63,446 nucleotides of DNA, filler included, from Globobulimina sp. (GCA_003354225.1; 23 parts of 23 records of this genome joined end to end with filler, not necessarily neighbours in it), one strand, 5' to 3'. Shown: positions 1 through 63,446, counted from the whole stretch's first letter. The notes: generated from the sequence alone by a model not told the origin. Translations and numbers: made by a program.

Positions 1-86
1 AGGTATATTTATATACTAGTATATGTTCAACAGAAGGAGTAAGGCCTACAATACTTAACAGTTTTAAAACAGCTTGCTTTAAAAAG

Positions 87-2665
87 TTACCGTAATATCA
101 TATTGAAGTTTGTAGAGATGACAATAATTATAAATCTACGAAATAAACTAAACGAAGCATACCACCAACAACCTTTCCTGTAATTCAATACCAACGAAGG
201 GAAGGAGCGACGTAGGAAACCCATTCCATATCGTTTTCTGGTTCGAAATAATATGAGCATTATAATAAATGGAAACAAGGCGCAGCCAAATAGTAATAAA
301 TAACAAATGACATGCAGGCCATCCCAACATTCAATCGAGCCCTGATAGAACATCACCGACGTCTCACCCAACGGGCGACAATCAATCAATTTCACCAAAG
401 TGGCGGCAACCTGCGAGTACACAATCAATATAATACTCCACATCGTATGCGATAAGGCATGGTGCCACTTATCATGCTTATCTTTATCGAGTGCATCGTG
501 GGTCACTGCTTCCTCATTATCTACGCCTGTGGCAGCATCCTTATTTTCCGCATCGAGGTCTTTTTTCAATTTATAAGACTTCCACACAGTGAGTAACACG
601 TAAACAATCATCAATTGTATGGCATAGCACGCACCAGGCAATAAATTGAGCGCCACCTTAGTTCTGCCGTCCATATTTGCCAATATACAGTTTGCCGAAT
701 TGCCGCTAAACATATCGACGGATAAACTGAAAACTTGCGCAATCGGAGCGATTATCTCCACCGTGGATTGGAAAGTTAAATATGGTAATAACTGGAAGAC
801 ATATAACGCGGATTTGGTGGTATAGACCAAAAAAGGAGGGTCAATGTCTTGTGGCGAGAGGCCTTTCTTCATAAAAAATGCCATTAACGCAAAACCAACA
901 ATATTTGGGAGCAATGCAATCCATAAACCAGCCGAATCGAAGCATTCTAAGCATTGTCCTGTTTTCGATGAGGTCTCAGAATAACCGGGCAAACATCTGC
1001 CGCATAGCGGGGACAGCCAATCACGGTTTGTACCGTTGCCACAGAGCAGCGCCGGGTCAATATCTCCAGTCATACCAAGTGGGTCAAATAAACAGCCTAA
1101 CATTACATTGTAAGATATTGGCGTCGAACAACAATATCCTTTTGGACATAATTGAGTTGCGATGTAACTTCCATCCTCATCTAATTGTCCATAATATCCA
1201 CTTTTGATATACGTCTGATTGGTTCCCGCACATTTCATACCAATGGGACAATCGCGACACGGCTCGGTGCTCATTGAATATTGTTCGTACACGCACGGTG
1301 TGCATGTGAATAGACCTTCGACATTAGGATCATTCTGTTGATAATAGCCGGGATCGCAAGGTACCACTTCTACGGTGGCGAATGGTTCTACCTCGACGGT
1401 ATTGGTTGGGTCAATGAGCGCGCCTTTGCCGGTCTCATACACGGTGCCGGCATCTACAAATAGTGGCAATACATAGGCGGAGTTATCAAATTTATTTGCT
1501 TTGGATGTAAATATAACGGGGGAGGTCGCATTTAGTTCGACATCAAACTTTTCTGTGCTCATATTATTGCCTAAATTGTCCCATCCATATATTTCTAATA
1601 TGACTGACGAGCCGGGATTTAAAAATAAATATGGCTGTAATTGCGAATATAGGGCTTTATTTTTAAAAATTTCCACAATATAACCAAATGCGGCATAGGG
1701 CACATTATCAATCATACGCTTTGTCTCGTTTGTAGACAGCAAATTCTTTGCTAATACATCGCAGGGACCATCTTCTATGCTGTCCTGTTGCATACATAAA
1801 TATGCTAAACTGGTTGTAATTGATTTACATATTTCAGGGTGTTCTGAGCACCACGCAGCGATTACATGTTGCGGCAATAAGCCATGCGTTAAACTTAAAG
1901 TGGCTTGTTTGCCATCAGTATCATTATTGGCTGTAAACGTATTGCTTTCCACCTTTAAACAATTGCCCTTTTCAGCTCCATCTCCATCCGTTTCACCAAC
2001 TATATTCAAATAAAATGCACCGCCTTCTCCTTCTTCGGCTCTATTTTTATAAAATAAAATATTATAAAATCCGATACAAGCTATTAATGGCACGTCATCA
2101 CCGCCGCTTTCATCCTTTTCTGCATTATAAATGCCTCCGCCATTCCCTTCTAATGCCGTATTATGAGTTATATTCACATTCGATAATATTAGCCCCGATG
2201 AGAATGAATTTATGAACAATGCACCGCCTGAATCAACTGCTGTATTATTATCAAATATACTCTCCATTATAAACGTATTTCCGCCGTCCACAAATATTGC
2301 ACCACCACCTGATAATGCATCATTATTGGAAAATATATTATTTTTAAGTCGAATCAACGATTTAAAAATATTGCCATCAAACGTTTCGACATTCCGCAAT
2401 TGCTTAATGCCTAATGCACCGCCAAGATATGCCTCATTATTGTCCCAATTCACATCATAAAAGTCTAAACCACCCATATATGGATATCCATCCAGTGCAT
2501 GGCCAAATTCGCGATAAAACGCACCCCCGCTACCATTGATCCCTCCAGTATTTGATATAAACGATACAGAATCCAGAATCATTCGAATATAATCATTATG
2601 TGATTCATCTGATTCTAATAATATAGCACCGCCATTTCCATATTCGATTTGATTATCTGCAAATG
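87..2665 (-). CDS. Large surface/receptor-like protein: Pmp-like GGA(I/L/F)..FxxN beta-helix repeats, Cys-rich region, multi-pass TM C-terminus (partial)
   Basis: Repeated GGAF/GGAL/GGAI + FxxN motifs, CxPC/CPxGYCC Cys-rich stalk and several hydrophobic helices. The 5' end is truncated by the contig end, and the 3' end probably runs into an intron (GTAAC at 90). Confidence 0.75.
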
Positions 2666-2765
2666 NNNNNNNNNNNNNNNNNNNNNNNNNNNNNNNNNNN
2701 NNNNNNNNNTTAATTAATTAANNNNNNNNNNNNNNNNNNNNNNNNNNNNNNNNNNNNNNNNNNNN
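2666..2765. other. Artificial contig linker (first of 22), N44-TTAATTAATTAA-N44 with stops in all six frames
   Basis: An identical linker recurs about every 2.76 kb, and contig lengths fall from 2665 to 2660 nt. ORFs ending in XXXX/LIN are truncation artefacts. Confidence 0.99.
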
Positions 2766-2897
2766 CTTGTCGCTGACCAGATCGCAGATTTGCAGAACCT
2801 TCATGGTGCCGGAATCGATGGGGATGGAGTGGCCGCCCAGGGCCGCCTGGACGACGTACCCGACCGAAAAGTTCGTGGTGATCCCCAACGGTATCCG
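2766..2897 (-). other. GC-rich foreign-looking segment, probably a bacterial chimeric fragment
   Basis: GC content is much higher than the flanks. The minus-strand frame GITTNFSVGYVVQAALGGHSIPIDSGTMKVLQICDLVSDK has GC3-rich codons, and the host GH65 sequence resumes at about 2897. Confidence 0.55.
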
Positions 2898-3672
2898 TCC
2901 GTCTGGGCTGATATTGTATCTTCAACGTATATTCCGTATGATAGCACAAATAAATATCATCCAGAAAGTGATAGTTATAAACAAGGCACCGAGGTAAAGC
3001 AAGCAGATACAATCATGCTTTATTTCCCATGGCAATTTAATCAAAATAGCAATGTCAATGCTACGCAAGAAATACAGACAAATGATTTGAATTATTATGC
3101 GTCAGTGACTGATGCAGGCGGTCCAGCAATGACATGGTTAAGACTCTGCATTACCATTCACATTATCTCTCATTTACAGCAATGTCATTGTTTTGTTTGT
3201 TTGTATTTAAAGGGCTATGTTTGTAATAAATTGGTTGGAACTCGGCCAAAGTAAGACAGCTCAGAGTTATTTCGATCGATCGTATGCAAACATCCAGGAA
3301 CCTTTTAATATTTGGACGGAGACCTCAAACGGAGGCGGTGCTGTCAATTTTGTTACGGGCGCTGGCGGATTTCTTCAGCAATTTTTATTTGGATTTCCAG
3401 GGATAAGAATAAATGATGATAATTTATCTTTGGATTTTAAATATTTGGCATGGGATCAAATGGGATTGATTGGTGTCGATTACATGGAGAATGTTTTGGA
3501 TATTATGTTAACGCAAAGTGATTTATCAATGGATGTTACAGTCCGGGAAAGAGATAATAATAAACAATTACAACTAATTGATAAAAGTGGTAACAAGCAA
3601 TCGTTGGCGGTTAAGCAAACTGTAAAAGTGACATCAAATATGTATCCAATCAAAATTCAATTATCACAGTAA
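2897..3672 (+). CDS. Glycoside hydrolase family 65 (PGGHG/acid trehalase-like), C-terminal part; intron 3137-3212
   Basis: Motifs YHPE..Y, VKQADTIML, GPAMTW|AM, FNIWTE and NFVTGAGGFLQ. Removing GT(3137)-AG(3212) joins the two ORFs in frame. Confidence 0.9.
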
Positions 3673-3674
3673 TT

Positions 3675-5407
3675 TTAGTTATTATATTTGTTATACATCA
3701 GTCTGCAGTCATCAGTGTCATCATAGTTAGTATACTGAATATGTAATTCATCATCACTTTCTTCAACTATCTCAAACAACATAGGTTTCCATTCTTTAAT
3801 CAATCTAGCAATCACTGGATAAATTATTTCACTCCACTTTCTTTCTGCGACAGTCAACTTTCTTTCTTCATCATCATCTTCCAAAAAATCATCAAATATG
3901 TCATCTTTGTTCACAACCATTTCTCTAAAATTTTTAGTGCATCTTAAATCAAAAAAAACATAAATATTTTTTGCCTTTGTATCTCGGAAAATGGATAACT
4001 TTTCATGCCATAAATCAAATGCTCTCAATGCATCGGACACTAACTCCTCTCCCATTGCATCACTATTTAAATCTAAATCCTTTTTCAGCAAAGCAAATAC
4101 ATCACGCATCAAACATGCATAAGTTACCCTTATTTCAACCACATCAAATGTAGAATATATTCCTTTCAGTTTTGAAATCCAATCCAACTCAGCTTCTTCA
4201 CCCACAACTTCTTGAGTAATATTTATTAAACATTCAGAAATATCCGCATAACGAACTAACTTCATTGAAGCGGATATTGCCTCAATATTCACATCAATAT
4301 CTTCAATTTTATCGTATTTAAATCGAAAATGATTAAAATTAAATTTTAAATCTGGATTAGACATTAACGCCAACAAATTATGCAAGAATGTTGCAACATA
4401 TCCATTCATTCCTTGCCAATCTTCAATGTCAAAATAAAATTCATTAATATTTTGCAGAGCCAACAATGCCATTTTAGAATTTTTACAAAATACCATCTCA
4501 CAGTCGACCGTAGCATACGCATAATCCGTGACACACAAAACTTTCTTACAAGCTGCATTGCATAAATCCAATGAAAAAAAGTCGGTATTTTAAATATAGT
4601 AAAGTTGGTTTGCAACTCATGTAAGTTTGCAAATTGATTTGTATTTGGATCATTTAATGTTTTTTGCAAATTATGATCATTTATTATTGATTCAACATTT
4701 ACGCTGTCCTGAAATAGAAATAAATATAAATTCTCTAAATTAATACATTTAATAATTGCGCGGATACATTCATTGTCAAAAATAACTGATCTTAACTCTA
4801 ATATTTTTATAGTACTGCCAGTAATATAATTATTGAGTACCTTTTCATATATATCCACTTTCAGTGATTTTGTCCGTGAATACCAAGGATGATAATAATG
4901 TTTTAGCTTTGATTTGTAGTCTAATTCTAAATAATGCAATGAATTGGGGTCTCTTGCTGCGATATTTAAACATCGACACACTTTTTGTACTTGAAATAGT
5001 TCTTTTTCTTTCAGAAAATTGAAAGCCACAATTTTTAAATCTTTTGGGATGCTTAGAAACGTCAATGGTTCTTTTTCATCATTTTCTTTTTTATCTTCGT
5101 CGTTTGGGTCAATGTCACTTTTTGAAATGCTGTCATCTAAATTTATTAATTGTTTTTCGATGGGTGAGGATGATAAAATATTTTGAAATATAGGCGAGGA
5201 AATATCACCACGATATAAACAAAATGATGTTATCAACATTTTTTTCAATAAATCTAATGAATTGCCGTTGGAAAATATTTGAACAGATTTGCTCAGCCAT
5301 TCACTTAATTGAAACTCATCGCATGCTTCAAGTTTCCTGCTGATACCAATCAATGGCACAATGGTTTCATGTCGTAGTTGACCATGACTTGCTTCTTGCA
5401 AACTCAT
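3675..5407 (-). CDS. F-box-like/LRR-like protein split by an apparent frameshift (ORFs 4406-5407 and 3675-4571)
   Basis: F-box-like LTFLSIPKDLKIVAFNFLKEKELFQVQKVCRCL followed by LRR-like segments. The two ORFs overlap in different frames around a 7-nt homopolymer at 4574-4580. Confidence 0.55.
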
Positions 5408-5530
5408 TATTGTTTAAAACGCAAGGATGANNNNNNNNNNNNNNNNNNNNNNNNNNNNNNNNNNNNNNNNNNNNTTAATTAATTAANNNNNNNNNNNNNN
5501 NNNNNNNNNNNNNNNNNNNNNNNNNNNNNN

Positions 5531-5956
5531 TTATAAGGGAACAGCAAACAAATATATTTGTTACCAGCACCCATTCAAAAGTACCGTGGGAATTTAGGTG
5601 TTTTACAAATGGAAAATAAGAATGCCGTCAAAACACTAAAAACGTTTCTTCGCGAAAAACAGAGAGAAAATCATCTATTTATTCCAGAGCATATATTGCG
5701 AGATCCAATGCAATTAATTCGATATGATTCGAATGGAAATATAATTCGATTGATATATGATGATATTAAAGTTGATACGGATACAGACAGTGATGTAGAT
5801 ATGGCAGAGAATGATAAAAATGGTGGATCGCAAAATGAAAATAAAACAAAAACATCCATACAGCTGTTAATAGATCAAGCCAATAAAATGTGTGAAAATG
5901 ACCCTTGGATTACTGGTAAATGTGGCAAATATTGGATGAGAAATCCAAAACACTGA
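5531..5956 (+). CDS. Hypothetical protein, 3' fragment
   Basis: ORF at the contig start; no recognisable motif. Confidence 0.4.
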
Positions 5957-6055
5957 TTATATGATTTATTGTGCATTATTTTGTAGCTTGGTGCTTGCGC
6001 TCATATTTAAATTAATAAATTTACAGTACATCTTAAAAATTTCCACTTAGACAAC

Positions 6056-7862
6056 ATGTGTCTGTTTGCATCGATCGGAGATGCATTCACATTACACGAT
6101 GAAACATTCCATTGTTTTTCCCATATTGTATTGATATTAAATTGCATACTATTAATAATATTCCTCTGTGAATTAAAGTTCTTACGAAAAGTGTCATGGT
6201 GTGACTTACCTCACGCATATCTAATGGTGTTATTTGCAATTGTATCATCTGTTATATCCTCATTGTTTTTTGTATTGACATCATCCAGATTTGGTGCAAT
6301 TTTTTGTTCATTTGGTCCAATCATCGCAATCTCATTTCGTACATTGGCAAAAACATTTACCTGGGCATTATATATAGTTCGTGGCCAAATGGTAATGGAG
6401 TCATTGGACAGTATTTTAATCCGAAAATTAGCAAAAGAGGCGCCATTTATACTCGTCTTTCAATATATATTAATAACATTATTAATTACAATCTTCACAG
6501 AAACGAAATACATCTCAACTGAGGATGAATGTGATGTGTTTTATCCGTTATGGTTATTAATATGCAGTGCCTTAATCGGTGAAATATTTTATGGATTAGG
6601 TTTTTTATACATATTTTATAAGGCAATGATTATTACAATGTCGCATGTTTATAAATCTTTAAGTAAATCAGTTGCAGAAAAAACAAAGGAACAGATTCAT
6701 CATCATATAAAAGTATACGTTTTTCAATTAATTTCTTCATCAATCTTTCTATTTTTTGTATCTTTATGCATCTGTTTCCAAACATTAATTTTCTTTGAAT
6801 TCGAGTTGTTTATCTCCAATTTATGTTTGTTATTATTATTCCGCCACAGATATAAATTATTTAAAAAAGTTGTATCTTCTGCCAAGAAGTGTTGCTGTTG
6901 CACAAAGTTAAAAATATATTTATACGAAAACGATTTTCAATAAAAAATATACACAAATACGCATATCTTTCGTTTTTCCGCTTTGTACATAGCAAACCAG
7001 AAATTTGTGACGATTTAAAACCAGATCGAACGGACTTTGGTCGGCATCGTATTTTATCAGAAATTAATGGCAAATCAACGATAACTTCACCTAAATTATT
7101 AGCAAATAAATGGAGATCGTCGAAAGAAGTCATTAATATGAAACATGCATTAAATGCGCATACAATGCCTAAATCCGCTCGAAATAATATAAAAGTGCTA
7201 CAATTAATGGGTGTTAATGACACACCTAAAATTTCACCAAAATTCCATACATTTTCCTCAGAATCAATAACAACAATCCAGGAGCGAATAAACACAGATT
7301 CAGAACCATTGAAGAATATTAATACAAATATTAACTCGCATTTTCATATGCAATCAATGTCAGATCCATTCAGATCATGTATGGTTGCATCCGAATTACA
7401 ATCCATTCCAAGTAATAACGCGATTTATATGGAAGAGGATGAAAATAAGAATTGTGGCCAACACCCACTGCAACAATTAGCACACTCACAAAGTCAACAA
7501 TTGTTACAAACAGAAAATAAATTAAAAAAAAGAACAAACGAGAAATCGACAGTAATTGGGAGGAGGTTTAGTTCGCTTCTTGATAGATTTAAAAAATATG
7601 AAGCAAATACATGTACAAATGGTGATGATGAGAAGAAAGTGGATATTTTGAGCTTGAGTGTTAAGTATATTATGTATTTATTATTGAATTGTTTTTTTGT
7701 AATGTTAATATTTAGGATCCATTGACTTCCATTCATCAAAATGATAAAAAGAAATTAAAAAAAAAACAGAGTGGACAACATGCGGCATCATTATCAGTAT
7801 CACATATAAAAGTTATAAACAATGCAAATGAAGTTGATTTTATTGATTCTTTCCAATTGTGA
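6056..7862 (+). CDS. 7TM/GPCR-like membrane protein with long cytoplasmic tail; introns 6907-6992 and 7639-7715
   Basis: About 7 hydrophobic helices with a Cys before TM3 and in the second extracellular loop. GT-AG splicing joins the ORFs in frame to TGA at 7860-7862. Confidence 0.7.
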
Positions 7863-8101
7863 CCAAACATACATTATTATTATTATTTATTTATGTGTTC
7901 ATTATAGGTTTCTGTTATTTATTTATGTGTGTCAATCAACAGAGTGTTTTTGTTTTATAATCATTATTTTTCGTTATATATCGTTTGTGTTTGATATATT
8001 AAAGTAACTACGCATTCAAAAACAACTGTTTCTAAGATATTATACGATTAAAAATTATGAATAAAGATTAGTCACAAAGTCATATAACAACATTTACAAA
8101 T

Positions 8102-8194
8102 CTATTCAACATAGAATCCAAAGGCAGCCGTATATCCCTCCCCAGGATATAACACAGTCAAAGCATCTCCATTATTATATGCATTTGTAGCCGC
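8102..8194 (-). CDS. C-terminal fragment of an aldose 1-epimerase-family protein
   Basis: Hand translation gives AATNAYNNGDALTVLYPGEGYTAAFGFYVE*, resembling the family C-terminus (..TNAYN.GDGL.VL.PGE). Confidence 0.5.
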   Translation of the reverse strand, partial: AATNAYNNGDALTVLYPGEGYTAAFGFYVE

Positions 8195-8666
8195 ANNNNN
8201 NNNNNNNNNNNNNNNNNNNNNNNNNNNNNNNNNNNNNNNTTAATTAATTAANNNNNNNNNNNNNNNNNNNNNNNNNNNNNNNNNNNNNNNNNNNNCAACA
8301 TTGTAACAAATAAATCAAAACAAATTCCGAAAGTAATGGCATAATTTCCATTGATTCCGTGCACACTACGTTCAAATACCGGAACCGACATGCTAATGAC
8401 CCATAAATATACACATGCATGGGAGACAGTTCAATTTTATTATTTGATTTGCTTAAAATCCAGAAGAAATTGTGATTTAGCAAATGAATGAATATGGTTT
8501 GAGCAGCTGGACGATGCACGAAAACAATGAACATGTATTAGGAACCAAATGTTTATCATAATCATGCCTTTTATCATAATCTATCTATTTCTGTATTAGT
8601 ATTGCTATCTATATATTTTCCTTTCCATATTTAGAATCTTCTGTTAACAGAAGCGGAAAATACAGA

Positions 8667-9327
8667 ATGTCAAACCAACAACAAAAAAAAGATACTTATG
8701 TAGCAATTGATGATGGCCCTGAAGAAAAGCAAAAACAGGAGAACAAAAGTGGAACATTAACCTTCAAACGCTTGCTCCAGTATTCAAAGCAAGAAATGAA
8801 ATTTATCGTGGTTGGTTTTCTTGCAGCTATTGCAAAGTCATTATTGAGCTTAGCGATGCCTATTTTGATTGGCGCAATCATTGATTCATTAACAACAGCA
8901 AAACTTTCACAATCATTTCGTATCCAACCAGGTCCCATTACATGGATATGTAATTTCGCCGATACATGTCAGACATCGAAACAGTTAATGGAAACCAGTG
9001 TGTTCACAATGTGTATGGCAGGTGTATTAATGGGATTATTCAGTGGTTTATCATGGACAGCATTGGACATCGCAGGGGAAAGAGTAGTTGTGAGATTGAG
9101 AAATGATTTATTCGAAGCAATTTTAAGGTTTGAGATTGCATTCTTTGATTCGAATAAAACAGGTGAATTAGTCAATCGTTTATCCTCTGATGCCACACAA
9201 GTAAAAGATGCAGCAACATCACAAGTGGTTAGTGCTCTATCAGCAATCATGACAACATGTATAAGTGTAGCGTATTTATTGCTTATTTGTTGGGATTTGG
9301 CACTTGGTATGTTTGGTACCCATTTAC

Positions 9328-9362
<35 letters not shown>

Positions 9363-10729
9363 AACTACATTAATATTTAGTGTTGCTTGCAAGTGTACCA
9401 ATTTCGGTGTTGTGCGGTAGATTTTATGGTGGTTGGCTTCGCAAATTAGCAAAAAGAACTCAAGATGTTTTAGCAAAAGCAATAGAGATTGCAAATGAGT
9501 CGGTCTCAAATGTACGAACAGTGAAATCGTTTAGTAAAGAATCAGATCAAGTGTGGTTATTTAGTGTTGCAATTAACTCAACATATATAATGGGTAAACG
9601 CAGGGCTTTGGCAGTGGGCGTGTTTAATTTTTTTATCACCTGTACAATGTATTGCAATATTGCGTTAGTGATGTGGTATGGTGCGAAGAAAGTATTCCAT
9701 GGTCAGTTAACTTCTGGTGAATTAACAACATTTTTATTTGTTACAATAACCATTGTTGGGCAATTATTAATCTTGGTGAGTGCGTTTAATAACCTGATGA
9801 AAGCTCTTGGTGCCGGTGACAGAATATTCAATTTATTGGACAGAAAAAGCAAAATATCTCCAAATGGTGGTGTCAAACAGATGTCATTTATGAATAGTAT
9901 AACAGATCATTCTACAAGTGCGTTATTGGATCATAATTCCGATGAATTGGACGGGAATATTGAAGTGAAAAATGTATCGTTTCGTTATCCGACAAGGATG
10001 GATAAAATTGTATTGAATGATTTATCATTTAATATTAGAGCAGGTTCAGTGACTGCATTAGTTGGAGAATCAGGACATGGCAAATCATCGATAGTTTCAT
10101 TGTTACTGCGGTTTTATGATGTAACATCAGGTGAGATAAGGATTGATGGCGTTGATATTAAACAATATGATTTACGGTTATTGCATGCTCAAATTGGGTA
10201 CGTAAGTCAGAGTCCTGTATTATTTGCAAGATCAATACGTGATAATATAGCATTTGGAAAATGTATTGACAAAGCAAGAAGCAATGAAAATCTTATGGAA
10301 TTTGAAAATATATCAGAAAGTGATATCGTACGTGCAGCTAAAATGGCAAATTGTCATGATTTTATTATGAATTTTCCAGAACAATATGATACATTATGTG
10401 GTGAACGTGGAGTGAGATTGAGTGGAGGGCAAAACCAGCGTATCGCTATCGCTAGAGCGATATTGCAGAATCCATCAATTCTCATTCTCGATGAAGCGAC
10501 GAGCGCTTTAGATACAAAAGCAGAAGAATTGGTGCAAAATGCATTGAACAAAGTGATGAAAGGTAGAACAGTGTTGGTAATTGCACACAGATTATCGACA
10601 GTAAAAGAAGCCCAGGAAATATTGGTTATCGAAAATGGTCAAATTGTGGAGCGAGGAAAACATAATCAACTTCTACAAAATGAAAATGGTATTTACACAC
10701 AATTAGTAGCCAGACAGTTGAACTCATAA
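8667..10729 (+). CDS. ABCB half-transporter (TAP/ABCB9/ABCB10-like); intron about 9307-9380 containing a (TA)n microsatellite
   Basis: TMD motif FFDSNKTGELVNRLSSD, Walker A GESGHGKS, signature LSGGQ, Walker B ILILDEATSALD, and IAHRLST. Confidence 0.95.
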
Positions 10730-11318
10730 ATATTCACTTGATAATTTAAATCTTACAGTAATTTATATATTCTATTATTTAAAGCTGCTATATAAGTGCG
10801 GCTGTGATTTATATATTCTATTATTGCATAAGGATTCTGTTTGCTATCGCGTACAGTGCCATTGCCATTGCTCTCTGTTATCTCACACAATTTTTGCACG
10901 ATATCAAATGTCGGTGTTTCAAAAGTAATGCCTGATAGAAATTTCTTGAGCCCATCGCCNNNNNNNNNNNNNNNNNNNNNNNNNNNNNNNNNNNNNNNNN
11001 NNNTTAATTAATTAANNNNNNNNNNNNNNNNNNNNNNNNNNNNNNNNNNNNNNNNNNNNACATTGTTTGCAGGTATGTTGATTGCTTCTAGTAGGAATCC
11101 ATATTTTGCAGCTCCTTCTTCATACTCGGTATACAACAAAAAATCACGATTGGTGTATTTGGTTTATGGACAGTGCCATATGACAAGAATTTTCGGAGCC
11201 ATGCAATAAATCTAAAACAAGGCTCCGAAAATATTCGCACAAATACTGTCTCAAATATTCGCAAGTCTGCAAATATTCAGAGACTAGAAGCGGTCCCTAG
11301 TAATGAAAGAATTTCATT

Positions 11319-11548
11319 TATCGCAGAGGTTTTAGGTTTCATGTTTTTTATGTTTTGAGGTTTGTAGGTTTGACCAATATTTCCAGTCAAATCAGCAGCA
11401 ATGAAAGAAACATAATCGGATTTTATCGGACCTACAAACATTGAAACCTTGAATCATTGATTCCATTCTTCTGCCAGAATGAACTTGTTTTGCTGGAACA
11501 TTTAAACCTCGAAACATAAAAAACCTGAAACCTAAAACATCTGCGATA
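11319..11548. mobile_element. MITE-like element with 45-bp terminal inverted repeats and TA at both ends (Tc1/mariner-type)
   Basis: 11319-11363 matches the reverse complement of 11504-11548 at 42/45 positions. Both ends carry TA and the interior is non-coding. Confidence 0.75.
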
Positions 11549-11972
11549 CGAGACATATTAAAATTGACTTTTTGCTTCCTGTGAAATGGTTGGTGGTTAG
11601 AACGATTTTACAGTTTTGCAGTTTTCCAGTGTTCGCAGACAGAGCTGGTATATTTTTTAACCACCGCGCATATATACCGCACCAAGGTGAATGGCGTATC
11701 GCTTGCACAAATTAAGACACACAATAACATACAAATTCTTCTCTTGGCACTCAATCATTTATAAATTATTTTTACTGCGGTGAAGTGGTAAAGCCTAAAA
11801 ACATTGTTAAAGATGGTCAGTTTTGAAATCATTATCTTGCACAGTTTATTACACTGAACCTATTATTGTCGAATATTTATTCAATGCATGCAAACCTACC
11901 ATTCTCGAACATGCATGAATTATGACGATAAATCTGGAAATTCTTCTAAAAATAGCTACATTCTAAAATGAA

Positions 11973-13121
11973 ATGGCATTAACACTAAAGTCGCTTCAAG
12001 CATTGGTTTTTATTATCAGTATATCACAAACTGCAGCTTCAAGCATTGATAAATTTTGTGGAAATGGTAATGAAATCAAAGAAATTGTATTCAGCTTTGA
12101 TAAATATGAAGGAACTGTAAATGATGAGATGTTATGGAATGATACGACAATGCCACCAAATAAAGACACAATACTTTGGTTGACCTATTTAGAAACAGAT
12201 AAAAAACTCGCAACAATCGGTCAATTAATCAACAAAACAAATCTCATAAAATTTGACGAAATTAAGACATCGATTGGTTATGTTTGCAAGTCCGATGGAT
12301 CAATGGCAATATCCATTGGCGATCCGAATAACCACGATGTTATAATCGGATTTCAAGAGTTATGGCCGTTGGAATCGAATAGAAAACATACATTAAGATA
12401 TAATACCAAAAATAATGGCAAATTAACGCTATCCGTCTATTTATACAGTAAATGTCAAGCAAAATGTCAACGAGAGATTGGAATAAGTTTCAATGGAAAG
12501 GATGTTCATGGAATAAGATACAGAGAGATGGATATTGTAAGTTTTAATGGTGGAGGTACTGATCAATTTGCTCTCGGAAAGTCATGTGAGTTGAATGCAG
12601 ATATTAGAATTTATAAAACCGAGTCTTTCTGGGATTTTGAGGTTGTATCAGTTGATGAATTAACATGGAAAGAAGGCGAATATGCGATTTATGCGCATGG
12701 TAATGTTGTATTGGGATTAGGTGATCGGAGCAATATTTGTGGATTGCTGGGAGAGGATAATGCGTCATTCATAATTATACTGTCAATCATTAGTCTTGTT
12801 TTAATAGCATTGCTTTTGTTATATTTGCAAATTAGAGGAAAGATATATGACTTTGATGAATGGGTGAAAATTCAGGCACAATTAAATGAAATTGAAAGAG
12901 AAAAATATGGTGGCAATATAAGATTGACTGATATTGGGAATGTGGTGATAATTAGAAAGGAATTTGATGGGAATGATATTGAATATATTTCAGTTCATAT
13001 TGGCCAAACAGTCACTATTTTAGAACGGATTGATGATAAATATGTTAAGGTAAAATTGAATGGAGTTAAAATTAATCATAAAAGTGTTGTTGGTCTGATA
13101 CCACAGAGGTGTTTCAATTGA
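11973..13121 (+). CDS. Type I membrane protein: signal peptide, ectodomain, single TM, cytoplasmic SH3-like domain
   Basis: N-terminal signal peptide, TM FIIILSIISLVLIALLLLYL, and an SH3-like C-terminus (EFDG..EYISVHIGQTVTILE..YVKV..GLIPQRCF). Confidence 0.7.
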   Translation: MALTLKSLQALVFIISISQTAASSIDKFCGNGNEIKEIVFSFDKYEGTVNDEMLWNDTTMPPNKDTILWLTYLETDKKLATIGQLINKTNLIKFDEIKTSIGYVCKSDGSMAISIGDPNNHDVIIGFQELWPLESNRKHTLRYNTKNNGKLTLSVYLYSKCQAKCQREIGISFNGKDVHGIRYREMDIVSFNGGGTDQFALGKSCELNADIRIYKTESFWDFEVVSVDELTWKEGEYAIYAHGNVVLGLGDRSNICGLLGEDNASFIIILSIISLVLIALLLLYLQIRGKIYDFDEWVKIQAQLNEIEREKYGGNIRLTDIGNVVIIRKEFDGNDIEYISVHIGQTVTILERIDDKYVKVKLNGVKINHKSVVGLIPQRCFN

Positions 13122-13485
13122 CTTTGTTGTAATAATTTTTTTTTCATTAAATGGTCTTATCTAGTTCTAAATTTGTATCTAATCTAGTTTTAAAACGTAT
13201 TCACCAATTCCAGAGTACAGACCCTGTCGTTTTGGTCAGTTCTGAATTCAATCAAAAGATGCATAACACATACATTACAACTGTACAACAATGAGATGCA
13301 AATTTATTAATATAATATATTAACGTTAACTGAATGGCATCGTTATAAAAAGAATATGTACAAATTAAACGACAAATAAAAATATTTCTACAAAGGTACA
13401 CACTCATAATTGTGTATAAACAAATTTTTATACAGTACCATTGTATTTTTATCCAACATCAATTGAATGAATTGTTAATATCAAA

Positions 13486-13723
13486 ATGTTACGCATCAAA
13501 GAAACAGAAAAGCAACGTTATGTATGGCGATGGATGGCAGTCATTGCAATGGTTTTGGTGGTGCTCTTTCTAACTGCTGCTGTCTATCGATGTAACAATG
13601 ATGGTGGAATTGCAGGGGAGAGGGTACTACAAGCAATACCACCATCTGATGCTAAAAGTACTAGTACTACAATCACATTATTCCCAGGCCAATCAAAGCT
13701 AAAAGGGCCAATCAAGCACATAC
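13486..13723 (+). CDS. Hypothetical type II membrane protein, 5' fragment
   Basis: ATG followed by a TM helix; truncated at the contig end. Confidence 0.4.
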
Positions 13724-16370
13724 NNNNNNNNNNNNNNNNNNNNNNNNNNNNNNNNNNNNNNNNNNNNTTAATTAATTAANNNNNNNNNNNNNNNNNNNNN
13801 NNNNNNNNNNNNNNNNNNNNNNNTAGATGTTGATCATTGCTAATAGGTCATCGCTAATACTCAATTAACCATTTTCCAATGGCGTTTTACAAAAGCTCAT
13901 CCATACTTTTTAGTTGAATTCTCGTAACATGTGCCAACTGTACTGTTTGAAATGTGCGAAAGCACAGTTTTCTGACAACACATATACATTTTAGGCGTTA
14001 CGAGCTTTCTGGATCAGTGACTTTTCAAGATTGGAAATTGATTTCAAAGGAAGTAGTAACACGTTTGATCTCAATGGCTATTCTTATAGAGGTGTTGATG
14101 TAAAGTCAGTTATGGCTGCAATTGCGACACGTGCTAATATATCCATCTTAGACATAGATGTCGATGAACGTGGGTCCGGCTTTATCAATGAGCGCATGAC
14201 GTAAGAATAAAGAGTATTTAATGCGATTTATAGTGCTTATTATGTAATTAACCTGGACACTTTAGACTATGTGCTATGCTATGTGGTATAAAGTGTTCAC
14301 AACTGTAATGCATTATGTTACACTGTTTATTTCAGAAAGATGCAGGATTTTTCGGACTTCTTGCGCTCGTCTTTTCGAACACAATTCTTGTTAACTAGTC
14401 TTGGAGTCAGACTTGTCGACAGATGGTCTTATCCGTGGTTGGTAACTGGCTTACTTTCACTCGATCTCACCAAATTGTCATTATTAGCTGTAGGTTGTTA
14501 TTGTATCATTATTCATTGTTTTATCATTAGTGATCATTTATTATAGATTGATTCATTGCAAATTGAAGGTGATCAGAATGTAATGTACCCTTTAATTCGA
14601 AGCAGTTTATTCTCTGATGCTACGCCCTTTCTATCATTATCATTATCAGGCAATTATTATGATTTGCTTGTAAATGGCATATCTAATTGTCTGGCAAAAG
14701 GATCATTTCACATGCATTTACGTCGTCGTTCAAAACTTATTGTCAGGACAATTGATGAGGTAATCCATTGTCTCTACTACTGTACCTACTAGTATAATAA
14801 TTTATGTACGTACATACAGAGTGGTCCATGGTGGTTGGCAGATTCGGCACATATATATCGTTATAGTTTAATTAGTTATTCGAAAAAGCGAAATTTAAAT
14901 TTACATCCATCCATCCATACATACGATCTCGCATTTATAGTAGATGTGTACTTATGCTATGTAGGGTCAGGCAGGGTTGGAAAATCCAACTACCAAACCC
15001 AATCCCCTATTTATACCGTATTTGTATCGTGTTTATTTTAGTTTATGTCCATACTCAGATGTTTTTACCGAACCGAAAGCACCGAAAAAAGTAAGCGGCA
15101 TTTATCAATCGATTGTTTATCTATCCGACCGATAGCCGCTGTATACGACGAAGAAGCCCAAGGATTGACAGAGCTGAGGGGAGATATTGCGATATTTTGT
15201 GATATGAATCTTATTGATGTGAATTTTGGGGTTGTGGGTTGGGGTGTACCTTTTACTTCGTCACATTGTGTGATGACAAGGGGCGTGGACACAATAAAAG
15301 TGGACTTTATACATTTTATTATTTGAAACCACTCTATACTGTATGTTATTATGTTAATAGTATTATTTTTATGTATAATTGTTTGTTCATACATACTATA
15401 ATTGATGAGGTACATACAGTACATACGTGACGTTTTTGTGTTGTGGCGACTGTTTAGACAACCCGATTTTTATCGATAATCGAAAAATAATTTCATAACG
15501 TTATTAGCTTACGATCATAAGGGTTCAAAAAAGATAATATGAAGTATTTTAATGTTTGTGTTACGCTGACTGTACTGTATTATTTAATAATTTGCATTTC
15601 GAGCCATGTATACTCTTTGTTTATTGATTAATTTGAATATGTACAGTATACGTACATTATTTTCTTATATTTATGGGAGACACCAATAAATTTGAAATTT
15701 GTATTGTTGACTGTATTCAAGCAAAATTGTTTACAGACTCCGATGATCACACTTGAACCGCAGTCATCTTAAATTTGGCCTGCCTACTATCGAGTAGCTG
15801 AAAATATCCATTTAGAATTAATAGAACCATAAAATGGCCAATTTAGAGGGCTCCTCTTGGATTGTGAATGTGAAATAAGCAGTTTTGCAAGCCAAATTTA
15901 ATTTTGGCCACCCAAAAAATAGGTCTGAACGAGATTTGAACGAAGGCCTAGTGTTGCAAGTTTTTGTCTGACTAGATTTAATCACACTAGATCCTTTGGT
16001 GCTCTAGACGAAATTGCTTGCATATTTATTTCAGTTATGAAACTTATATAAAACGAGCTATAGCAATGCCCAATTGAATTTGCCGCGCACGGCAGCAGGG
16101 TTTGATCGTGCGTAAAATATCCCTTTCTGAAAAGAGTACTGTAAGTCATAAACCATGGCCAGGCCAGTTATGGTACATACTATGGTCTCATGTAAACTTG
16201 CACATGTCAATAGATTTACATTTATATGATGTTATCGCACACCGGTTTTTAGGTGCCTTTATCAAAGTAAAAGTCGTATTATTTGTTTTTTCTACTATTA
16301 CCCAGGTAAAGTCCTGCTGTTATGTTTAGGTGTTTTGCTTAGTGCTTAGTTTACGGTCAACCCCTAATGA

Positions 16371-16443
16371 CGGGCTTCTGGCTTAGCCTTTGGCCATCGA
16401 GCTCGCGAAGCGAGCGAGAAGCCAAAGGCTAAGCCTAAGCCCG
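16371..16443. repeat. GC-rich nested hairpin: 15-bp perfect outer stem and an inner GCTCGC-GAA-GCGAGC mini-hairpin
   Basis: GGCTTAGCCTTTGGC (16380-16394) pairs with GCCAAAGGCTAAGCC (16421-16435); the inner hairpin spans 16401-16415. Confidence 0.85.
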
Positions 16444-16884
16444 AACTGGGTCACCCAAAGTTAGACAAAAAAGTTAATCGCGAAAACNNNNNNNNNNNNN
16501 NNNNNNNNNNNNNNNNNNNNNNNNNNNNNNNTTAATTAATTAANNNNNNNNNNNNNNNNNNNNNNNNNNNNNNNNNNNNNNNNNNNNAAATACAAGAAAA
16601 ACAATCCAAACAATAATAAAGTTAGCAACACTATAAATGATGCTGACACTGACAGTGGCAACAAAACAAATAATGACAGCATATTTGGTCTTGATGATGA
16701 TGATGATGAGGACTATTGAGCTGAGTGAGAGGTGTAAAACCATCAACACATCTTTTACGTAAAAAATAGTAAATACCAATATTGTGATGATGTTAGTGTG
16801 ACTTAAAAAAAAAACCTCTAACTACGCCTTTTCCCATTACCGACTACCGAGCCTAGAAATATATACTGTATATAAATCTGCACA

Positions 16885-17133
16885 ATGTGTTGGGAAACTA
16901 CATGCGGAACATGCAAAAAGAGGACTTGGGCAGGTCATGCAAAAATACATACCATGCTATCTATTATAAAATAAACAACAACAAAAAAAATACAAAAAGG
17001 TTGTGGACGTCATAAAGAGTCTATAATGTCAAAAATACCAAAGAATGAACAATGTACTTGCAATCAAGCGAAGCAAGGCAATAAAAAACAAGGGAATGAA
17101 CAAAAGGACAATAAAAAAGTTGAAGCAAAATAA
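16885..17133 (+). CDS. Spliced 60-aa Cys/His micro-protein MCWETTCGTCKKRTWAGCGRHKESIMSKIPKNEQCTC... (putative Zn-binding); intron 16934-16999
   Basis: Absent from the ORF track. Exons 16885-16933 and 17000-17133 give 183 nt in frame. The sequence matches the small-protein pattern MC...C..C.K.TW.GCG.H...(C)TC that I recall from plants, fungi and actinobacteria. Confidence 0.8.
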
Positions 17134-17254
17134 TCATACAAAAAAGTAAATAATCCATTCCAATTATTATCTTCTCGTTTGACTAATTCTTGTTTATATT
17201 TTTATGTTGTTGCAGTCCTTGCAATTTTTGTTTTCTGTGCAAGGATAAAATATA

Positions 17255-17575
17255 TTGACTTTTAGGTTCACACTTCTAAACGATGACTAGCTCACTTCAA
17301 GAAACTCTTAATATCAGGGTTCTCACCTCACAGACGACAGTGCAAGGATAGATTTTTCCAGGAATCTATGCAATAAAGGTAAAAATTTTCTTGAAGTGAG
17401 CTAGTCATCTCTAAAGTCTAAACACTTTTGTGATTGACTAAGTTTTTTAAAGTTTTTTACAGGGGGGCGACCCGGGCGCAGCCCCTAAAATGTAGCCTAA
17501 TGTAGGTGCAAAAAGCTTTAAAAAACTTAGTCAATCACAAAAGAAGTGTTTAGAAGTGTGGACCTAAAAAGTCAA
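17255..17575. mobile_element. Nested inverted-repeat element: outer IR of about 70 bp interrupted by an inner 128-bp element with 23-bp perfect TIRs
   Basis: Inner GATGACTAGCTCACTTCAAGAAA (17282-17304) has its exact reverse complement at 17387-17409. The outer arm 17255-17281 plus 17424-17460 pairs with 17507-17575. TCTAAAC is duplicated at 17275 and 17417. Confidence 0.8.
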
Positions 17576-17582
17576 CTATCAC

Positions 17583-18521
17583 TTATTTTTCGTCATTGAG
17601 AGTCTTGCTAAGGTTGGAGTTACTCGCATTTTCATATTTTTGTTCGAAAAGTTGAGTTTTCGATCGTTTAGCTTGCAATAATGCGTGCTTCAGTTTACTT
17701 CCACCCAAAATATCATTTTCTACCATATATTGTTGTACATTATCAAACGTCAAATGATTTATCAATGTTCCATGACAAATGCAATGCCGTAGCTCTGTGG
17801 AACTCGCATTTTTTACGTTATCATATTGCATTGGAATATCAATGAGATACATTGGTGGAACAACACCAAACTTAATGTGATACGGTAACATTAGATCGGA
17901 TTCTCTTTGTATTATACATACACCATAATGACCAAAACCATAATTCAAATTTAAAGAAATTGCTAAATCACTGCCACAGACATAGAATATTGTGAATTTT
18001 TTATATTGTTTTGGATATAGATTTTTTATCATTTCCTCAATGTATCCAATTTCACCACGTATACTTTGCATACATTGTTGATTTGGATGCCACGGTGACA
18101 CTTCCACCCAATCATTGTCTTCCAATGCAAGCGACAGCATATTTATTCTATGTGTCGCTGAAATTGACAAAGCTCCGAGTTTACATTTGCAATAAGTATC
18201 ATGTGTTGGACTGATAAAACCACCAACTACACGATATTTATTATTGGTTTTCTCAATATGCTGTTTCGACAATTCCATATTGATTATATGCATTCGATGT
18301 ACCGGCGAAAATGTGCCTGTCGCCACTAAAACACATGGCATCAAATCATCTTTGTTATTTGAGATGTAATTATTGTAATTTTTCATCACTTTATGACCCA
18401 ATTTTGTAAATTCGTTTTCATTTTCTTTGATTTCCTCATTTTCAACGCTCACGCTTGATTTCTGCACCTTTTCTTTACTTTTGATTTTTTTAGCCTTCTG
18501 ATACTTGTTTGATCCTGACAT
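17583..18521 (-). CDS. Nicotinamide/nicotinate mononucleotide adenylyltransferase-like (NMNAT/NadD, HxGH-type nucleotidyltransferase)
   Basis: GTFSPVHRMH, VVGGFISPTHDTY, HRINML, WVEVSPW, YVCGSDL and SSTELR. Likely start at ATG 18521 (MSGSNK). Confidence 0.85.
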   Translation of the reverse strand: MSGSNKYQKAKKIKSKEKVQKSSVSVENEEIKENENEFTKLGHKVMKNYNNYISNNKDDLMPCVLVATGTFSPVHRMHIINMELSKQHIEKTNNKYRVVGGFISPTHDTYCKCKLGALSISATHRINMLSLALEDNDWVEVSPWHPNQQCMQSIRGEIGYIEEMIKNLYPKQYKKFTIFYVCGSDLAISLNLNYGFGHYGVCIIQRESDLMLPYHIKFGVVPPMYLIDIPMQYDNVKNASSTELRHCICHGTLINHLTFDNVQQYMVENDILGGSKLKHALLQAKRSKTQLFEQKYENASNSNLSKTLNDEK

Positions 18522-18664
18522 TAGAATCAAAAAAATGGGTACTGTTTTCTGACAAATACGTAAGTAAGTTAAAGTAAAGTTTTTTATGATTTTGTTTGAC
18601 TGCCTAAACCTTAAACGCATCTGCAATGGTTTCTGAAACAAATTGGATATAAGCATCACAATTT

Positions 18665-19251
18665 ATGGGTTATAATAATTTTATTAATTATAAGTTTGGA
18701 TATCCACCAAATAATAAACCATTTGACACTACAAATTCAACTTGCCGACCATATGGATTTTTAGCCGGACAAAGGGTGGAAACACCAGACGGCACTGCCA
18801 CTGCAATTGGTGTTGCACCATTGCCGCCGGCTTATGATTACCAAAATCGCACAGTTAATAATATAGTAACTCCAAATGAATTATTTTTTGATTTAGATGC
18901 TGACGAAAATGGGTTAAATCGAAGAAAATGTTGGCCAACATTTAGACAACAACAGTTTACAGAAAATGGTTTCATTTTATTAAACAATGGCTCAGTGATA
19001 AACATTTGGGGACAAAGTTTCCATTCATTTTCTGGCAAACAATGGTGGAATGATGCAAAATATTTAAAGGATGCACAAGTCACTTTTTTCAATAAATTTG
19101 GTGATCCAAATGATCCACGATATAATTGTATTAAATACAAGAAAAACAATCCAAACAATAATAAAGTTAGCAACACTATAAATGATGCTGACACTGACAG
19201 TGGCAACAAAACAAATAATGACAGCATATTTGGTCTTGATGATGATGATGA
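18665..19251 (+). CDS. Hypothetical 199-aa protein with acidic tail; completes across the junction at 16719
   Basis: FDT...C.PYGF..GQRVETP.G.AT.IGV...LFFDLD resembles a small beta-rich module I recall from protist proteins. It ends DDDDDEDY* after the overlap. Confidence 0.65.
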
Positions 19252-19351
19252 NNNNNNNNNNNNNNNNNNNNNNNNNNNNNNNNNNNNNNNNNNNNTTAAT
19301 TAATTAANNNNNNNNNNNNNNNNNNNNNNNNNNNNNNNNNNNNNNNNNNNN

Positions 19352-20016
19352 TCAGTGATTGGAGAGGTACTTTGTTGCAACAAGCTGTGCAGAATGCAAT
19401 TTATAGGGACGTGCCCATAGGCGGGACATCCGCAGGATGTATGGTCCAATCTTGGTATATTTATACTGCTGACAATGGCACTGTGCATAGCGTGGAAGCA
19501 TTGGAGAACCCATACAATGAATACATGACATTTAGCGATGCGTTTGTTAGGCAAAAATCGGATTTATTATATAATACCATTATTGATACACATTTTGAGC
19601 AACGGAATAGATTTGGTCGCTTGTTTGGATTTGTAGCTCGGATGAGGACAGATCATGGACCGACGGCGGATATTAAAGGCATTGGAATCAATGAGCAGTG
19701 TGCTTTGGTCATTGATTTGGAAACAAATATGGCAGTCACTGTGGGTCCGTTGAATTATGGGAGTGCGGCGTTTATAATCATGCCGGGCGCATTGAACCAG
19801 CCCGATGTCTGTGAAGCAAATACACCGCTGACGTATAGCAATGTAAATGTGCAGAAATTAGACGCATATTTTGCGGATAGGTTTAATTTTGCGACGTGGA
19901 CTGGCGGTGTTTCTGGTGAATCGTATAAAATATCTGCCAATAAGGGGAAGCTTAATAATAGAGATCCTTATGATCCACCAAATAAACGTAAGGTTGATAG
20001 AGGTCATGGAAAATGA
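19352..20016 (+). CDS. Cyanophycinase-like peptidase S51, C-terminal part
   Basis: Nucleophile motif GGTSAG, IIDTHFEQRNRFGRL and GIGINE. The 5' end is truncated. Confidence 0.88.
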
Positions 20017-20132
20017 ACTCGATGGTTAGAAAGGAAATGTTAAATGTTCATAGATTATACAATAGTAAATGTGCAAGGCTATTTATGCAGTTGTCTTAAA
20101 TTTAAAACTTTTTAGTACAGTAACTATTTTTT

Positions 20133-21314
20133 TTGTCCACGATATTTATGAATTCGAAGAAGCAGAACTACAAACTGTATTATTGCAACTGCAGACGATT
20201 AATAATATGTTGTTGCTCTGTCTTAATCATTATTTTATTTATTTTCTATCTTATTTTATTCCAAGCATATCGTATTGGATGTGTTGTATATTCGGCCAAT
20301 AGCAATGGAGTTAAACCAACCCATATTTGTGAGCCGTGGATAAATGTAATTTATGCATTTATTGAAATACCAGATATAATCTCATCAAATAAACAATTAA
20401 TTGAATACAGTCAACAGATAAATACGGAGACTGTCACTGTCTGCACAAATTACCCAAATATTATCGACGGAAATCGCAACCAATATAAAAATATTGAATT
20501 TGTTATTTTATTGTCGCAACGAAGAGGCGGCAGTAACTTTGCGGAGCTGACTTTGTCTCAACATCCACAAATCATAACTGGCCATGAAATTACTATGCGA
20601 TGGTTCCATTTTCATTGCACGCAATTCGTATATAATAAAAAAAATAAATGTCAAGCTAAGTATATGTTATCTATATTAAATAAATGGTTTGTTGATCAGC
20701 TAAATGAATATGGCAAAAACTATAAAAACGATAAAAAACAAGTGTTTTTAGTTAAATTACAAATTGAACAATTTTGGACTTCACATTACAGTGATTTTAT
20801 ACATTATATTTCATGTCAAAATATAACAATCATTCATTATATTCGCAGTGCGCAAATTGCGTCGTATTTGAGTCATTCTATCGATGCAATCGAACGCTTC
20901 CAAACTGGGAATGTTTTAAAAATATTAACCAAAGAGAGAACAAATAAAAATGCGAAAAAAAGAGATCATATTACTGGCAAAATATGGTTAGATCCTGTAA
21001 TAGCAAAACAATATGCATTTAAAATAAATTCACTTCATCAGTCAATCAAATATTTAATACAAAATTATGCATTTAAAAATATTAAATATCAAACATTTTA
21101 TTACGAGAATTTTATTGAGAATAGGAATGCGAAATATTATTGGAAGGCATTACAAGCGTTTCTAGGAATTGATATTGTAATCAATGGAAATGAGTCATGG
21201 ATAAAACGCGAACATCAAAAACCATGTTTTGAGAAAATAGCAAATTGGCAGCAAATAAAGTTTGCATTGAATGGAACAGACAGTGCCTTTGCGTGTGAAA
21301 TGTGGAACTCTTAG
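20133..21314 (+). CDS. Type II membrane sulfotransferase-like protein (Stf0/NodH-like)
   Basis: N-terminal TM, PAPS-loop-like FVILLSQRRGGSNF..LSQHPQI..GHE, IHYIRS, and YENF..QAFLGI. Confidence 0.7.
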   Translation: MSTIFMNSKKQNYKLYYCNCRRLIICCCSVLIIILFIFYLILFQAYRIGCVVYSANSNGVKPTHICEPWINVIYAFIEIPDIISSNKQLIEYSQQINTETVTVCTNYPNIIDGNRNQYKNIEFVILLSQRRGGSNFAELTLSQHPQIITGHEITMRWFHFHCTQFVYNKKNKCQAKYMLSILNKWFVDQLNEYGKNYKNDKKQVFLVKLQIEQFWTSHYSDFIHYISCQNITIIHYIRSAQIASYLSHSIDAIERFQTGNVLKILTKERTNKNAKKRDHITGKIWLDPVIAKQYAFKINSLHQSIKYLIQNYAFKNIKYQTFYYENFIENRNAKYYWKALQAFLGIDIVINGNESWIKREHQKPCFEKIANWQQIKFALNGTDSAFACEMWNS

Positions 21315-21500
21315 TCATATTACTCGGAGTTAGAACTTTTTATAATAATAAATATCAATATATCTCATATTATGTTAAAAGCATCTGCAACTTTCTCAAA
21401 CTTGTTTTATGCGAATATAATCCACTGAAAAAATTGATTTTTCTGTTTAAAAACAGATTTTCACTTTCAAATTAAACTCATTTGGTCCAAATAACCGACC

Positions 21501-22015
21501 ATGCCGTCAGGAGAAAGTCAAGAAACTGATAATTCATCGAAACAAGATCTAGATATTCTAGACTTGTGGTCATTCATTAAAAACTCCAAAGCAACAGAAT
21601 CCGCATCATTCAAAGTATTACGAAAATTTATATTATCATTAAACAAAAAAGAATTAAAACATTTAATCGAAACATATTTAAAATCCAAATTATCCAAACG
21701 TAAACATGATAAAACAGTGTCATACACACAAAGCACCACAAAGAGACTATTAAATGCTAATAATAGTGATACAAAACTGAACGCAATCGACAAACAAATA
21801 TTATCCAAATTAAATCTCAAATATGGAAAAAAATATAATAAAAAAGTGGTTAAAAAAATCCAACAACACTGCAAAAACAAGCAAAACAAAAGTTTGTTAT
21901 CAATCCATCCTCAAGTTTTAGCATATTCCTTTCAGTATTTATCATATAAACAATTATGTAAAATTCAACATACCTGCACATATTTTACTTATTTAAACAA
22001 ACAATATCCAGCATT
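21501..22015 (+). CDS. F-box-like protein, 5' fragment
   Basis: SLLSIHPQVLAYSFQYLSYKQLCKIQHTC fits the F-box-like pattern; truncated. Confidence 0.55.
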
Positions 22016-22115
22016 NNNNNNNNNNNNNNNNNNNNNNNNNNNNNNNNNNNNNNNNNNNNTTAATTAATTAANNNNNNNNNNNNNNNNNNNNNNNNNNNNN
22101 NNNNNNNNNNNNNNN

Positions 22116-24122
22116 GTTACAGGACATAACAAATTACGCCATGTTGGATGTGCCATTGTATTTTCTTCATTCATTTTTTGGTATATAAACTACTCAAATA
22201 TTAATCATAACGACATTGGATTTGGAACATTACCAATTAATGGTGCGACCTCTCAACAATCACAACAAAATATTAATATTAATGATACTATTATAAATAC
22301 ATTGGGTTTCATTTATGTTCCTTGGCCGCAAAATAAATTATCAACATTAATTGTTCAAAATTCGGACTACAAAATCATTGATTTGGCCACAAACATTGAA
22401 GGGATGCATGGCATCGACTGGCCACTCCATTTAAAGGCAAACAACACTCCTTATCTCAGCAGAATATTTAATGAATATTTACATACTGAGTCGAGAAGGA
22501 CTGATAAATTGTTTTGTATTGTACAGAATCCATATTTACGACTGATTTCTGCCTTTGATATTAATGTTACATCGCGATCAAAGAAAAAGTGCCATCCAAC
22601 GGTTTTAAATCGCGATATTGAGAAATGGACAAAGAAAAATGGAAAATTAAACTCATTTGAATTTAACACATTGCCGCAATATTTATACATAAATCTATCA
22701 ATTTGTGATGAAATATTGCATTATGATACGAATAGCGGCAATATGAACAATATGGATAATATGGATATAATTAATAAATATAAACCAAAATTTAAAATTC
22801 AATGTTCAATCAATGATTTAAATTACGCCAATTTACACTCTGTGAATACAATTTATGAGAAAGACTTTGAATTATTTAATTATTCGAAAACAATGTATCC
22901 GACAAACAACAAAATATGGGATAAGATGAAAACATTTGATACATTGTATTCTGTTCCAAAGTTTGATTATAAACCCTTAAAAGTTGAAAATATATCAAAT
23001 ATTTGCAAAACAAATGCAATCTCAGCAAAGAGAGCAAGTGAATCTGAGTCAAGTGAGAGACGGCGGACTGCGGCACAAAACATGGAAAGCAATGTCAAAA
23101 TAGGACTATGTGCCGGTATTCGCAATGAATTGCCGTATTTGTTTGAATGGATTGAATATTACCGAACACTGCAACAATTTGATAAGATTTACATTTATAA
23201 TGATTTGTCGCAAGACAGAGTTGCATATTTGTCATATTTTTACAGTGAATACATGTGGAATTATACAGAAGTTGAAATATTAATATCTCCTCCAATGCAA
23301 AGACAAGATTCGTGGCAAAATTGTCGGCAAAGAGCACTGAATGATAACATCCGTTGGCTCGCCGTGTTTGACATCGATGAATTTGTCTATTCGTTGAACT
23401 TTGAGACAATTAAGCAATTCATACAATATATTGATGCGAATGAACCGCATATCAACAAAATAAATGTTCCCGTCACTCCATTTGGAGCAAAAATATCAAT
23501 GAAAAAATTTAAATATGACTTAAATGTGAATCAAAATGACGAGGATTGTGTTTTAAATTCATCCCAAATATTATCATTGTCCTCGTCATCATCGCTGGAT
23601 TTATTGAATGAGTGCGATATTGACATAATTAATGCAAATGAGAATGGCATTGTTACTGTGATTGGAACATATTTGTTCCGGTCACCCGGTGTAAATGCTG
23701 GCGATTCAAAGAAATATGTCACCCATTTATTGCACGATAATATAACAAATTGCAATCATTTTGGTCGCCGAGCGCGAGAATCAATGCGTGGGAAATCAAC
23801 AGTTTGTTCGACCGGCTCTTTTAAGAAATCGATATTGAAAATTCCAGAATGTGAAATCATTGGAACTCATCATTGTATGACATGGCAAAGCAATGTCAAT
23901 GAAACACAGTTTGAGGACATTGCGTTTCTTAAAGGAAATCATTATTTTCTTCGAGGCTATGAAAATTTTTTTGCATCTTATTCATTCGATAAACCTGATA
24001 AAAAAATTGAATTATTGGATGCTGATATTCGCGATTATTTTTTATCGATTTATGATCCAATTCTTGCTCACAAATATCATTCTGTTCTGTCTCAACGGTT
24101 GAGAAAATTATTGCGTTGTTAA
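22116..24122 (+). CDS. Golgi-type fusion of a sulfotransferase-2-like domain and a GT92/GT2-like glycosyltransferase domain
   Basis: The frame is open from the contig start and includes a TM segment. Motifs FCIVQNPYLRLISAF..PQY..YEKDFELFNY, CAGIRNELPYLFEWIEYY and WLAVFDIDEFV (DxD). Confidence 0.75.
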   Translation, partial: VTGHNKLRHVGCAIVFSSFIFWYINYSNINHNDIGFGTLPINGATSQQSQQNININDTIINTLGFIYVPWPQNKLSTLIVQNSDYKIIDLATNIEGMHGIDWPLHLKANNTPYLSRIFNEYLHTESRRTDKLFCIVQNPYLRLISAFDINVTSRSKKKCHPTVLNRDIEKWTKKNGKLNSFEFNTLPQYLYINLSICDEILHYDTNSGNMNNMDNMDIINKYKPKFKIQCSINDLNYANLHSVNTIYEKDFELFNYSKTMYPTNNKIWDKMKTFDTLYSVPKFDYKPLKVENISNICKTNAISAKRASESESSERRRTAAQNMESNVKIGLCAGIRNELPYLFEWIEYYRTLQQFDKIYIYNDLSQDRVAYLSYFYSEYMWNYTEVEILISPPMQRQDSWQNCRQRALNDNIRWLAVFDIDEFVYSLNFETIKQFIQYIDANEPHINKINVPVTPFGAKISMKKFKYDLNVNQNDEDCVLNSSQILSLSSSSSLDLLNECDIDIINANENGIVTVIGTYLFRSPGVNAGDSKKYVTHLLHDNITNCNHFGRRARESMRGKSTVCSTGSFKKSILKIPECEIIGTHHCMTWQSNVNETQFEDIAFLKGNHYFLRGYENFFASYSFDKPDKKIELLDADIRDYFLSIYDPILAHKYHSVLSQRLRKLLRC

Positions 24123-24879
24123 CTTTTTTTTTCCTTTCTTTCTTTCTTTTTTTTTAAAGTACGTACAAATTCTTATTTCTAGAACTAGTTCAAGTTGTGT
24201 ATATTGTCTAAAATCTATTAAAAATGAAGCTAGTGTGTCGTATGGTCTGGCGGTATGGATCACCACACTAACTCTTTCGTCATTTTGCTTGCTTTTTGTG
24301 TTGTTGCATTGTGCGTATTGTATGAATCAGATAGATCCTAAAAGGAAAGACTTCAATTCTTCGAATTGACAAAGTCGATCACAAGTTTATATTTTGTTTC
24401 TTATGTTAATTAAAGAATATATTTGGTTGTTTTGAGTATGTAGGCAGCTATGCAAACAATTGCAATCACTTTCATTAACATCAGATTTTTGTAAAGTTAA
24501 GGTGGACATGGTCTATGGTCTCTGTTTTTTTATGTTGACGATATAATATATACACAGCAATTATTGAGGCCTCCAATTATTACGGGCACAAATTATGTAT
24601 GGCAATGCAAATCAAATGGAAATAAATCAAAATAATACGAAATCAAATGGTTTAATAATCAAAAGATATCGAAACATAAAAAATTTAAACAACCATAAAA
24701 ATGTGTTTTAAATGCAAACAGTGATTCGGTCCAAAACGTACTGATAGGTTTATACAGCAACTATTTAAAAACAGCAACANNNNNNNNNNNNNNNNNNNNN
24801 NNNNNNNNNNNNNNNNNNNNNNNTTAATTAATTAANNNNNNNNNNNNNNNNNNNNNNNNNNNNNNNNNNNNNNNNNNNN

Positions 24880-27475
24880 TGCTGTCTGAATAGGTGCCGT
24901 GTCGCACTTTCCTTAATTTGCGTGTTAAATAACGAAAAATAAGCATACCTTATTCACAAATTGTTCTTTATCCATATTATCAGCATATATTTCACTTTCT
25001 AACGCACCATAAAACAAAGCAGCAGTGGCATCGATTATATTTTGCGAATGTAGATCATTTGGAGTTGGTCTGTTCAGTAACAATTTATTAACCGTCCCAG
25101 ACGCATTTCTTTTATGTTCATTTCTCTGTGTTCTTTGATTCGAATCTAATACAATTCCGCGAGAATTGACTTCTGTCCATGAAGGTCTTTGCGACAACTT
25201 AATGTAGTTACATATGCTCAAAAAATGTACAAAATGACAGAAAAGGAAAGATATGTTGCGACACAATACCTTATTCACAAACTGTTCCTTGTCCATATTA
25301 TCAGCATACATTTCACTTTCTAACGCACCATAAAACAAAGCAGCGTTCGTATCAATAATATTCTGCGAATGTAGCTCATTCGGAGTCGGCCTGTTCATCA
25401 ACATCTTGTCCACCGTGCCAGACGCATTCGTTTTATGTTGCAACCGCTGTGCTCTTTGATTCGAATCCAACAAAATCCCGCGAGAATTAACTTCCTTCCA
25501 GGTCGGTCTCTGTCGCATTTTAGCAATAAACGTTTCTTTATCCATATTACCAGCATACATTTCACTTTCTAATGCACCATAAAACACAGCAGCTTTCGCA
25601 TCGATTATGTGTTGCTTATGTAACTCCTTTGGAGTTGGCCGATTTGTCAACAATTTATTAACAGTAAACGACGCCCTTTTTTTACGCTCCTTGTCAATAC
25701 CAACTACACCACCCATTTTTCGTTTTGTTTTGGTATTTTCATCTTGCTTTTTTTCAGCTGCATTGCCTGTGATAATGGTCTCCGCCTCATTGTGGTTCAT
25801 ATCATCCCATAAATCGAATAATATGTCTTCTTCCCCGTCCTCCTCATCCATTTCCATGTCACTATCAGGCGCGTCGTCAGCATGTCCCATAGTATAGGAT
25901 CGTTGCAGTGGTCTTCTCATATTAAAATCTGTTAAATTTAAATCGGTCTTTGCTGAAAGTGAGGGGTTTTTGAAATGTGACACAATCTTAGTGCTCGGAC
26001 TGAAGCTGTTTGACATTGTCACAGACCGCTTCATCGGCGGCGGCTCGACCACTGCAAATCTGACCGGTGCTTTTTGAGGTGCTTTTTGTTCAAAGTCCTG
26101 TGCTGGTTTCTCGTGCACTTGTTTCTTAGAAACTTGTTTCTGTATAACAAGACACAATGAGTTAGACATTAATTTTACTACATTTTGTCACCTTAACTTT
26201 GCTCAACAAATATTTATCCCTCCACTGGCCAGATTTGCTTTGTTTTTTATGTTTGGGGCCCTCTTTTTCCTCAGTTTCGGGTATATGTTTTTTAGAGACT
26301 TGTTTCTGTGCACAAACACATACAAACGCATAAGAATTTATTTGTTTTTGCTAACACATTAACTCAACTTTGCTCAACAAATATTTGTCTCTCCATTGGC
26401 CAGATTTGCTTTGTTTTTTATGTTTGGCAGTTTTTTTGCTTTGGCTGAAGGAATTAATATAGGCAATTTCGCATTTTTCAGCAATAACAATGTCTTTAAT
26501 ACACCATTCTTGCTCAGGAAATATGTCATACGCCCAGAATATCAAAGCTTTGACCAAATATTTGGACCGCAACATTTGCATTGGATCCTTCAATTTTATT
26601 AAAAATATTTTCGAGTCGAAGATTTCAGCAAAGATTGTCGACATTGACTCGGCTGACATTTTGGTCAATTCTTCGTTCATTGTGATTTGTTTCAGTAAAT
26701 GGAAAATTAACGTCATTAAACCGTAACGGTTGCGATCTTCTGGAACGGCTAAGTATAATGTTTCAATTTTATGTTTTAAATTATTTATAATTTGCATGGG
26801 AATGCCAGACACATCGTCGTCGACATGTTTTGTTCGTTTTATATTGGTTCCACTTGTAATGGAATCAAAAAAAGATATTAAATTTCCAATTTCTTTTTCT
26901 TTAAATATGGTGGAGGGCAAATTGGATAATAAGGACGATAGCAATTTGGCTAAAACGTGGATGTTTTTGTAGTTTTGTAAGTTATTTATGTCATAGGTCT
27001 GTTGTAATAAGTCATTAAATAATACATTTTTTTCATTCTTATCGCCGGCAATTCTGAATATACCCTCAATTTTCTCTAAATTCGGATGGGAATATAAGGA
27101 TTGTAATACATTCCATATTGAATATAAATAATTGGATGGAATCGAGGTTTGGACCTTTGGTCCGTTGCCGTTGGTAGCTTTTGTAAATGAGGCAAATACT
27201 TTTAACCAACATATGAATGATTCGCTCGTTTTAAATCGTAGCGCTAAATCGATAACCGGATGGTTGATAATTAACACATTTTCGTGCTTTTTATCGACGC
27301 TTAATGAGGTTAAATATGTCAAATCTAAAATATATTTTGCGGAGGAATCCATTGCTGTGTTAAAATCTGTTATGCCTTTTTTGAAATGCATTAAGCGACG
27401 ATCTTTTAAACGAAATAATCGAGATTGCCATCTTTTATTTGTTTTTGGTGGTTTCTTTTCTAAAAGGGCTTCCAT
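24880..27475 (-). CDS. PH-RhoGAP protein with multiple C-terminal RPEL actin-binding repeats; introns 26306-26368, 26140-26197, 25198-25269
   Basis: PH (WQSRLFRL..ICW), RhoGAP arginine finger EGIFRIAG, and at least 5 RPEL-like motifs (RPTPKEL..HII, RPTWKEV..GIL). The splice sites join the two ORFs through a 108-nt exon. Confidence 0.85.
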
Positions 27476-27643
27476 TATTAACTACGAAAGTTTTATGCAA
27501 AAAACAAATTAAAGTAATATTCGGTATCTTTTTAATAGCATCGNNNNNNNNNNNNNNNNNNNNNNNNNNNNNNNNNNNNNNNNNNNNTTAATTAATTAAN
27601 NNNNNNNNNNNNNNNNNNNNNNNNNNNNNNNNNNNNNNNNNNN

Positions 27644-29792
27644 CGACATTGGGCAACAAACGAATAAATATATTAAAATCTAACGACGTATAACGTTTTA
27701 AGCAAAAGGTCGGCGAAAAGGCTTTAAATCCAAATCTTTTCTTGGAGGTTTTGCTCATTTTCATATATTTCCAGTTGATTTCAGCAGTTTTAATTTGCGA
27801 TAAAAAATGATGCCATAATTTCAAAACATATTTCGGTACAACAGAATCGCAGAAATATTTTAATATTTTCCCGCCAATTTCTTCTTTAATCAACAACTTC
27901 AAAACCTTATAATGCCACTTTCTAACATTTTGCTTAAAGGGCCAGCCTTCGATCATAAAATGAAACATTGTGAGCGGTTGGATATAATTATAATAATTTT
28001 GCTTGGTTTGCAGATCGCGAATGGTATCAAACTCGAAATGAACTAAGCCGCCAATAAATAGCTTTTCGTCTTCGTGGGTAAAGTCGCTCCAATACGGACA
28101 GTCAAAATAAAATTGATTCACATTTCTTCGTTTGATGTCCAACACAATGCCGCCGCGACCAAACACATTGACAGCAATCTCAAATTTGGCGGTGGTCGAA
28201 ACCGGACCGCATAAACGGACTGTCGTCGAATTAAAAATCAGTGAATCGCCAATACCGTGGAAAAAGACGCGATATTTGCTGTCCTCCATTGTGCTGCCAA
28301 AGCATTCGATACATTCTCGCAGCAATTTGCCCCAATTATGATACTCAGAGTGGCGCCGTTTAAGTTGAAGGTCGGTTTCGTACACATCCACTTTGCGGAA
28401 AGTCGCACTGAATTCGTAGCATTGTTTGCTATAATTTGTGTACAAAAGCAGTGCCAAAATGTGTTGGATGCAGATTTCTTGGTTTTCGCCAATTCCATAA
28501 TAAGGTTGCCACGAATTCACAGTGCAAACTATTTTGTGCGCATTTAACTTCTCCGCCGCTTTGATGAGCGTTGTGTTGTATTGCTCCGCCGAGAAAGTTT
28601 GGATTTTATTATTCAGCAATTCATATTTCAGATTTTCATATTTTTGTGGAATGTACCAATGCTTCAGTTTGTAGCCAACATTGTAATCACCAGTCACTTG
28701 GCCAAATATTACACTTTTCGCAGCCTCATTATTTTTGTAATAATCCCAATAAAAATACCGATATCCGCACTTATACAAAGATAATGATAAAGAGTTTTCA
28801 ATCAATAATTTCGAGGACAAATCCAGAAAAGACTCACAATCTGAAAGTGCCCGCCGCAAATTGGAGCATCTCAGCCATTTCTTGGAATTATCGCAAAATG
28901 CCAAATCTTGTAAAATGGATTCCGAGTCATACTGTTCCTCCATCAACAAAGCACAGATTCGAATGATATTATTTTGTTTCATGCCACTTTGCATGATTTG
29001 GAGCACAAAATTATCCATAAAACACTTACAAGCCTTGTTGTCATTGCTTGCCATCGTAATAAATTTATCATTCACATTCATTTTCGGATAGCGGTTTGCT
29101 GATTTTTTCATTTTATTTTCCATAAACTCAATCATTTTCGAAGCATATTCGTCATCACAAAGCGCATCGAATTCAATGTCATCATTTACCTTCATTTTAT
29201 TGTAAAACTCATCAAAAAATGCATTATTATCAATGTGGAGGGTATGATAAAGAAATGAATGCAAAGAATCTAAGATTTGTTGGCTCGATATGTTGCGACC
29301 CATTTCTTTAATATTCGAGTTCACAAAATATAATTTGTTCCGTTTTGCATTATTCTCGCCATAATATTCACGATCTCGATGATGCCGACCAATAATTGCA
29401 CATTTTTCTATATTGCAATCACAATCGGTCTCATTTAATAACAGCAATAACTCCTTTCGATTGATTACGAACCGAAAGTCGAACAAAAAATGTTGGAAAC
29501 TGTAAGAATCACTCAATTTCGTGTTAATAATATCATACATATTTAATGCGGCGGTGCCAGCTCCATTTATCCATTCCACATAACATTGGGAAATATATTG
29601 GATTCGTTGCAGTCTGTCAAGTGGCTTATTATTTTTATTTTTATTATTATTATTATCCTTGCTTTCAACTTCAAATAACTCTCTGCAATTCGTGTCCATT
29701 AATATTACCGGTTTGCTTTTGCTTTCTGTTTCGTTGATCACCGGTTGGCTTTCTTCCACAGACATGGTCTCACTTTGAGAAAGCGAAAACAT
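27644..29792 (-). CDS. Large protein with a C-terminal ADP-ribosyltransferase-fold-like domain (3' truncated)
   Basis: Motif order LLLYT ... FFHG ... PVSTT..EIA..F...GIVL ... SDFTHEDEKLF mirrors the YRG/STS/ExE layout of R-S-E class ARTs. Confidence 0.6.
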
Positions 29793-30407
29793 GACAAAGA
29801 GTTTTTTAAACTCAACTACTCAAAAAGTCTAAAGCTAGTCATCAAATATTCAACAACAAAAAAAGAACGTGTCTTTTTCCGATAATGTTTCTTCCGCGGT
29901 AACACCGATTAATATTAAAAGAAACTAAACGATGCCATATTTGAATCAAAAGAATTGTTTATTTATTTATGATTTGTTATCTATTTCCTTACTATTTTTA
30001 AAGAAAACAAATTGCCAACAAATCATAAACGTCAATTGGTTGCGTAAACTTCTTTTAATAACAATAAACTAAACGCTATCAACAAAAAAGCAATTCACTT
30101 CAATTTGTATGCCATTCCAATTCTAAATTAAATCATGGGATAAATTTATTTATAATATTATTCTGTTTTGACAATGTTTTTGGAACGGGGAGCAACGCGC
30201 AGCGTTGCGAGCCATCGTCCTCTGCAGAGCAGAGTCAGATAACTGATATGGGAGGGACCCATTTACTCTGAGGATTATTCTGTTGCGTGTTAAAATTATT
30301 TGTAAACNNNNNNNNNNNNNNNNNNNNNNNNNNNNNNNNNNNNNNNNNNNNTTAATTAATTAANNNNNNNNNNNNNNNNNNNNNNNNNNNNNNNNNNNNN
30401 NNNNNNN

Positions 30408-31827
30408 AATAATTACTGTAATTACACAATCAATGCAAATGTAACCATCAATTGTGGTCCCCCTCCACCACCAACACCAATGCCAACACCGCAACCAACA
30501 CAAAATCCAACAACAATGGCGCCCACATCATTATACACCAATATATCCCATACATTTGACATGAAATTATATGTAAACAATACCGTGTCATTTACCATTC
30601 CGGTTCAAAGTAAAGTGGATAGTTTGAGAGATGAATTATTTTTCGTTGAGTTTGATTTCATTGATGGTGAATGTGAGAATCCAAGATTGACATTTTTATT
30701 TGAAGAAGTTCTGTGCATATGTTTGTTTGATATATTTTAACTTAATATATTTTATAATTATTCAGATTGATTTTGCGGAGATTACAGAATTCATTGAAAT
30801 TTATTATCCAACCTATCCTTCGGATTTATTACAACGTTGTGACGGTTCCTGGGACTTTAATTGTGGTTATTTCATACAATGTGTATCAGCCTATCCATTG
30901 TCGTATGCGTTGACAGACAAAATCGAATTAATATTACTCAAATCAGCAGATGTCGGTCAATTATGTGAGTTTGCATTGAATGCCAATGTAACAATAACTT
31001 GTGGCCCACTCACAACAACGCCATCTGTCGCACCATCCGCAAACCCGACAGCACCGCAATTTGCGTTCAGCAAAGTATTTGATTTGAGTGAGAGTGAGAA
31101 GAATGATGCATTAATAAAGAGTTATGACATAAATGTACATTCAAGCATTGATAATGGTGTTGATGTTGTGTTTAATGTAACGTTTACATTTATAAATGGC
31201 ATTTGTCTTAATCCATATTTATCAGTGCTATTTGAAGAGATTGACCATTTGTCAGATGATGAATATTTGGAAATTCGCTATCCTTCGGATCAAATCTATG
31301 ACGCCATTGCACGGTGTGATGGTGATATTGATTATAATTGCGACAAATATGAGCATTGTATGTCGTATTATGACTTAGCTGTACATAATATCTCCAAAAT
31401 CAGTGATGAAATTACTATTTATGTAGTTAAATCTGCACAGGTTAATAAATTATGCGATAATTCCATCAATGCAAATATTACAATTTCATGTATTTCAACA
31501 GCACAAAATATTAATATGACATGTCCGCCAACGCCAATTTGTACACCTTCGCCAACTGTGATTGTAGAGAATGGAGAGAAATGGAATGATGAATTGATGG
31601 CTTATTTGCCGTGGATATTATTTGCTGTGTCTGGATTTTTTAATTTTTTATTGTTGATTTCATTGATTCAACAATGTCGAGTTAGGAAATCAATTGAAAT
31701 GAGACAAAGAATGGCTTTGATGGATGAATCGACTCAAATGGTAACTATGAATGCACGGATTGGACATAAAGATTTTCAGGAAATTATTAGTGATGCTTCT
31801 GTTGATTATGTTACTATGAACAATTAA
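30408..31827 (+). CDS. Cell-surface protein with tandem Cys-containing domains of about 120 aa, Pro/Thr linkers and a single TM; intron 30708-30765
   Basis: The repeat F.FI.G.C.NP.L..LFEEID..RCDG..D.NC..KSA.V..LC..NAN.TI.C occurs twice, plus a partial copy at the contig start. TM YLPWILFAVSGFFNFLLLISLI. Confidence 0.75.
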
Positions 31828-31915
31828 GTGAGTGATAATGAATTTTGTTTGACTTGACAGTCTTGACTTGTCCGTTATTATTATTTTAATTATATAGTAT
31901 ACTACATACAAGTTC

Positions 31916-33070
31916 GTGACTTCACTTCAAAGGATGCGTTCAACTGATACGTGTAACGAAGAGGAACACAAATATGATCATGATATTGATATTAACACTA
32001 ATCCGAAAGTCACTGATGATGCATATACAGAGAAACGAAAGCCAGAATATATTATTAAAGCAATATTTTATTCAGCAGATGATGAGAATATCGAAGTGTT
32101 AATCGATGAAACAATTAATTTTATCGCCAATGATTCGCGATTTACTCATTTGTGGCAAGACGACGAATTTATAAAATTATTGTATTCTGATAACACATAC
32201 TTTGGCGCCGTCGACATATTAATGCAAGAAATAAAGGATATTGAATTTGTGGATAAAACTGATTTTTTTCATCAATTTGTATGTCGCGAATATGAGCGAG
32301 AACGGAAGCACTCAGAACAGAAAACAACGAGACAAACACAAAAAAAATATGATATCGATATTAATCAACGAAAAAAATACACATTGCAATGTATAAAGGC
32401 AAATGCAAACGATATTCACTCTGAATTTAAAATAAACGAATTCAAAATCAATGATGAAGAGAAATATATGGATATTAACTCTGATTATTTCCCACTCCCA
32501 AATTACACACCAAATAAAAACTTTATATGGTCACAATATGACACCACACAGATTCAAACAAATACAGGCATGCAACCGTATGCATATTGGAAACTGTTGG
32601 ACAAATATGCAAATAATGCAAGTGATGCAATATCTGTGTTACATCTGAACCAAATCCTGGGTTTATTGAGGTTTTGTTTACAAACATTTACATTCACATT
32701 CAAAGCTAAAACGATATCCGTTATGATAGAAACAAATGATTCAAATTGCTCTGAATATGAAATATTTTGGTGGAATGGCGGAGATGCGTTTGACTCTTGC
32801 TGTGCTGTATCAATTTGCAGACATAATGAGCCAAACCAATGTTACTTTTATCTGTGTTTTGAAGCAGACTTTGAAAACAAAATAGAATGGCAATGGTACA
32901 ATAAAAATGAAGCATGTTTTCAAAAATCAGAGTTGGGATTTAAAGTATTGGCTCAGTTGGAAGCTTCATGGCAAGCCAATTTATATTCAAATTTCCCATT
33001 AGATATTATCTCTTCAAACGCAAATCGAGTTTCATTTAATTTTGTATGTATCACAGAAATGGCAGAGGGG
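31916..33070 (+). CDS. Hypothetical protein, 3' truncated
   Basis: Long ORF in AT-rich DNA; no motif recognised. Confidence 0.55.
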
Positions 33071-33170
33071 NNNNNNNNNNNNNNNNNNNNNNNNNNNNNN
33101 NNNNNNNNNNNNNNTTAATTAATTAANNNNNNNNNNNNNNNNNNNNNNNNNNNNNNNNNNNNNNNNNNNN

Positions 33171-35833
33171 TTTTGTCGTCGCCGTTTTTGTATTCCCAGC
33201 CCTATTCTCCTTATATTCCTCTTCTTTTTCTTCCTCTTCCTCCAGAGCCTGTACTTGTAAATTAATTCCAGCCGACAGCGATTTAGTTTTTGTTTTTGTA
33301 TTTGTATAAGGTTTCGATTTCAATGGGTTTTCCCACTGTGTCTTTTGTAACTTATCATTATGATAATATTTGGTGCCTCCGTTGTTGGTGATGACTCTCC
33401 AGAATTCAGGCAGTGCCCCTTCCTCCTCCTCATCATCAATATCAACCTCAGTGTCTTCTTGTTCTTTTTCGTCGAGTTTTACTGATTTGGACTTAGGTCT
33501 TTCCCATTGCTTTTGTTCAATGATTTTATTATGATAATACGTCAAACCTTCTTCGTTCACAATCTGTTCCCAACCCGTTGGCAATTCCTCTTCTTCTGTT
33601 TCCGTCTCCGTCTGTTCTGTTAATATCTCTTCCCGTTCCGAAGGCCGGTCCCACTGTGTAATATTATCGCGATCATGATGGTAATACACCAATCCTTCTT
33701 CATTGATAATCTTCCGCCAACCCGGTGGTAGTTTATCTGATATCGGATTTAATTCTATCTCAGACACAGCTGTGTCCGCTATAACCTTTGTATCATTATA
33801 TTTTGTCTCTGCTGCATCCGTTTTATTTGCGAATCCACCACCGGAGCCTTCATAGGATTCGCTATCTTTGTGAATGTGTTGCCCTTTTGGTGATTCTTTA
33901 TCATACGCATAATAACCATCGTCATTCAAATCATTTATTACATCTTTGGCAATGATTAACTGCCACACATTTTTCTCAAATCTCGTCAATAAATGGTTTA
34001 ATTGTTGTTTGCTTAAATTTAAAAATATTTTCACCGCTAAATCATTGTCCGATATTAAATCCAGATGTTCTTCATCCACACCTCGCAAATTCGCGATGAT
34101 TTGTTTACAGCCGTTCACATTTAATGTCTCAATGTCATCTTTGCCATGTTCATGAAACTTATAATATGCGATATGGTCATTGGAACTGTACACAGTGTCG
34201 ATACTCGGCTTCATTTTATTTTGTAAGCTCATATTTCGCAATGAAGCCGGTTGTGTCCATGGAAATGAACCAATCTTATAACTCGTTAAAAAATATTCCC
34301 ACTCTTTTTTTGTACTACGGTTGTTTTGATCGAATTTATTGTACCTCACACACGACCATGTTACCTGACACATGATATCAACCGCAGACGCACTCTCCCT
34401 CTCCAATCCATCCTTATATTTAATAGATTCCACCACATCGTCATAAGACATTATCCCTTCTTCATTCCATTCATGATACTCTACCAAAAAGGCGATAAGT
34501 TCTTGAATCGATGGCGTTGTTGCTTTACATTTACAATAACTATGCAAAGCCTCCTCGTCGGAGGAATATTCGCTACATTTCTGACAATATTTAATGAATA
34601 ATCTGTCCATTATAAATAATGCTAAACCCACAATAATTAATATATGCACCGCAAACAACGCATCATAGCCATCTGAAGTCAATACCTGCGCTTCAAACAC
34701 AACTGTTTCAAATACGAATATTTCAGTCAATAACGCCTGCAACGACATAATCACTAACAAGTTGGCAATATTTAACAGCAGCAAATACGCCGAAAATAAT
34801 AACCATAGCCAATGTTGACTGTGTGCAGATATTTGATATGAATTAAACCGCAAACTCCGATTAAAAAACGAAATGTATAAAATAATAATCACTGTAGTTG
34901 TGGGGATTAAAATGAGTCCGAATAAGGCCGCAACACTTGATATACCAACATATTTTGGAGAAATCCGATTTAAAAACGCTACAAATTGATCCACTCTGTT
35001 TAACATATCCTTGACTTTTTTAATAATTCTCCTGATTTTATCTATCAATTTTTGAATGGTACTATAGATTTTCTTAAACATTTCGGCCAAACGTTTAACG
35101 GTTTTCAATATTCGCTGCAATCGATAATAATTTGCTGCGCCAGAGGCTGCAGTGGGAAAAATTGAGGCAACCAATATGGCCGCAAATGCAGAGACAATCA
35201 AATAACACATAGCTTCATCAGAAATAGCTGTCACCACTTCGATAATATCTAATAATTCACCCACTTCAGCCCAGATATCCTCAAACATATGAAAATAGTT
35301 CTCAATCGTGAAGAATTTGCCGGTGAACGGAGTGGTGTAATCAAAGAATGGCGTAAATCGCATGTCGACAGTAAACCAGTCATAGCTTAATACAATGATT
35401 AAGAAGGGCAAAGCCAATAAAATTAGTATTAATGCAATTTTAGTGATGCCTTGTTTGATAAACCAAAAATGAATGTTTTCAACAATGTTTGTGTATACAT
35501 TTTTAAATGGGGTATAATATCGATACATGGATTTAAAATACAACACGATAATAACTGTAAAACGTAATGCTTCGATTAATAAACATCCAAACCATACATA
35601 GATGCAATATATATGGAGAGAAATGTCACCATCGGACTTAAAATCATATAATAAATTTATGGAGACATTTAGTGAAAATAATAAAATAAATATGCTGCAC
35701 CAATTCGTTTCTACGAGAATACGACGATGGATAATTAAATAAACAATGATTGCTATGGATAATAAACATTTTGCGATGCAGGCGATTATGACAAATAACT
35801 CGGCCGAATCAGTTTTTGTTGCGAGGATTATGC
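33171..35833 (-). CDS. Multi-pass membrane protein with three C-terminal WW domains (partial)
   Basis: Three WW motifs: LPPGW..GLVYYHH..TQWDRP, LPTGW..YYHN..QWERP and LPEFW..YYHN..TQWENP. Several TM helices lie upstream. Confidence 0.85.
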
Positions 35834-36014
35834 NNNNNNNNNNNNNNNNNNNNNNNNNNNNNNNNNNNNNNNNNNNNTTAATTAATTAANNNNNNNNNNN
35901 NNNNNNNNNNNNNNNNNNNNNNNNNNNNNNNNNATCATCAATATAAATATCACGATCATCTTCTATGGCGGAATCGATTTGATCGACTGACGTCTCAATC
36001 GACTCTTCTGGTGA

Positions 36015-36782
36015 AGATTCTTTTTCAAGGAATTTAGGCTGACTCAGTATGAGAATAAACTGAGTTCGGCCATCGATAAAAGCAGGCATTCCACAGCAAA
36101 AGCTACCAACGCCGGTGCCTGGATTCGTGCCAAGCCCACGAGACCGGCGACAATATTATCCCCCACATCCTATAGATTTGCAACATATTCTCGGTATGGA
36201 TGGGAGATTTTTGATTGGAATGAAGACGAGAAAAATTGTGTGGATTGTGATAAGGAAATGGACGCCTACGGTGCCCATTGTATTAACTGTGGAAGCCGAG
36301 ATGGAGTATTTTCTTATACACATAATAAGATTAGAGATTGCCTCGTTTATTATGCAAAACAGGCGGGTTTTTTGGTGGAAAAGCCGGCGGATTTGTATCT
36401 ATTTAATTATTTAAAAGGACAAGATTATGCTTTTGATGTGACAGTCGTGTCACCGTATAAATTAGGTCAGTTGGCCGATACTATCCGATTCTCCGGTATT
36501 TCGGCCGATATTACCATTCGGAATAAGTATTTAAAATATGAAGAGGATATCAAATCGGTTCATTGGAAGTTTCAGCCGATTGCATTTGAAAGAAGCGGTG
36601 GGTGGAGTTTACCCGCCCAATTATTAGTTAAGCGAATTGCAAAGCAATATGGATCTAAATATAATATTAATTTTAATATCATTATCAACATTATTACATC
36701 GGAAATAAGTTGTATTCTTCTCAAGAACACTGCTTATATGATCGCCAAACGCAAAGTGGATAACGGACCTTCATTTTTGTAG
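36015..36782 (+). mobile_element. 3' end of an RLE-type non-LTR retrotransposon (CRE/R2-like): CCHC knuckle plus restriction-like endonuclease
   Basis: In frame: AGAWIRAKP..YRFA..R.G, C..C...MDAYGAHC..C, HNKIRD, PADL..FDVTVVSP, K..KY and FQPIAFE..GGW. No RT domain is present (5' truncated). Confidence 0.85.
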
Positions 36783-36890
36783 ATCATGTCACTGTATTTT
36801 GTCATTTGACTGTATTTTTATTTCTTCGAGAGCTTTTGTGTTATGTTTTCTTTTTCTTATTTATTCTTTAGTTCAGCTCATTTATTAGAA

Positions 36891-37220
36891 TTAAATATGA
36901 TATATTTTTGGGTAATATTTTTTGTGTATTTGTTTCATGATTTTGTTAATTACGTCTCCTATTTTTATTGATGATGAATATGCCACTGATATTTGAAATG
37001 ATTCTTGAAATGCATATTTTTCTTGAACCGGAATAATTATATATTTTGCATTGCATTTTGTGCAACTGTTCTCACTCAATGTATTCACAAATTTACATGC
37101 ATCACACTCCCACGGTTGCACTTGCTTTTTGGATAAATCATCCCATGGATTCACAAATGGTTGTGCTTGTTTTTTTGTGTTGCTCTTTTTCTTCTTGTTT
37201 TTGGATGTGGCGTTTCCCAT
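36891..37220 (-). CDS. Small protein with an N-myristoylation-like start and a RanBP2-type zinc finger
   Basis: MGNATS followed by basic residues, and WECDACKFVN....CTKC. Confidence 0.6.
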   Translation of the reverse strand: MGNATSKNKKKKSNTKKQAQPFVNPWDDLSKKQVQPWECDACKFVNTLSENSCTKCNAKYIIIPVQEKYAFQESFQISVAYSSSIKIGDVINKIMKQIHKKYYPKIYHI

Positions 37221-37349
37221 CACCGCTTAAGTAGATTAAAAAAATCTTTTGTCGGCTTATAAGGGAAATTTCTGGAAATTTCATCCCTGAAAGAATATGT
37301 TTAGAACAAAAAAAAATATTATAATTATATTAATGATGAGATATGTTAA

Positions 37350-38596
37350 TTATTTAAATAAATTAAAAAATCTGATATATGTAACTGTAAAAAAATGATT
37401 AAATTTCCATACTGTGGTAAATATTCTATTACCAATTGGATATAATGAAAATATTACTTTTTCTTTCATTTTAACCTCAAATATAGGTTTCCTTTGATAT
37501 GCTTTGCATGAACTTATCTCAATAAACCATTTAAATATCACACTTATTAATCCATTTAAAACAAAATTAACAAATCCCATCGATCCATGAATACTTCCTA
37601 AACTTATTGTAAATATCGTCGGTATTTTGTATTTCTTTTCTTTATCATTCGAATCGTTTCCTTTTCCTAACAACCATGAATGATACGGTATAAATCCATT
37701 AATACTATGTTCATTACTTTCATTCAAATAAACCATCAAATTGCGTATATATTGCGCATGTATCTCGGCAGTATGTGCTAATTTAATTTCTTTGACTCGC
37801 GCCTGTTGGATAACGTCACCTAAAGCAAAAATATTGCAATTATCCTGAATATCCACTCTCAACCATTCATCCACACAAATGAATTTATATTTTCCTGTCA
37901 AACCCTCAGACAACAATTCAGAATTTGGCTGAAAGCCCGCACACCGAAATACCATATCATACTCCAAACCGTCAAAGGCGGACTGATGCTCACTTTTTAA
38001 TTGATATTGACACATATTCTGATCATTGCTTTTATACTGTTCGATATCCATTTTACCAGATATAATCACTGTAGTTTTGGACGAATTTTTGCATACATTG
38101 TTATCGCACCACTTACATTCAACATCGTCAAACGGTGTAATAATTTCATTGATTCGCGTGTTTAATCTTAGACAAAATTCAAATAATTAAGTTTCTCACT
38201 TTTGTCAACATCTAACAATTCGAACGCAATTATTTGAATTTTACCTAAGTGTAATATTAGAATGTCGTTTTTCAATCCATTTTTGTAAATACTTCTGCGT
38301 TTTCTCCGGAAAAGACCGACATAAATTTGAATTTGCGTCAATTATAGTCACCATTTTCTGGGGAAAGGCGTCAATTATTTCAGCCATTAATTCAACGCCG
38401 ACTGGGCCGCCACCGATTATTGCCACTGATTTGGTTTGTTTTGTATCTGCCAATAATGAGTAAATGGCATCAAACTCCGCGGCTCGCGACTCGTAATAGA
38501 TATTATCGCCAATCTTTGGATGTGTATTTACTTTGCTTGGCGAGGCATATTTCGAGCCCGTACAAATAAAACAATAATCAAAATTAATCTTTTTCT
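37350..38596 (-). CDS. AIFM2/FSP1(AMID)-like FAD/NAD(P)H oxidoreductase (5' truncated); intron 38167-38244
   Basis: FDYCFICTGS.Y, IIGGGPVGVELMAEI, CAGFQPNS, VDEWLRV, NIFALGDV and ISLG. Confidence 0.85.
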
Positions 38597-38927
38597 NNNN
38601 NNNNNNNNNNNNNNNNNNNNNNNNNNNNNNNNNNNNNNNNTTAATTAATTAANNNNNNNNNNNNNNNNNNNNNNNNNNNNNNNNNNNNNNNNNNNNCTTT
38701 CATTTATCCTCCACAGAAAGTTCCATATCAATGTCCTCTGATTTAATTTTTTGCACATTCGTGACCATCGGGCGCTCTTGGAACAGTTTTTCCGGGGCCT
38801 GTGGCGAAAATACCTTACGACTGGGAGATAAAATTTTCATTTAATGCAATTTACATAGTTTTGGTAAAAATCTATCATAGGACAGTTTAGTAAAGAATAT
38901 TAAATTTGATTTGATAATTAATTACAT

Positions 38928-41009
38928 TTATTTCGATAATTTTAATTTATTTTTATTAATTTTTTGTTTTTCAGAATTTTTCGCTTTTGCTTGATCACAT
39001 TTAACAGCATTCTCAACTAATATTTTTTTCATATCTTTTGTTAATTTATAAAATATATTTATATCGTTTTCAATGTCAGCGGATAATTCTTGATTGGTCG
39101 CAATGTTTTTTTTATATTCAAGTTGTTGAAATGATTCAATTTCTTTAATCGTTTGATGAAATCTTTGAAATTTTTTAAAATTTATAAAACCAGAAACTAA
39201 TTTCGCAGAACCTTCATTGACTCCGGTTAGATCTCGTAAAATAACACCAAAAAATGGAATAGTCGCAATTTTCTTATTAAAATTCTTTTGTGTGATTTGT
39301 CGCAATGATTTAAAATTGTTTTTTACTGAACAACAAATTGATATTTTACTCAATAATGTTTTATGTTTATAATCCAATCGTAACCACAGATACTTTAATT
39401 TTGCCACATCGATGCTATCCAAAGCACTAAATATCGCCATTAAACTAAACAGATTTCCTAATTGTAACAAATGCGATGCGATATCGATAAAATGTGCTAA
39501 TATTCGTACCCGTAATGATAATTTATCTGTGAACATTAACGCATATTTAAAATATTCATTTACCTCATTCCAACGACCAATCATTTTCTGTAAATTTGGA
39601 TACATTTTATTTTTGCTTTTATTTCCTTTCCATACTTTATCCAATAATTCACGCGAATGAATACGAGCGAAATAATCAAAATCTTTTAAAGTTATCTGCT
39701 GTGCAATTTGTTTGGCGGAATATTTACAAATCAATTTCTTTTTTTTCCCATGCTGGATATTGCCATAATTTATATGCAATAAATTGGAAATATTTTCTAT
39801 ATCTACAACTACCACTTTTTCTTCTTCATTATCCACAAATTTATTTATATCTAATTTGGCCACACTACTCTCAATAACAGAGGTCAATAATGCATACAAT
39901 GAGTCATACCAACCATCATCAGATTCATATTTACATTCAATTATTTGTTTACATAATGTGTGCAAACCGCGTAATAAGTTATCTTGTAAACAAAAGTCAA
40001 TATAAAAATACTTTTCTATCCATTCACACAATATTTGTACGCATTTATTCTGTATTGGTCTCTGTGTGTCTTGACACCAAACACTAATCTCGTCATCGCT
40101 CCATGATGTTGCTTCCAGTGGAGCAGGGACAAAAAACCGTTTTCGAAGTGCTTCGAGTAACTCAAATGAATCAGAAAAACATCTGTGACACAACAGCAAC
40201 ACTTTTATTGTGTTCTCATCTGACTCGCATAATTCTGAACTATGTACATTTGTTATCAAACCAACCAATTGCGATAAAGTAAAGTCGCCGCAATCTAATT
40301 GTAAATCTTCTTCTATTTCTTTCATTTCTTTCTTTTCATCATCAAGCATAATATGTTTCTCTTCATTGTAATGATCGCCTTTTAAATGTATTAAATGTGA
40401 ATTAATTAAAGCAATAACTTTATCTAAAATAGGTTGGGTTGGATGTATGAAACATTGTAATCTGTTTGATGAGGAATCCAATGAATATCCCAATAACTGT
40501 AAATATTCTAAACTGCCTTCAAAACCTAATAATCGGGATTGTACGCCGTGTGTTCTTGTATCTAACACTCTGTATTTTGGATTTTTGTTGGAAATCCGTG
40601 AGGTAATCACGTGCAACGATTCTAAAATGGTAATAATTGATTCGTCGTTTGGTGCGCATGCAATGATAACATTTAGTGCACATTCAAAATCATCATATGT
40701 TGTCTGTTTGTTGTTGTCAGTGGAACAGTTTGGTCTCATTGATTCACATAACTTACATCTGAATTTGTGTGAGTTATATTTATTTGCGTATGTACAATGA
40801 CTGCAAATCCAAAAAGAATCGGCGTTATCGGATTTGTCCTTATTATCGTTATTATTTTTGTTATCATTGCTATCGGTAAGTAATGGATTGGCATCCTTGC
40901 TTTTGCTTGATTTTGAATCTGGTTTCGGTGTTTCACATAGTTCACAAGATAGCAAACATGCATGACTTGAAAAAGTGCATTCTGAGCAGTTCCAAGTGTC
41001 CATGTTCAA
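38928..41009 (-). CDS. RasGEF with two RanBP2-type Zn fingers, a PUB-like domain, REM and a CDC25 domain
   Basis: WNCSECTF..CELC, WICSHCTYAN..CKLC, PUB-like NPKYRVLD..LEYLQLLGY, IAQQITL, GNLFSLMAIFSAL, IPFFGVILRDL and INFKK. Confidence 0.9.
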   Translation of the reverse strand: MNMDTWNCSECTFSSHACLLSCELCETPKPDSKSSKSKDANPLLTDSNDNKNNNDNKDKSDNADSFWICSHCTYANKYNSHKFRCKLCESMRPNCSTDNNKQTTYDDFECALNVIIACAPNDESIITILESLHVITSRISNKNPKYRVLDTRTHGVQSRLLGFEGSLEYLQLLGYSLDSSSNRLQCFIHPTQPILDKVIALINSHLIHLKGDHYNEEKHIMLDDEKKEMKEIEEDLQLDCGDFTLSQLVGLITNVHSSELCESDENTIKVLLLCHRCFSDSFELLEALRKRFFVPAPLEATSWSDDEISVWCQDTQRPIQNKCVQILCEWIEKYFYIDFCLQDNLLRGLHTLCKQIIECKYESDDGWYDSLYALLTSVIESSVAKLDINKFVDNEEEKVVVVDIENISNLLHINYGNIQHGKKKKLICKYSAKQIAQQITLKDFDYFARIHSRELLDKVWKGNKSKNKMYPNLQKMIGRWNEVNEYFKYALMFTDKLSLRVRILAHFIDIASHLLQLGNLFSLMAIFSALDSIDVAKLKYLWLRLDYKHKTLLSKISICCSVKNNFKSLRQITQKNFNKKIATIPFFGVILRDLTGVNEGSAKLVSGFINFKKFQRFHQTIKEIESFQQLEYKKNIATNQELSADIENDINIFYKLTKDMKKILVENAVKCDQAKAKNSEKQKINKNKLKLSK

Positions 41010-41358
41010 CTTCGAATATCTTTAAAGATTTTTCATAGTCAAAGTGCTGAACTATTATCTTATAAAAATATTCAAATTTTTCTCTACTCCATTGTGCAGA
41101 TCCTAACACAGGGTTTACTGCACCGAATGAATTGTCAACAGAGTTAAATTCGCAACAAATCAAAACAACATTATCTTTGATATAACGCTTCATATTGTTT
41201 ATCCGCTCAAGTGAACATTTCCAATCCGTTATTTCAAACGTCATCGGAATTCCTGAATAGTAGCATCTAAAATCCTGTACTTCCAATAATTCAAACAAAT
41301 CATCAATTGTTATTGTGCATTCACCGCGTGTATTATTCGCAGATTGTTTTCTCCTCTT
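40942..41358 (-). CDS. HNH-like (Cys-containing) endonuclease domain, 3' fragment
   Basis: QDFRCYYSGIPM..WKCSLERINN..Y...NVVLICCEFN..QWSREK. Confidence 0.65.
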   Translation of the reverse strand, partial: KRRKQSANNTRGECTITIDDLFELLEVQDFRCYYSGIPMTFEITDWKCSLERINNMKRYIKDNVVLICCEFNSVDNSFGAVNPVLGSAQWSREKFEYFYKIIVQHFDYEKSLKIFEVEHGHLELLRMHFFKSCMFAIL

Positions 41359-41459
41359 NNNNNNNNNNNNNNNNNNNNNNNNNNNNNNNNNNNNNNNNNN
41401 NNTTAATTAATTAANNNNNNNNNNNNNNNNNNNNNNNNNNNNNNNNNNNNNNNNNNNNG

Positions 41460-41865
41460 TTTATACAAACGAGCACAAATATTTGTCGCTGACATCTATG
41501 CCGCATATAAAGGAAACTCAATTGGTAATTTTAAGGATATCAATGAATTGACCTGTTTTGCTGATTATAGAGTGCCACAATTATTGCGTGCTTTAAATAT
41601 ATTGAAATATTCAGAAAGAATATGCGATATAATTGATAAGAAGCAATTAATATATGCTGGATCCAGAGATGAAATATTAATACGGGCTGCAATGATATGT
41701 GCTGTTGAAAAATTGAAAAATAAATTGAATGAAAAAAGGAGAAATGAAGGTAAGAATGAATGCATATCCATTGAGATTGATTGGTGTTTATGGAATCGTG
41801 GAGAACAATTGCACTCACAAAATAAACTCAAACCTCATCACAGAACAATGACAATTTGTTATTAA
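41460..41865 (+). CDS. QNG1: Queuosine salvage protein (DUF2419; queuosine 5'-phosphate N-glycosylase), C-terminal part
   Basis: YKRAQIFVAD, LTCFADYRVPQLL, EILIRA, IDWCLW and PHHRTMTICY. Confidence 0.92.
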
Positions 41866-42012
41866 AAAATGAATATTTAATGCAAAAAGAAACACTTTGT
41901 GCAAGGATATAACCGATTATAACGCATTAATTATTGCAAAAACTCAATTGAAAAACAAAAACAGATCTAGAGAATGCTTGATGTAAATACAAGTCATCAG
42001 TCATAGTACAGC

Positions 42013-42924
42013 TTATTTCTTTGTTTTTTGTTTCCCTTTTTTGCCTTGTTTGGCCTGCTTTTGTTTTTGTTTTGGTTTTTCTTTACGTTCTTCTTTTTTT
42101 ACAGATTTTTCAATGTCCTCTTTTTGTTCTTTCGCTTCCTTACTTTTAGCTGTTAATCGGTCAAAATATGCTTTTCGTTTCTCATAACTCCTCTTCTTTC
42201 TTTTTATTACCTTTCTTTTTAAATACTTTCTTCGCTGTAACACGCCCGGTGTTATTAACCTTTGTATCTTGGGTTTCTTTGTTATTTTATTCCCGCTCTT
42301 TGTCACCACTTTACGTCGAACCACATAATCCCGCACATCATCATGGCGCGATAAATTAAACATTTTGCAGATTTTGCCAACACGTTTTGGCCCCAATCTT
42401 CGTGGATTGATAGTATCGGTCAATCCGGGTAAGTCTGCCTCTCCTCTCTATATTTTTGGCATTAAATAAATAAATAAATAATTATTATTATCCTCGCACT
42501 TAACTTTAACAATGGTAAGGTTTAAGGCAGCTATATCTGGACCGACGATACATCCACGCACTGATTTTCTTCTTCGTTCCCCCTTTCTTCGGGCCTTATA
42601 ACATGGCATTCCTGTGTTTCATTTTTGTGTTTGTTGTTTTGATTTCATTTTGCTGAGTATGTGTATGTAATATGTTGGTGCCGTACCTCTGCGCAACAAT
42701 AATTTGACTCTTTTATTCACCAAAACGCCTTGACGCATAGGAAAACCATCCGAATCATTGCCACCCGTGATTTTAAATACATATCCTTTAAATTCATCAC
42801 CTAAAGAATCGGCAGGTACTTCTTCCGCAATACGTCGATCCATAAATAATTGTAATCGATTCTCATCGTCAATATCAATTTTCTTTTGAGTCCCAGTGGC
42901 TGGGTTGGCGATATTTAATTTCAT
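42013..42924 (-). CDS. RPS6: 40S ribosomal protein S6 (eS6); introns 42612-42686 and 42448-42504
   Basis: [46 protein letters not shown] and PKIQRLITP. Splicing restores the frame. Confidence 0.98.
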
Positions 42925-43162
42925 TGTTGTTTGTAGCTTTTAATTTGATTGCAATGCTACAAAGTTAAATGTCTATTGCCTCAATGGTTAAAAGACCAAA
43001 AAATTAAAAAAACATTTTCCTAAACTTTGGTTTGAACAATTTTGATATTGTCGATGAGAAAAAACAACAAAAAAAAACAACAACTTATGATTTTTAATAC
43101 AATGTATCCAAACCAAAACTGGTTAAACAACCATTACAAACAAACACGGAATCGAAGACAAT

Positions 43163-43884
43163 TCAAACATGCTTAATATTTTTATAATCTCTGGAATCAA
43201 TCTCTTCCAATCCATCACTTGTAATCGCATTGTCCTTATCAACTTTTTCTTTCTTAATATCCTTAATTTTTGATCTTTTCGCCTTTAATCCTCTTAAATA
43301 AAATGCAGTAAATGCCATCATTATCAATTGATATATGATAATTCCTCCGCATACGTATAATATTAATTGCTGTGCGATGGTCGCTTCTCCTCTGGCGGCA
43401 TCAATGCAACTTTGTGCATTGTTTGGGTCACATTCAAACTTATCTGCTATTTCTTGTTGTACTTTGACATCCAGTCTGAGCCAATTATCCTCCAATATTT
43501 TATCCAATTCGCTACTTAACACAAAAAATATTATAGCACCTTCACCAATTATCAATACTATCAATACTATTATATACTGTTTTTATTTTGTTTTTAAGTG
43601 AATGTGCAAGGATAATATGTATAAAATACCAATATCAGAGCGGGTCTATTTTGATAACATGCGCCAGTGCAGCCCAATGCAGTGGTTAATAAAACAGATC
43701 CACCCAACACCATTACAATTTGATACCATACTGAACCCAACCAAATGCCAACATTGCTATTTGATTGTTGTATTCCAGCCGCAATTAAAGCCATACTACA
43801 TCCAATTAATAATGCATTCGTTAAAAATATGAATTGGCGACAAAATGCATATTTAAACCCAACAGAGAGCAATATATCATGCAT
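43163..43884 (-). CDS. Tetraspanin-like four-TM protein; intron 43577-43629
   Basis: Four TM helices, LGCTGA, and a large loop with FECD..SC. The start codon is uncertain. Confidence 0.7.
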
Positions 43885-44411
43885 TGTTGTGGTCCGACGT
43901 ATATGCCCATGGCGTGCTTGCTTCTTGTTACGAATGCAACAGCAACACATGCTGGTGTAACGAAAGGATGACCTCACTTAAAAATTTAAAGTTAAATTCT
44001 GAAAACAGTTTGTCGAGAATGGGACACACCTGTTCGGCACAAACCAATTTCGAATACATTGAGTCTGAAGAAAAAGGAACGCAGGATATCCAACATTATG
44101 TAGTAATTTCAAAAGACGCANNNNNNNNNNNNNNNNNNNNNNNNNNNNNNNNNNNNNNNNNNNNTTAATTAATTAANNNNNNNNNNNNNNNNNNNNNNNN
44201 NNNNNNNNNNNNNNNNNNNNGAGTACGAACAAATTATTACACATGTTCCAATCCATAATATTTAATAAAAGCACTACATTTTTTGTGTTAACGCTGTTGT
44301 GTCTTTTGTATATTGTTGTTATTGTTTTGTATTTTGTTTTGAAAATTTGATTAAGGTCCATTTTAAGATTTTGATAACAAAAACTTTACTCCTCGCACAA
44401 ACAAAGAGAAA

Positions 44412-45152
44412 ATGTTAAAGATAATAATAACATCGTCGACATTAAATATTAATGCGGAGAAAAGATATTCTCCAGAAATGACAATTGGAGAATTAAAACG
44501 AAAATTAGAAATGGTAGTTGGTACAAACCCGGAAAATATGATATTACAATATAGAAATGAAGAGAATGAAGTAATATGTACCTTGCAACCGGATAATTTA
44601 AAAATTGGTAAATTTGATTTAGTAAATTATAGCAATATTCATGTTGTTGATACAAAACCAGAGTCTGGAATTGTTGGGCAATTGAATGCATTGCAAAAAG
44701 GTGGGAACGTCAATACTCCCAAATATGAAATGTCTGAGGAAGCCTATAAAAAAAGAGATAATACCTTTGCAAAATGGAAAGACAAGAATTTAAAAGAGTT
44801 TTATCAAAAAAAAGAAGAAGATGAAAAACAGCAAAGTGAAGATTGGGAGAAAGACTTAAAACAAAAAAATATTAAAATAAATGAGCGATGTGAAATTATT
44901 GGAAAAGGCAAATTAAAACATCGTGGAAAAGTAATGTTTGTTGGCGGAACAAAATTTGATAAAAAAGGAACTTGGATTGGCATAGAATTGGACGAACCAT
45001 ACGGTGATAATAATGGTACTGTAAAATATAACCAATATTTTAAGTGTAAAGATAAATATGGTATATTTGTAAGACCAGATGCTGTTCAAATTGGTGATTT
45101 TCCTGTTATTGATGAGTTAGAACTGAGTGATGATGACGATGAAGAATTATAA
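44412..45152 (+). CDS. TBCB: Tubulin-folding cofactor B (Ubl + CAP-Gly)
   Basis: Ubl TIGELKRKLEMVVGT, KYEMSEEAYKKRDNTF, and CAP-Gly WIGIELDEPYGDNNGTV..YFKC..KYGIFVRP..GDFP. Confidence 0.95.
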   Translation: MLKIIITSSTLNINAEKRYSPEMTIGELKRKLEMVVGTNPENMILQYRNEENEVICTLQPDNLKIGKFDLVNYSNIHVVDTKPESGIVGQLNALQKGGNVNTPKYEMSEEAYKKRDNTFAKWKDKNLKEFYQKKEEDEKQQSEDWEKDLKQKNIKINERCEIIGKGKLKHRGKVMFVGGTKFDKKGTWIGIELDEPYGDNNGTVKYNQYFKCKDKYGIFVRPDAVQIGDFPVIDELELSDDDDEEL

Positions 45153-45164
45153 TTCACGCGCACA

Positions 45165-45175
45165 GTGCAAGGATA
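45165..45175. promoter_or_regulatory. Dispersed non-coding motif GTGCRAGGATA (one of 8 exact copies)
   Basis: Copies at 17237, 17340, 41899, 42489(-), 43604, 45165, 59165 and 60349(-), all intronic or intergenic. Function unknown. Confidence 0.6.
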
Positions 45176-45367
45176 AACTGACTGTTTTAAAGTATTTTCT
45201 GTCCCCTTTAAAAAACAGTACTGCATTGTTATAAAAATTTAACAAAGGGGCTATAGATAAAAATCGTATGCTTAATGCTTGTTGTCATATTACGCAATAT
45301 AACAACCCTAATGTAATAATGCTACACTACTTTAATAAGTCTATTAAGTATTTACTAAACACAGTAG

Positions 45368-46554
45368 CTAGTAATAAAAAAAAAGAATACAAAAAAGCAA
45401 AACTAGTAATTTGTCATTGTAATAATAAAGGTAAAGGCAGTGGATTGTTGCTATTATTATGTATTGGGGATAATGGTGATTTTGTGGTTGATTGCTTTGA
45501 GATGGAACAATCTGATGATAATGAACCAATATCGTCCCTTTCCTTTTCTTTTTCTTTATTTTTATCCAAATAACATTTTGATTTTGCGGATTCATAAATT
45601 TTTTTCATTGCATCTTGAGCCTGATACAACGATGTGTATTGATCGGTTAATTTATTAGAATTTGAATGTAACAAAATATTATAATCCTCTTTCAATGCTT
45701 TTCGAGCCTGTCTCTGTTGTAATATATTTATATTTATATTTGTATTTGTATTGTATGCGATATTGCGATATTAATTACTTAACAATATCAATCCGTGTCA
45801 AAGGTGGATGGTTTTTTGAATCTAACCATCGATGCAATTCATTCTGTTTAGGAAATGTTGGTGAATTTGGTCTTAACACAGCAATACAACATTTTATGTA
45901 TAACAATGATAATTTCATTCGACTCAATCTCTCCCGATCTGAATAGGACAATGACGACAACTCGATGTTATTTATGAATGATGCTCGAAATATCGATGGT
46001 TTCTCCTCTTCTTTCTCGCTCTCTCTCTCTCTGTCGAGAACCTGCTCTTTTTTCTCCATTTCTATTGAATCATTATCATTGTCATCATCTTCGTCGTCAT
46101 CATCAATGTCAATGTCATGATCAAATGAGCAAAAACCATTTCTATTTTTATTTTCTTGCATTCTTTCGTTGTATGATAAATGAGTCAGTGGCGGCCGATG
46201 GAATTCCCACTAAATATTTTTATTTTTATTTTTGTTTTCTATTTTACACAGTGTATTTTGTGTGCACTTAACCATTGGTTTTGAATAATTATACAATGTT
46301 TCGATGTGTACATATTCATTTTTAGGACGTGTTTCTATGTTATCAAGAAAATAACTGTTTAATTTTATTGTTAATTGACGTTTTATGCGTTTCCTTTTTG
46401 CACAGTTTCCATTCTCATTTTTTCTCATTTTTTTTCGTGGCGGTACATGATTGTTGCCATGCGGCACAATGTTTTCATTCGTTTTGTTGTGTGGCAGCGA
46501 TACAGTTTGTCTTTTTCTTTTGTTAACATTGGCTGCCATTGTGAAAGTTGCCAT
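45368..46554 (-). CDS. Hypothetical intron-containing protein with NLS-like basic and acidic tracts
   Basis: Consecutive same-strand ORFs (46210-46554, 45775-46161, 45414-45695) separated by AT-rich intron-like gaps; the exact structure is unresolved. Confidence 0.45.
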
Positions 46555-47097
46555 GATTAAACAAGAATAAAACTTTAATTTGTCGATTATGAGTTAGAGT
46601 GGGTACTGCCGCAGTACAGTAAATGTTGTTGTACATGGAAAACAGTCAAAATACTAGATATGTAATACACTTGTAACTACTGGAAGATATAAATAATAAG
46701 CCAGGCCAGCAAATAAATCATAAAAAAAAAATATAAATAATAAATCAGTGAATCAGTGAATGGAAACAATTGTTCTTATTTCATGTGTTAACTTAATAAA
46801 ATAGTCTCTGAACTCAGCTTTAGTTTTCATGTCTAATATAAATGAATTTGGATTTTGATTTTGTTTATTTTGTAACTGATTANNNNNNNNNNNNNNNNNN
46901 NNNNNNNNNNNNNNNNNNNNNNNNNNTTAATTAATTAANNNNNNNNNNNNNNNNNNNNNNNNNNNNNNNNNNNNNNNNNNNNGAAATCCTGTCAGAGCAT
47001 GATTTTGACCATACAATTGATACATTGATATCTGATAAATCGATTACAAATTATGAGCATTTAGCATAGACGTCATATATCATCGAAAACAATTAAC

Positions 47098-48123
47098 ATG
47101 ACACAGACACATTTGACCCAATCGGAACAGCATTCATTAGAGGTATTGAGTGTGACCACTTCAATTATATCATTGATTGCATCTTTATCTGTTTTCACAA
47201 CAATTATTGCCGCGAGATACGGATATATTTTATATGGCATCTCAATCAATAAATTATCGTTTCGCCTAATAGCAACATTAGTTTTTTCGGATTTGATTCG
47301 ATCGATTGGAAATATGTTAAGTCAAATATATATACTATTCATTATGTGTTAAATTATTATATAAAATATAAAAAAACACAGCATTGGCTCTCCAGAAACA
47401 GCCACGACTGCTTGCAAAGTACAAACGTTTTTGAAAATTTATGGCAGTCTCTCATCTTTTTTATGGATGATGGTTATTTTGTGGACTATATATTCATTAT
47501 TAATGTCCCACAGATCAAATGTACAAACATATCAACACAAATTCCATATTATATGGCTGATAGCATTTATTTTTGCAATAATACCGATTTGCACAAATTT
47601 TGAGTCCAACACCGGAGGATGGTGCTATATCAAAGAGACTCCCGACGGCATATTAATGCAACTATTTTGCGACTATTTATGGTGTGTAGTGACATGGATA
47701 TTTTCTCTAATTTTATATGTCCGCGTTGTGCGAGGCTTGGTATCATTGCCATTGACTGATGCTTTGCCAATAATATCCCAAATTAGATGGTATCCAATGA
47801 TATTCTTTGTTTGTTGGTTCTTCGCAGTGATTCGGAGATCAATAAATTCGTTGGGTGTGTCAAGTCCGCTTTATTTAGTTGCATTGCAGATATTATTCAC
47901 AAATTTATACGGTTTATGCAATGCAATCGTGTGGGGATTGACCATCTATAATCATATACAAACAATGAAAAGAGACAGAGCAGCAAACCAATTGAACCAT
48001 CGACATAGCAAATGTCCATCGGTCAGAGATTCTGTTAATGCTAAATCAGTGGATCCAAACGATGAGTTCATTGATGTCACTTTAATACCACATGAAAACA
48101 TTGAATCCAATTTAAAATGTTAA
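47098..48123 (+). CDS. cAMP-receptor-like GPCR (Dictyostelium CAR/plant GCR1-like); intron 47316-47381
   Basis: FRLIATLVFSDL, ACKVQTF, GGWCYI, RWYPMIFFVCWFFAVIRR and LYGLCNAIVWG; 7 TM helices. Confidence 0.85.
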
Positions 48124-48321
48124 ACGCCATAATTTTTTTCGTGAGATGTTCCTATATTTAAATATAAATTTCAATTTAAATTCATTTTATATCCTAAGTT
48201 ATTTTGTTTCATTTCATTGAAGTATGTGGTGGTGGTAACAAATCACAATGAAAGAACGCATGGTTCTCCGAGTTTTTTATTTAAAAAAACTAAGGTAAAC
48301 TTTGCCTGAGTCGAAAGAGCA

Positions 48322-49643
48322 ATGGACTGGTTATTAAAACATAATTTAATCAAACAATATTTACAAAAAAACTTTAACCAAAAAGAATTTAAGAGAGCAA
48401 TAAAATACACATTAATTATTGGCATCCAAACATTATATCAATTGCATGGCAATGCAAGCACAGATCCATATGTCTCATTTACATTGGAACAATTATCGTC
48501 AATGATAGTTTCAAATAATGGAACATTAAATATTCAGTCAGACCTTCCTGCCTTAAACAAATGCTTGAAAGATATAAAAGAGCAATTGGGCGATATTCAA
48601 AATGAATTAGATACAAAAAATAAAACGAACACAACTTCAACTTCAAATTCACAAAAATTTGTTAAAAATATAGTTAAACCAAGACCAAAACCAAAACCAA
48701 AAAATAGAAATGCAAAAAGAAATATTAAATCCGGTAAAAATAACATCACCAACAAAAAAGGCAAAGTAGTAAAAAAAGCAGACAGCAAATGGAGAATTGG
48801 CGACAGCAAACAATTTAAGTTAGTATATATTTGAAACAATGCAATTATGCAATTACCCACGACACAGAGCCTCCGACATATATCCAAATTGGTGGCCAGA
48901 ACACAACGTCAATAACGATACAAATCAAAGTGAAGAGAAATCTGAAAACACAAATGAAGAAAATGAGCAGCAAACAAATATTAATAATAATATCGAAGAC
49001 ATTCAAGACCAAATTGATTGTAATGACTATAAAGAGCCGCAACATCCACACATTTACAACCAACCGATCGCATTTAGTATACCCAAAGCACAGTTTGATA
49101 AAAATGAAGATAATAACAATAATATTGTTCAATTGCATGTCAATTTATATCCAGAATATATGCAAAAATGTTTGGATTTGGATGCAGAGAAAAACGAATT
49201 TGAAGATCGGAATAAGAATAAAAATGTAAACAATAAAAAGAGACACAACTCGAAAGCAGGCAAAGTGAAAAGAGACACAACAAAATCTTTAACGCAATGT
49301 ACTGAGTCCTCGCAAGCAAAAGCAAATGGCAACAAAACGCAGTCTCAATATTTAAAATCAGATAATAGGAATATAGCACCATGCTTGAAACATAAAAAAA
49401 GCAGAAATTCGGGTTATAATAATACAAAACAGAAAAATAAAAAGAAAAAGAAAGGCAAAAAAACAGCAATGAAAAGAGTTAAAAGACAGAAATACGAGAA
49501 TGTTGAGTCTCGAATAAAAAATGAATTAATAAAAGACCGAGAAAGAAATATGTATATTCAAAATGAGAAAGAAATACTAATGAGACATATTGCAAAATAT
49601 GGTTTGGATGAACATAAAAATGATGAATATTATGAAGAATGGA
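48322..49643 (+). CDS. Hypothetical low-complexity (Lys/Asn-rich) protein; probable intron about 48819-48867; 3' truncated
   Basis: Two adjacent ORFs joined by GTTAG...CAG. Confidence 0.5.
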
Positions 49644-50036
49644 NNNNNNNNNNNNNNNNNNNNNNNNNNNNNNNNNNNNNNNNNNNNTTAATTAATTAAN
49701 NNNNNNNNNNNNNNNNNNNNNNNNNNNNNNNNNNNNNNNNNNNGATTTCTGCGGAATATAATTCTAATTCATTTTGTTGAGGCAGTATTAGTATGGCCGG
49801 TTGTTTGTGCTCTGCCGGCTGAGGAATTAATTTTGTCTGACTCTGATCGCTAGCCATGGATAGAAGTATTTGTCTGATGATGTGAGCGATTATGATTTAC
49901 AATTAATGCAATTATGATACACTTATAATTACGCACTGTGATTATTGAATATAGCCATAACTTTTATTTGATTTGATGTTGCTTTTGTTTTTTCGCAGTT
50001 TTGAGGGTTTGATATATATATTAAAAACTATGCAGA

Positions 50037-52404
50037 TTACGCCGAGCGCAGGCCATGGAACGGTGGAGAATGCAAAGATTTGTTCGCGTGTTACAATCAG
50101 AAATGGGTTTAACCAGGAAATTATTTCGCTTATTTGCTTATAGATTGCAAGACGACCATAGTGTATTGTCATTGTTTACGCGCTCAGACGGCACCAATTA
50201 CAGTACAACACAGCGAGTTATGATATTGCATTTATATTTAATTGTAGTCATGGCGGTGTCTGCCTTATTTTACGGCCAATCTAAAGATGCGCCATTTGGT
50301 GATACAATATTGGCCATTTATGCATCTATTTTCTCGTCGATCCCGGTGTTCACAATCCGATATATGTTCCAATACTCGCGACCCAAAGAAACAAAAGAAT
50401 TTGTTGAATGGGAAAGTAAGTTATTAGCCACGAAATTAATTGCATTGCGCAAACAAAACCATAAACAGGCAAAAGTATTTAATGAGATCAAACAATTGCA
50501 ACGAGGACGGTTAGATTTAACACTAGCGGAAGCTGAACATGTCGAGCTTGATGGAGCCATGCAACAAACTCAAGTGCAAAAAACTTCACTCAAAGTCAAT
50601 GCAACCGAGAAGCGAAAATCCTTACAAATACCAAATGAGCCCGCGATCGCGAATGGCAACAAAACTCCCACCATTGGCCATTCCCATAAAAGCTCCCATC
50701 TACAAAATCTAACGTATAATTTCGAGGATGACGAAGAATTATCAGAGTCTGAACAAAATCGATTGATGGCAAATATATTTGATTTAGAAAGACCGGTCAC
50801 AATGATCGATGGGGGCGACCCCGGCAAAAAAGCTTCGATGTTGGTACAGAATCAGAATTTGCATCATCGCGTACAATCAGTGATACGTAGACATTTGAGC
50901 ATGTTCGTGAATCCCGAGATGCATAAATCTTTATTAGAGGAGGTATCGGAACCAAATACGGATTACTTCCCCGAAGAAGAAGAGGATAAATATGACATTG
51001 ATGCGAATGAAGAGGAGGATAATAAGCAGAGTGGTTATTTGGGTGCGGTAGATTTGGGTGAATTATTCAAACCGGATGTCGATGTTGGTAAGAAATCAGA
51101 GATCGTGATTTATTCCGCCCCGTTAGGCATAATATTGGAGTCTGACGGACATGGATATAATACGCAGGCCATTGAGATCACGGCAGATAAGAGTTTAATG
51201 TACGAATCGTCAGACATTCAGATTGGAATGATATTGTCCGATATAAATAATGTAAATGTGCTGGGTTTGCCCTTTAACATTGTCAAGAAAAAGTTGATGG
51301 AGAGCAGATATCCGATAAAATTGGCGTTTATGTCTGAAGGAACTGTGTTGATCAGATTTGATTGGGTGTTGTCGGCTGCTTCCTTTATAAATCATGCCTT
51401 GAATGAAGGCTATGATAAAAGCAAAATAGTGCCGTTTTTGGCGCACGAAGGTATGAGCAAATTGGAAGTACGATCCGCTGTGCATTTGAAGAATGAACAT
51501 ACGAATTTATTGCCGCGCGTCAAAGTGATTGAAAATTCCGCATATTTGAGGAACGAAATGAACGCAAATGCCATGTTTTCATTGTTTATACAATCCGAAT
51601 GGGCAAAGACTGATAAAAATAAAGTGAGAGTCGTAAAGAAAAGGGGACATAATGCGGGCGTCGCCACTGAGTTATTTGACACCAAACAAGCGGAGGATGA
51701 CGATTTTAGTGATGACGACGATGAGGGTTCCTCCGTGGAGCAAGCAATGGGTGACATGATGAATATGCTTGGTTTTGATCTGTATGGTGCGGATGCCATG
51801 GATATTGAGACTGAAATAATTGCGCAAACCGGCAAAGCGAGTCCGATTCAACGACTTTCACGAAAAGTTTCCGCATTGTTTCAAAAGAAAAATAAACCAA
51901 ACAACATTCCAACTGTGACGGAGATGGGAAATATACCCTCTTCGAGCTCTGAAAACAGTAAGAATGAGAATGAAAATACCCACATCCAAACCGGCACCGT
52001 GGTCTTCACCGATGTAGCTATGCATGGTATGAATGATAATAATAATAATCTGACGATGAGCACCTTGAAACTCGTCGGCAATGTAACGAGTGACGTACCG
52101 CGACATAGCAAATTGGAAACAAATTTCGAAAGCGCGCATATATTCTTATCGCAATTAGAGTTAATAAAATTAAATAGCTCCAGCACCAAAATAACTGTCC
52201 CCGTCAATTGTTACACAATGGAACATTTCGTGAAAGCGTTACTCGATGCGGACATTGACTGGGAAGCGCACGAAATTGATGCCATTATGCAAGAAATAAT
52301 GGACATAAACGGCTCCATCGAGTATGGTACGACTTTAGTGTCCGTAGCCTCGTTGAACGAGTTTATAAATGGCGGCGGTAAAAGTGCCAAAGCCAAGGAA
52401 TTTT
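50037..52404 (+). CDS. Polycystin-1/REJ-like membrane segment followed by a long cytoplasmic region with a PDZ-like domain (internal fragment)
   Basis: HSVLSLFTR....YSTTQRV..L...MAVSALFYG is PKD1-like. APLGIILE..IQIGMILSDINN.NV.GLPF..V.K.L...RYPIKLAF is PDZ-like. Confidence 0.6.
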
Positions 52405-52659
52405 NNNNNNNNNNNNNNNNNNNNNNNNNNNNNNNNNNNNNNNNNNNNTTAATTAATTAANNNNNNNNNNNNNNNNNNNNNNNNNNNNNNNNNNNNNNNN
52501 NNNNGTATACCTTTTATATATTTTGAAAACAGCAAAAAAATAATAAAAATAGCTCTTGCATGCAACAAAAGAACACCATTTAAGTACTAGCATGCAATAA
52601 ACAGTAAAACCCACACACATACACAACACAAAAGTTTTTAATTTAAGAATTATAGACAT

Positions 52660-53929
52660 TTATGGTATTCGGTCTGAATCAGCAGAGTCATCATCCAACT
52701 CATTTGGTTGCGGTTCAGGAGTAATATCTACATTATCTTTATCATCCATTATTGGCTCCAATGTAACTGTTTGACCAATTTGAATTTCTGTCGCCTCTGT
52801 CTCTGTGACCTGAGTCTGAGTCTGCTGAGTCTGTATCGACTCTCTTTTAGCCATCGCATGCTGATATATCTGGGTCGTATCTTTGGTGGAAGGATCATCC
52901 TTTGCTCTGAGTTCGGCTCCTTTGGAAGCCCTACTTTTGTACGTTTTCAATTTTTTCGGACAACATAAATATAAACAGCAACCACACAATCTTTCATAAT
53001 ATGTGTCGTCCGGATAGTAGGCAGTCATCAACATGACACAAATACTATTAATTATCACGTCAAAGGCGCCTGAATTCCGTCCCCAGTGAGGAACCAACAC
53101 CAACACCAACATGGCCACAACGGTCGTTGCAAGGGCCACAGAGGTTAACACCGTATATTTTACACAGAGATACAACATTTTGCCCGTCATTTTGTTCTTT
53201 TTTGTATCATCGTTGAGGTTAATTGTATGACCCATTAATTTCAATGTTTTACGAAGAGGAATAATGAATAAACACAAACTTAAAATATTCATAAACATAT
53301 CCCACAAAAACGTAATAACTGAAATGAAATGAATATTAATTGTAATTTGCGAAATTGCGCGCAAATATATTTATACCTGGCACGATAACAATGCTTCCTT
53401 CCATAACAAGGAAACACGGATTTGGAGATTCGTCATCGTCCACGATTGAAGTCACATATTGTAAGGCGATTGAAGTGAGAACTGGTCCTAACACCGCCCA
53501 GACCACATTTAAAATGATCATGACGGAAATAAATCGCCGAGAATAACCATATGCTGATTTTTTATACGCGATATCCAAGCGATACATGAATATAATATAC
53601 ATTCCACACTTTCCAACTAAATAACAGGAGATTTGTGGGGCCCATTGGCATACGGACCATGGGAACATAATAAAAAGGCCCAAGTCATAGCCTAAAAACA
53701 CCAAAACTACGGCCAATGTCAAATATTGTAAAAATTTATAGTTACGTTTTCGATCTGGCTTTGACACTCTGTGATTGATTGATTTTCGTTTTTTCGTACA
53801 CAAATCGGACATAACTTCATATGTATGCAATGCGGATAAAATCAACATTATTAACGATCCCAATGCATATGATATAAAATAGGATATTTCTAACCCGTCA
53901 CTAATTGGTTCAACATTGTCGTTAGGCAT
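52660..53929 (-). CDS. 7TM/GPCR-like protein; intron 53319-53376
   Basis: Seven hydrophobic helices, FMYRLD, and NSICVMLM..Y...Y..LC. Splicing joins the ORFs. Confidence 0.75.
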
Positions 53930-54071
53930 TTCTTGAAATTGTGCTAGCCGCTACTTGCTGAAATGTAAAAATTGCTAATTCAGTCGTGTCTGCTATTGTT
54001 TTTTATTATTGCAAAAACGATTCACTTCGAGAAAATCTAAAAATCACGGTTCCCACCTCATATCAAAGGAG

Positions 54072-55165
54072 ATGGCAACAAGCATAGAAAATAGCAACAA
54101 TAGCGGTCCCAACCACTCAATTAAGACATGTTTGTCAATACAAAGAACGCTAAAATATTTAAAGTTTTACAATGACATAAATGGTAATGATAACAAATTA
54201 GAATTAATCAAACGATATTTTGATTCAAATACATATATTCAACATGATTTTATTCATATATTGTATGACCATTTAGGTGAAGGAAGTGATAAATCATTAA
54301 TTGAGATTAACAAAGAATTTCAAGCAATATACGAGCTTTTTAATGAAAACACAAAATGTAAAATTGATAAATGTAAATCATATCATCGATACAATAGAAA
54401 TCGAGATAGCTTTGATGAGCATAACGATAAAACATACAATATTTACCAAGATACACTGGACGAATTACATTGTTTCTTTATTCATTCATTTGATTCAGGA
54501 ATGAGAGTAAATTACAATGCAATTAATCAAATTCATTCAATCGACAAAAATAAAAATTCAAACATGCCCTCAATCATTCCACAACGCAAAAAATACAACA
54601 AATTTGTGATTGAGCAGGAAATTAAATCTGTTGACATTGAGGAGAAACAGAATTCTTTTTCATTTGGTGCTAACTTGCAATATTGGTGGAAAAAAGGAAG
54701 AAATGTACCATTCGTAGCAAGCAAATATAAAGATTTGCGGGATGAAATATTAAATAATATGACCAAATCCATTGATATCAAACAGTGGAACAACATAATA
54801 GAAAAAACTAAAACAAAAATGCAATCACACTTTTTTGCAACAATTAGAGCCGGTTCTCATTTTAGGTTGGCGAGTCCTGGAGAAACGTTGTACGGAATGA
54901 GCGTCAAAAAAGGCGACCCCTTAACGGAACCACATGCGATTAGCATAATATTGTATTGTGATTATAATCAATTGCCATATGAATTTAGCAGAACGTTAAT
55001 AATATTAATCAATTAATCAAAAGAAACAGGGAATATGCAATATGGTCCAAGCTATTAAAAGAAACAGTAAATTGTTATGGAACGCCAGTGATGCAATCGA
55101 AGATTGCGATATTTTACTCTGGTTTATCCTCAGTGATGGTCTTTCCATATTTTGTTGCATTTTTT
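54072..55165 (+). pseudogene. Second member of the ART-fold family, frameshifted near 54995-55015
   Basis: Shares C.I.KC....R..R.R, LDELHCF..H, KY.DL..E.LNN and IILYCDY..EFSRT with the 27644 gene. The continuation KRNREYAIWSKLLKETVNCYG lies in a different frame. Confidence 0.6.
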
Positions 55166-55265
55166 NNNNNNNNNNNNNNNNNNNNNNNNNNNNNNNNNNN
55201 NNNNNNNNNTTAATTAATTAANNNNNNNNNNNNNNNNNNNNNNNNNNNNNNNNNNNNNNNNNNNN

Positions 55266-55488
55266 AACCCAATAACTGGTATGAAAGGAATTGCAATGGG
55301 CGCCATCCCAATAACTGGTATGAAATGAATTGCGATGGGCGCCATCCCAATAACTGGTATGAAAGGAATTGAAATGGGCGCCATCCCAATAACTGGTATG
55401 AAATGAATTGCGACGGGCGACATCCCAATAACTGGTATGTAAGGAATTGCGATGGGCGCCAACCCAATAACTGGTATGCAATGAATTG
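55266..55488. repeat. 39-bp tandem minisatellite (about 5.7 visible copies) with an alternating 78-bp higher-order pattern
   Basis: Unit CCCAATAACTGGTATGAAAKGAATTGCRATGGGCGCCAT at 55268, 55307, 55346, 55385, 55424 and 55463 (partial). There are no spacers, and the array runs off the contig start. Confidence 0.95.
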
Positions 55489-58026
55489 AATGGACCCAGG
55501 AATGAAATATCAAGGTTAAGGCAGAGGAAGAGGAAGCAAGTGAAAGTCTCTTGAGCCGGCGCACTTTATGCGTTCTTATGAAACAACATTTTTATGCGTT
55601 TTTATTTTTATAATTTTATGTTACTAAAGTTTCTCAGTCTCAGTCACAAAACGCACACCGCCGTTTTCCCACATATATGCACTTGAGTTCTTAGAATTAC
55701 AATTTGAATTCAAACATTTTGGTTTTGAACACTGCCGTTTATATTCTATCGGAGTACAAGTGTAACATCACCAATGTAAGCTCTTAAGTCAGATTTTCTT
55801 CTCTACAGTTTATGTATGTTTGTATATGATTGAATGATAGCACATGTAGTCCTGGACATCATTTCCTTTATGTGCAAATATCAACATATGTAAAGTTTAT
55901 GTGCAAATATTATGCGCCATATAAGTTGATCAATACAGCAATATTTATATATTTTAGATTGTCAGATAAGGTCATAATTATAAGTTATAACGAACACTGT
56001 TTGTCTGTATATTGTTTCTTATTCAGAGCCGTATTTTACGACTTACTTCTTTATGCCAAATCAAGAGTTTTTTATATAAACAGTGTCATATAGCATAATT
56101 GTTGACGGACATTGTCACATTTTATCACGTATTTGAAACACATTATTTTTCAAAACCATTCCACTATAAACTAAGTGGTTTCACTGAAGTGAACTAAGTA
56201 ACTGAACGTTGATGTTGACATTGTGAGTCGATTGAGTTACTCCGTTTGTTTGACCGTTAGGATTGCAACAATACCTGCATACAGTATAGGTGCAGCATAC
56301 TATTGTATGAGTAATATTAAAAGGTAGAAACGCATATTACAATAATAATTTATTTTTACAAAATGATAAATAATTTAATGTTTGTAAACATCACTTAATA
56401 TGTTCTATATAGAATATGCACCAAATTGATTGTATTAATGATTAAACAATAAAATGAAAATAAACATTGATTTTGGATTTATAAATCTGAAATATAATCC
56501 ATTCAAATTTACGTTAAAGTATTCATTCTTATAAATGTTTGATATGATATTTCAAGACATTTTTAGTTATATTAAATGTATTTGATACAATTAAATAGTT
56601 AGAAACAATTCATATATATATTTTATAATACATATTCAGAATTTTCTTTTAATTTCTGTAGATCGAATAAATATTATTATCCATTATGAACATGTGTTTG
56701 TTTGTAATTGATAATAACAGACACGCACATTCATAGAACAATAAAATATTAATTTTCAAAGATGAAAATCCGAACACAACAACAATATGTGCATAGCAGA
56801 TTGAATTAAGAATTAATGACAATCCAACTGCACCCTGTAACAGAACACAACACTATATGTTGACAAGAGTTAATGGTACTTCCAAGTCTAACTTTAATTT
56901 ATCTCTTACTTTTGTTTGAGCGTTGTGATTCAACTAATATTCACATATAGTATTAGTAGGAATTATGATATCAAAATAAGGAATCACTATTATGACATTA
57001 TCACATAATTATCCATACCAGTCGAGTACAATAACGATAATGATATATCATACAAAAAACAGCATTTTCCTATACTAAAAAACAGATTATTTAGCAAATA
57101 TTGAGAATATATTAATTGTAAAAATATATTAAGGAGGTAATAACAGAGATCGGTCTCTTTGTATTGTCAGAACCTGTTGTTACCAATAAAATTATTGTAT
57201 CATAATATGAATATTACCAATGATTTATCCATTTTATTGACAGATAGTGTCAATGCATTAATGTTTCATTTATTGTATGAATATTTTAGTCGAATGTTTA
57301 TTAATGTTTTAGTCGAATATTTATCAATTTATAACTCTCAAATTATGAAAAACGCACAGAGTGAGATTGCAATAAGTGAAGTGGTTTAGCCAGTATTTCG
57401 ACTGCAATTCCCACCGAATATGCCAATATCACATTGGATAATTTTCAAATTTATACCGCAAGAAATGAAACTTCGTCAATTGATGTCTATATAAATGCTG
57501 TTGAAATTATGTTGGATTTAGAGGCTGATGATGATAAATCAACAGATTTAATAATTTTTGCAATATCAGTCGATCCAGAAACCAATATCAGTTATTTTGA
57601 AGGTGATTTAGACAAAAATAAAGTGTCTGTAACGATTTTAAATAATACAAATTCATCAAATCTGAATATTACATTGAAATTCCAATATATAAAGAAGATG
57701 AAGATAATTATTTGTGTTTGGTGGCATGAAGAATTAAATAAAATAAGATTCTTCAGGTTGTTACATAGTCCACTAGGTTAATAGATAAGTCCAATACAAT
57801 TAAATAAGCCCAATACAATTATTCAAATAATATTGATATATTAATAATAGTGAAGTAAATGATAGAATTAATTCAAGTAATACATGAAAAGATGAATTGA
57901 CCTAGGAGGGGGCAGGCCCCAAAAACNNNNNNNNNNNNNNNNNNNNNNNNNNNNNNNNNNNNNNNNNNNNTTAATTAATTAANNNNNNNNNNNNNNNNNN
58001 NNNNNNNNNNNNNNNNNNNNNNNNNN

Positions 58027-59103
58027 ACACAAATAAATACAATTAATATAGATCCAAAGCATAATATTATTAAATATCTAATTAAAGCATTACTATACAA
58101 ACACAAAACCAATGTCGAAAATAAAAAATTGTGCGATGCTGTGTGTAATGCAATTTATTCAATTTATAAGGATGATAAAAACCGGAATCGTTTTGATAAA
58201 TTAACAGAATTTGATTCCAGTTTACAATATAAATCATTTTGGTATAAATTGGAATCAATATCGAATGCCAAAGTATCATTTAATTGTGACACTGCGTCAT
58301 TATTTGCTGCCAAAATTCTAAGAATTAAAAATAACGCTGTCACTTTAAGTAATTTTCCTGCGTTAGATCTCGATGTGAAATATATTGGCAATCCATATGT
58401 TATTATTATTGGCATTGCAAAATATAAAGTTTATTCGGATTTAAATGCAGTTAATACCGATATTGATAAAATGAAGAAATTATGGTCAGATGTTTATAAA
58501 TATAAAAATGTATCTTGTATCACTGACGAAGTGAAGGAAAATTTGACCAAAGATGGGGTCAATGCTTATTTAAACAAACAAAGAGCTATTATTGAACAAA
58601 GCGGTGACATCGATTCGCTCATTTTTATATTTTCAGGACATGGGAGCGAAAAAGGGTTTGCTTGTTATGATTCAGCATGTATTACATATAAGGAATTACA
58701 AAATAAGTTCAGTGCAACAGAATGTGTCACATTGAAAGGTAAACCAAAGGTGTATTATATTGATTGTTGCCGTGGCGGGAATGCTATTCATTTTGTGGAA
58801 GAGAAGGAAACTGAGCAGTTAATGAAGGGGCCAATGAATGATCGAAAAATGTATATTAATGAAGTAACAGATTTTTATTTGCATTTTGCAACGTGTGACA
58901 GTTACTATTCTTTTGTGAAAAACGAGAAGTATGGAAGTTTTTTCATCGGTGCAATTGATGAATGCTTTCGAAAATATCAAAAATTGGTAATTGATTTGAA
59001 TATTATTGCCATCAAAATTAATGCCATCGTGAATGAAAGAAAAGGAGGAAAACAGACACCGGAAATTCACAATAGATTGACATATTCGGTGTGTTTTGGT
59101 TAG
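58027..59103 (+). CDS. Caspase-like cysteine protease (peptidase C14), 5' truncated
   Basis: Catalytic His in FIFSGHG and catalytic Cys in GKPKVYYIDCCRG (compare caspase KPKxFFIQACRG); p10-like DFYLHFAT, GSFFI and KQTPE. Confidence 0.88.
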   Translation, partial: TQINTINIDPKHNIIKYLIKALLYKHKTNVENKKLCDAVCNAIYSIYKDDKNRNRFDKLTEFDSSLQYKSFWYKLESISNAKVSFNCDTASLFAAKILRIKNNAVTLSNFPALDLDVKYIGNPYVIIIGIAKYKVYSDLNAVNTDIDKMKKLWSDVYKYKNVSCITDEVKENLTKDGVNAYLNKQRAIIEQSGDIDSLIFIFSGHGSEKGFACYDSACITYKELQNKFSATECVTLKGKPKVYYIDCCRGGNAIHFVEEKETEQLMKGPMNDRKMYINEVTDFYLHFATCDSYYSFVKNEKYGSFFIGAIDECFRKYQKLVIDLNIIAIKINAIVNERKGGKQTPEIHNRLTYSVCFG

Positions 59104-59263
59104 GTATGGCATATAAAATATACATTTTTTCATTTTTTTTTATTGCGTAAATCATATGCAGTGAGTGCGAGGATACAAAAAATATAACACTTCAGTTGTG
59201 GTAAAATAAAAACAAAAAACACACAAAAACCTAAGTTTTTACTCCAAAATAAAATAATTCACA

Positions 59264-60686
59264 ATGGATTCGAAATGCGAGGAAACCTTAATCGGGAAAC
59301 TACGCCGCGAGTTCAAACCACGAATCCCATCCATAATCCAAAAACTCTCAACAGTGAAATTCAGCGAAGGAGAGAGCACCTCCTCCTTAGGCAACGAGCA
59401 AGAAATCGAGCATTTATTCCCCATCTCCTACGGCCAACCCATCGTAGATTGCTATCAATCCGTCTCAGTCTCCGACCAAAAAGAAGAGAAGAAATCGGCG
59501 AAAGGCTCCATACGTAACACGCCCTTACGAGTAGGCGTGGTATTATCCGGCGGCCAGGCCTCTGGCGGCCATAACGTGATCACCGGCTTATTCGATGCAC
59601 TCAAACAGTTGAACCCTAACAGCACATTGATCGGATTCACGGGCGGCCCCAAAGGCATAATGATAGACCGCTGGAAAGAATTAACCGCCGACATCATAGA
59701 TCTATACAGAAACACGGGCGGATTCGACATGATCGCCGCGGGGAGGGACAAAATCCAAAGCCAACAGCAAATGCGCGCCTCTTTGAACACCATCATCAAG
59801 AACCAATTGGACGGCTTGGTGATCATTGGCGGCGACGACAGCAATACCAATGCAGCCGTGTTGGCGGAGTATTTCGTGGCCAATGGCAGTAAGTGCACAG
59901 TGGTGGGTATCCCCAAAACCATTGACGGCGATTTGCAGAACGAATATATCGAAGTGTCGTTCGGCTTCGACACGGCGGTCAAGACCTACTCCCATATGAT
60001 TAGCAACATTGCGCGGGACTCTGTGTCTGCGGCCAAAGCGTGGCACTTTGTCAAGTTGATGGGGCGCGATGCCTCGCAGGTGACGCTGGACTGCGCCATC
60101 CAGACACAGCCCAACATCGCATTGATTGGCGAGGAGATCCAGGCGGAGGACATGTTGTTGCACGATGTGACGGACCAAATGGTGGACATCATTGAGGAGC
60201 GCGCGGTGAAGGGCAAGAATTACGGCGTGGTGCTGATACCGGAGGGCGTGATCAACTTTATACCGAGCTTCAAAGTGTCGATTGATTTCCTAAATAATAC
60301 GCTAAAGGAAGGCAGCAAACACGTTAAAATTGTCGAAGGTACGTTTTTTATCCTCGCACATAAAAATTAATGTGTTTGGACTTTCGGACTTTGCCATTTT
60401 GGGATATATAGCGTGCAATGAGTTGAGTGAGAAAATAGAATATGTTCGTCGTTTGTTGAAAGCGTCGTCGCCGACGAATTTATCCAATTTTGATGTATTG
60501 CCATTTGACATTCAAGCACAGCTATTATTGGAGCGCGACCCGCATGGAAATATACAGATATCTCAGGTGCCCATCGAGCAGCTATTTATCTTGATTTGTA
60601 AGCAAAAGTTGCGGCTACGCAGGAAATATGTGGAGAGCGGCGCGAAGTTTCGAGGAAATGGACATTTTTTTGGCTATGACGGCAGG
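59264..60686 (+). CDS. PFP: Pyrophosphate-dependent phosphofructokinase (PFP, long type); intron 60339-60411; 3' truncated
   Basis: LSGGQASGGHNV, IIGGDDSNTNA (the GGDD signature of PPi-specific enzymes), PKTIDGDL, FGFDTA, KLMGR and RDPHGN. Confidence 0.95.
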
Positions 60687-60786
60687 NNNNNNNNNNNNNN
60701 NNNNNNNNNNNNNNNNNNNNNNNNNNNNNNTTAATTAATTAANNNNNNNNNNNNNNNNNNNNNNNNNNNNNNNNNNNNNNNNNNNN

Positions 60787-61498
60787 TAATGAATTTGGAT
60801 TTGATTGATAAAATATCTCCTGAATGGTATTAAATTTCATTGCTACAAAATATAGCTCAGCTAATATTGATGATGTTTTTGTATTATATTTTGAGCGAAA
60901 TCCTTGTTTATTTCCCCACCATTTTGCGTCTAACTGAAGTGGATTATAATTGCTTGCTGTGATTGGGTCGTACAATTTGCTTAATTGTGCACTCGCAGTA
61001 TGCCAAAATTGATCGACTAGATCATTCTTATCATTTTTGCAAACATATTCATCCAACATCCAAAATACTAATTTCTGAGAGTCTTTCCATTTCAGCAACG
61101 AAATGAACGACTTCGTTTCTGCAGAATCTGTACATAAAGAATATGACAAAAATAATTAAAGCTGTATATTAGTATTAAATTAATTAATTTATTACTACAC
61201 GACCTGAAAAAATAGAGATTTGAGACAATAGATTTGAGGGCAGTTCATGGCTATGTTTGGAAGGGTTGTATATCCATTTTCTTTTCAATGGCAATACAAA
61301 TAAAGCAGTGTATAACGTCGCAGATGGACAATTGTGCCATGTTTGATATATACCCATTAAACTAACGAATACTACACGTCTCTCGTCCAATGCATTAATA
61401 TCAGCAAAGTGATGGTTTTTGTTATTACGTTGGACGTGTTCGATGAAGAATTGATCCCTGCATTTACTTATTTTACTGCTTTGTCTGTATATAACCAT
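60787..61498 (-). CDS. Hypothetical protein, 5' fragment (two ORFs, probably intron-split)
   Basis: Same-strand ORFs 61184-61498 and 60787-61149; no motif recognised. Confidence 0.4.
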
Positions 61499-61674
61499 TT
61501 GTTAGATTATGTACATGGTGAAAATGATATACTTAACTCATTACCCATGACACTGATAATACACTCACACAGGAGATCCGTCTGAAACAATGAAGACCGA
61601 AAAAGTGGAAAGCTAGTTTTTTTTAAGGTTTTTGTGTTTTGCACATTTATTTTGAGCATTTATATTCTGGGATC

Positions 61675-63071
61675 ATGCCATCCGAAAGAGCTTTATTAAT
61701 AAAACAACGTCAACAGGAAGCAATAAGAAGACAAAAACAAGAAATAGCAGGTATTATATTTTACGCAAACCCGAATTAAAAACCAACAAAATATATGTCT
61801 AAGAACGAGATGCAATTCGTCAACAAAGAGAACTTGGAATTACACAATCGCAACCAATACAAGCTGTAGTTGCACCGCAAACATTGCACGATTTATTTAA
61901 CTCACGATACGAACCTAAATCAAATCAAACACAAAATGCTCAGAGTAATCCAGAAACTGCGAGACTCCGCGCCTACGAACAAAAAAGAGCCAGATTTCTG
62001 GCTCGAAAACGAGCTGAAATGCAATCAGCGCAACACACACAACACCAAACAACTGATATACAGCCACAAATTCATACACTGCAACAAACACACAACATAC
62101 CACAATCACAACCACCACCAATGCCACACGAACCTGACCTGGTATTCACATCAAATCATCCAACGCCACATATTCAACAACAAACATACAACAAACCACC
62201 AACACCACCACAAGCCGTACGAAGCCATCAATTTCAGGAATTCCCAGCAAACCATCCAATGCAACATATTCACGAATTGCCACAAACTGTAACACAAAAC
62301 ATACACAATATATCTGCTCCAGCCTCACCAAAACATGTTTCATCGGAAAAATATAAATCTGACACTGGTGCATATAATCAAATTGATTTAATGAAAGAAA
62401 AGAAAGCCAAACAAGAAAAGTACAGAGAAGAGCTATATCAACAAATGAGAGCGCAAGAAATGCGGAATGAATTAGGGAATAATCAGAGCAATATTAAAAT
62501 TAATGAAAACCACAGCGGATATTTTGGAATGAGTGGAAACGATAAAACGCAAAAGAGAGCCAAACAGGAACAATATAGACAAGAATTACTGCAGCAAATG
62601 CAAAATACATTAGATAATAAGACAGATATTAATATTAATGATAATTATAACGGATATTTTGGAGCGTCTGACAACGATAAAACGCAAAAGAGAGCAAAAC
62701 AAGAACAATATAGACAAGAATTACTGCAACAAATGCAAAATACGTCAGAGAATAATAAAACAGATACAAACACCGATAAAAATCATAACGGATATTTTGG
62801 AGCGTCTGACAATGATAAAAAGCAAAAGAGAGCCAAACAAGAACAATATAGACAAGAATTATGGCAACAAATGAGAGAGCAACAAATGATTAATGCAAAA
62901 ACAATGAGTGAATACAATAAAAATGCATTATTTGGCGATGAAATGAAACAAATGGAAAATAGGAATGAAGATAAATATAATTATGCAAAGCAATTAGACC
63001 AACAAATGCAATTAAAGAAATTAACAAAAATGGCTGAAAAAGAAAAACAATTATTAGAAGATAGAAAAATG
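61675..63071 (+). CDS. Coiled-coil protein with KQEQYRQELLQQM repeats (CSPP1/CCDC66-like centrosomal/ciliary type); intron 61751-61803
   Basis: The exon starting at ATG 61675 splices in frame. Four K..KQE.YR.EL.QQM repeats, three of them in DNA repeats of about 120 nt. The 3' end is unresolved. Confidence 0.55.
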
Positions 63072-63446
63072 GTATGTTTCACTTGTTTTTTGGTTGACAA
63101 TATACATATATTCGTATACAATATGCACAGTCAATGCGTGGTGGCTTTTTGGATGGTTTCGGAAATAATAAAATCCCACAAATACAAATCTCTTATTCAC
63201 CGCCGTTAATTATGTGTATATGTATAGTATTTGTGAGCAAATATAGATAAATATAAATATATTAGCATTCCCTCAATGCCATCAAATAATAAATATGCAA
63301 CTTTGGAGCAGGGACATAATGATTTTGTGTATATGGGACATAGTGAGATGAAGAAAGAGCACATTTTGGAGAAGAAGGCATTGTATAAAATGGAGTGAGA
63401 TCGGCAATGTAAAGAGTTGCAAGAAAAGAAGATGAGCGAAAAACTA

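What the first reader, a model, noticed from the sequence alone, without database searches (positions are those of the whole stretch)
17237..60359. Orientation-independent 11-bp motif GTGCRAGGATA confined to introns and gene flanks
Seen: 8 exact copies on 4 independent contigs. Two are at 17237 and 17340 (circular unit). Three follow stop codons: 41899 (QNG1), 45165 (13 nt after TBCB) and 59165 (caspase). Three are intronic: 42489 (RPS6, sense), 43604 (tetraspanin, antisense) and 60349 (PFK, antisense). One-indel variants occur at about 11697, 11833 and 44387. I noticed none in coding DNA, although most of the window is coding. A rough hand estimate at about 30% GC gives well under 0.1 expected copies, though the motif was picked post hoc. 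The flanks are unrelated, so it is not a repeat-family body. Inference: a genome-wide DNA-level cis-element, such as a general regulatory factor or nucleosome-phasing site, a replication/amplification mark, or a DNA-processing signal. The last is relevant if the host is a foraminiferan with a dynamic genome.
Basis: partly seen in the sequence, partly recalled or inferred. Interest (0 to 1): 0.78.

Follow-up and report, generated by a model that had tools for sequence, protein, structure and literature searches.

The report
Strict 11-bp non-coding DNA motif
A sharply defined 11-letter DNA word recurs far more often than chance allows, in either orientation and only in introns and gene flanks of a foraminifer-like protist, so it is probably the docking site of an unknown, very sequence-specific factor.

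Summary
GTGCRAGGATA occurs 8 times in 61,246 real bases, against 0.03-0.04 expected. An unbiased k-mer scan also ranks it top at k=9, 10 and 11.

The window is 23 whole short contigs, and the copies lie on 4 of them. All 8 are non-coding:
- three in short introns, two of them confirmed by spliced contigs of public runs;
- three 12-61 nt past a stop codon;
- two in the convergent intergene of a 2,545-bp circular or tandem contig.

The flanks are unrelated. No local RNA structure is shared. Orientation relative to transcription is mixed.

The word is close to all-or-none: 8 perfect copies, and 1 single-mismatch copy against 1.5 expected.

It is not a U12 splice signal, not a repeat body, and not an RNA element of fixed orientation. 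No literature match was found.

My best reading, at moderate confidence, is the DNA recognition site of a highly specific factor that marks gene-proximal non-coding DNA, like a boundary, roadblock or general regulatory factor site.

Function, genome-wide extent and conservation could not be tested. No genome is held, and one distant relative's locus lacks the word.

The parts
17237..17247 (+). Exact copy (A-type). It lies in the 863-nt convergent intergene of the 2,545-bp circular or tandem contig, 12 nt before a large foldback. A partial inverted copy (TCCTTGCA) lies 14 nt upstream.
17340..17350 (+). Exact copy (A-type) in the loop of a 28-nt-arm hairpin (arms 17282-17309 and 17382-17409) inside the foldback.
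41899..41909 (+). Exact copy (A-type) between convergent genes. It is 33 nt past the QNG1 stop (sense) and 103 nt past the RPS6 stop (antisense). Contigs of public runs cover it.
42489..42499 (-). Exact copy (G-type), sense, at positions +6 to +16 of RPS6 intron 2 (42448-42504, minus strand, 57 nt).
   Evidence: records 10 and 15 join 42447 to 42505
43604..43614 (+). Exact copy (A-type), antisense, at +16 to +26 of the 53-nt intron 43577-43629 of a minus-strand tetraspanin-like gene.
   Evidence: (joint 43576 to 43630 in 4 of 4 runs)
45165..45175 (+). Exact copy (A-type), sense, 12 nt past the TBCB stop codon. The next ORFs downstream are on the minus strand, so this is probably a convergent intergene, but the partner gene is unverified.
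59165..59175 (+). Exact copy (G-type) in a 160-nt tandem intergene. It is 61 nt past the metacaspase stop and 88 nt before the PFK ATG at 59264.
60349..60359 (-). Exact copy (G-type), antisense, at +11 to +21 of the 73-nt PFK intron 60339-60411. The intron is inferred from reading-frame continuity, not from RNA.
20071..20081 (+). The only one-mismatch copy (GTGCAAGGCTA). It is 55 nt past the end of a + ORF, either in a tandem intergene or in a candidate 167-nt intron.
44387..44399 (-). One-insertion variant, antisense, about 13-25 nt before the TBCB ATG.
11697..11709 (-). One-insertion variant in a roughly 900-nt non-coding stretch upstream of a + gene.
11833..11843 (-). One-deletion variant, 136 nt from the previous one and in the same orientation.
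17260..17569 (.). Nested foldback next to and around two copies: an outer 22-nt stem and two inner hairpins. Its relation to the motif is unresolved.
   Evidence: -148 kcal/mol, z -12.5; only sub-threshold generic hairpin matches

Best explanation
GTGCRAGGATA is the DNA recognition site of an abundant, very sequence-specific factor, most simply a multi-domain DNA-binding protein. The factor marks gene-proximal non-coding DNA in this compact, AT-rich genome. Because it is read on duplex DNA, it works in either orientation. I infer that it acts as a boundary: it holds a fixed protein or nucleosome-free point at gene ends and inside short introns, and it limits read-through between tightly packed, often convergent genes. 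This is how yeast general regulatory factors act as roadblocks.

Shown: the excess, the sharp 11-bp limits, the strict sequence, the non-coding and gene-proximal placement, and the mixed orientation.

Inferred: that a protein reads it, and the boundary or roadblock role.
For: - Excess: 8 observed against 0.03-0.04 expected, and top of an unbiased k-mer scan.
- Sharp limits: oriented flanks share nothing beyond A/T richness, and the flank asymmetry test gives p=0.24.
- Not a repeat: no HSP from an all-against-all blastn of the 23 contigs covers a copy.
- Mixed orientation relative to verified transcripts. The RPS6 intron copy is sense and the tetraspanin-like intron copy is antisense, both introns seen as joins in spliced contigs. 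The PFK intron copy is antisense.
- Placement: all 8 copies lie in the 23% of bases outside long ORFs. None lies on the three gene-poor contigs 5, 6 and 21, which hold 5,712 of the 13,813 non-coding bases. By hand, 0.59^8 is about 0.015, a post hoc test.
- Gene ends: three of the four intergenic regions with copies are convergent, one partner gene being unverified. The fourth is tandem and none is divergent.
- Strictness: single-mismatch copies number 1 against 1.53 expected. Position 5 takes A (5 copies) or G (3 copies). The other CpG-decay product, T at position 4, is seen 0 times among the 9 matches with at most one mismatch. This points to constraint rather than neutral decay.
- Density is 1 per 7.7 kb.
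- Passages read in PMC5052057 report that general regulatory factor roadblock sites showed no preferred orientation.
Against: - No binding, chromatin or transcript-end data exist for this organism here.
- A site inside introns, 5-15 nt from the 5' splice site, is atypical for yeast-type general regulatory factors. A roadblock there should hinder the host gene.
- Contigs of both convergent genes run through or into the 41899 copy: X4 record 1 reaches 41955 and X7 record 14 reaches 41876. A strict two-way block is therefore not seen, though contig ends are poor evidence.
- Typical transcription factor sites show many near-consensus variants, and this one shows none in excess.
- One relative's TBCB locus (57% protein identity) has no copy in its flanks.
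- The sample is only 61 kb and 8 copies.
Confidence: 0.35

Rival explanations
1. RNA-level element. The word is read in transcripts, either by an RNA-binding protein in 3' UTRs and introns, or by base pairing. Pairing could be between inverted copies in one pre-mRNA or with a small guide RNA. The A/G choice at position 5 would then be A-U versus G-U wobble.
For: - All six copies with assignable context lie in 3' flanks or introns.
- The three stop-proximal copies are all sense to the nearest upstream gene, at gaps of 12, 33 and 61 nt.
- All-or-none conservation with a single purine wobble fits base pairing.
- RPS6 carries a sense copy in intron 2 and an antisense copy in its 3' flank. PFK has a sense copy 88 nt before its ATG and an antisense copy in its intron.
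- High-depth RPS6 contigs of run X4 stop at or above 41904, and X8 record 19 starts at 41902, inside the copy. This is a weak hint only.
Against: - Two intronic copies are antisense to their host gene. One is verified by spliced contigs in 4 of 4 runs.
- No shared local structure: only the 17340 copy sits in a significant fold, and the other seven have z between -1.4 and +2.2.
- Only a minority of genes in the window carry a copy, so it is not a general 3'-end or splice signal. Of 25 adjacent ORF pairs, 21 have candidate introns, and only 3 introns carry a copy.
- An 11-bp duplex is short for long-range pairing.
Confidence: 0.17
2. Mobile-element relic. The word is the outermost end of a transposon's terminal inverted repeat, that is, a transposase binding site. 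Isolated copies are then solo ends, footprints or sites kept by a domesticated transposase.
For: - The 17237 copy sits 12 nt outside a 310-nt nested foldback (z -12.5).
- A degenerate inverted copy can be read by eye just beyond the foldback's other end.
- A second foldback lies about 150 nt from the two decayed variants on contig 5.
- Indel-bearing decayed copies are in modest excess: 5 against 1.32 expected, p=0.015.
- Perfect identity without mismatch neighbours would fit recent copying.
Against: - Six of the 8 copies have no adjacent inverted repeat, foldback or shared flank.
- No repeat shared between contigs covers any copy.
- Footprints left by end joining would not keep identical 11-bp limits.
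- Only one of the two CpG-decay products is seen, which argues for constraint.
Confidence: 0.15
3. DNA-processing or replication signal. The word would be an origin-recognition word, an amplification mark, or a breakage or rearrangement signal analogous to the ciliate chromosome breakage sequence.
For: - It is strict, orientation-independent, non-coding and non-palindromic, as the 15-mer Cbs is described in passages read in PMC5182062.
- Two copies lie in the only long non-coding stretch of a 2,545-bp contig with identical 119-nt ends.
- Copies favour convergent intergenes.
- Two of 12 GCRAGGAT cores lie within 15 nt of a contig end (p=0.009). That test is post hoc, both cores are imperfect variants, and one lies inside a contig-spanning ORF.
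Against: - All 8 exact copies are internal to contigs.
- Contigs from runs containing spliced RNA cover the 41899 copy, whereas Cbs and its flanks are absent from the expressed nucleus.
- No telomere-like repeats are seen next to copies.
- One copy per 7.7 kb, with three in 1.7 kb, is dense for origins.
- The circular contig could equally be a tandem array. Its second ORF gave no Pfam or Atlas hit that would suggest a replicon protein.
Confidence: 0.1
4. Chance or artefact, such as an adapter, a chimera or an assembly artefact.
For: The sample is small and the motif was first picked by eye.
Against: - 0 of 100 shuffles and 0 of 150 simulations reach 8 copies.
- The motif is top of an unbiased scan.
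- The 41899 copy is present unchanged in a contig of an independent run: X4 record 1 has a single difference, at 41763.
- The adapter fragments seen as loose ends do not contain the word.
Confidence: 0.02

Closest known systems
Yeast general regulatory factor sites (Reb1, Abf1, Rap1) acting as nucleosome barriers and Pol II roadblocks
   Same: A short specific DNA word found in non-coding DNA at gene borders, at a density of the order of one per about 10 kb (the density is recalled). Passages read in PMC5052057 report no preferred orientation for roadblock behaviour.
   Different: This word is longer and much stricter, with no excess of near-consensus copies. It occurs inside short introns close to the 5' splice site. 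It shows no T-tract/A-tract flank signature. No binding protein is known.
Tetrahymena chromosome breakage sequence (Cbs, 15-mer)
   Same: A highly conserved short word with unrelated flanks and degeneracy confined to a few positions. It sits in non-coding DNA and occurs in either orientation between species (passages read in PMC5182062).
   Different: Cbs and its flanks are removed from the expressed nucleus, and telomeres are added beside it. Here the copies are internal to contigs, and contigs from RNA-containing runs cover one. The density here is far higher: 8 per 61 kb, against 225 Cbs in a 157-Mb germline genome.
U12-type (minor) intron signals
   Same: The reverse complement contains TATCCTT, the core of the minor 5' splice site as I recall it. 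Conservation is strict, and three copies are intronic.
   Different: The base before TATCCT is A or G in only 2 of 8 copies, and those two are not at exon borders. The three host introns begin GTTAAG, GTATTT and GTACGT, and the word lies 5-15 nt inside them in either orientation.
Budding-yeast 11-bp ARS consensus (origin recognition word)
   Same: An 11-bp, non-palindromic word in intergenic DNA, favoured between convergent genes (recalled).
   Different: The yeast word is A/T-rich and degenerate. No replication data exist here, and intronic copies and this density are atypical.

Membership tests
Dispersed repeat or transposon body | Similarity extends beyond the core into the flanks of many copies | tested here: not met
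   No HSP of the all-against-all blastn of the 23 contigs covers a copy, and only 2 HSPs are between different contigs, both elsewhere. Oriented flanks share only A/T richness.
Dispersed repeat or transposon body | Copies occur as terminal inverted repeats with target-site duplications | tested here: inconclusive
   One copy (17237) abuts a foldback, with a degenerate inverted partner read by eye. The other copies have no such partner.
U12-type 5' splice site | The word starts exactly at the exon-intron border, with A or G before TATCCTT | tested here: not met
   The preceding base is T in 5 copies, C in 1, A in 1 and G in 1. Intron borders taken from spliced contigs and reading frames put the word 5-15 nt inside the introns.
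General splice or polyadenylation signal | Present in most introns or most 3' ends | tested here: not met
   Only 3 introns carry it. Of 25 adjacent same-strand ORF pairs, 21 have candidate introns, and RPS6 intron 1 lacks it. Only 3 stop codons in the window are followed by an exact copy.
RNA cis-element (RNA-binding protein site) | Fixed orientation relative to the transcript | tested here: not met
   Four copies are sense and two antisense among the six with assignable context. One antisense case is verified by spliced contigs in 4 of 4 runs.
Structured RNA family | Conserved secondary structure or an Rfam match | tested here: not met
   Rfam gathering thresholds gave 0 matches in the window. 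The permissive scan gave only sub-threshold hairpin models on the contig-7 foldback and none on contig 16. No shared local fold was found.
Ciliate Cbs-type breakage signal | Strictly conserved short non-coding word | tested here: met
   comparison with passages in PMC5182062.
Ciliate Cbs-type breakage signal | The word and its flanks are absent from the expressed genome, with DNA ends or telomeres beside it | tested here: not met
   Copies are internal to contigs. Contigs of runs holding spliced RNA cover 41899. No telomere-like repeat is seen in the flanks.
General regulatory factor or insulator-type protein binding site | Bound by a specific protein that creates a nucleosome-free point | not testable with these tools
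   This needs pull-down, DAP-seq, MNase or ATAC data.
General regulatory factor or insulator-type protein binding site | Orientation-independent placement at gene borders in non-coding DNA | tested here: met
   The intronic copies are atypical.
Replication origin consensus | Coincides with replication initiation sites | not testable with these tools
   No replication data.

The most novel reading that the evidence does not exclude
The word is a genome-wide 'punctuation mark' read by strict base pairing or by a recombinase-like factor on DNA, and it guides programmed DNA processing in a foraminiferan. Examples would be excision or amplification of gene-sized units such as the 2.5-kb circular contig, or guide-RNA-directed marking of gene borders. 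It would be an analogue of ciliate breakage or excision signals that is retained rather than eliminated.
Probability: 0.08. Interest if true: 0.9.

Novelty: new member of a known kind. Interest (0 to 1): 0.55.

Why it matters
Almost nothing is known about cis-acting DNA signals in Foraminifera or in Rhizaria generally. If the density seen here holds, a 100-Mb genome would carry more than ten thousand copies. That extrapolates 8 copies in 61 kb and carries wide error. A word this strict and this frequent would be a ready handle for finding its reader by oligo pull-down. It would also help to map gene borders in very fragmented assemblies, and to test how a compact protist genome separates closely packed, convergent transcription units. 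If it turned out to be a DNA-processing signal, it would bear on the long-standing question of genome dynamics in foraminiferal nuclei.

Tried and rejected
- Whole-genome test: no genome is held for this window.
- Earlier findings of this scan: nothing by place, sequence or words.
- Sequencing runs: no listed holder is on record as RNA. That call's tables were truncated (53 differences and 80 loose ends not shown). I therefore could not see whether the diverged runs X7 and X8 keep the 41899 copy letter for letter, or whether poly(A) tails start there.
- Related loci: a single-protein TBCB scan of the metagenome contigs found no relative. The profile scan gave 80 loci, only one of them close (57% identity), and 0 of 80 hold the word.
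- Flank T/A asymmetry: p=0.24.
- Clustering of copies on few contigs: p=0.057 once weighted by non-coding length.
- Shared hairpin context: none.
- GC-rich recurring words (GGCCCCAA and the like): mostly coding and unrelated.
- Rfam: nothing above threshold. tRNAs: none.
- Protein Atlas on the unannotated ORF of the circular contig: no usable hit.
- Literature: the exact strings hit 56 papers, and the 20 listed were primer or oligo coincidences. Two searches on foraminiferal genomes listed nothing on such a motif. The original Reticulomyxa genome paper is not held, and no supplements were examined. 'Not described' therefore rests on those searches only.
- A resemblance of the word to part of U6 snRNA is recalled from memory only and was not tested.
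Full report
**What the window is.** The 63,446-base window is not one locus. It is 23 stretches of 2,665 down to 2,660 bp, joined by N44-TTAATTAATTAA-N44 spacers. These are whole contigs of a fragmented assembly listed by length, totalling 61,246 real bases. No whole genome is held, so every statistic below rests on this sample. GC content is about 29-41%. The genes have short GT..AG introns.

TBCB's closest database relatives are 57-76% identical and come from EukProt, MMETSP and ENA records. One carries a MMETSP tag that I recall, unverified, as a foraminiferal transcriptome. A table read in PMC13746701 lists the one foraminiferal draft genome as similarly fragmented, with similarly short introns and intergenes. 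A foraminiferan host is plausible, but the species is not established.

**The observation.** GTGCRAGGATA occurs 8 times at exactly the reported places. Dinucleotide shuffles expect 0.04, and 0 of 100 reach 8. Order-3 Markov simulations expect 0.03, and 0 of 150 reach 8. To remove the post hoc worry, I scored all k-mers seen at least 4 times on at least 3 contigs against an order-3 background. The word or its sub-words rank first at k=9, 10 and 11.

Allowing one mismatch adds a single copy at 20071, so 9 in total. The one-mismatch class alone is 1 observed against 1.53 expected. One-indel neighbours number 5 against 1.32 expected, p=0.015. The element is therefore close to all-or-none, with a few decayed copies.

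Position 5 is A in five copies and G in three. G to A there is one of the two products of CpG decay. The other product, T at position 4, is not among the 9 matches with at most one mismatch. I read this as constraint on position 4 and tolerance at position 5, which is an inference.

**Not a repeat body, not structured.** Oriented flanks share nothing but A/T richness, and a test for a T-rich upstream and A-rich downstream signature gives p=0.24. An all-against-all blastn of the contigs gives 18 non-self HSPs. None covers a copy, and only two join different contigs, both elsewhere.

Folding 111-nt windows on both strands shows no common structure. Only the 17340 copy lies in a significant fold (z about -3.5), and the other seven have z from -1.4 to +2.2. 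Rfam gives nothing at gathering thresholds. A permissive scan gives only sub-threshold generic hairpin models on the contig-7 foldback.

**Where the copies sit.** I scanned 126 ORFs of at least 85 residues against Pfam and read the sequence.

| Copy | Context |
|---|---|
| 41899 | 33 nt past the QNG1 stop (sense) and 103 nt past the convergent RPS6 stop (antisense) |
| 45165 | 12 nt past the TBCB stop; the next ORFs are on the other strand (probably convergent, partner unverified) |
| 59165 | 61 nt past the metacaspase stop and 88 nt before the PFK ATG (tandem) |
| 17237, 17340 | 863-nt intergene between two convergent ORFs on contig 7 |

Contig 7 has identical 119-nt ends, which makes it a 2,545-bp circular or tandem unit.

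Contigs of four public runs laid on contig 16 are spliced, so those runs contain RNA. They skip 42611-42685 and 43577-43629 in 4 of 4 runs. Two records join 42447 to 42505. This fixes two introns:
- RPS6 intron 2 is 42448-42504, with the copy sense at +6 to +16.
- The tetraspanin-like intron is 43577-43629, with the copy antisense at +16 to +26.

The PFK intron (60339-60411, copy antisense at +11 to +21) follows from reading-frame continuity only.

Long ORFs cover 66-80% of the sample. All 8 copies lie in the 13,813 bases (23%) outside them. Chance predicts about 0.03 copies anywhere, so 'absent from coding' means only that the whole excess is non-coding.

Within non-coding DNA the copies avoid the three gene-poor contigs, which hold 41% of it (0 of 8; about 0.015 by hand, post hoc). 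They favour short introns and short intergenes. Clustering on 4 contigs is marginal (p=0.057). Of 25 adjacent same-strand ORF pairs, 21 have a candidate intron, and only three introns carry the word. It is therefore not a general splice signal.

**What it is not.**
- Its reverse complement contains the core of the minor-spliceosome 5' splice site, as I recall that consensus. But the required A or G precedes it in only 2 of 8 copies, neither at an exon border. The three host introns start GTTAAG, GTATTT and GTACGT.
- An RNA element with fixed orientation is contradicted by two antisense intronic copies, one verified by RNA.
- A Cbs-like elimination signal shares the strictness and the unrelated flanks (passages read in PMC5182062). 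But Cbs and its flanks are absent from the expressed nucleus. Here X4 record 1 (41459-41955, one difference, at 41763) and X7 record 14 (41876-42003) run across the 41899 copy, and X8 record 19 starts inside it at 41902.
- Artefact is excluded by the same independent contigs.

**What it most likely is.** Mixed orientation, sharp limits, strictness and gene-proximal non-coding placement fit a site read on duplex DNA by a very specific factor. Three of the four copy-bearing intergenes are convergent and none is divergent. That argues against a promoter element and for a role at gene ends.

The nearest known behaviour is that of yeast general regulatory factors acting as barriers and Pol II roadblocks. 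For these, passages read in PMC5052057 report no preferred site orientation. I put this reading at about 0.35, and the roadblock detail is inference.

Several results count against it:
- The intronic copies are atypical for such factors.
- There is no excess of near-consensus sites.
- Contigs read through the 41899 copy.
- The word is absent from the flanks of the one relative's TBCB locus I could fetch (57% identity).

That relative is distant and has a higher GC content, so its lack of the word shows only that the word is not deeply conserved at that locus.

**Rivals.**
- *RNA-level reading, including pairing (0.17).* The three stop-proximal copies are all sense, the A/G choice fits wobble pairing, and high-depth RPS6 contigs stop at the copy (weak).
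- *Transposon-end relic (0.15).* The 17237 copy abuts a 310-nt nested foldback (-148 kcal/mol, z -12.5), and decayed copies exist. But six copies have no such neighbour.
- *Replication or processing signal (0.10).* See the comparison with Cbs above. A post hoc excess of motif-like cores near contig ends (2 of 12, p=0.009) is noted but weak.
- *Chance or artefact (0.02).*

**Novelty and limits.** Searches for the exact strings found 56 papers, and the 20 listed were primer or oligo coincidences. Two searches on foraminiferal genomes listed nothing relevant. The original Reticulomyxa genome paper is not held, and no supplements were examined.

I rate this as a new member of a known kind: a short, strict non-coding DNA word. 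It comes from a lineage whose cis-signals are essentially unstudied. Everything rests on 8 copies in 61 kb. Genome-wide extent, conservation and function remain open.

Noticed in passing
window 16588-19251 (contig 7): The contig has identical 119-nt ends, giving a 2,545-bp circular or tandem unit. It carries a cytidylyltransferase-like (NMNAT-like) ORF on the minus strand and an unannotated ORF of about 200 residues on the plus strand, arranged convergently. The unannotated ORF has no Pfam hit and no usable Atlas hit.
   Followed up: partly
window 17260-17569: Nested foldback with an outer 22-nt stem and two inner hairpins (28-nt and 37-nt arms). It folds at -148 kcal/mol (z -12.5) and has a GC-rich loop in otherwise AT-rich DNA. 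It matches only generic hairpin miRNA models, far below threshold. It could be a MITE-like element or a structured RNA.
   Followed up: partly
window 11319-11548 (contig 5): A second foldback with 59-nt arms, 85% complementary and 112 nt apart. It lies in a roughly 900-nt non-coding stretch that also holds the two decayed motif variants.
   Followed up: no
contig ends at 5421-5428, 35821-35828 and 38705-38715: Motif-like cores lie within 15 nt of three contig ends, all reading outward. For GCRAGGAT this is 2 of 12 cores (p=0.009). The test is post hoc, the cores are imperfect variants, and one lies in a contig-spanning ORF.
   Followed up: partly
candidate introns across the window, e.g. 45783, 47316, 48819, 42504: Many candidate and verified 5' splice sites are GTT-type (GTTAAGT, GTTTGT, GTTAGT) rather than GTAAGT. 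Verified introns are 53-75 nt long.
   Followed up: partly
window 45778-46593, minus strand: Two low-complexity ORFs lie in the same frame, separated by a single stop codon at 46210-46212. This could be an intron holding the stop, two genes, or read-through. Neither has a Pfam hit.
   Followed up: no
window 24945-25692, 26111-26440, 55268-55490 and 62394-63011: Internal direct repeats within single contigs (67-94% identity). Some fall inside ORFs, for example the RPEL-repeat protein on contig 10.
   Followed up: no
window 17214-17247: A partial inverted copy (TCCTTGCA) lies 14 nt upstream of the 17237 copy, so the two can form a small hairpin.
   Followed up: no
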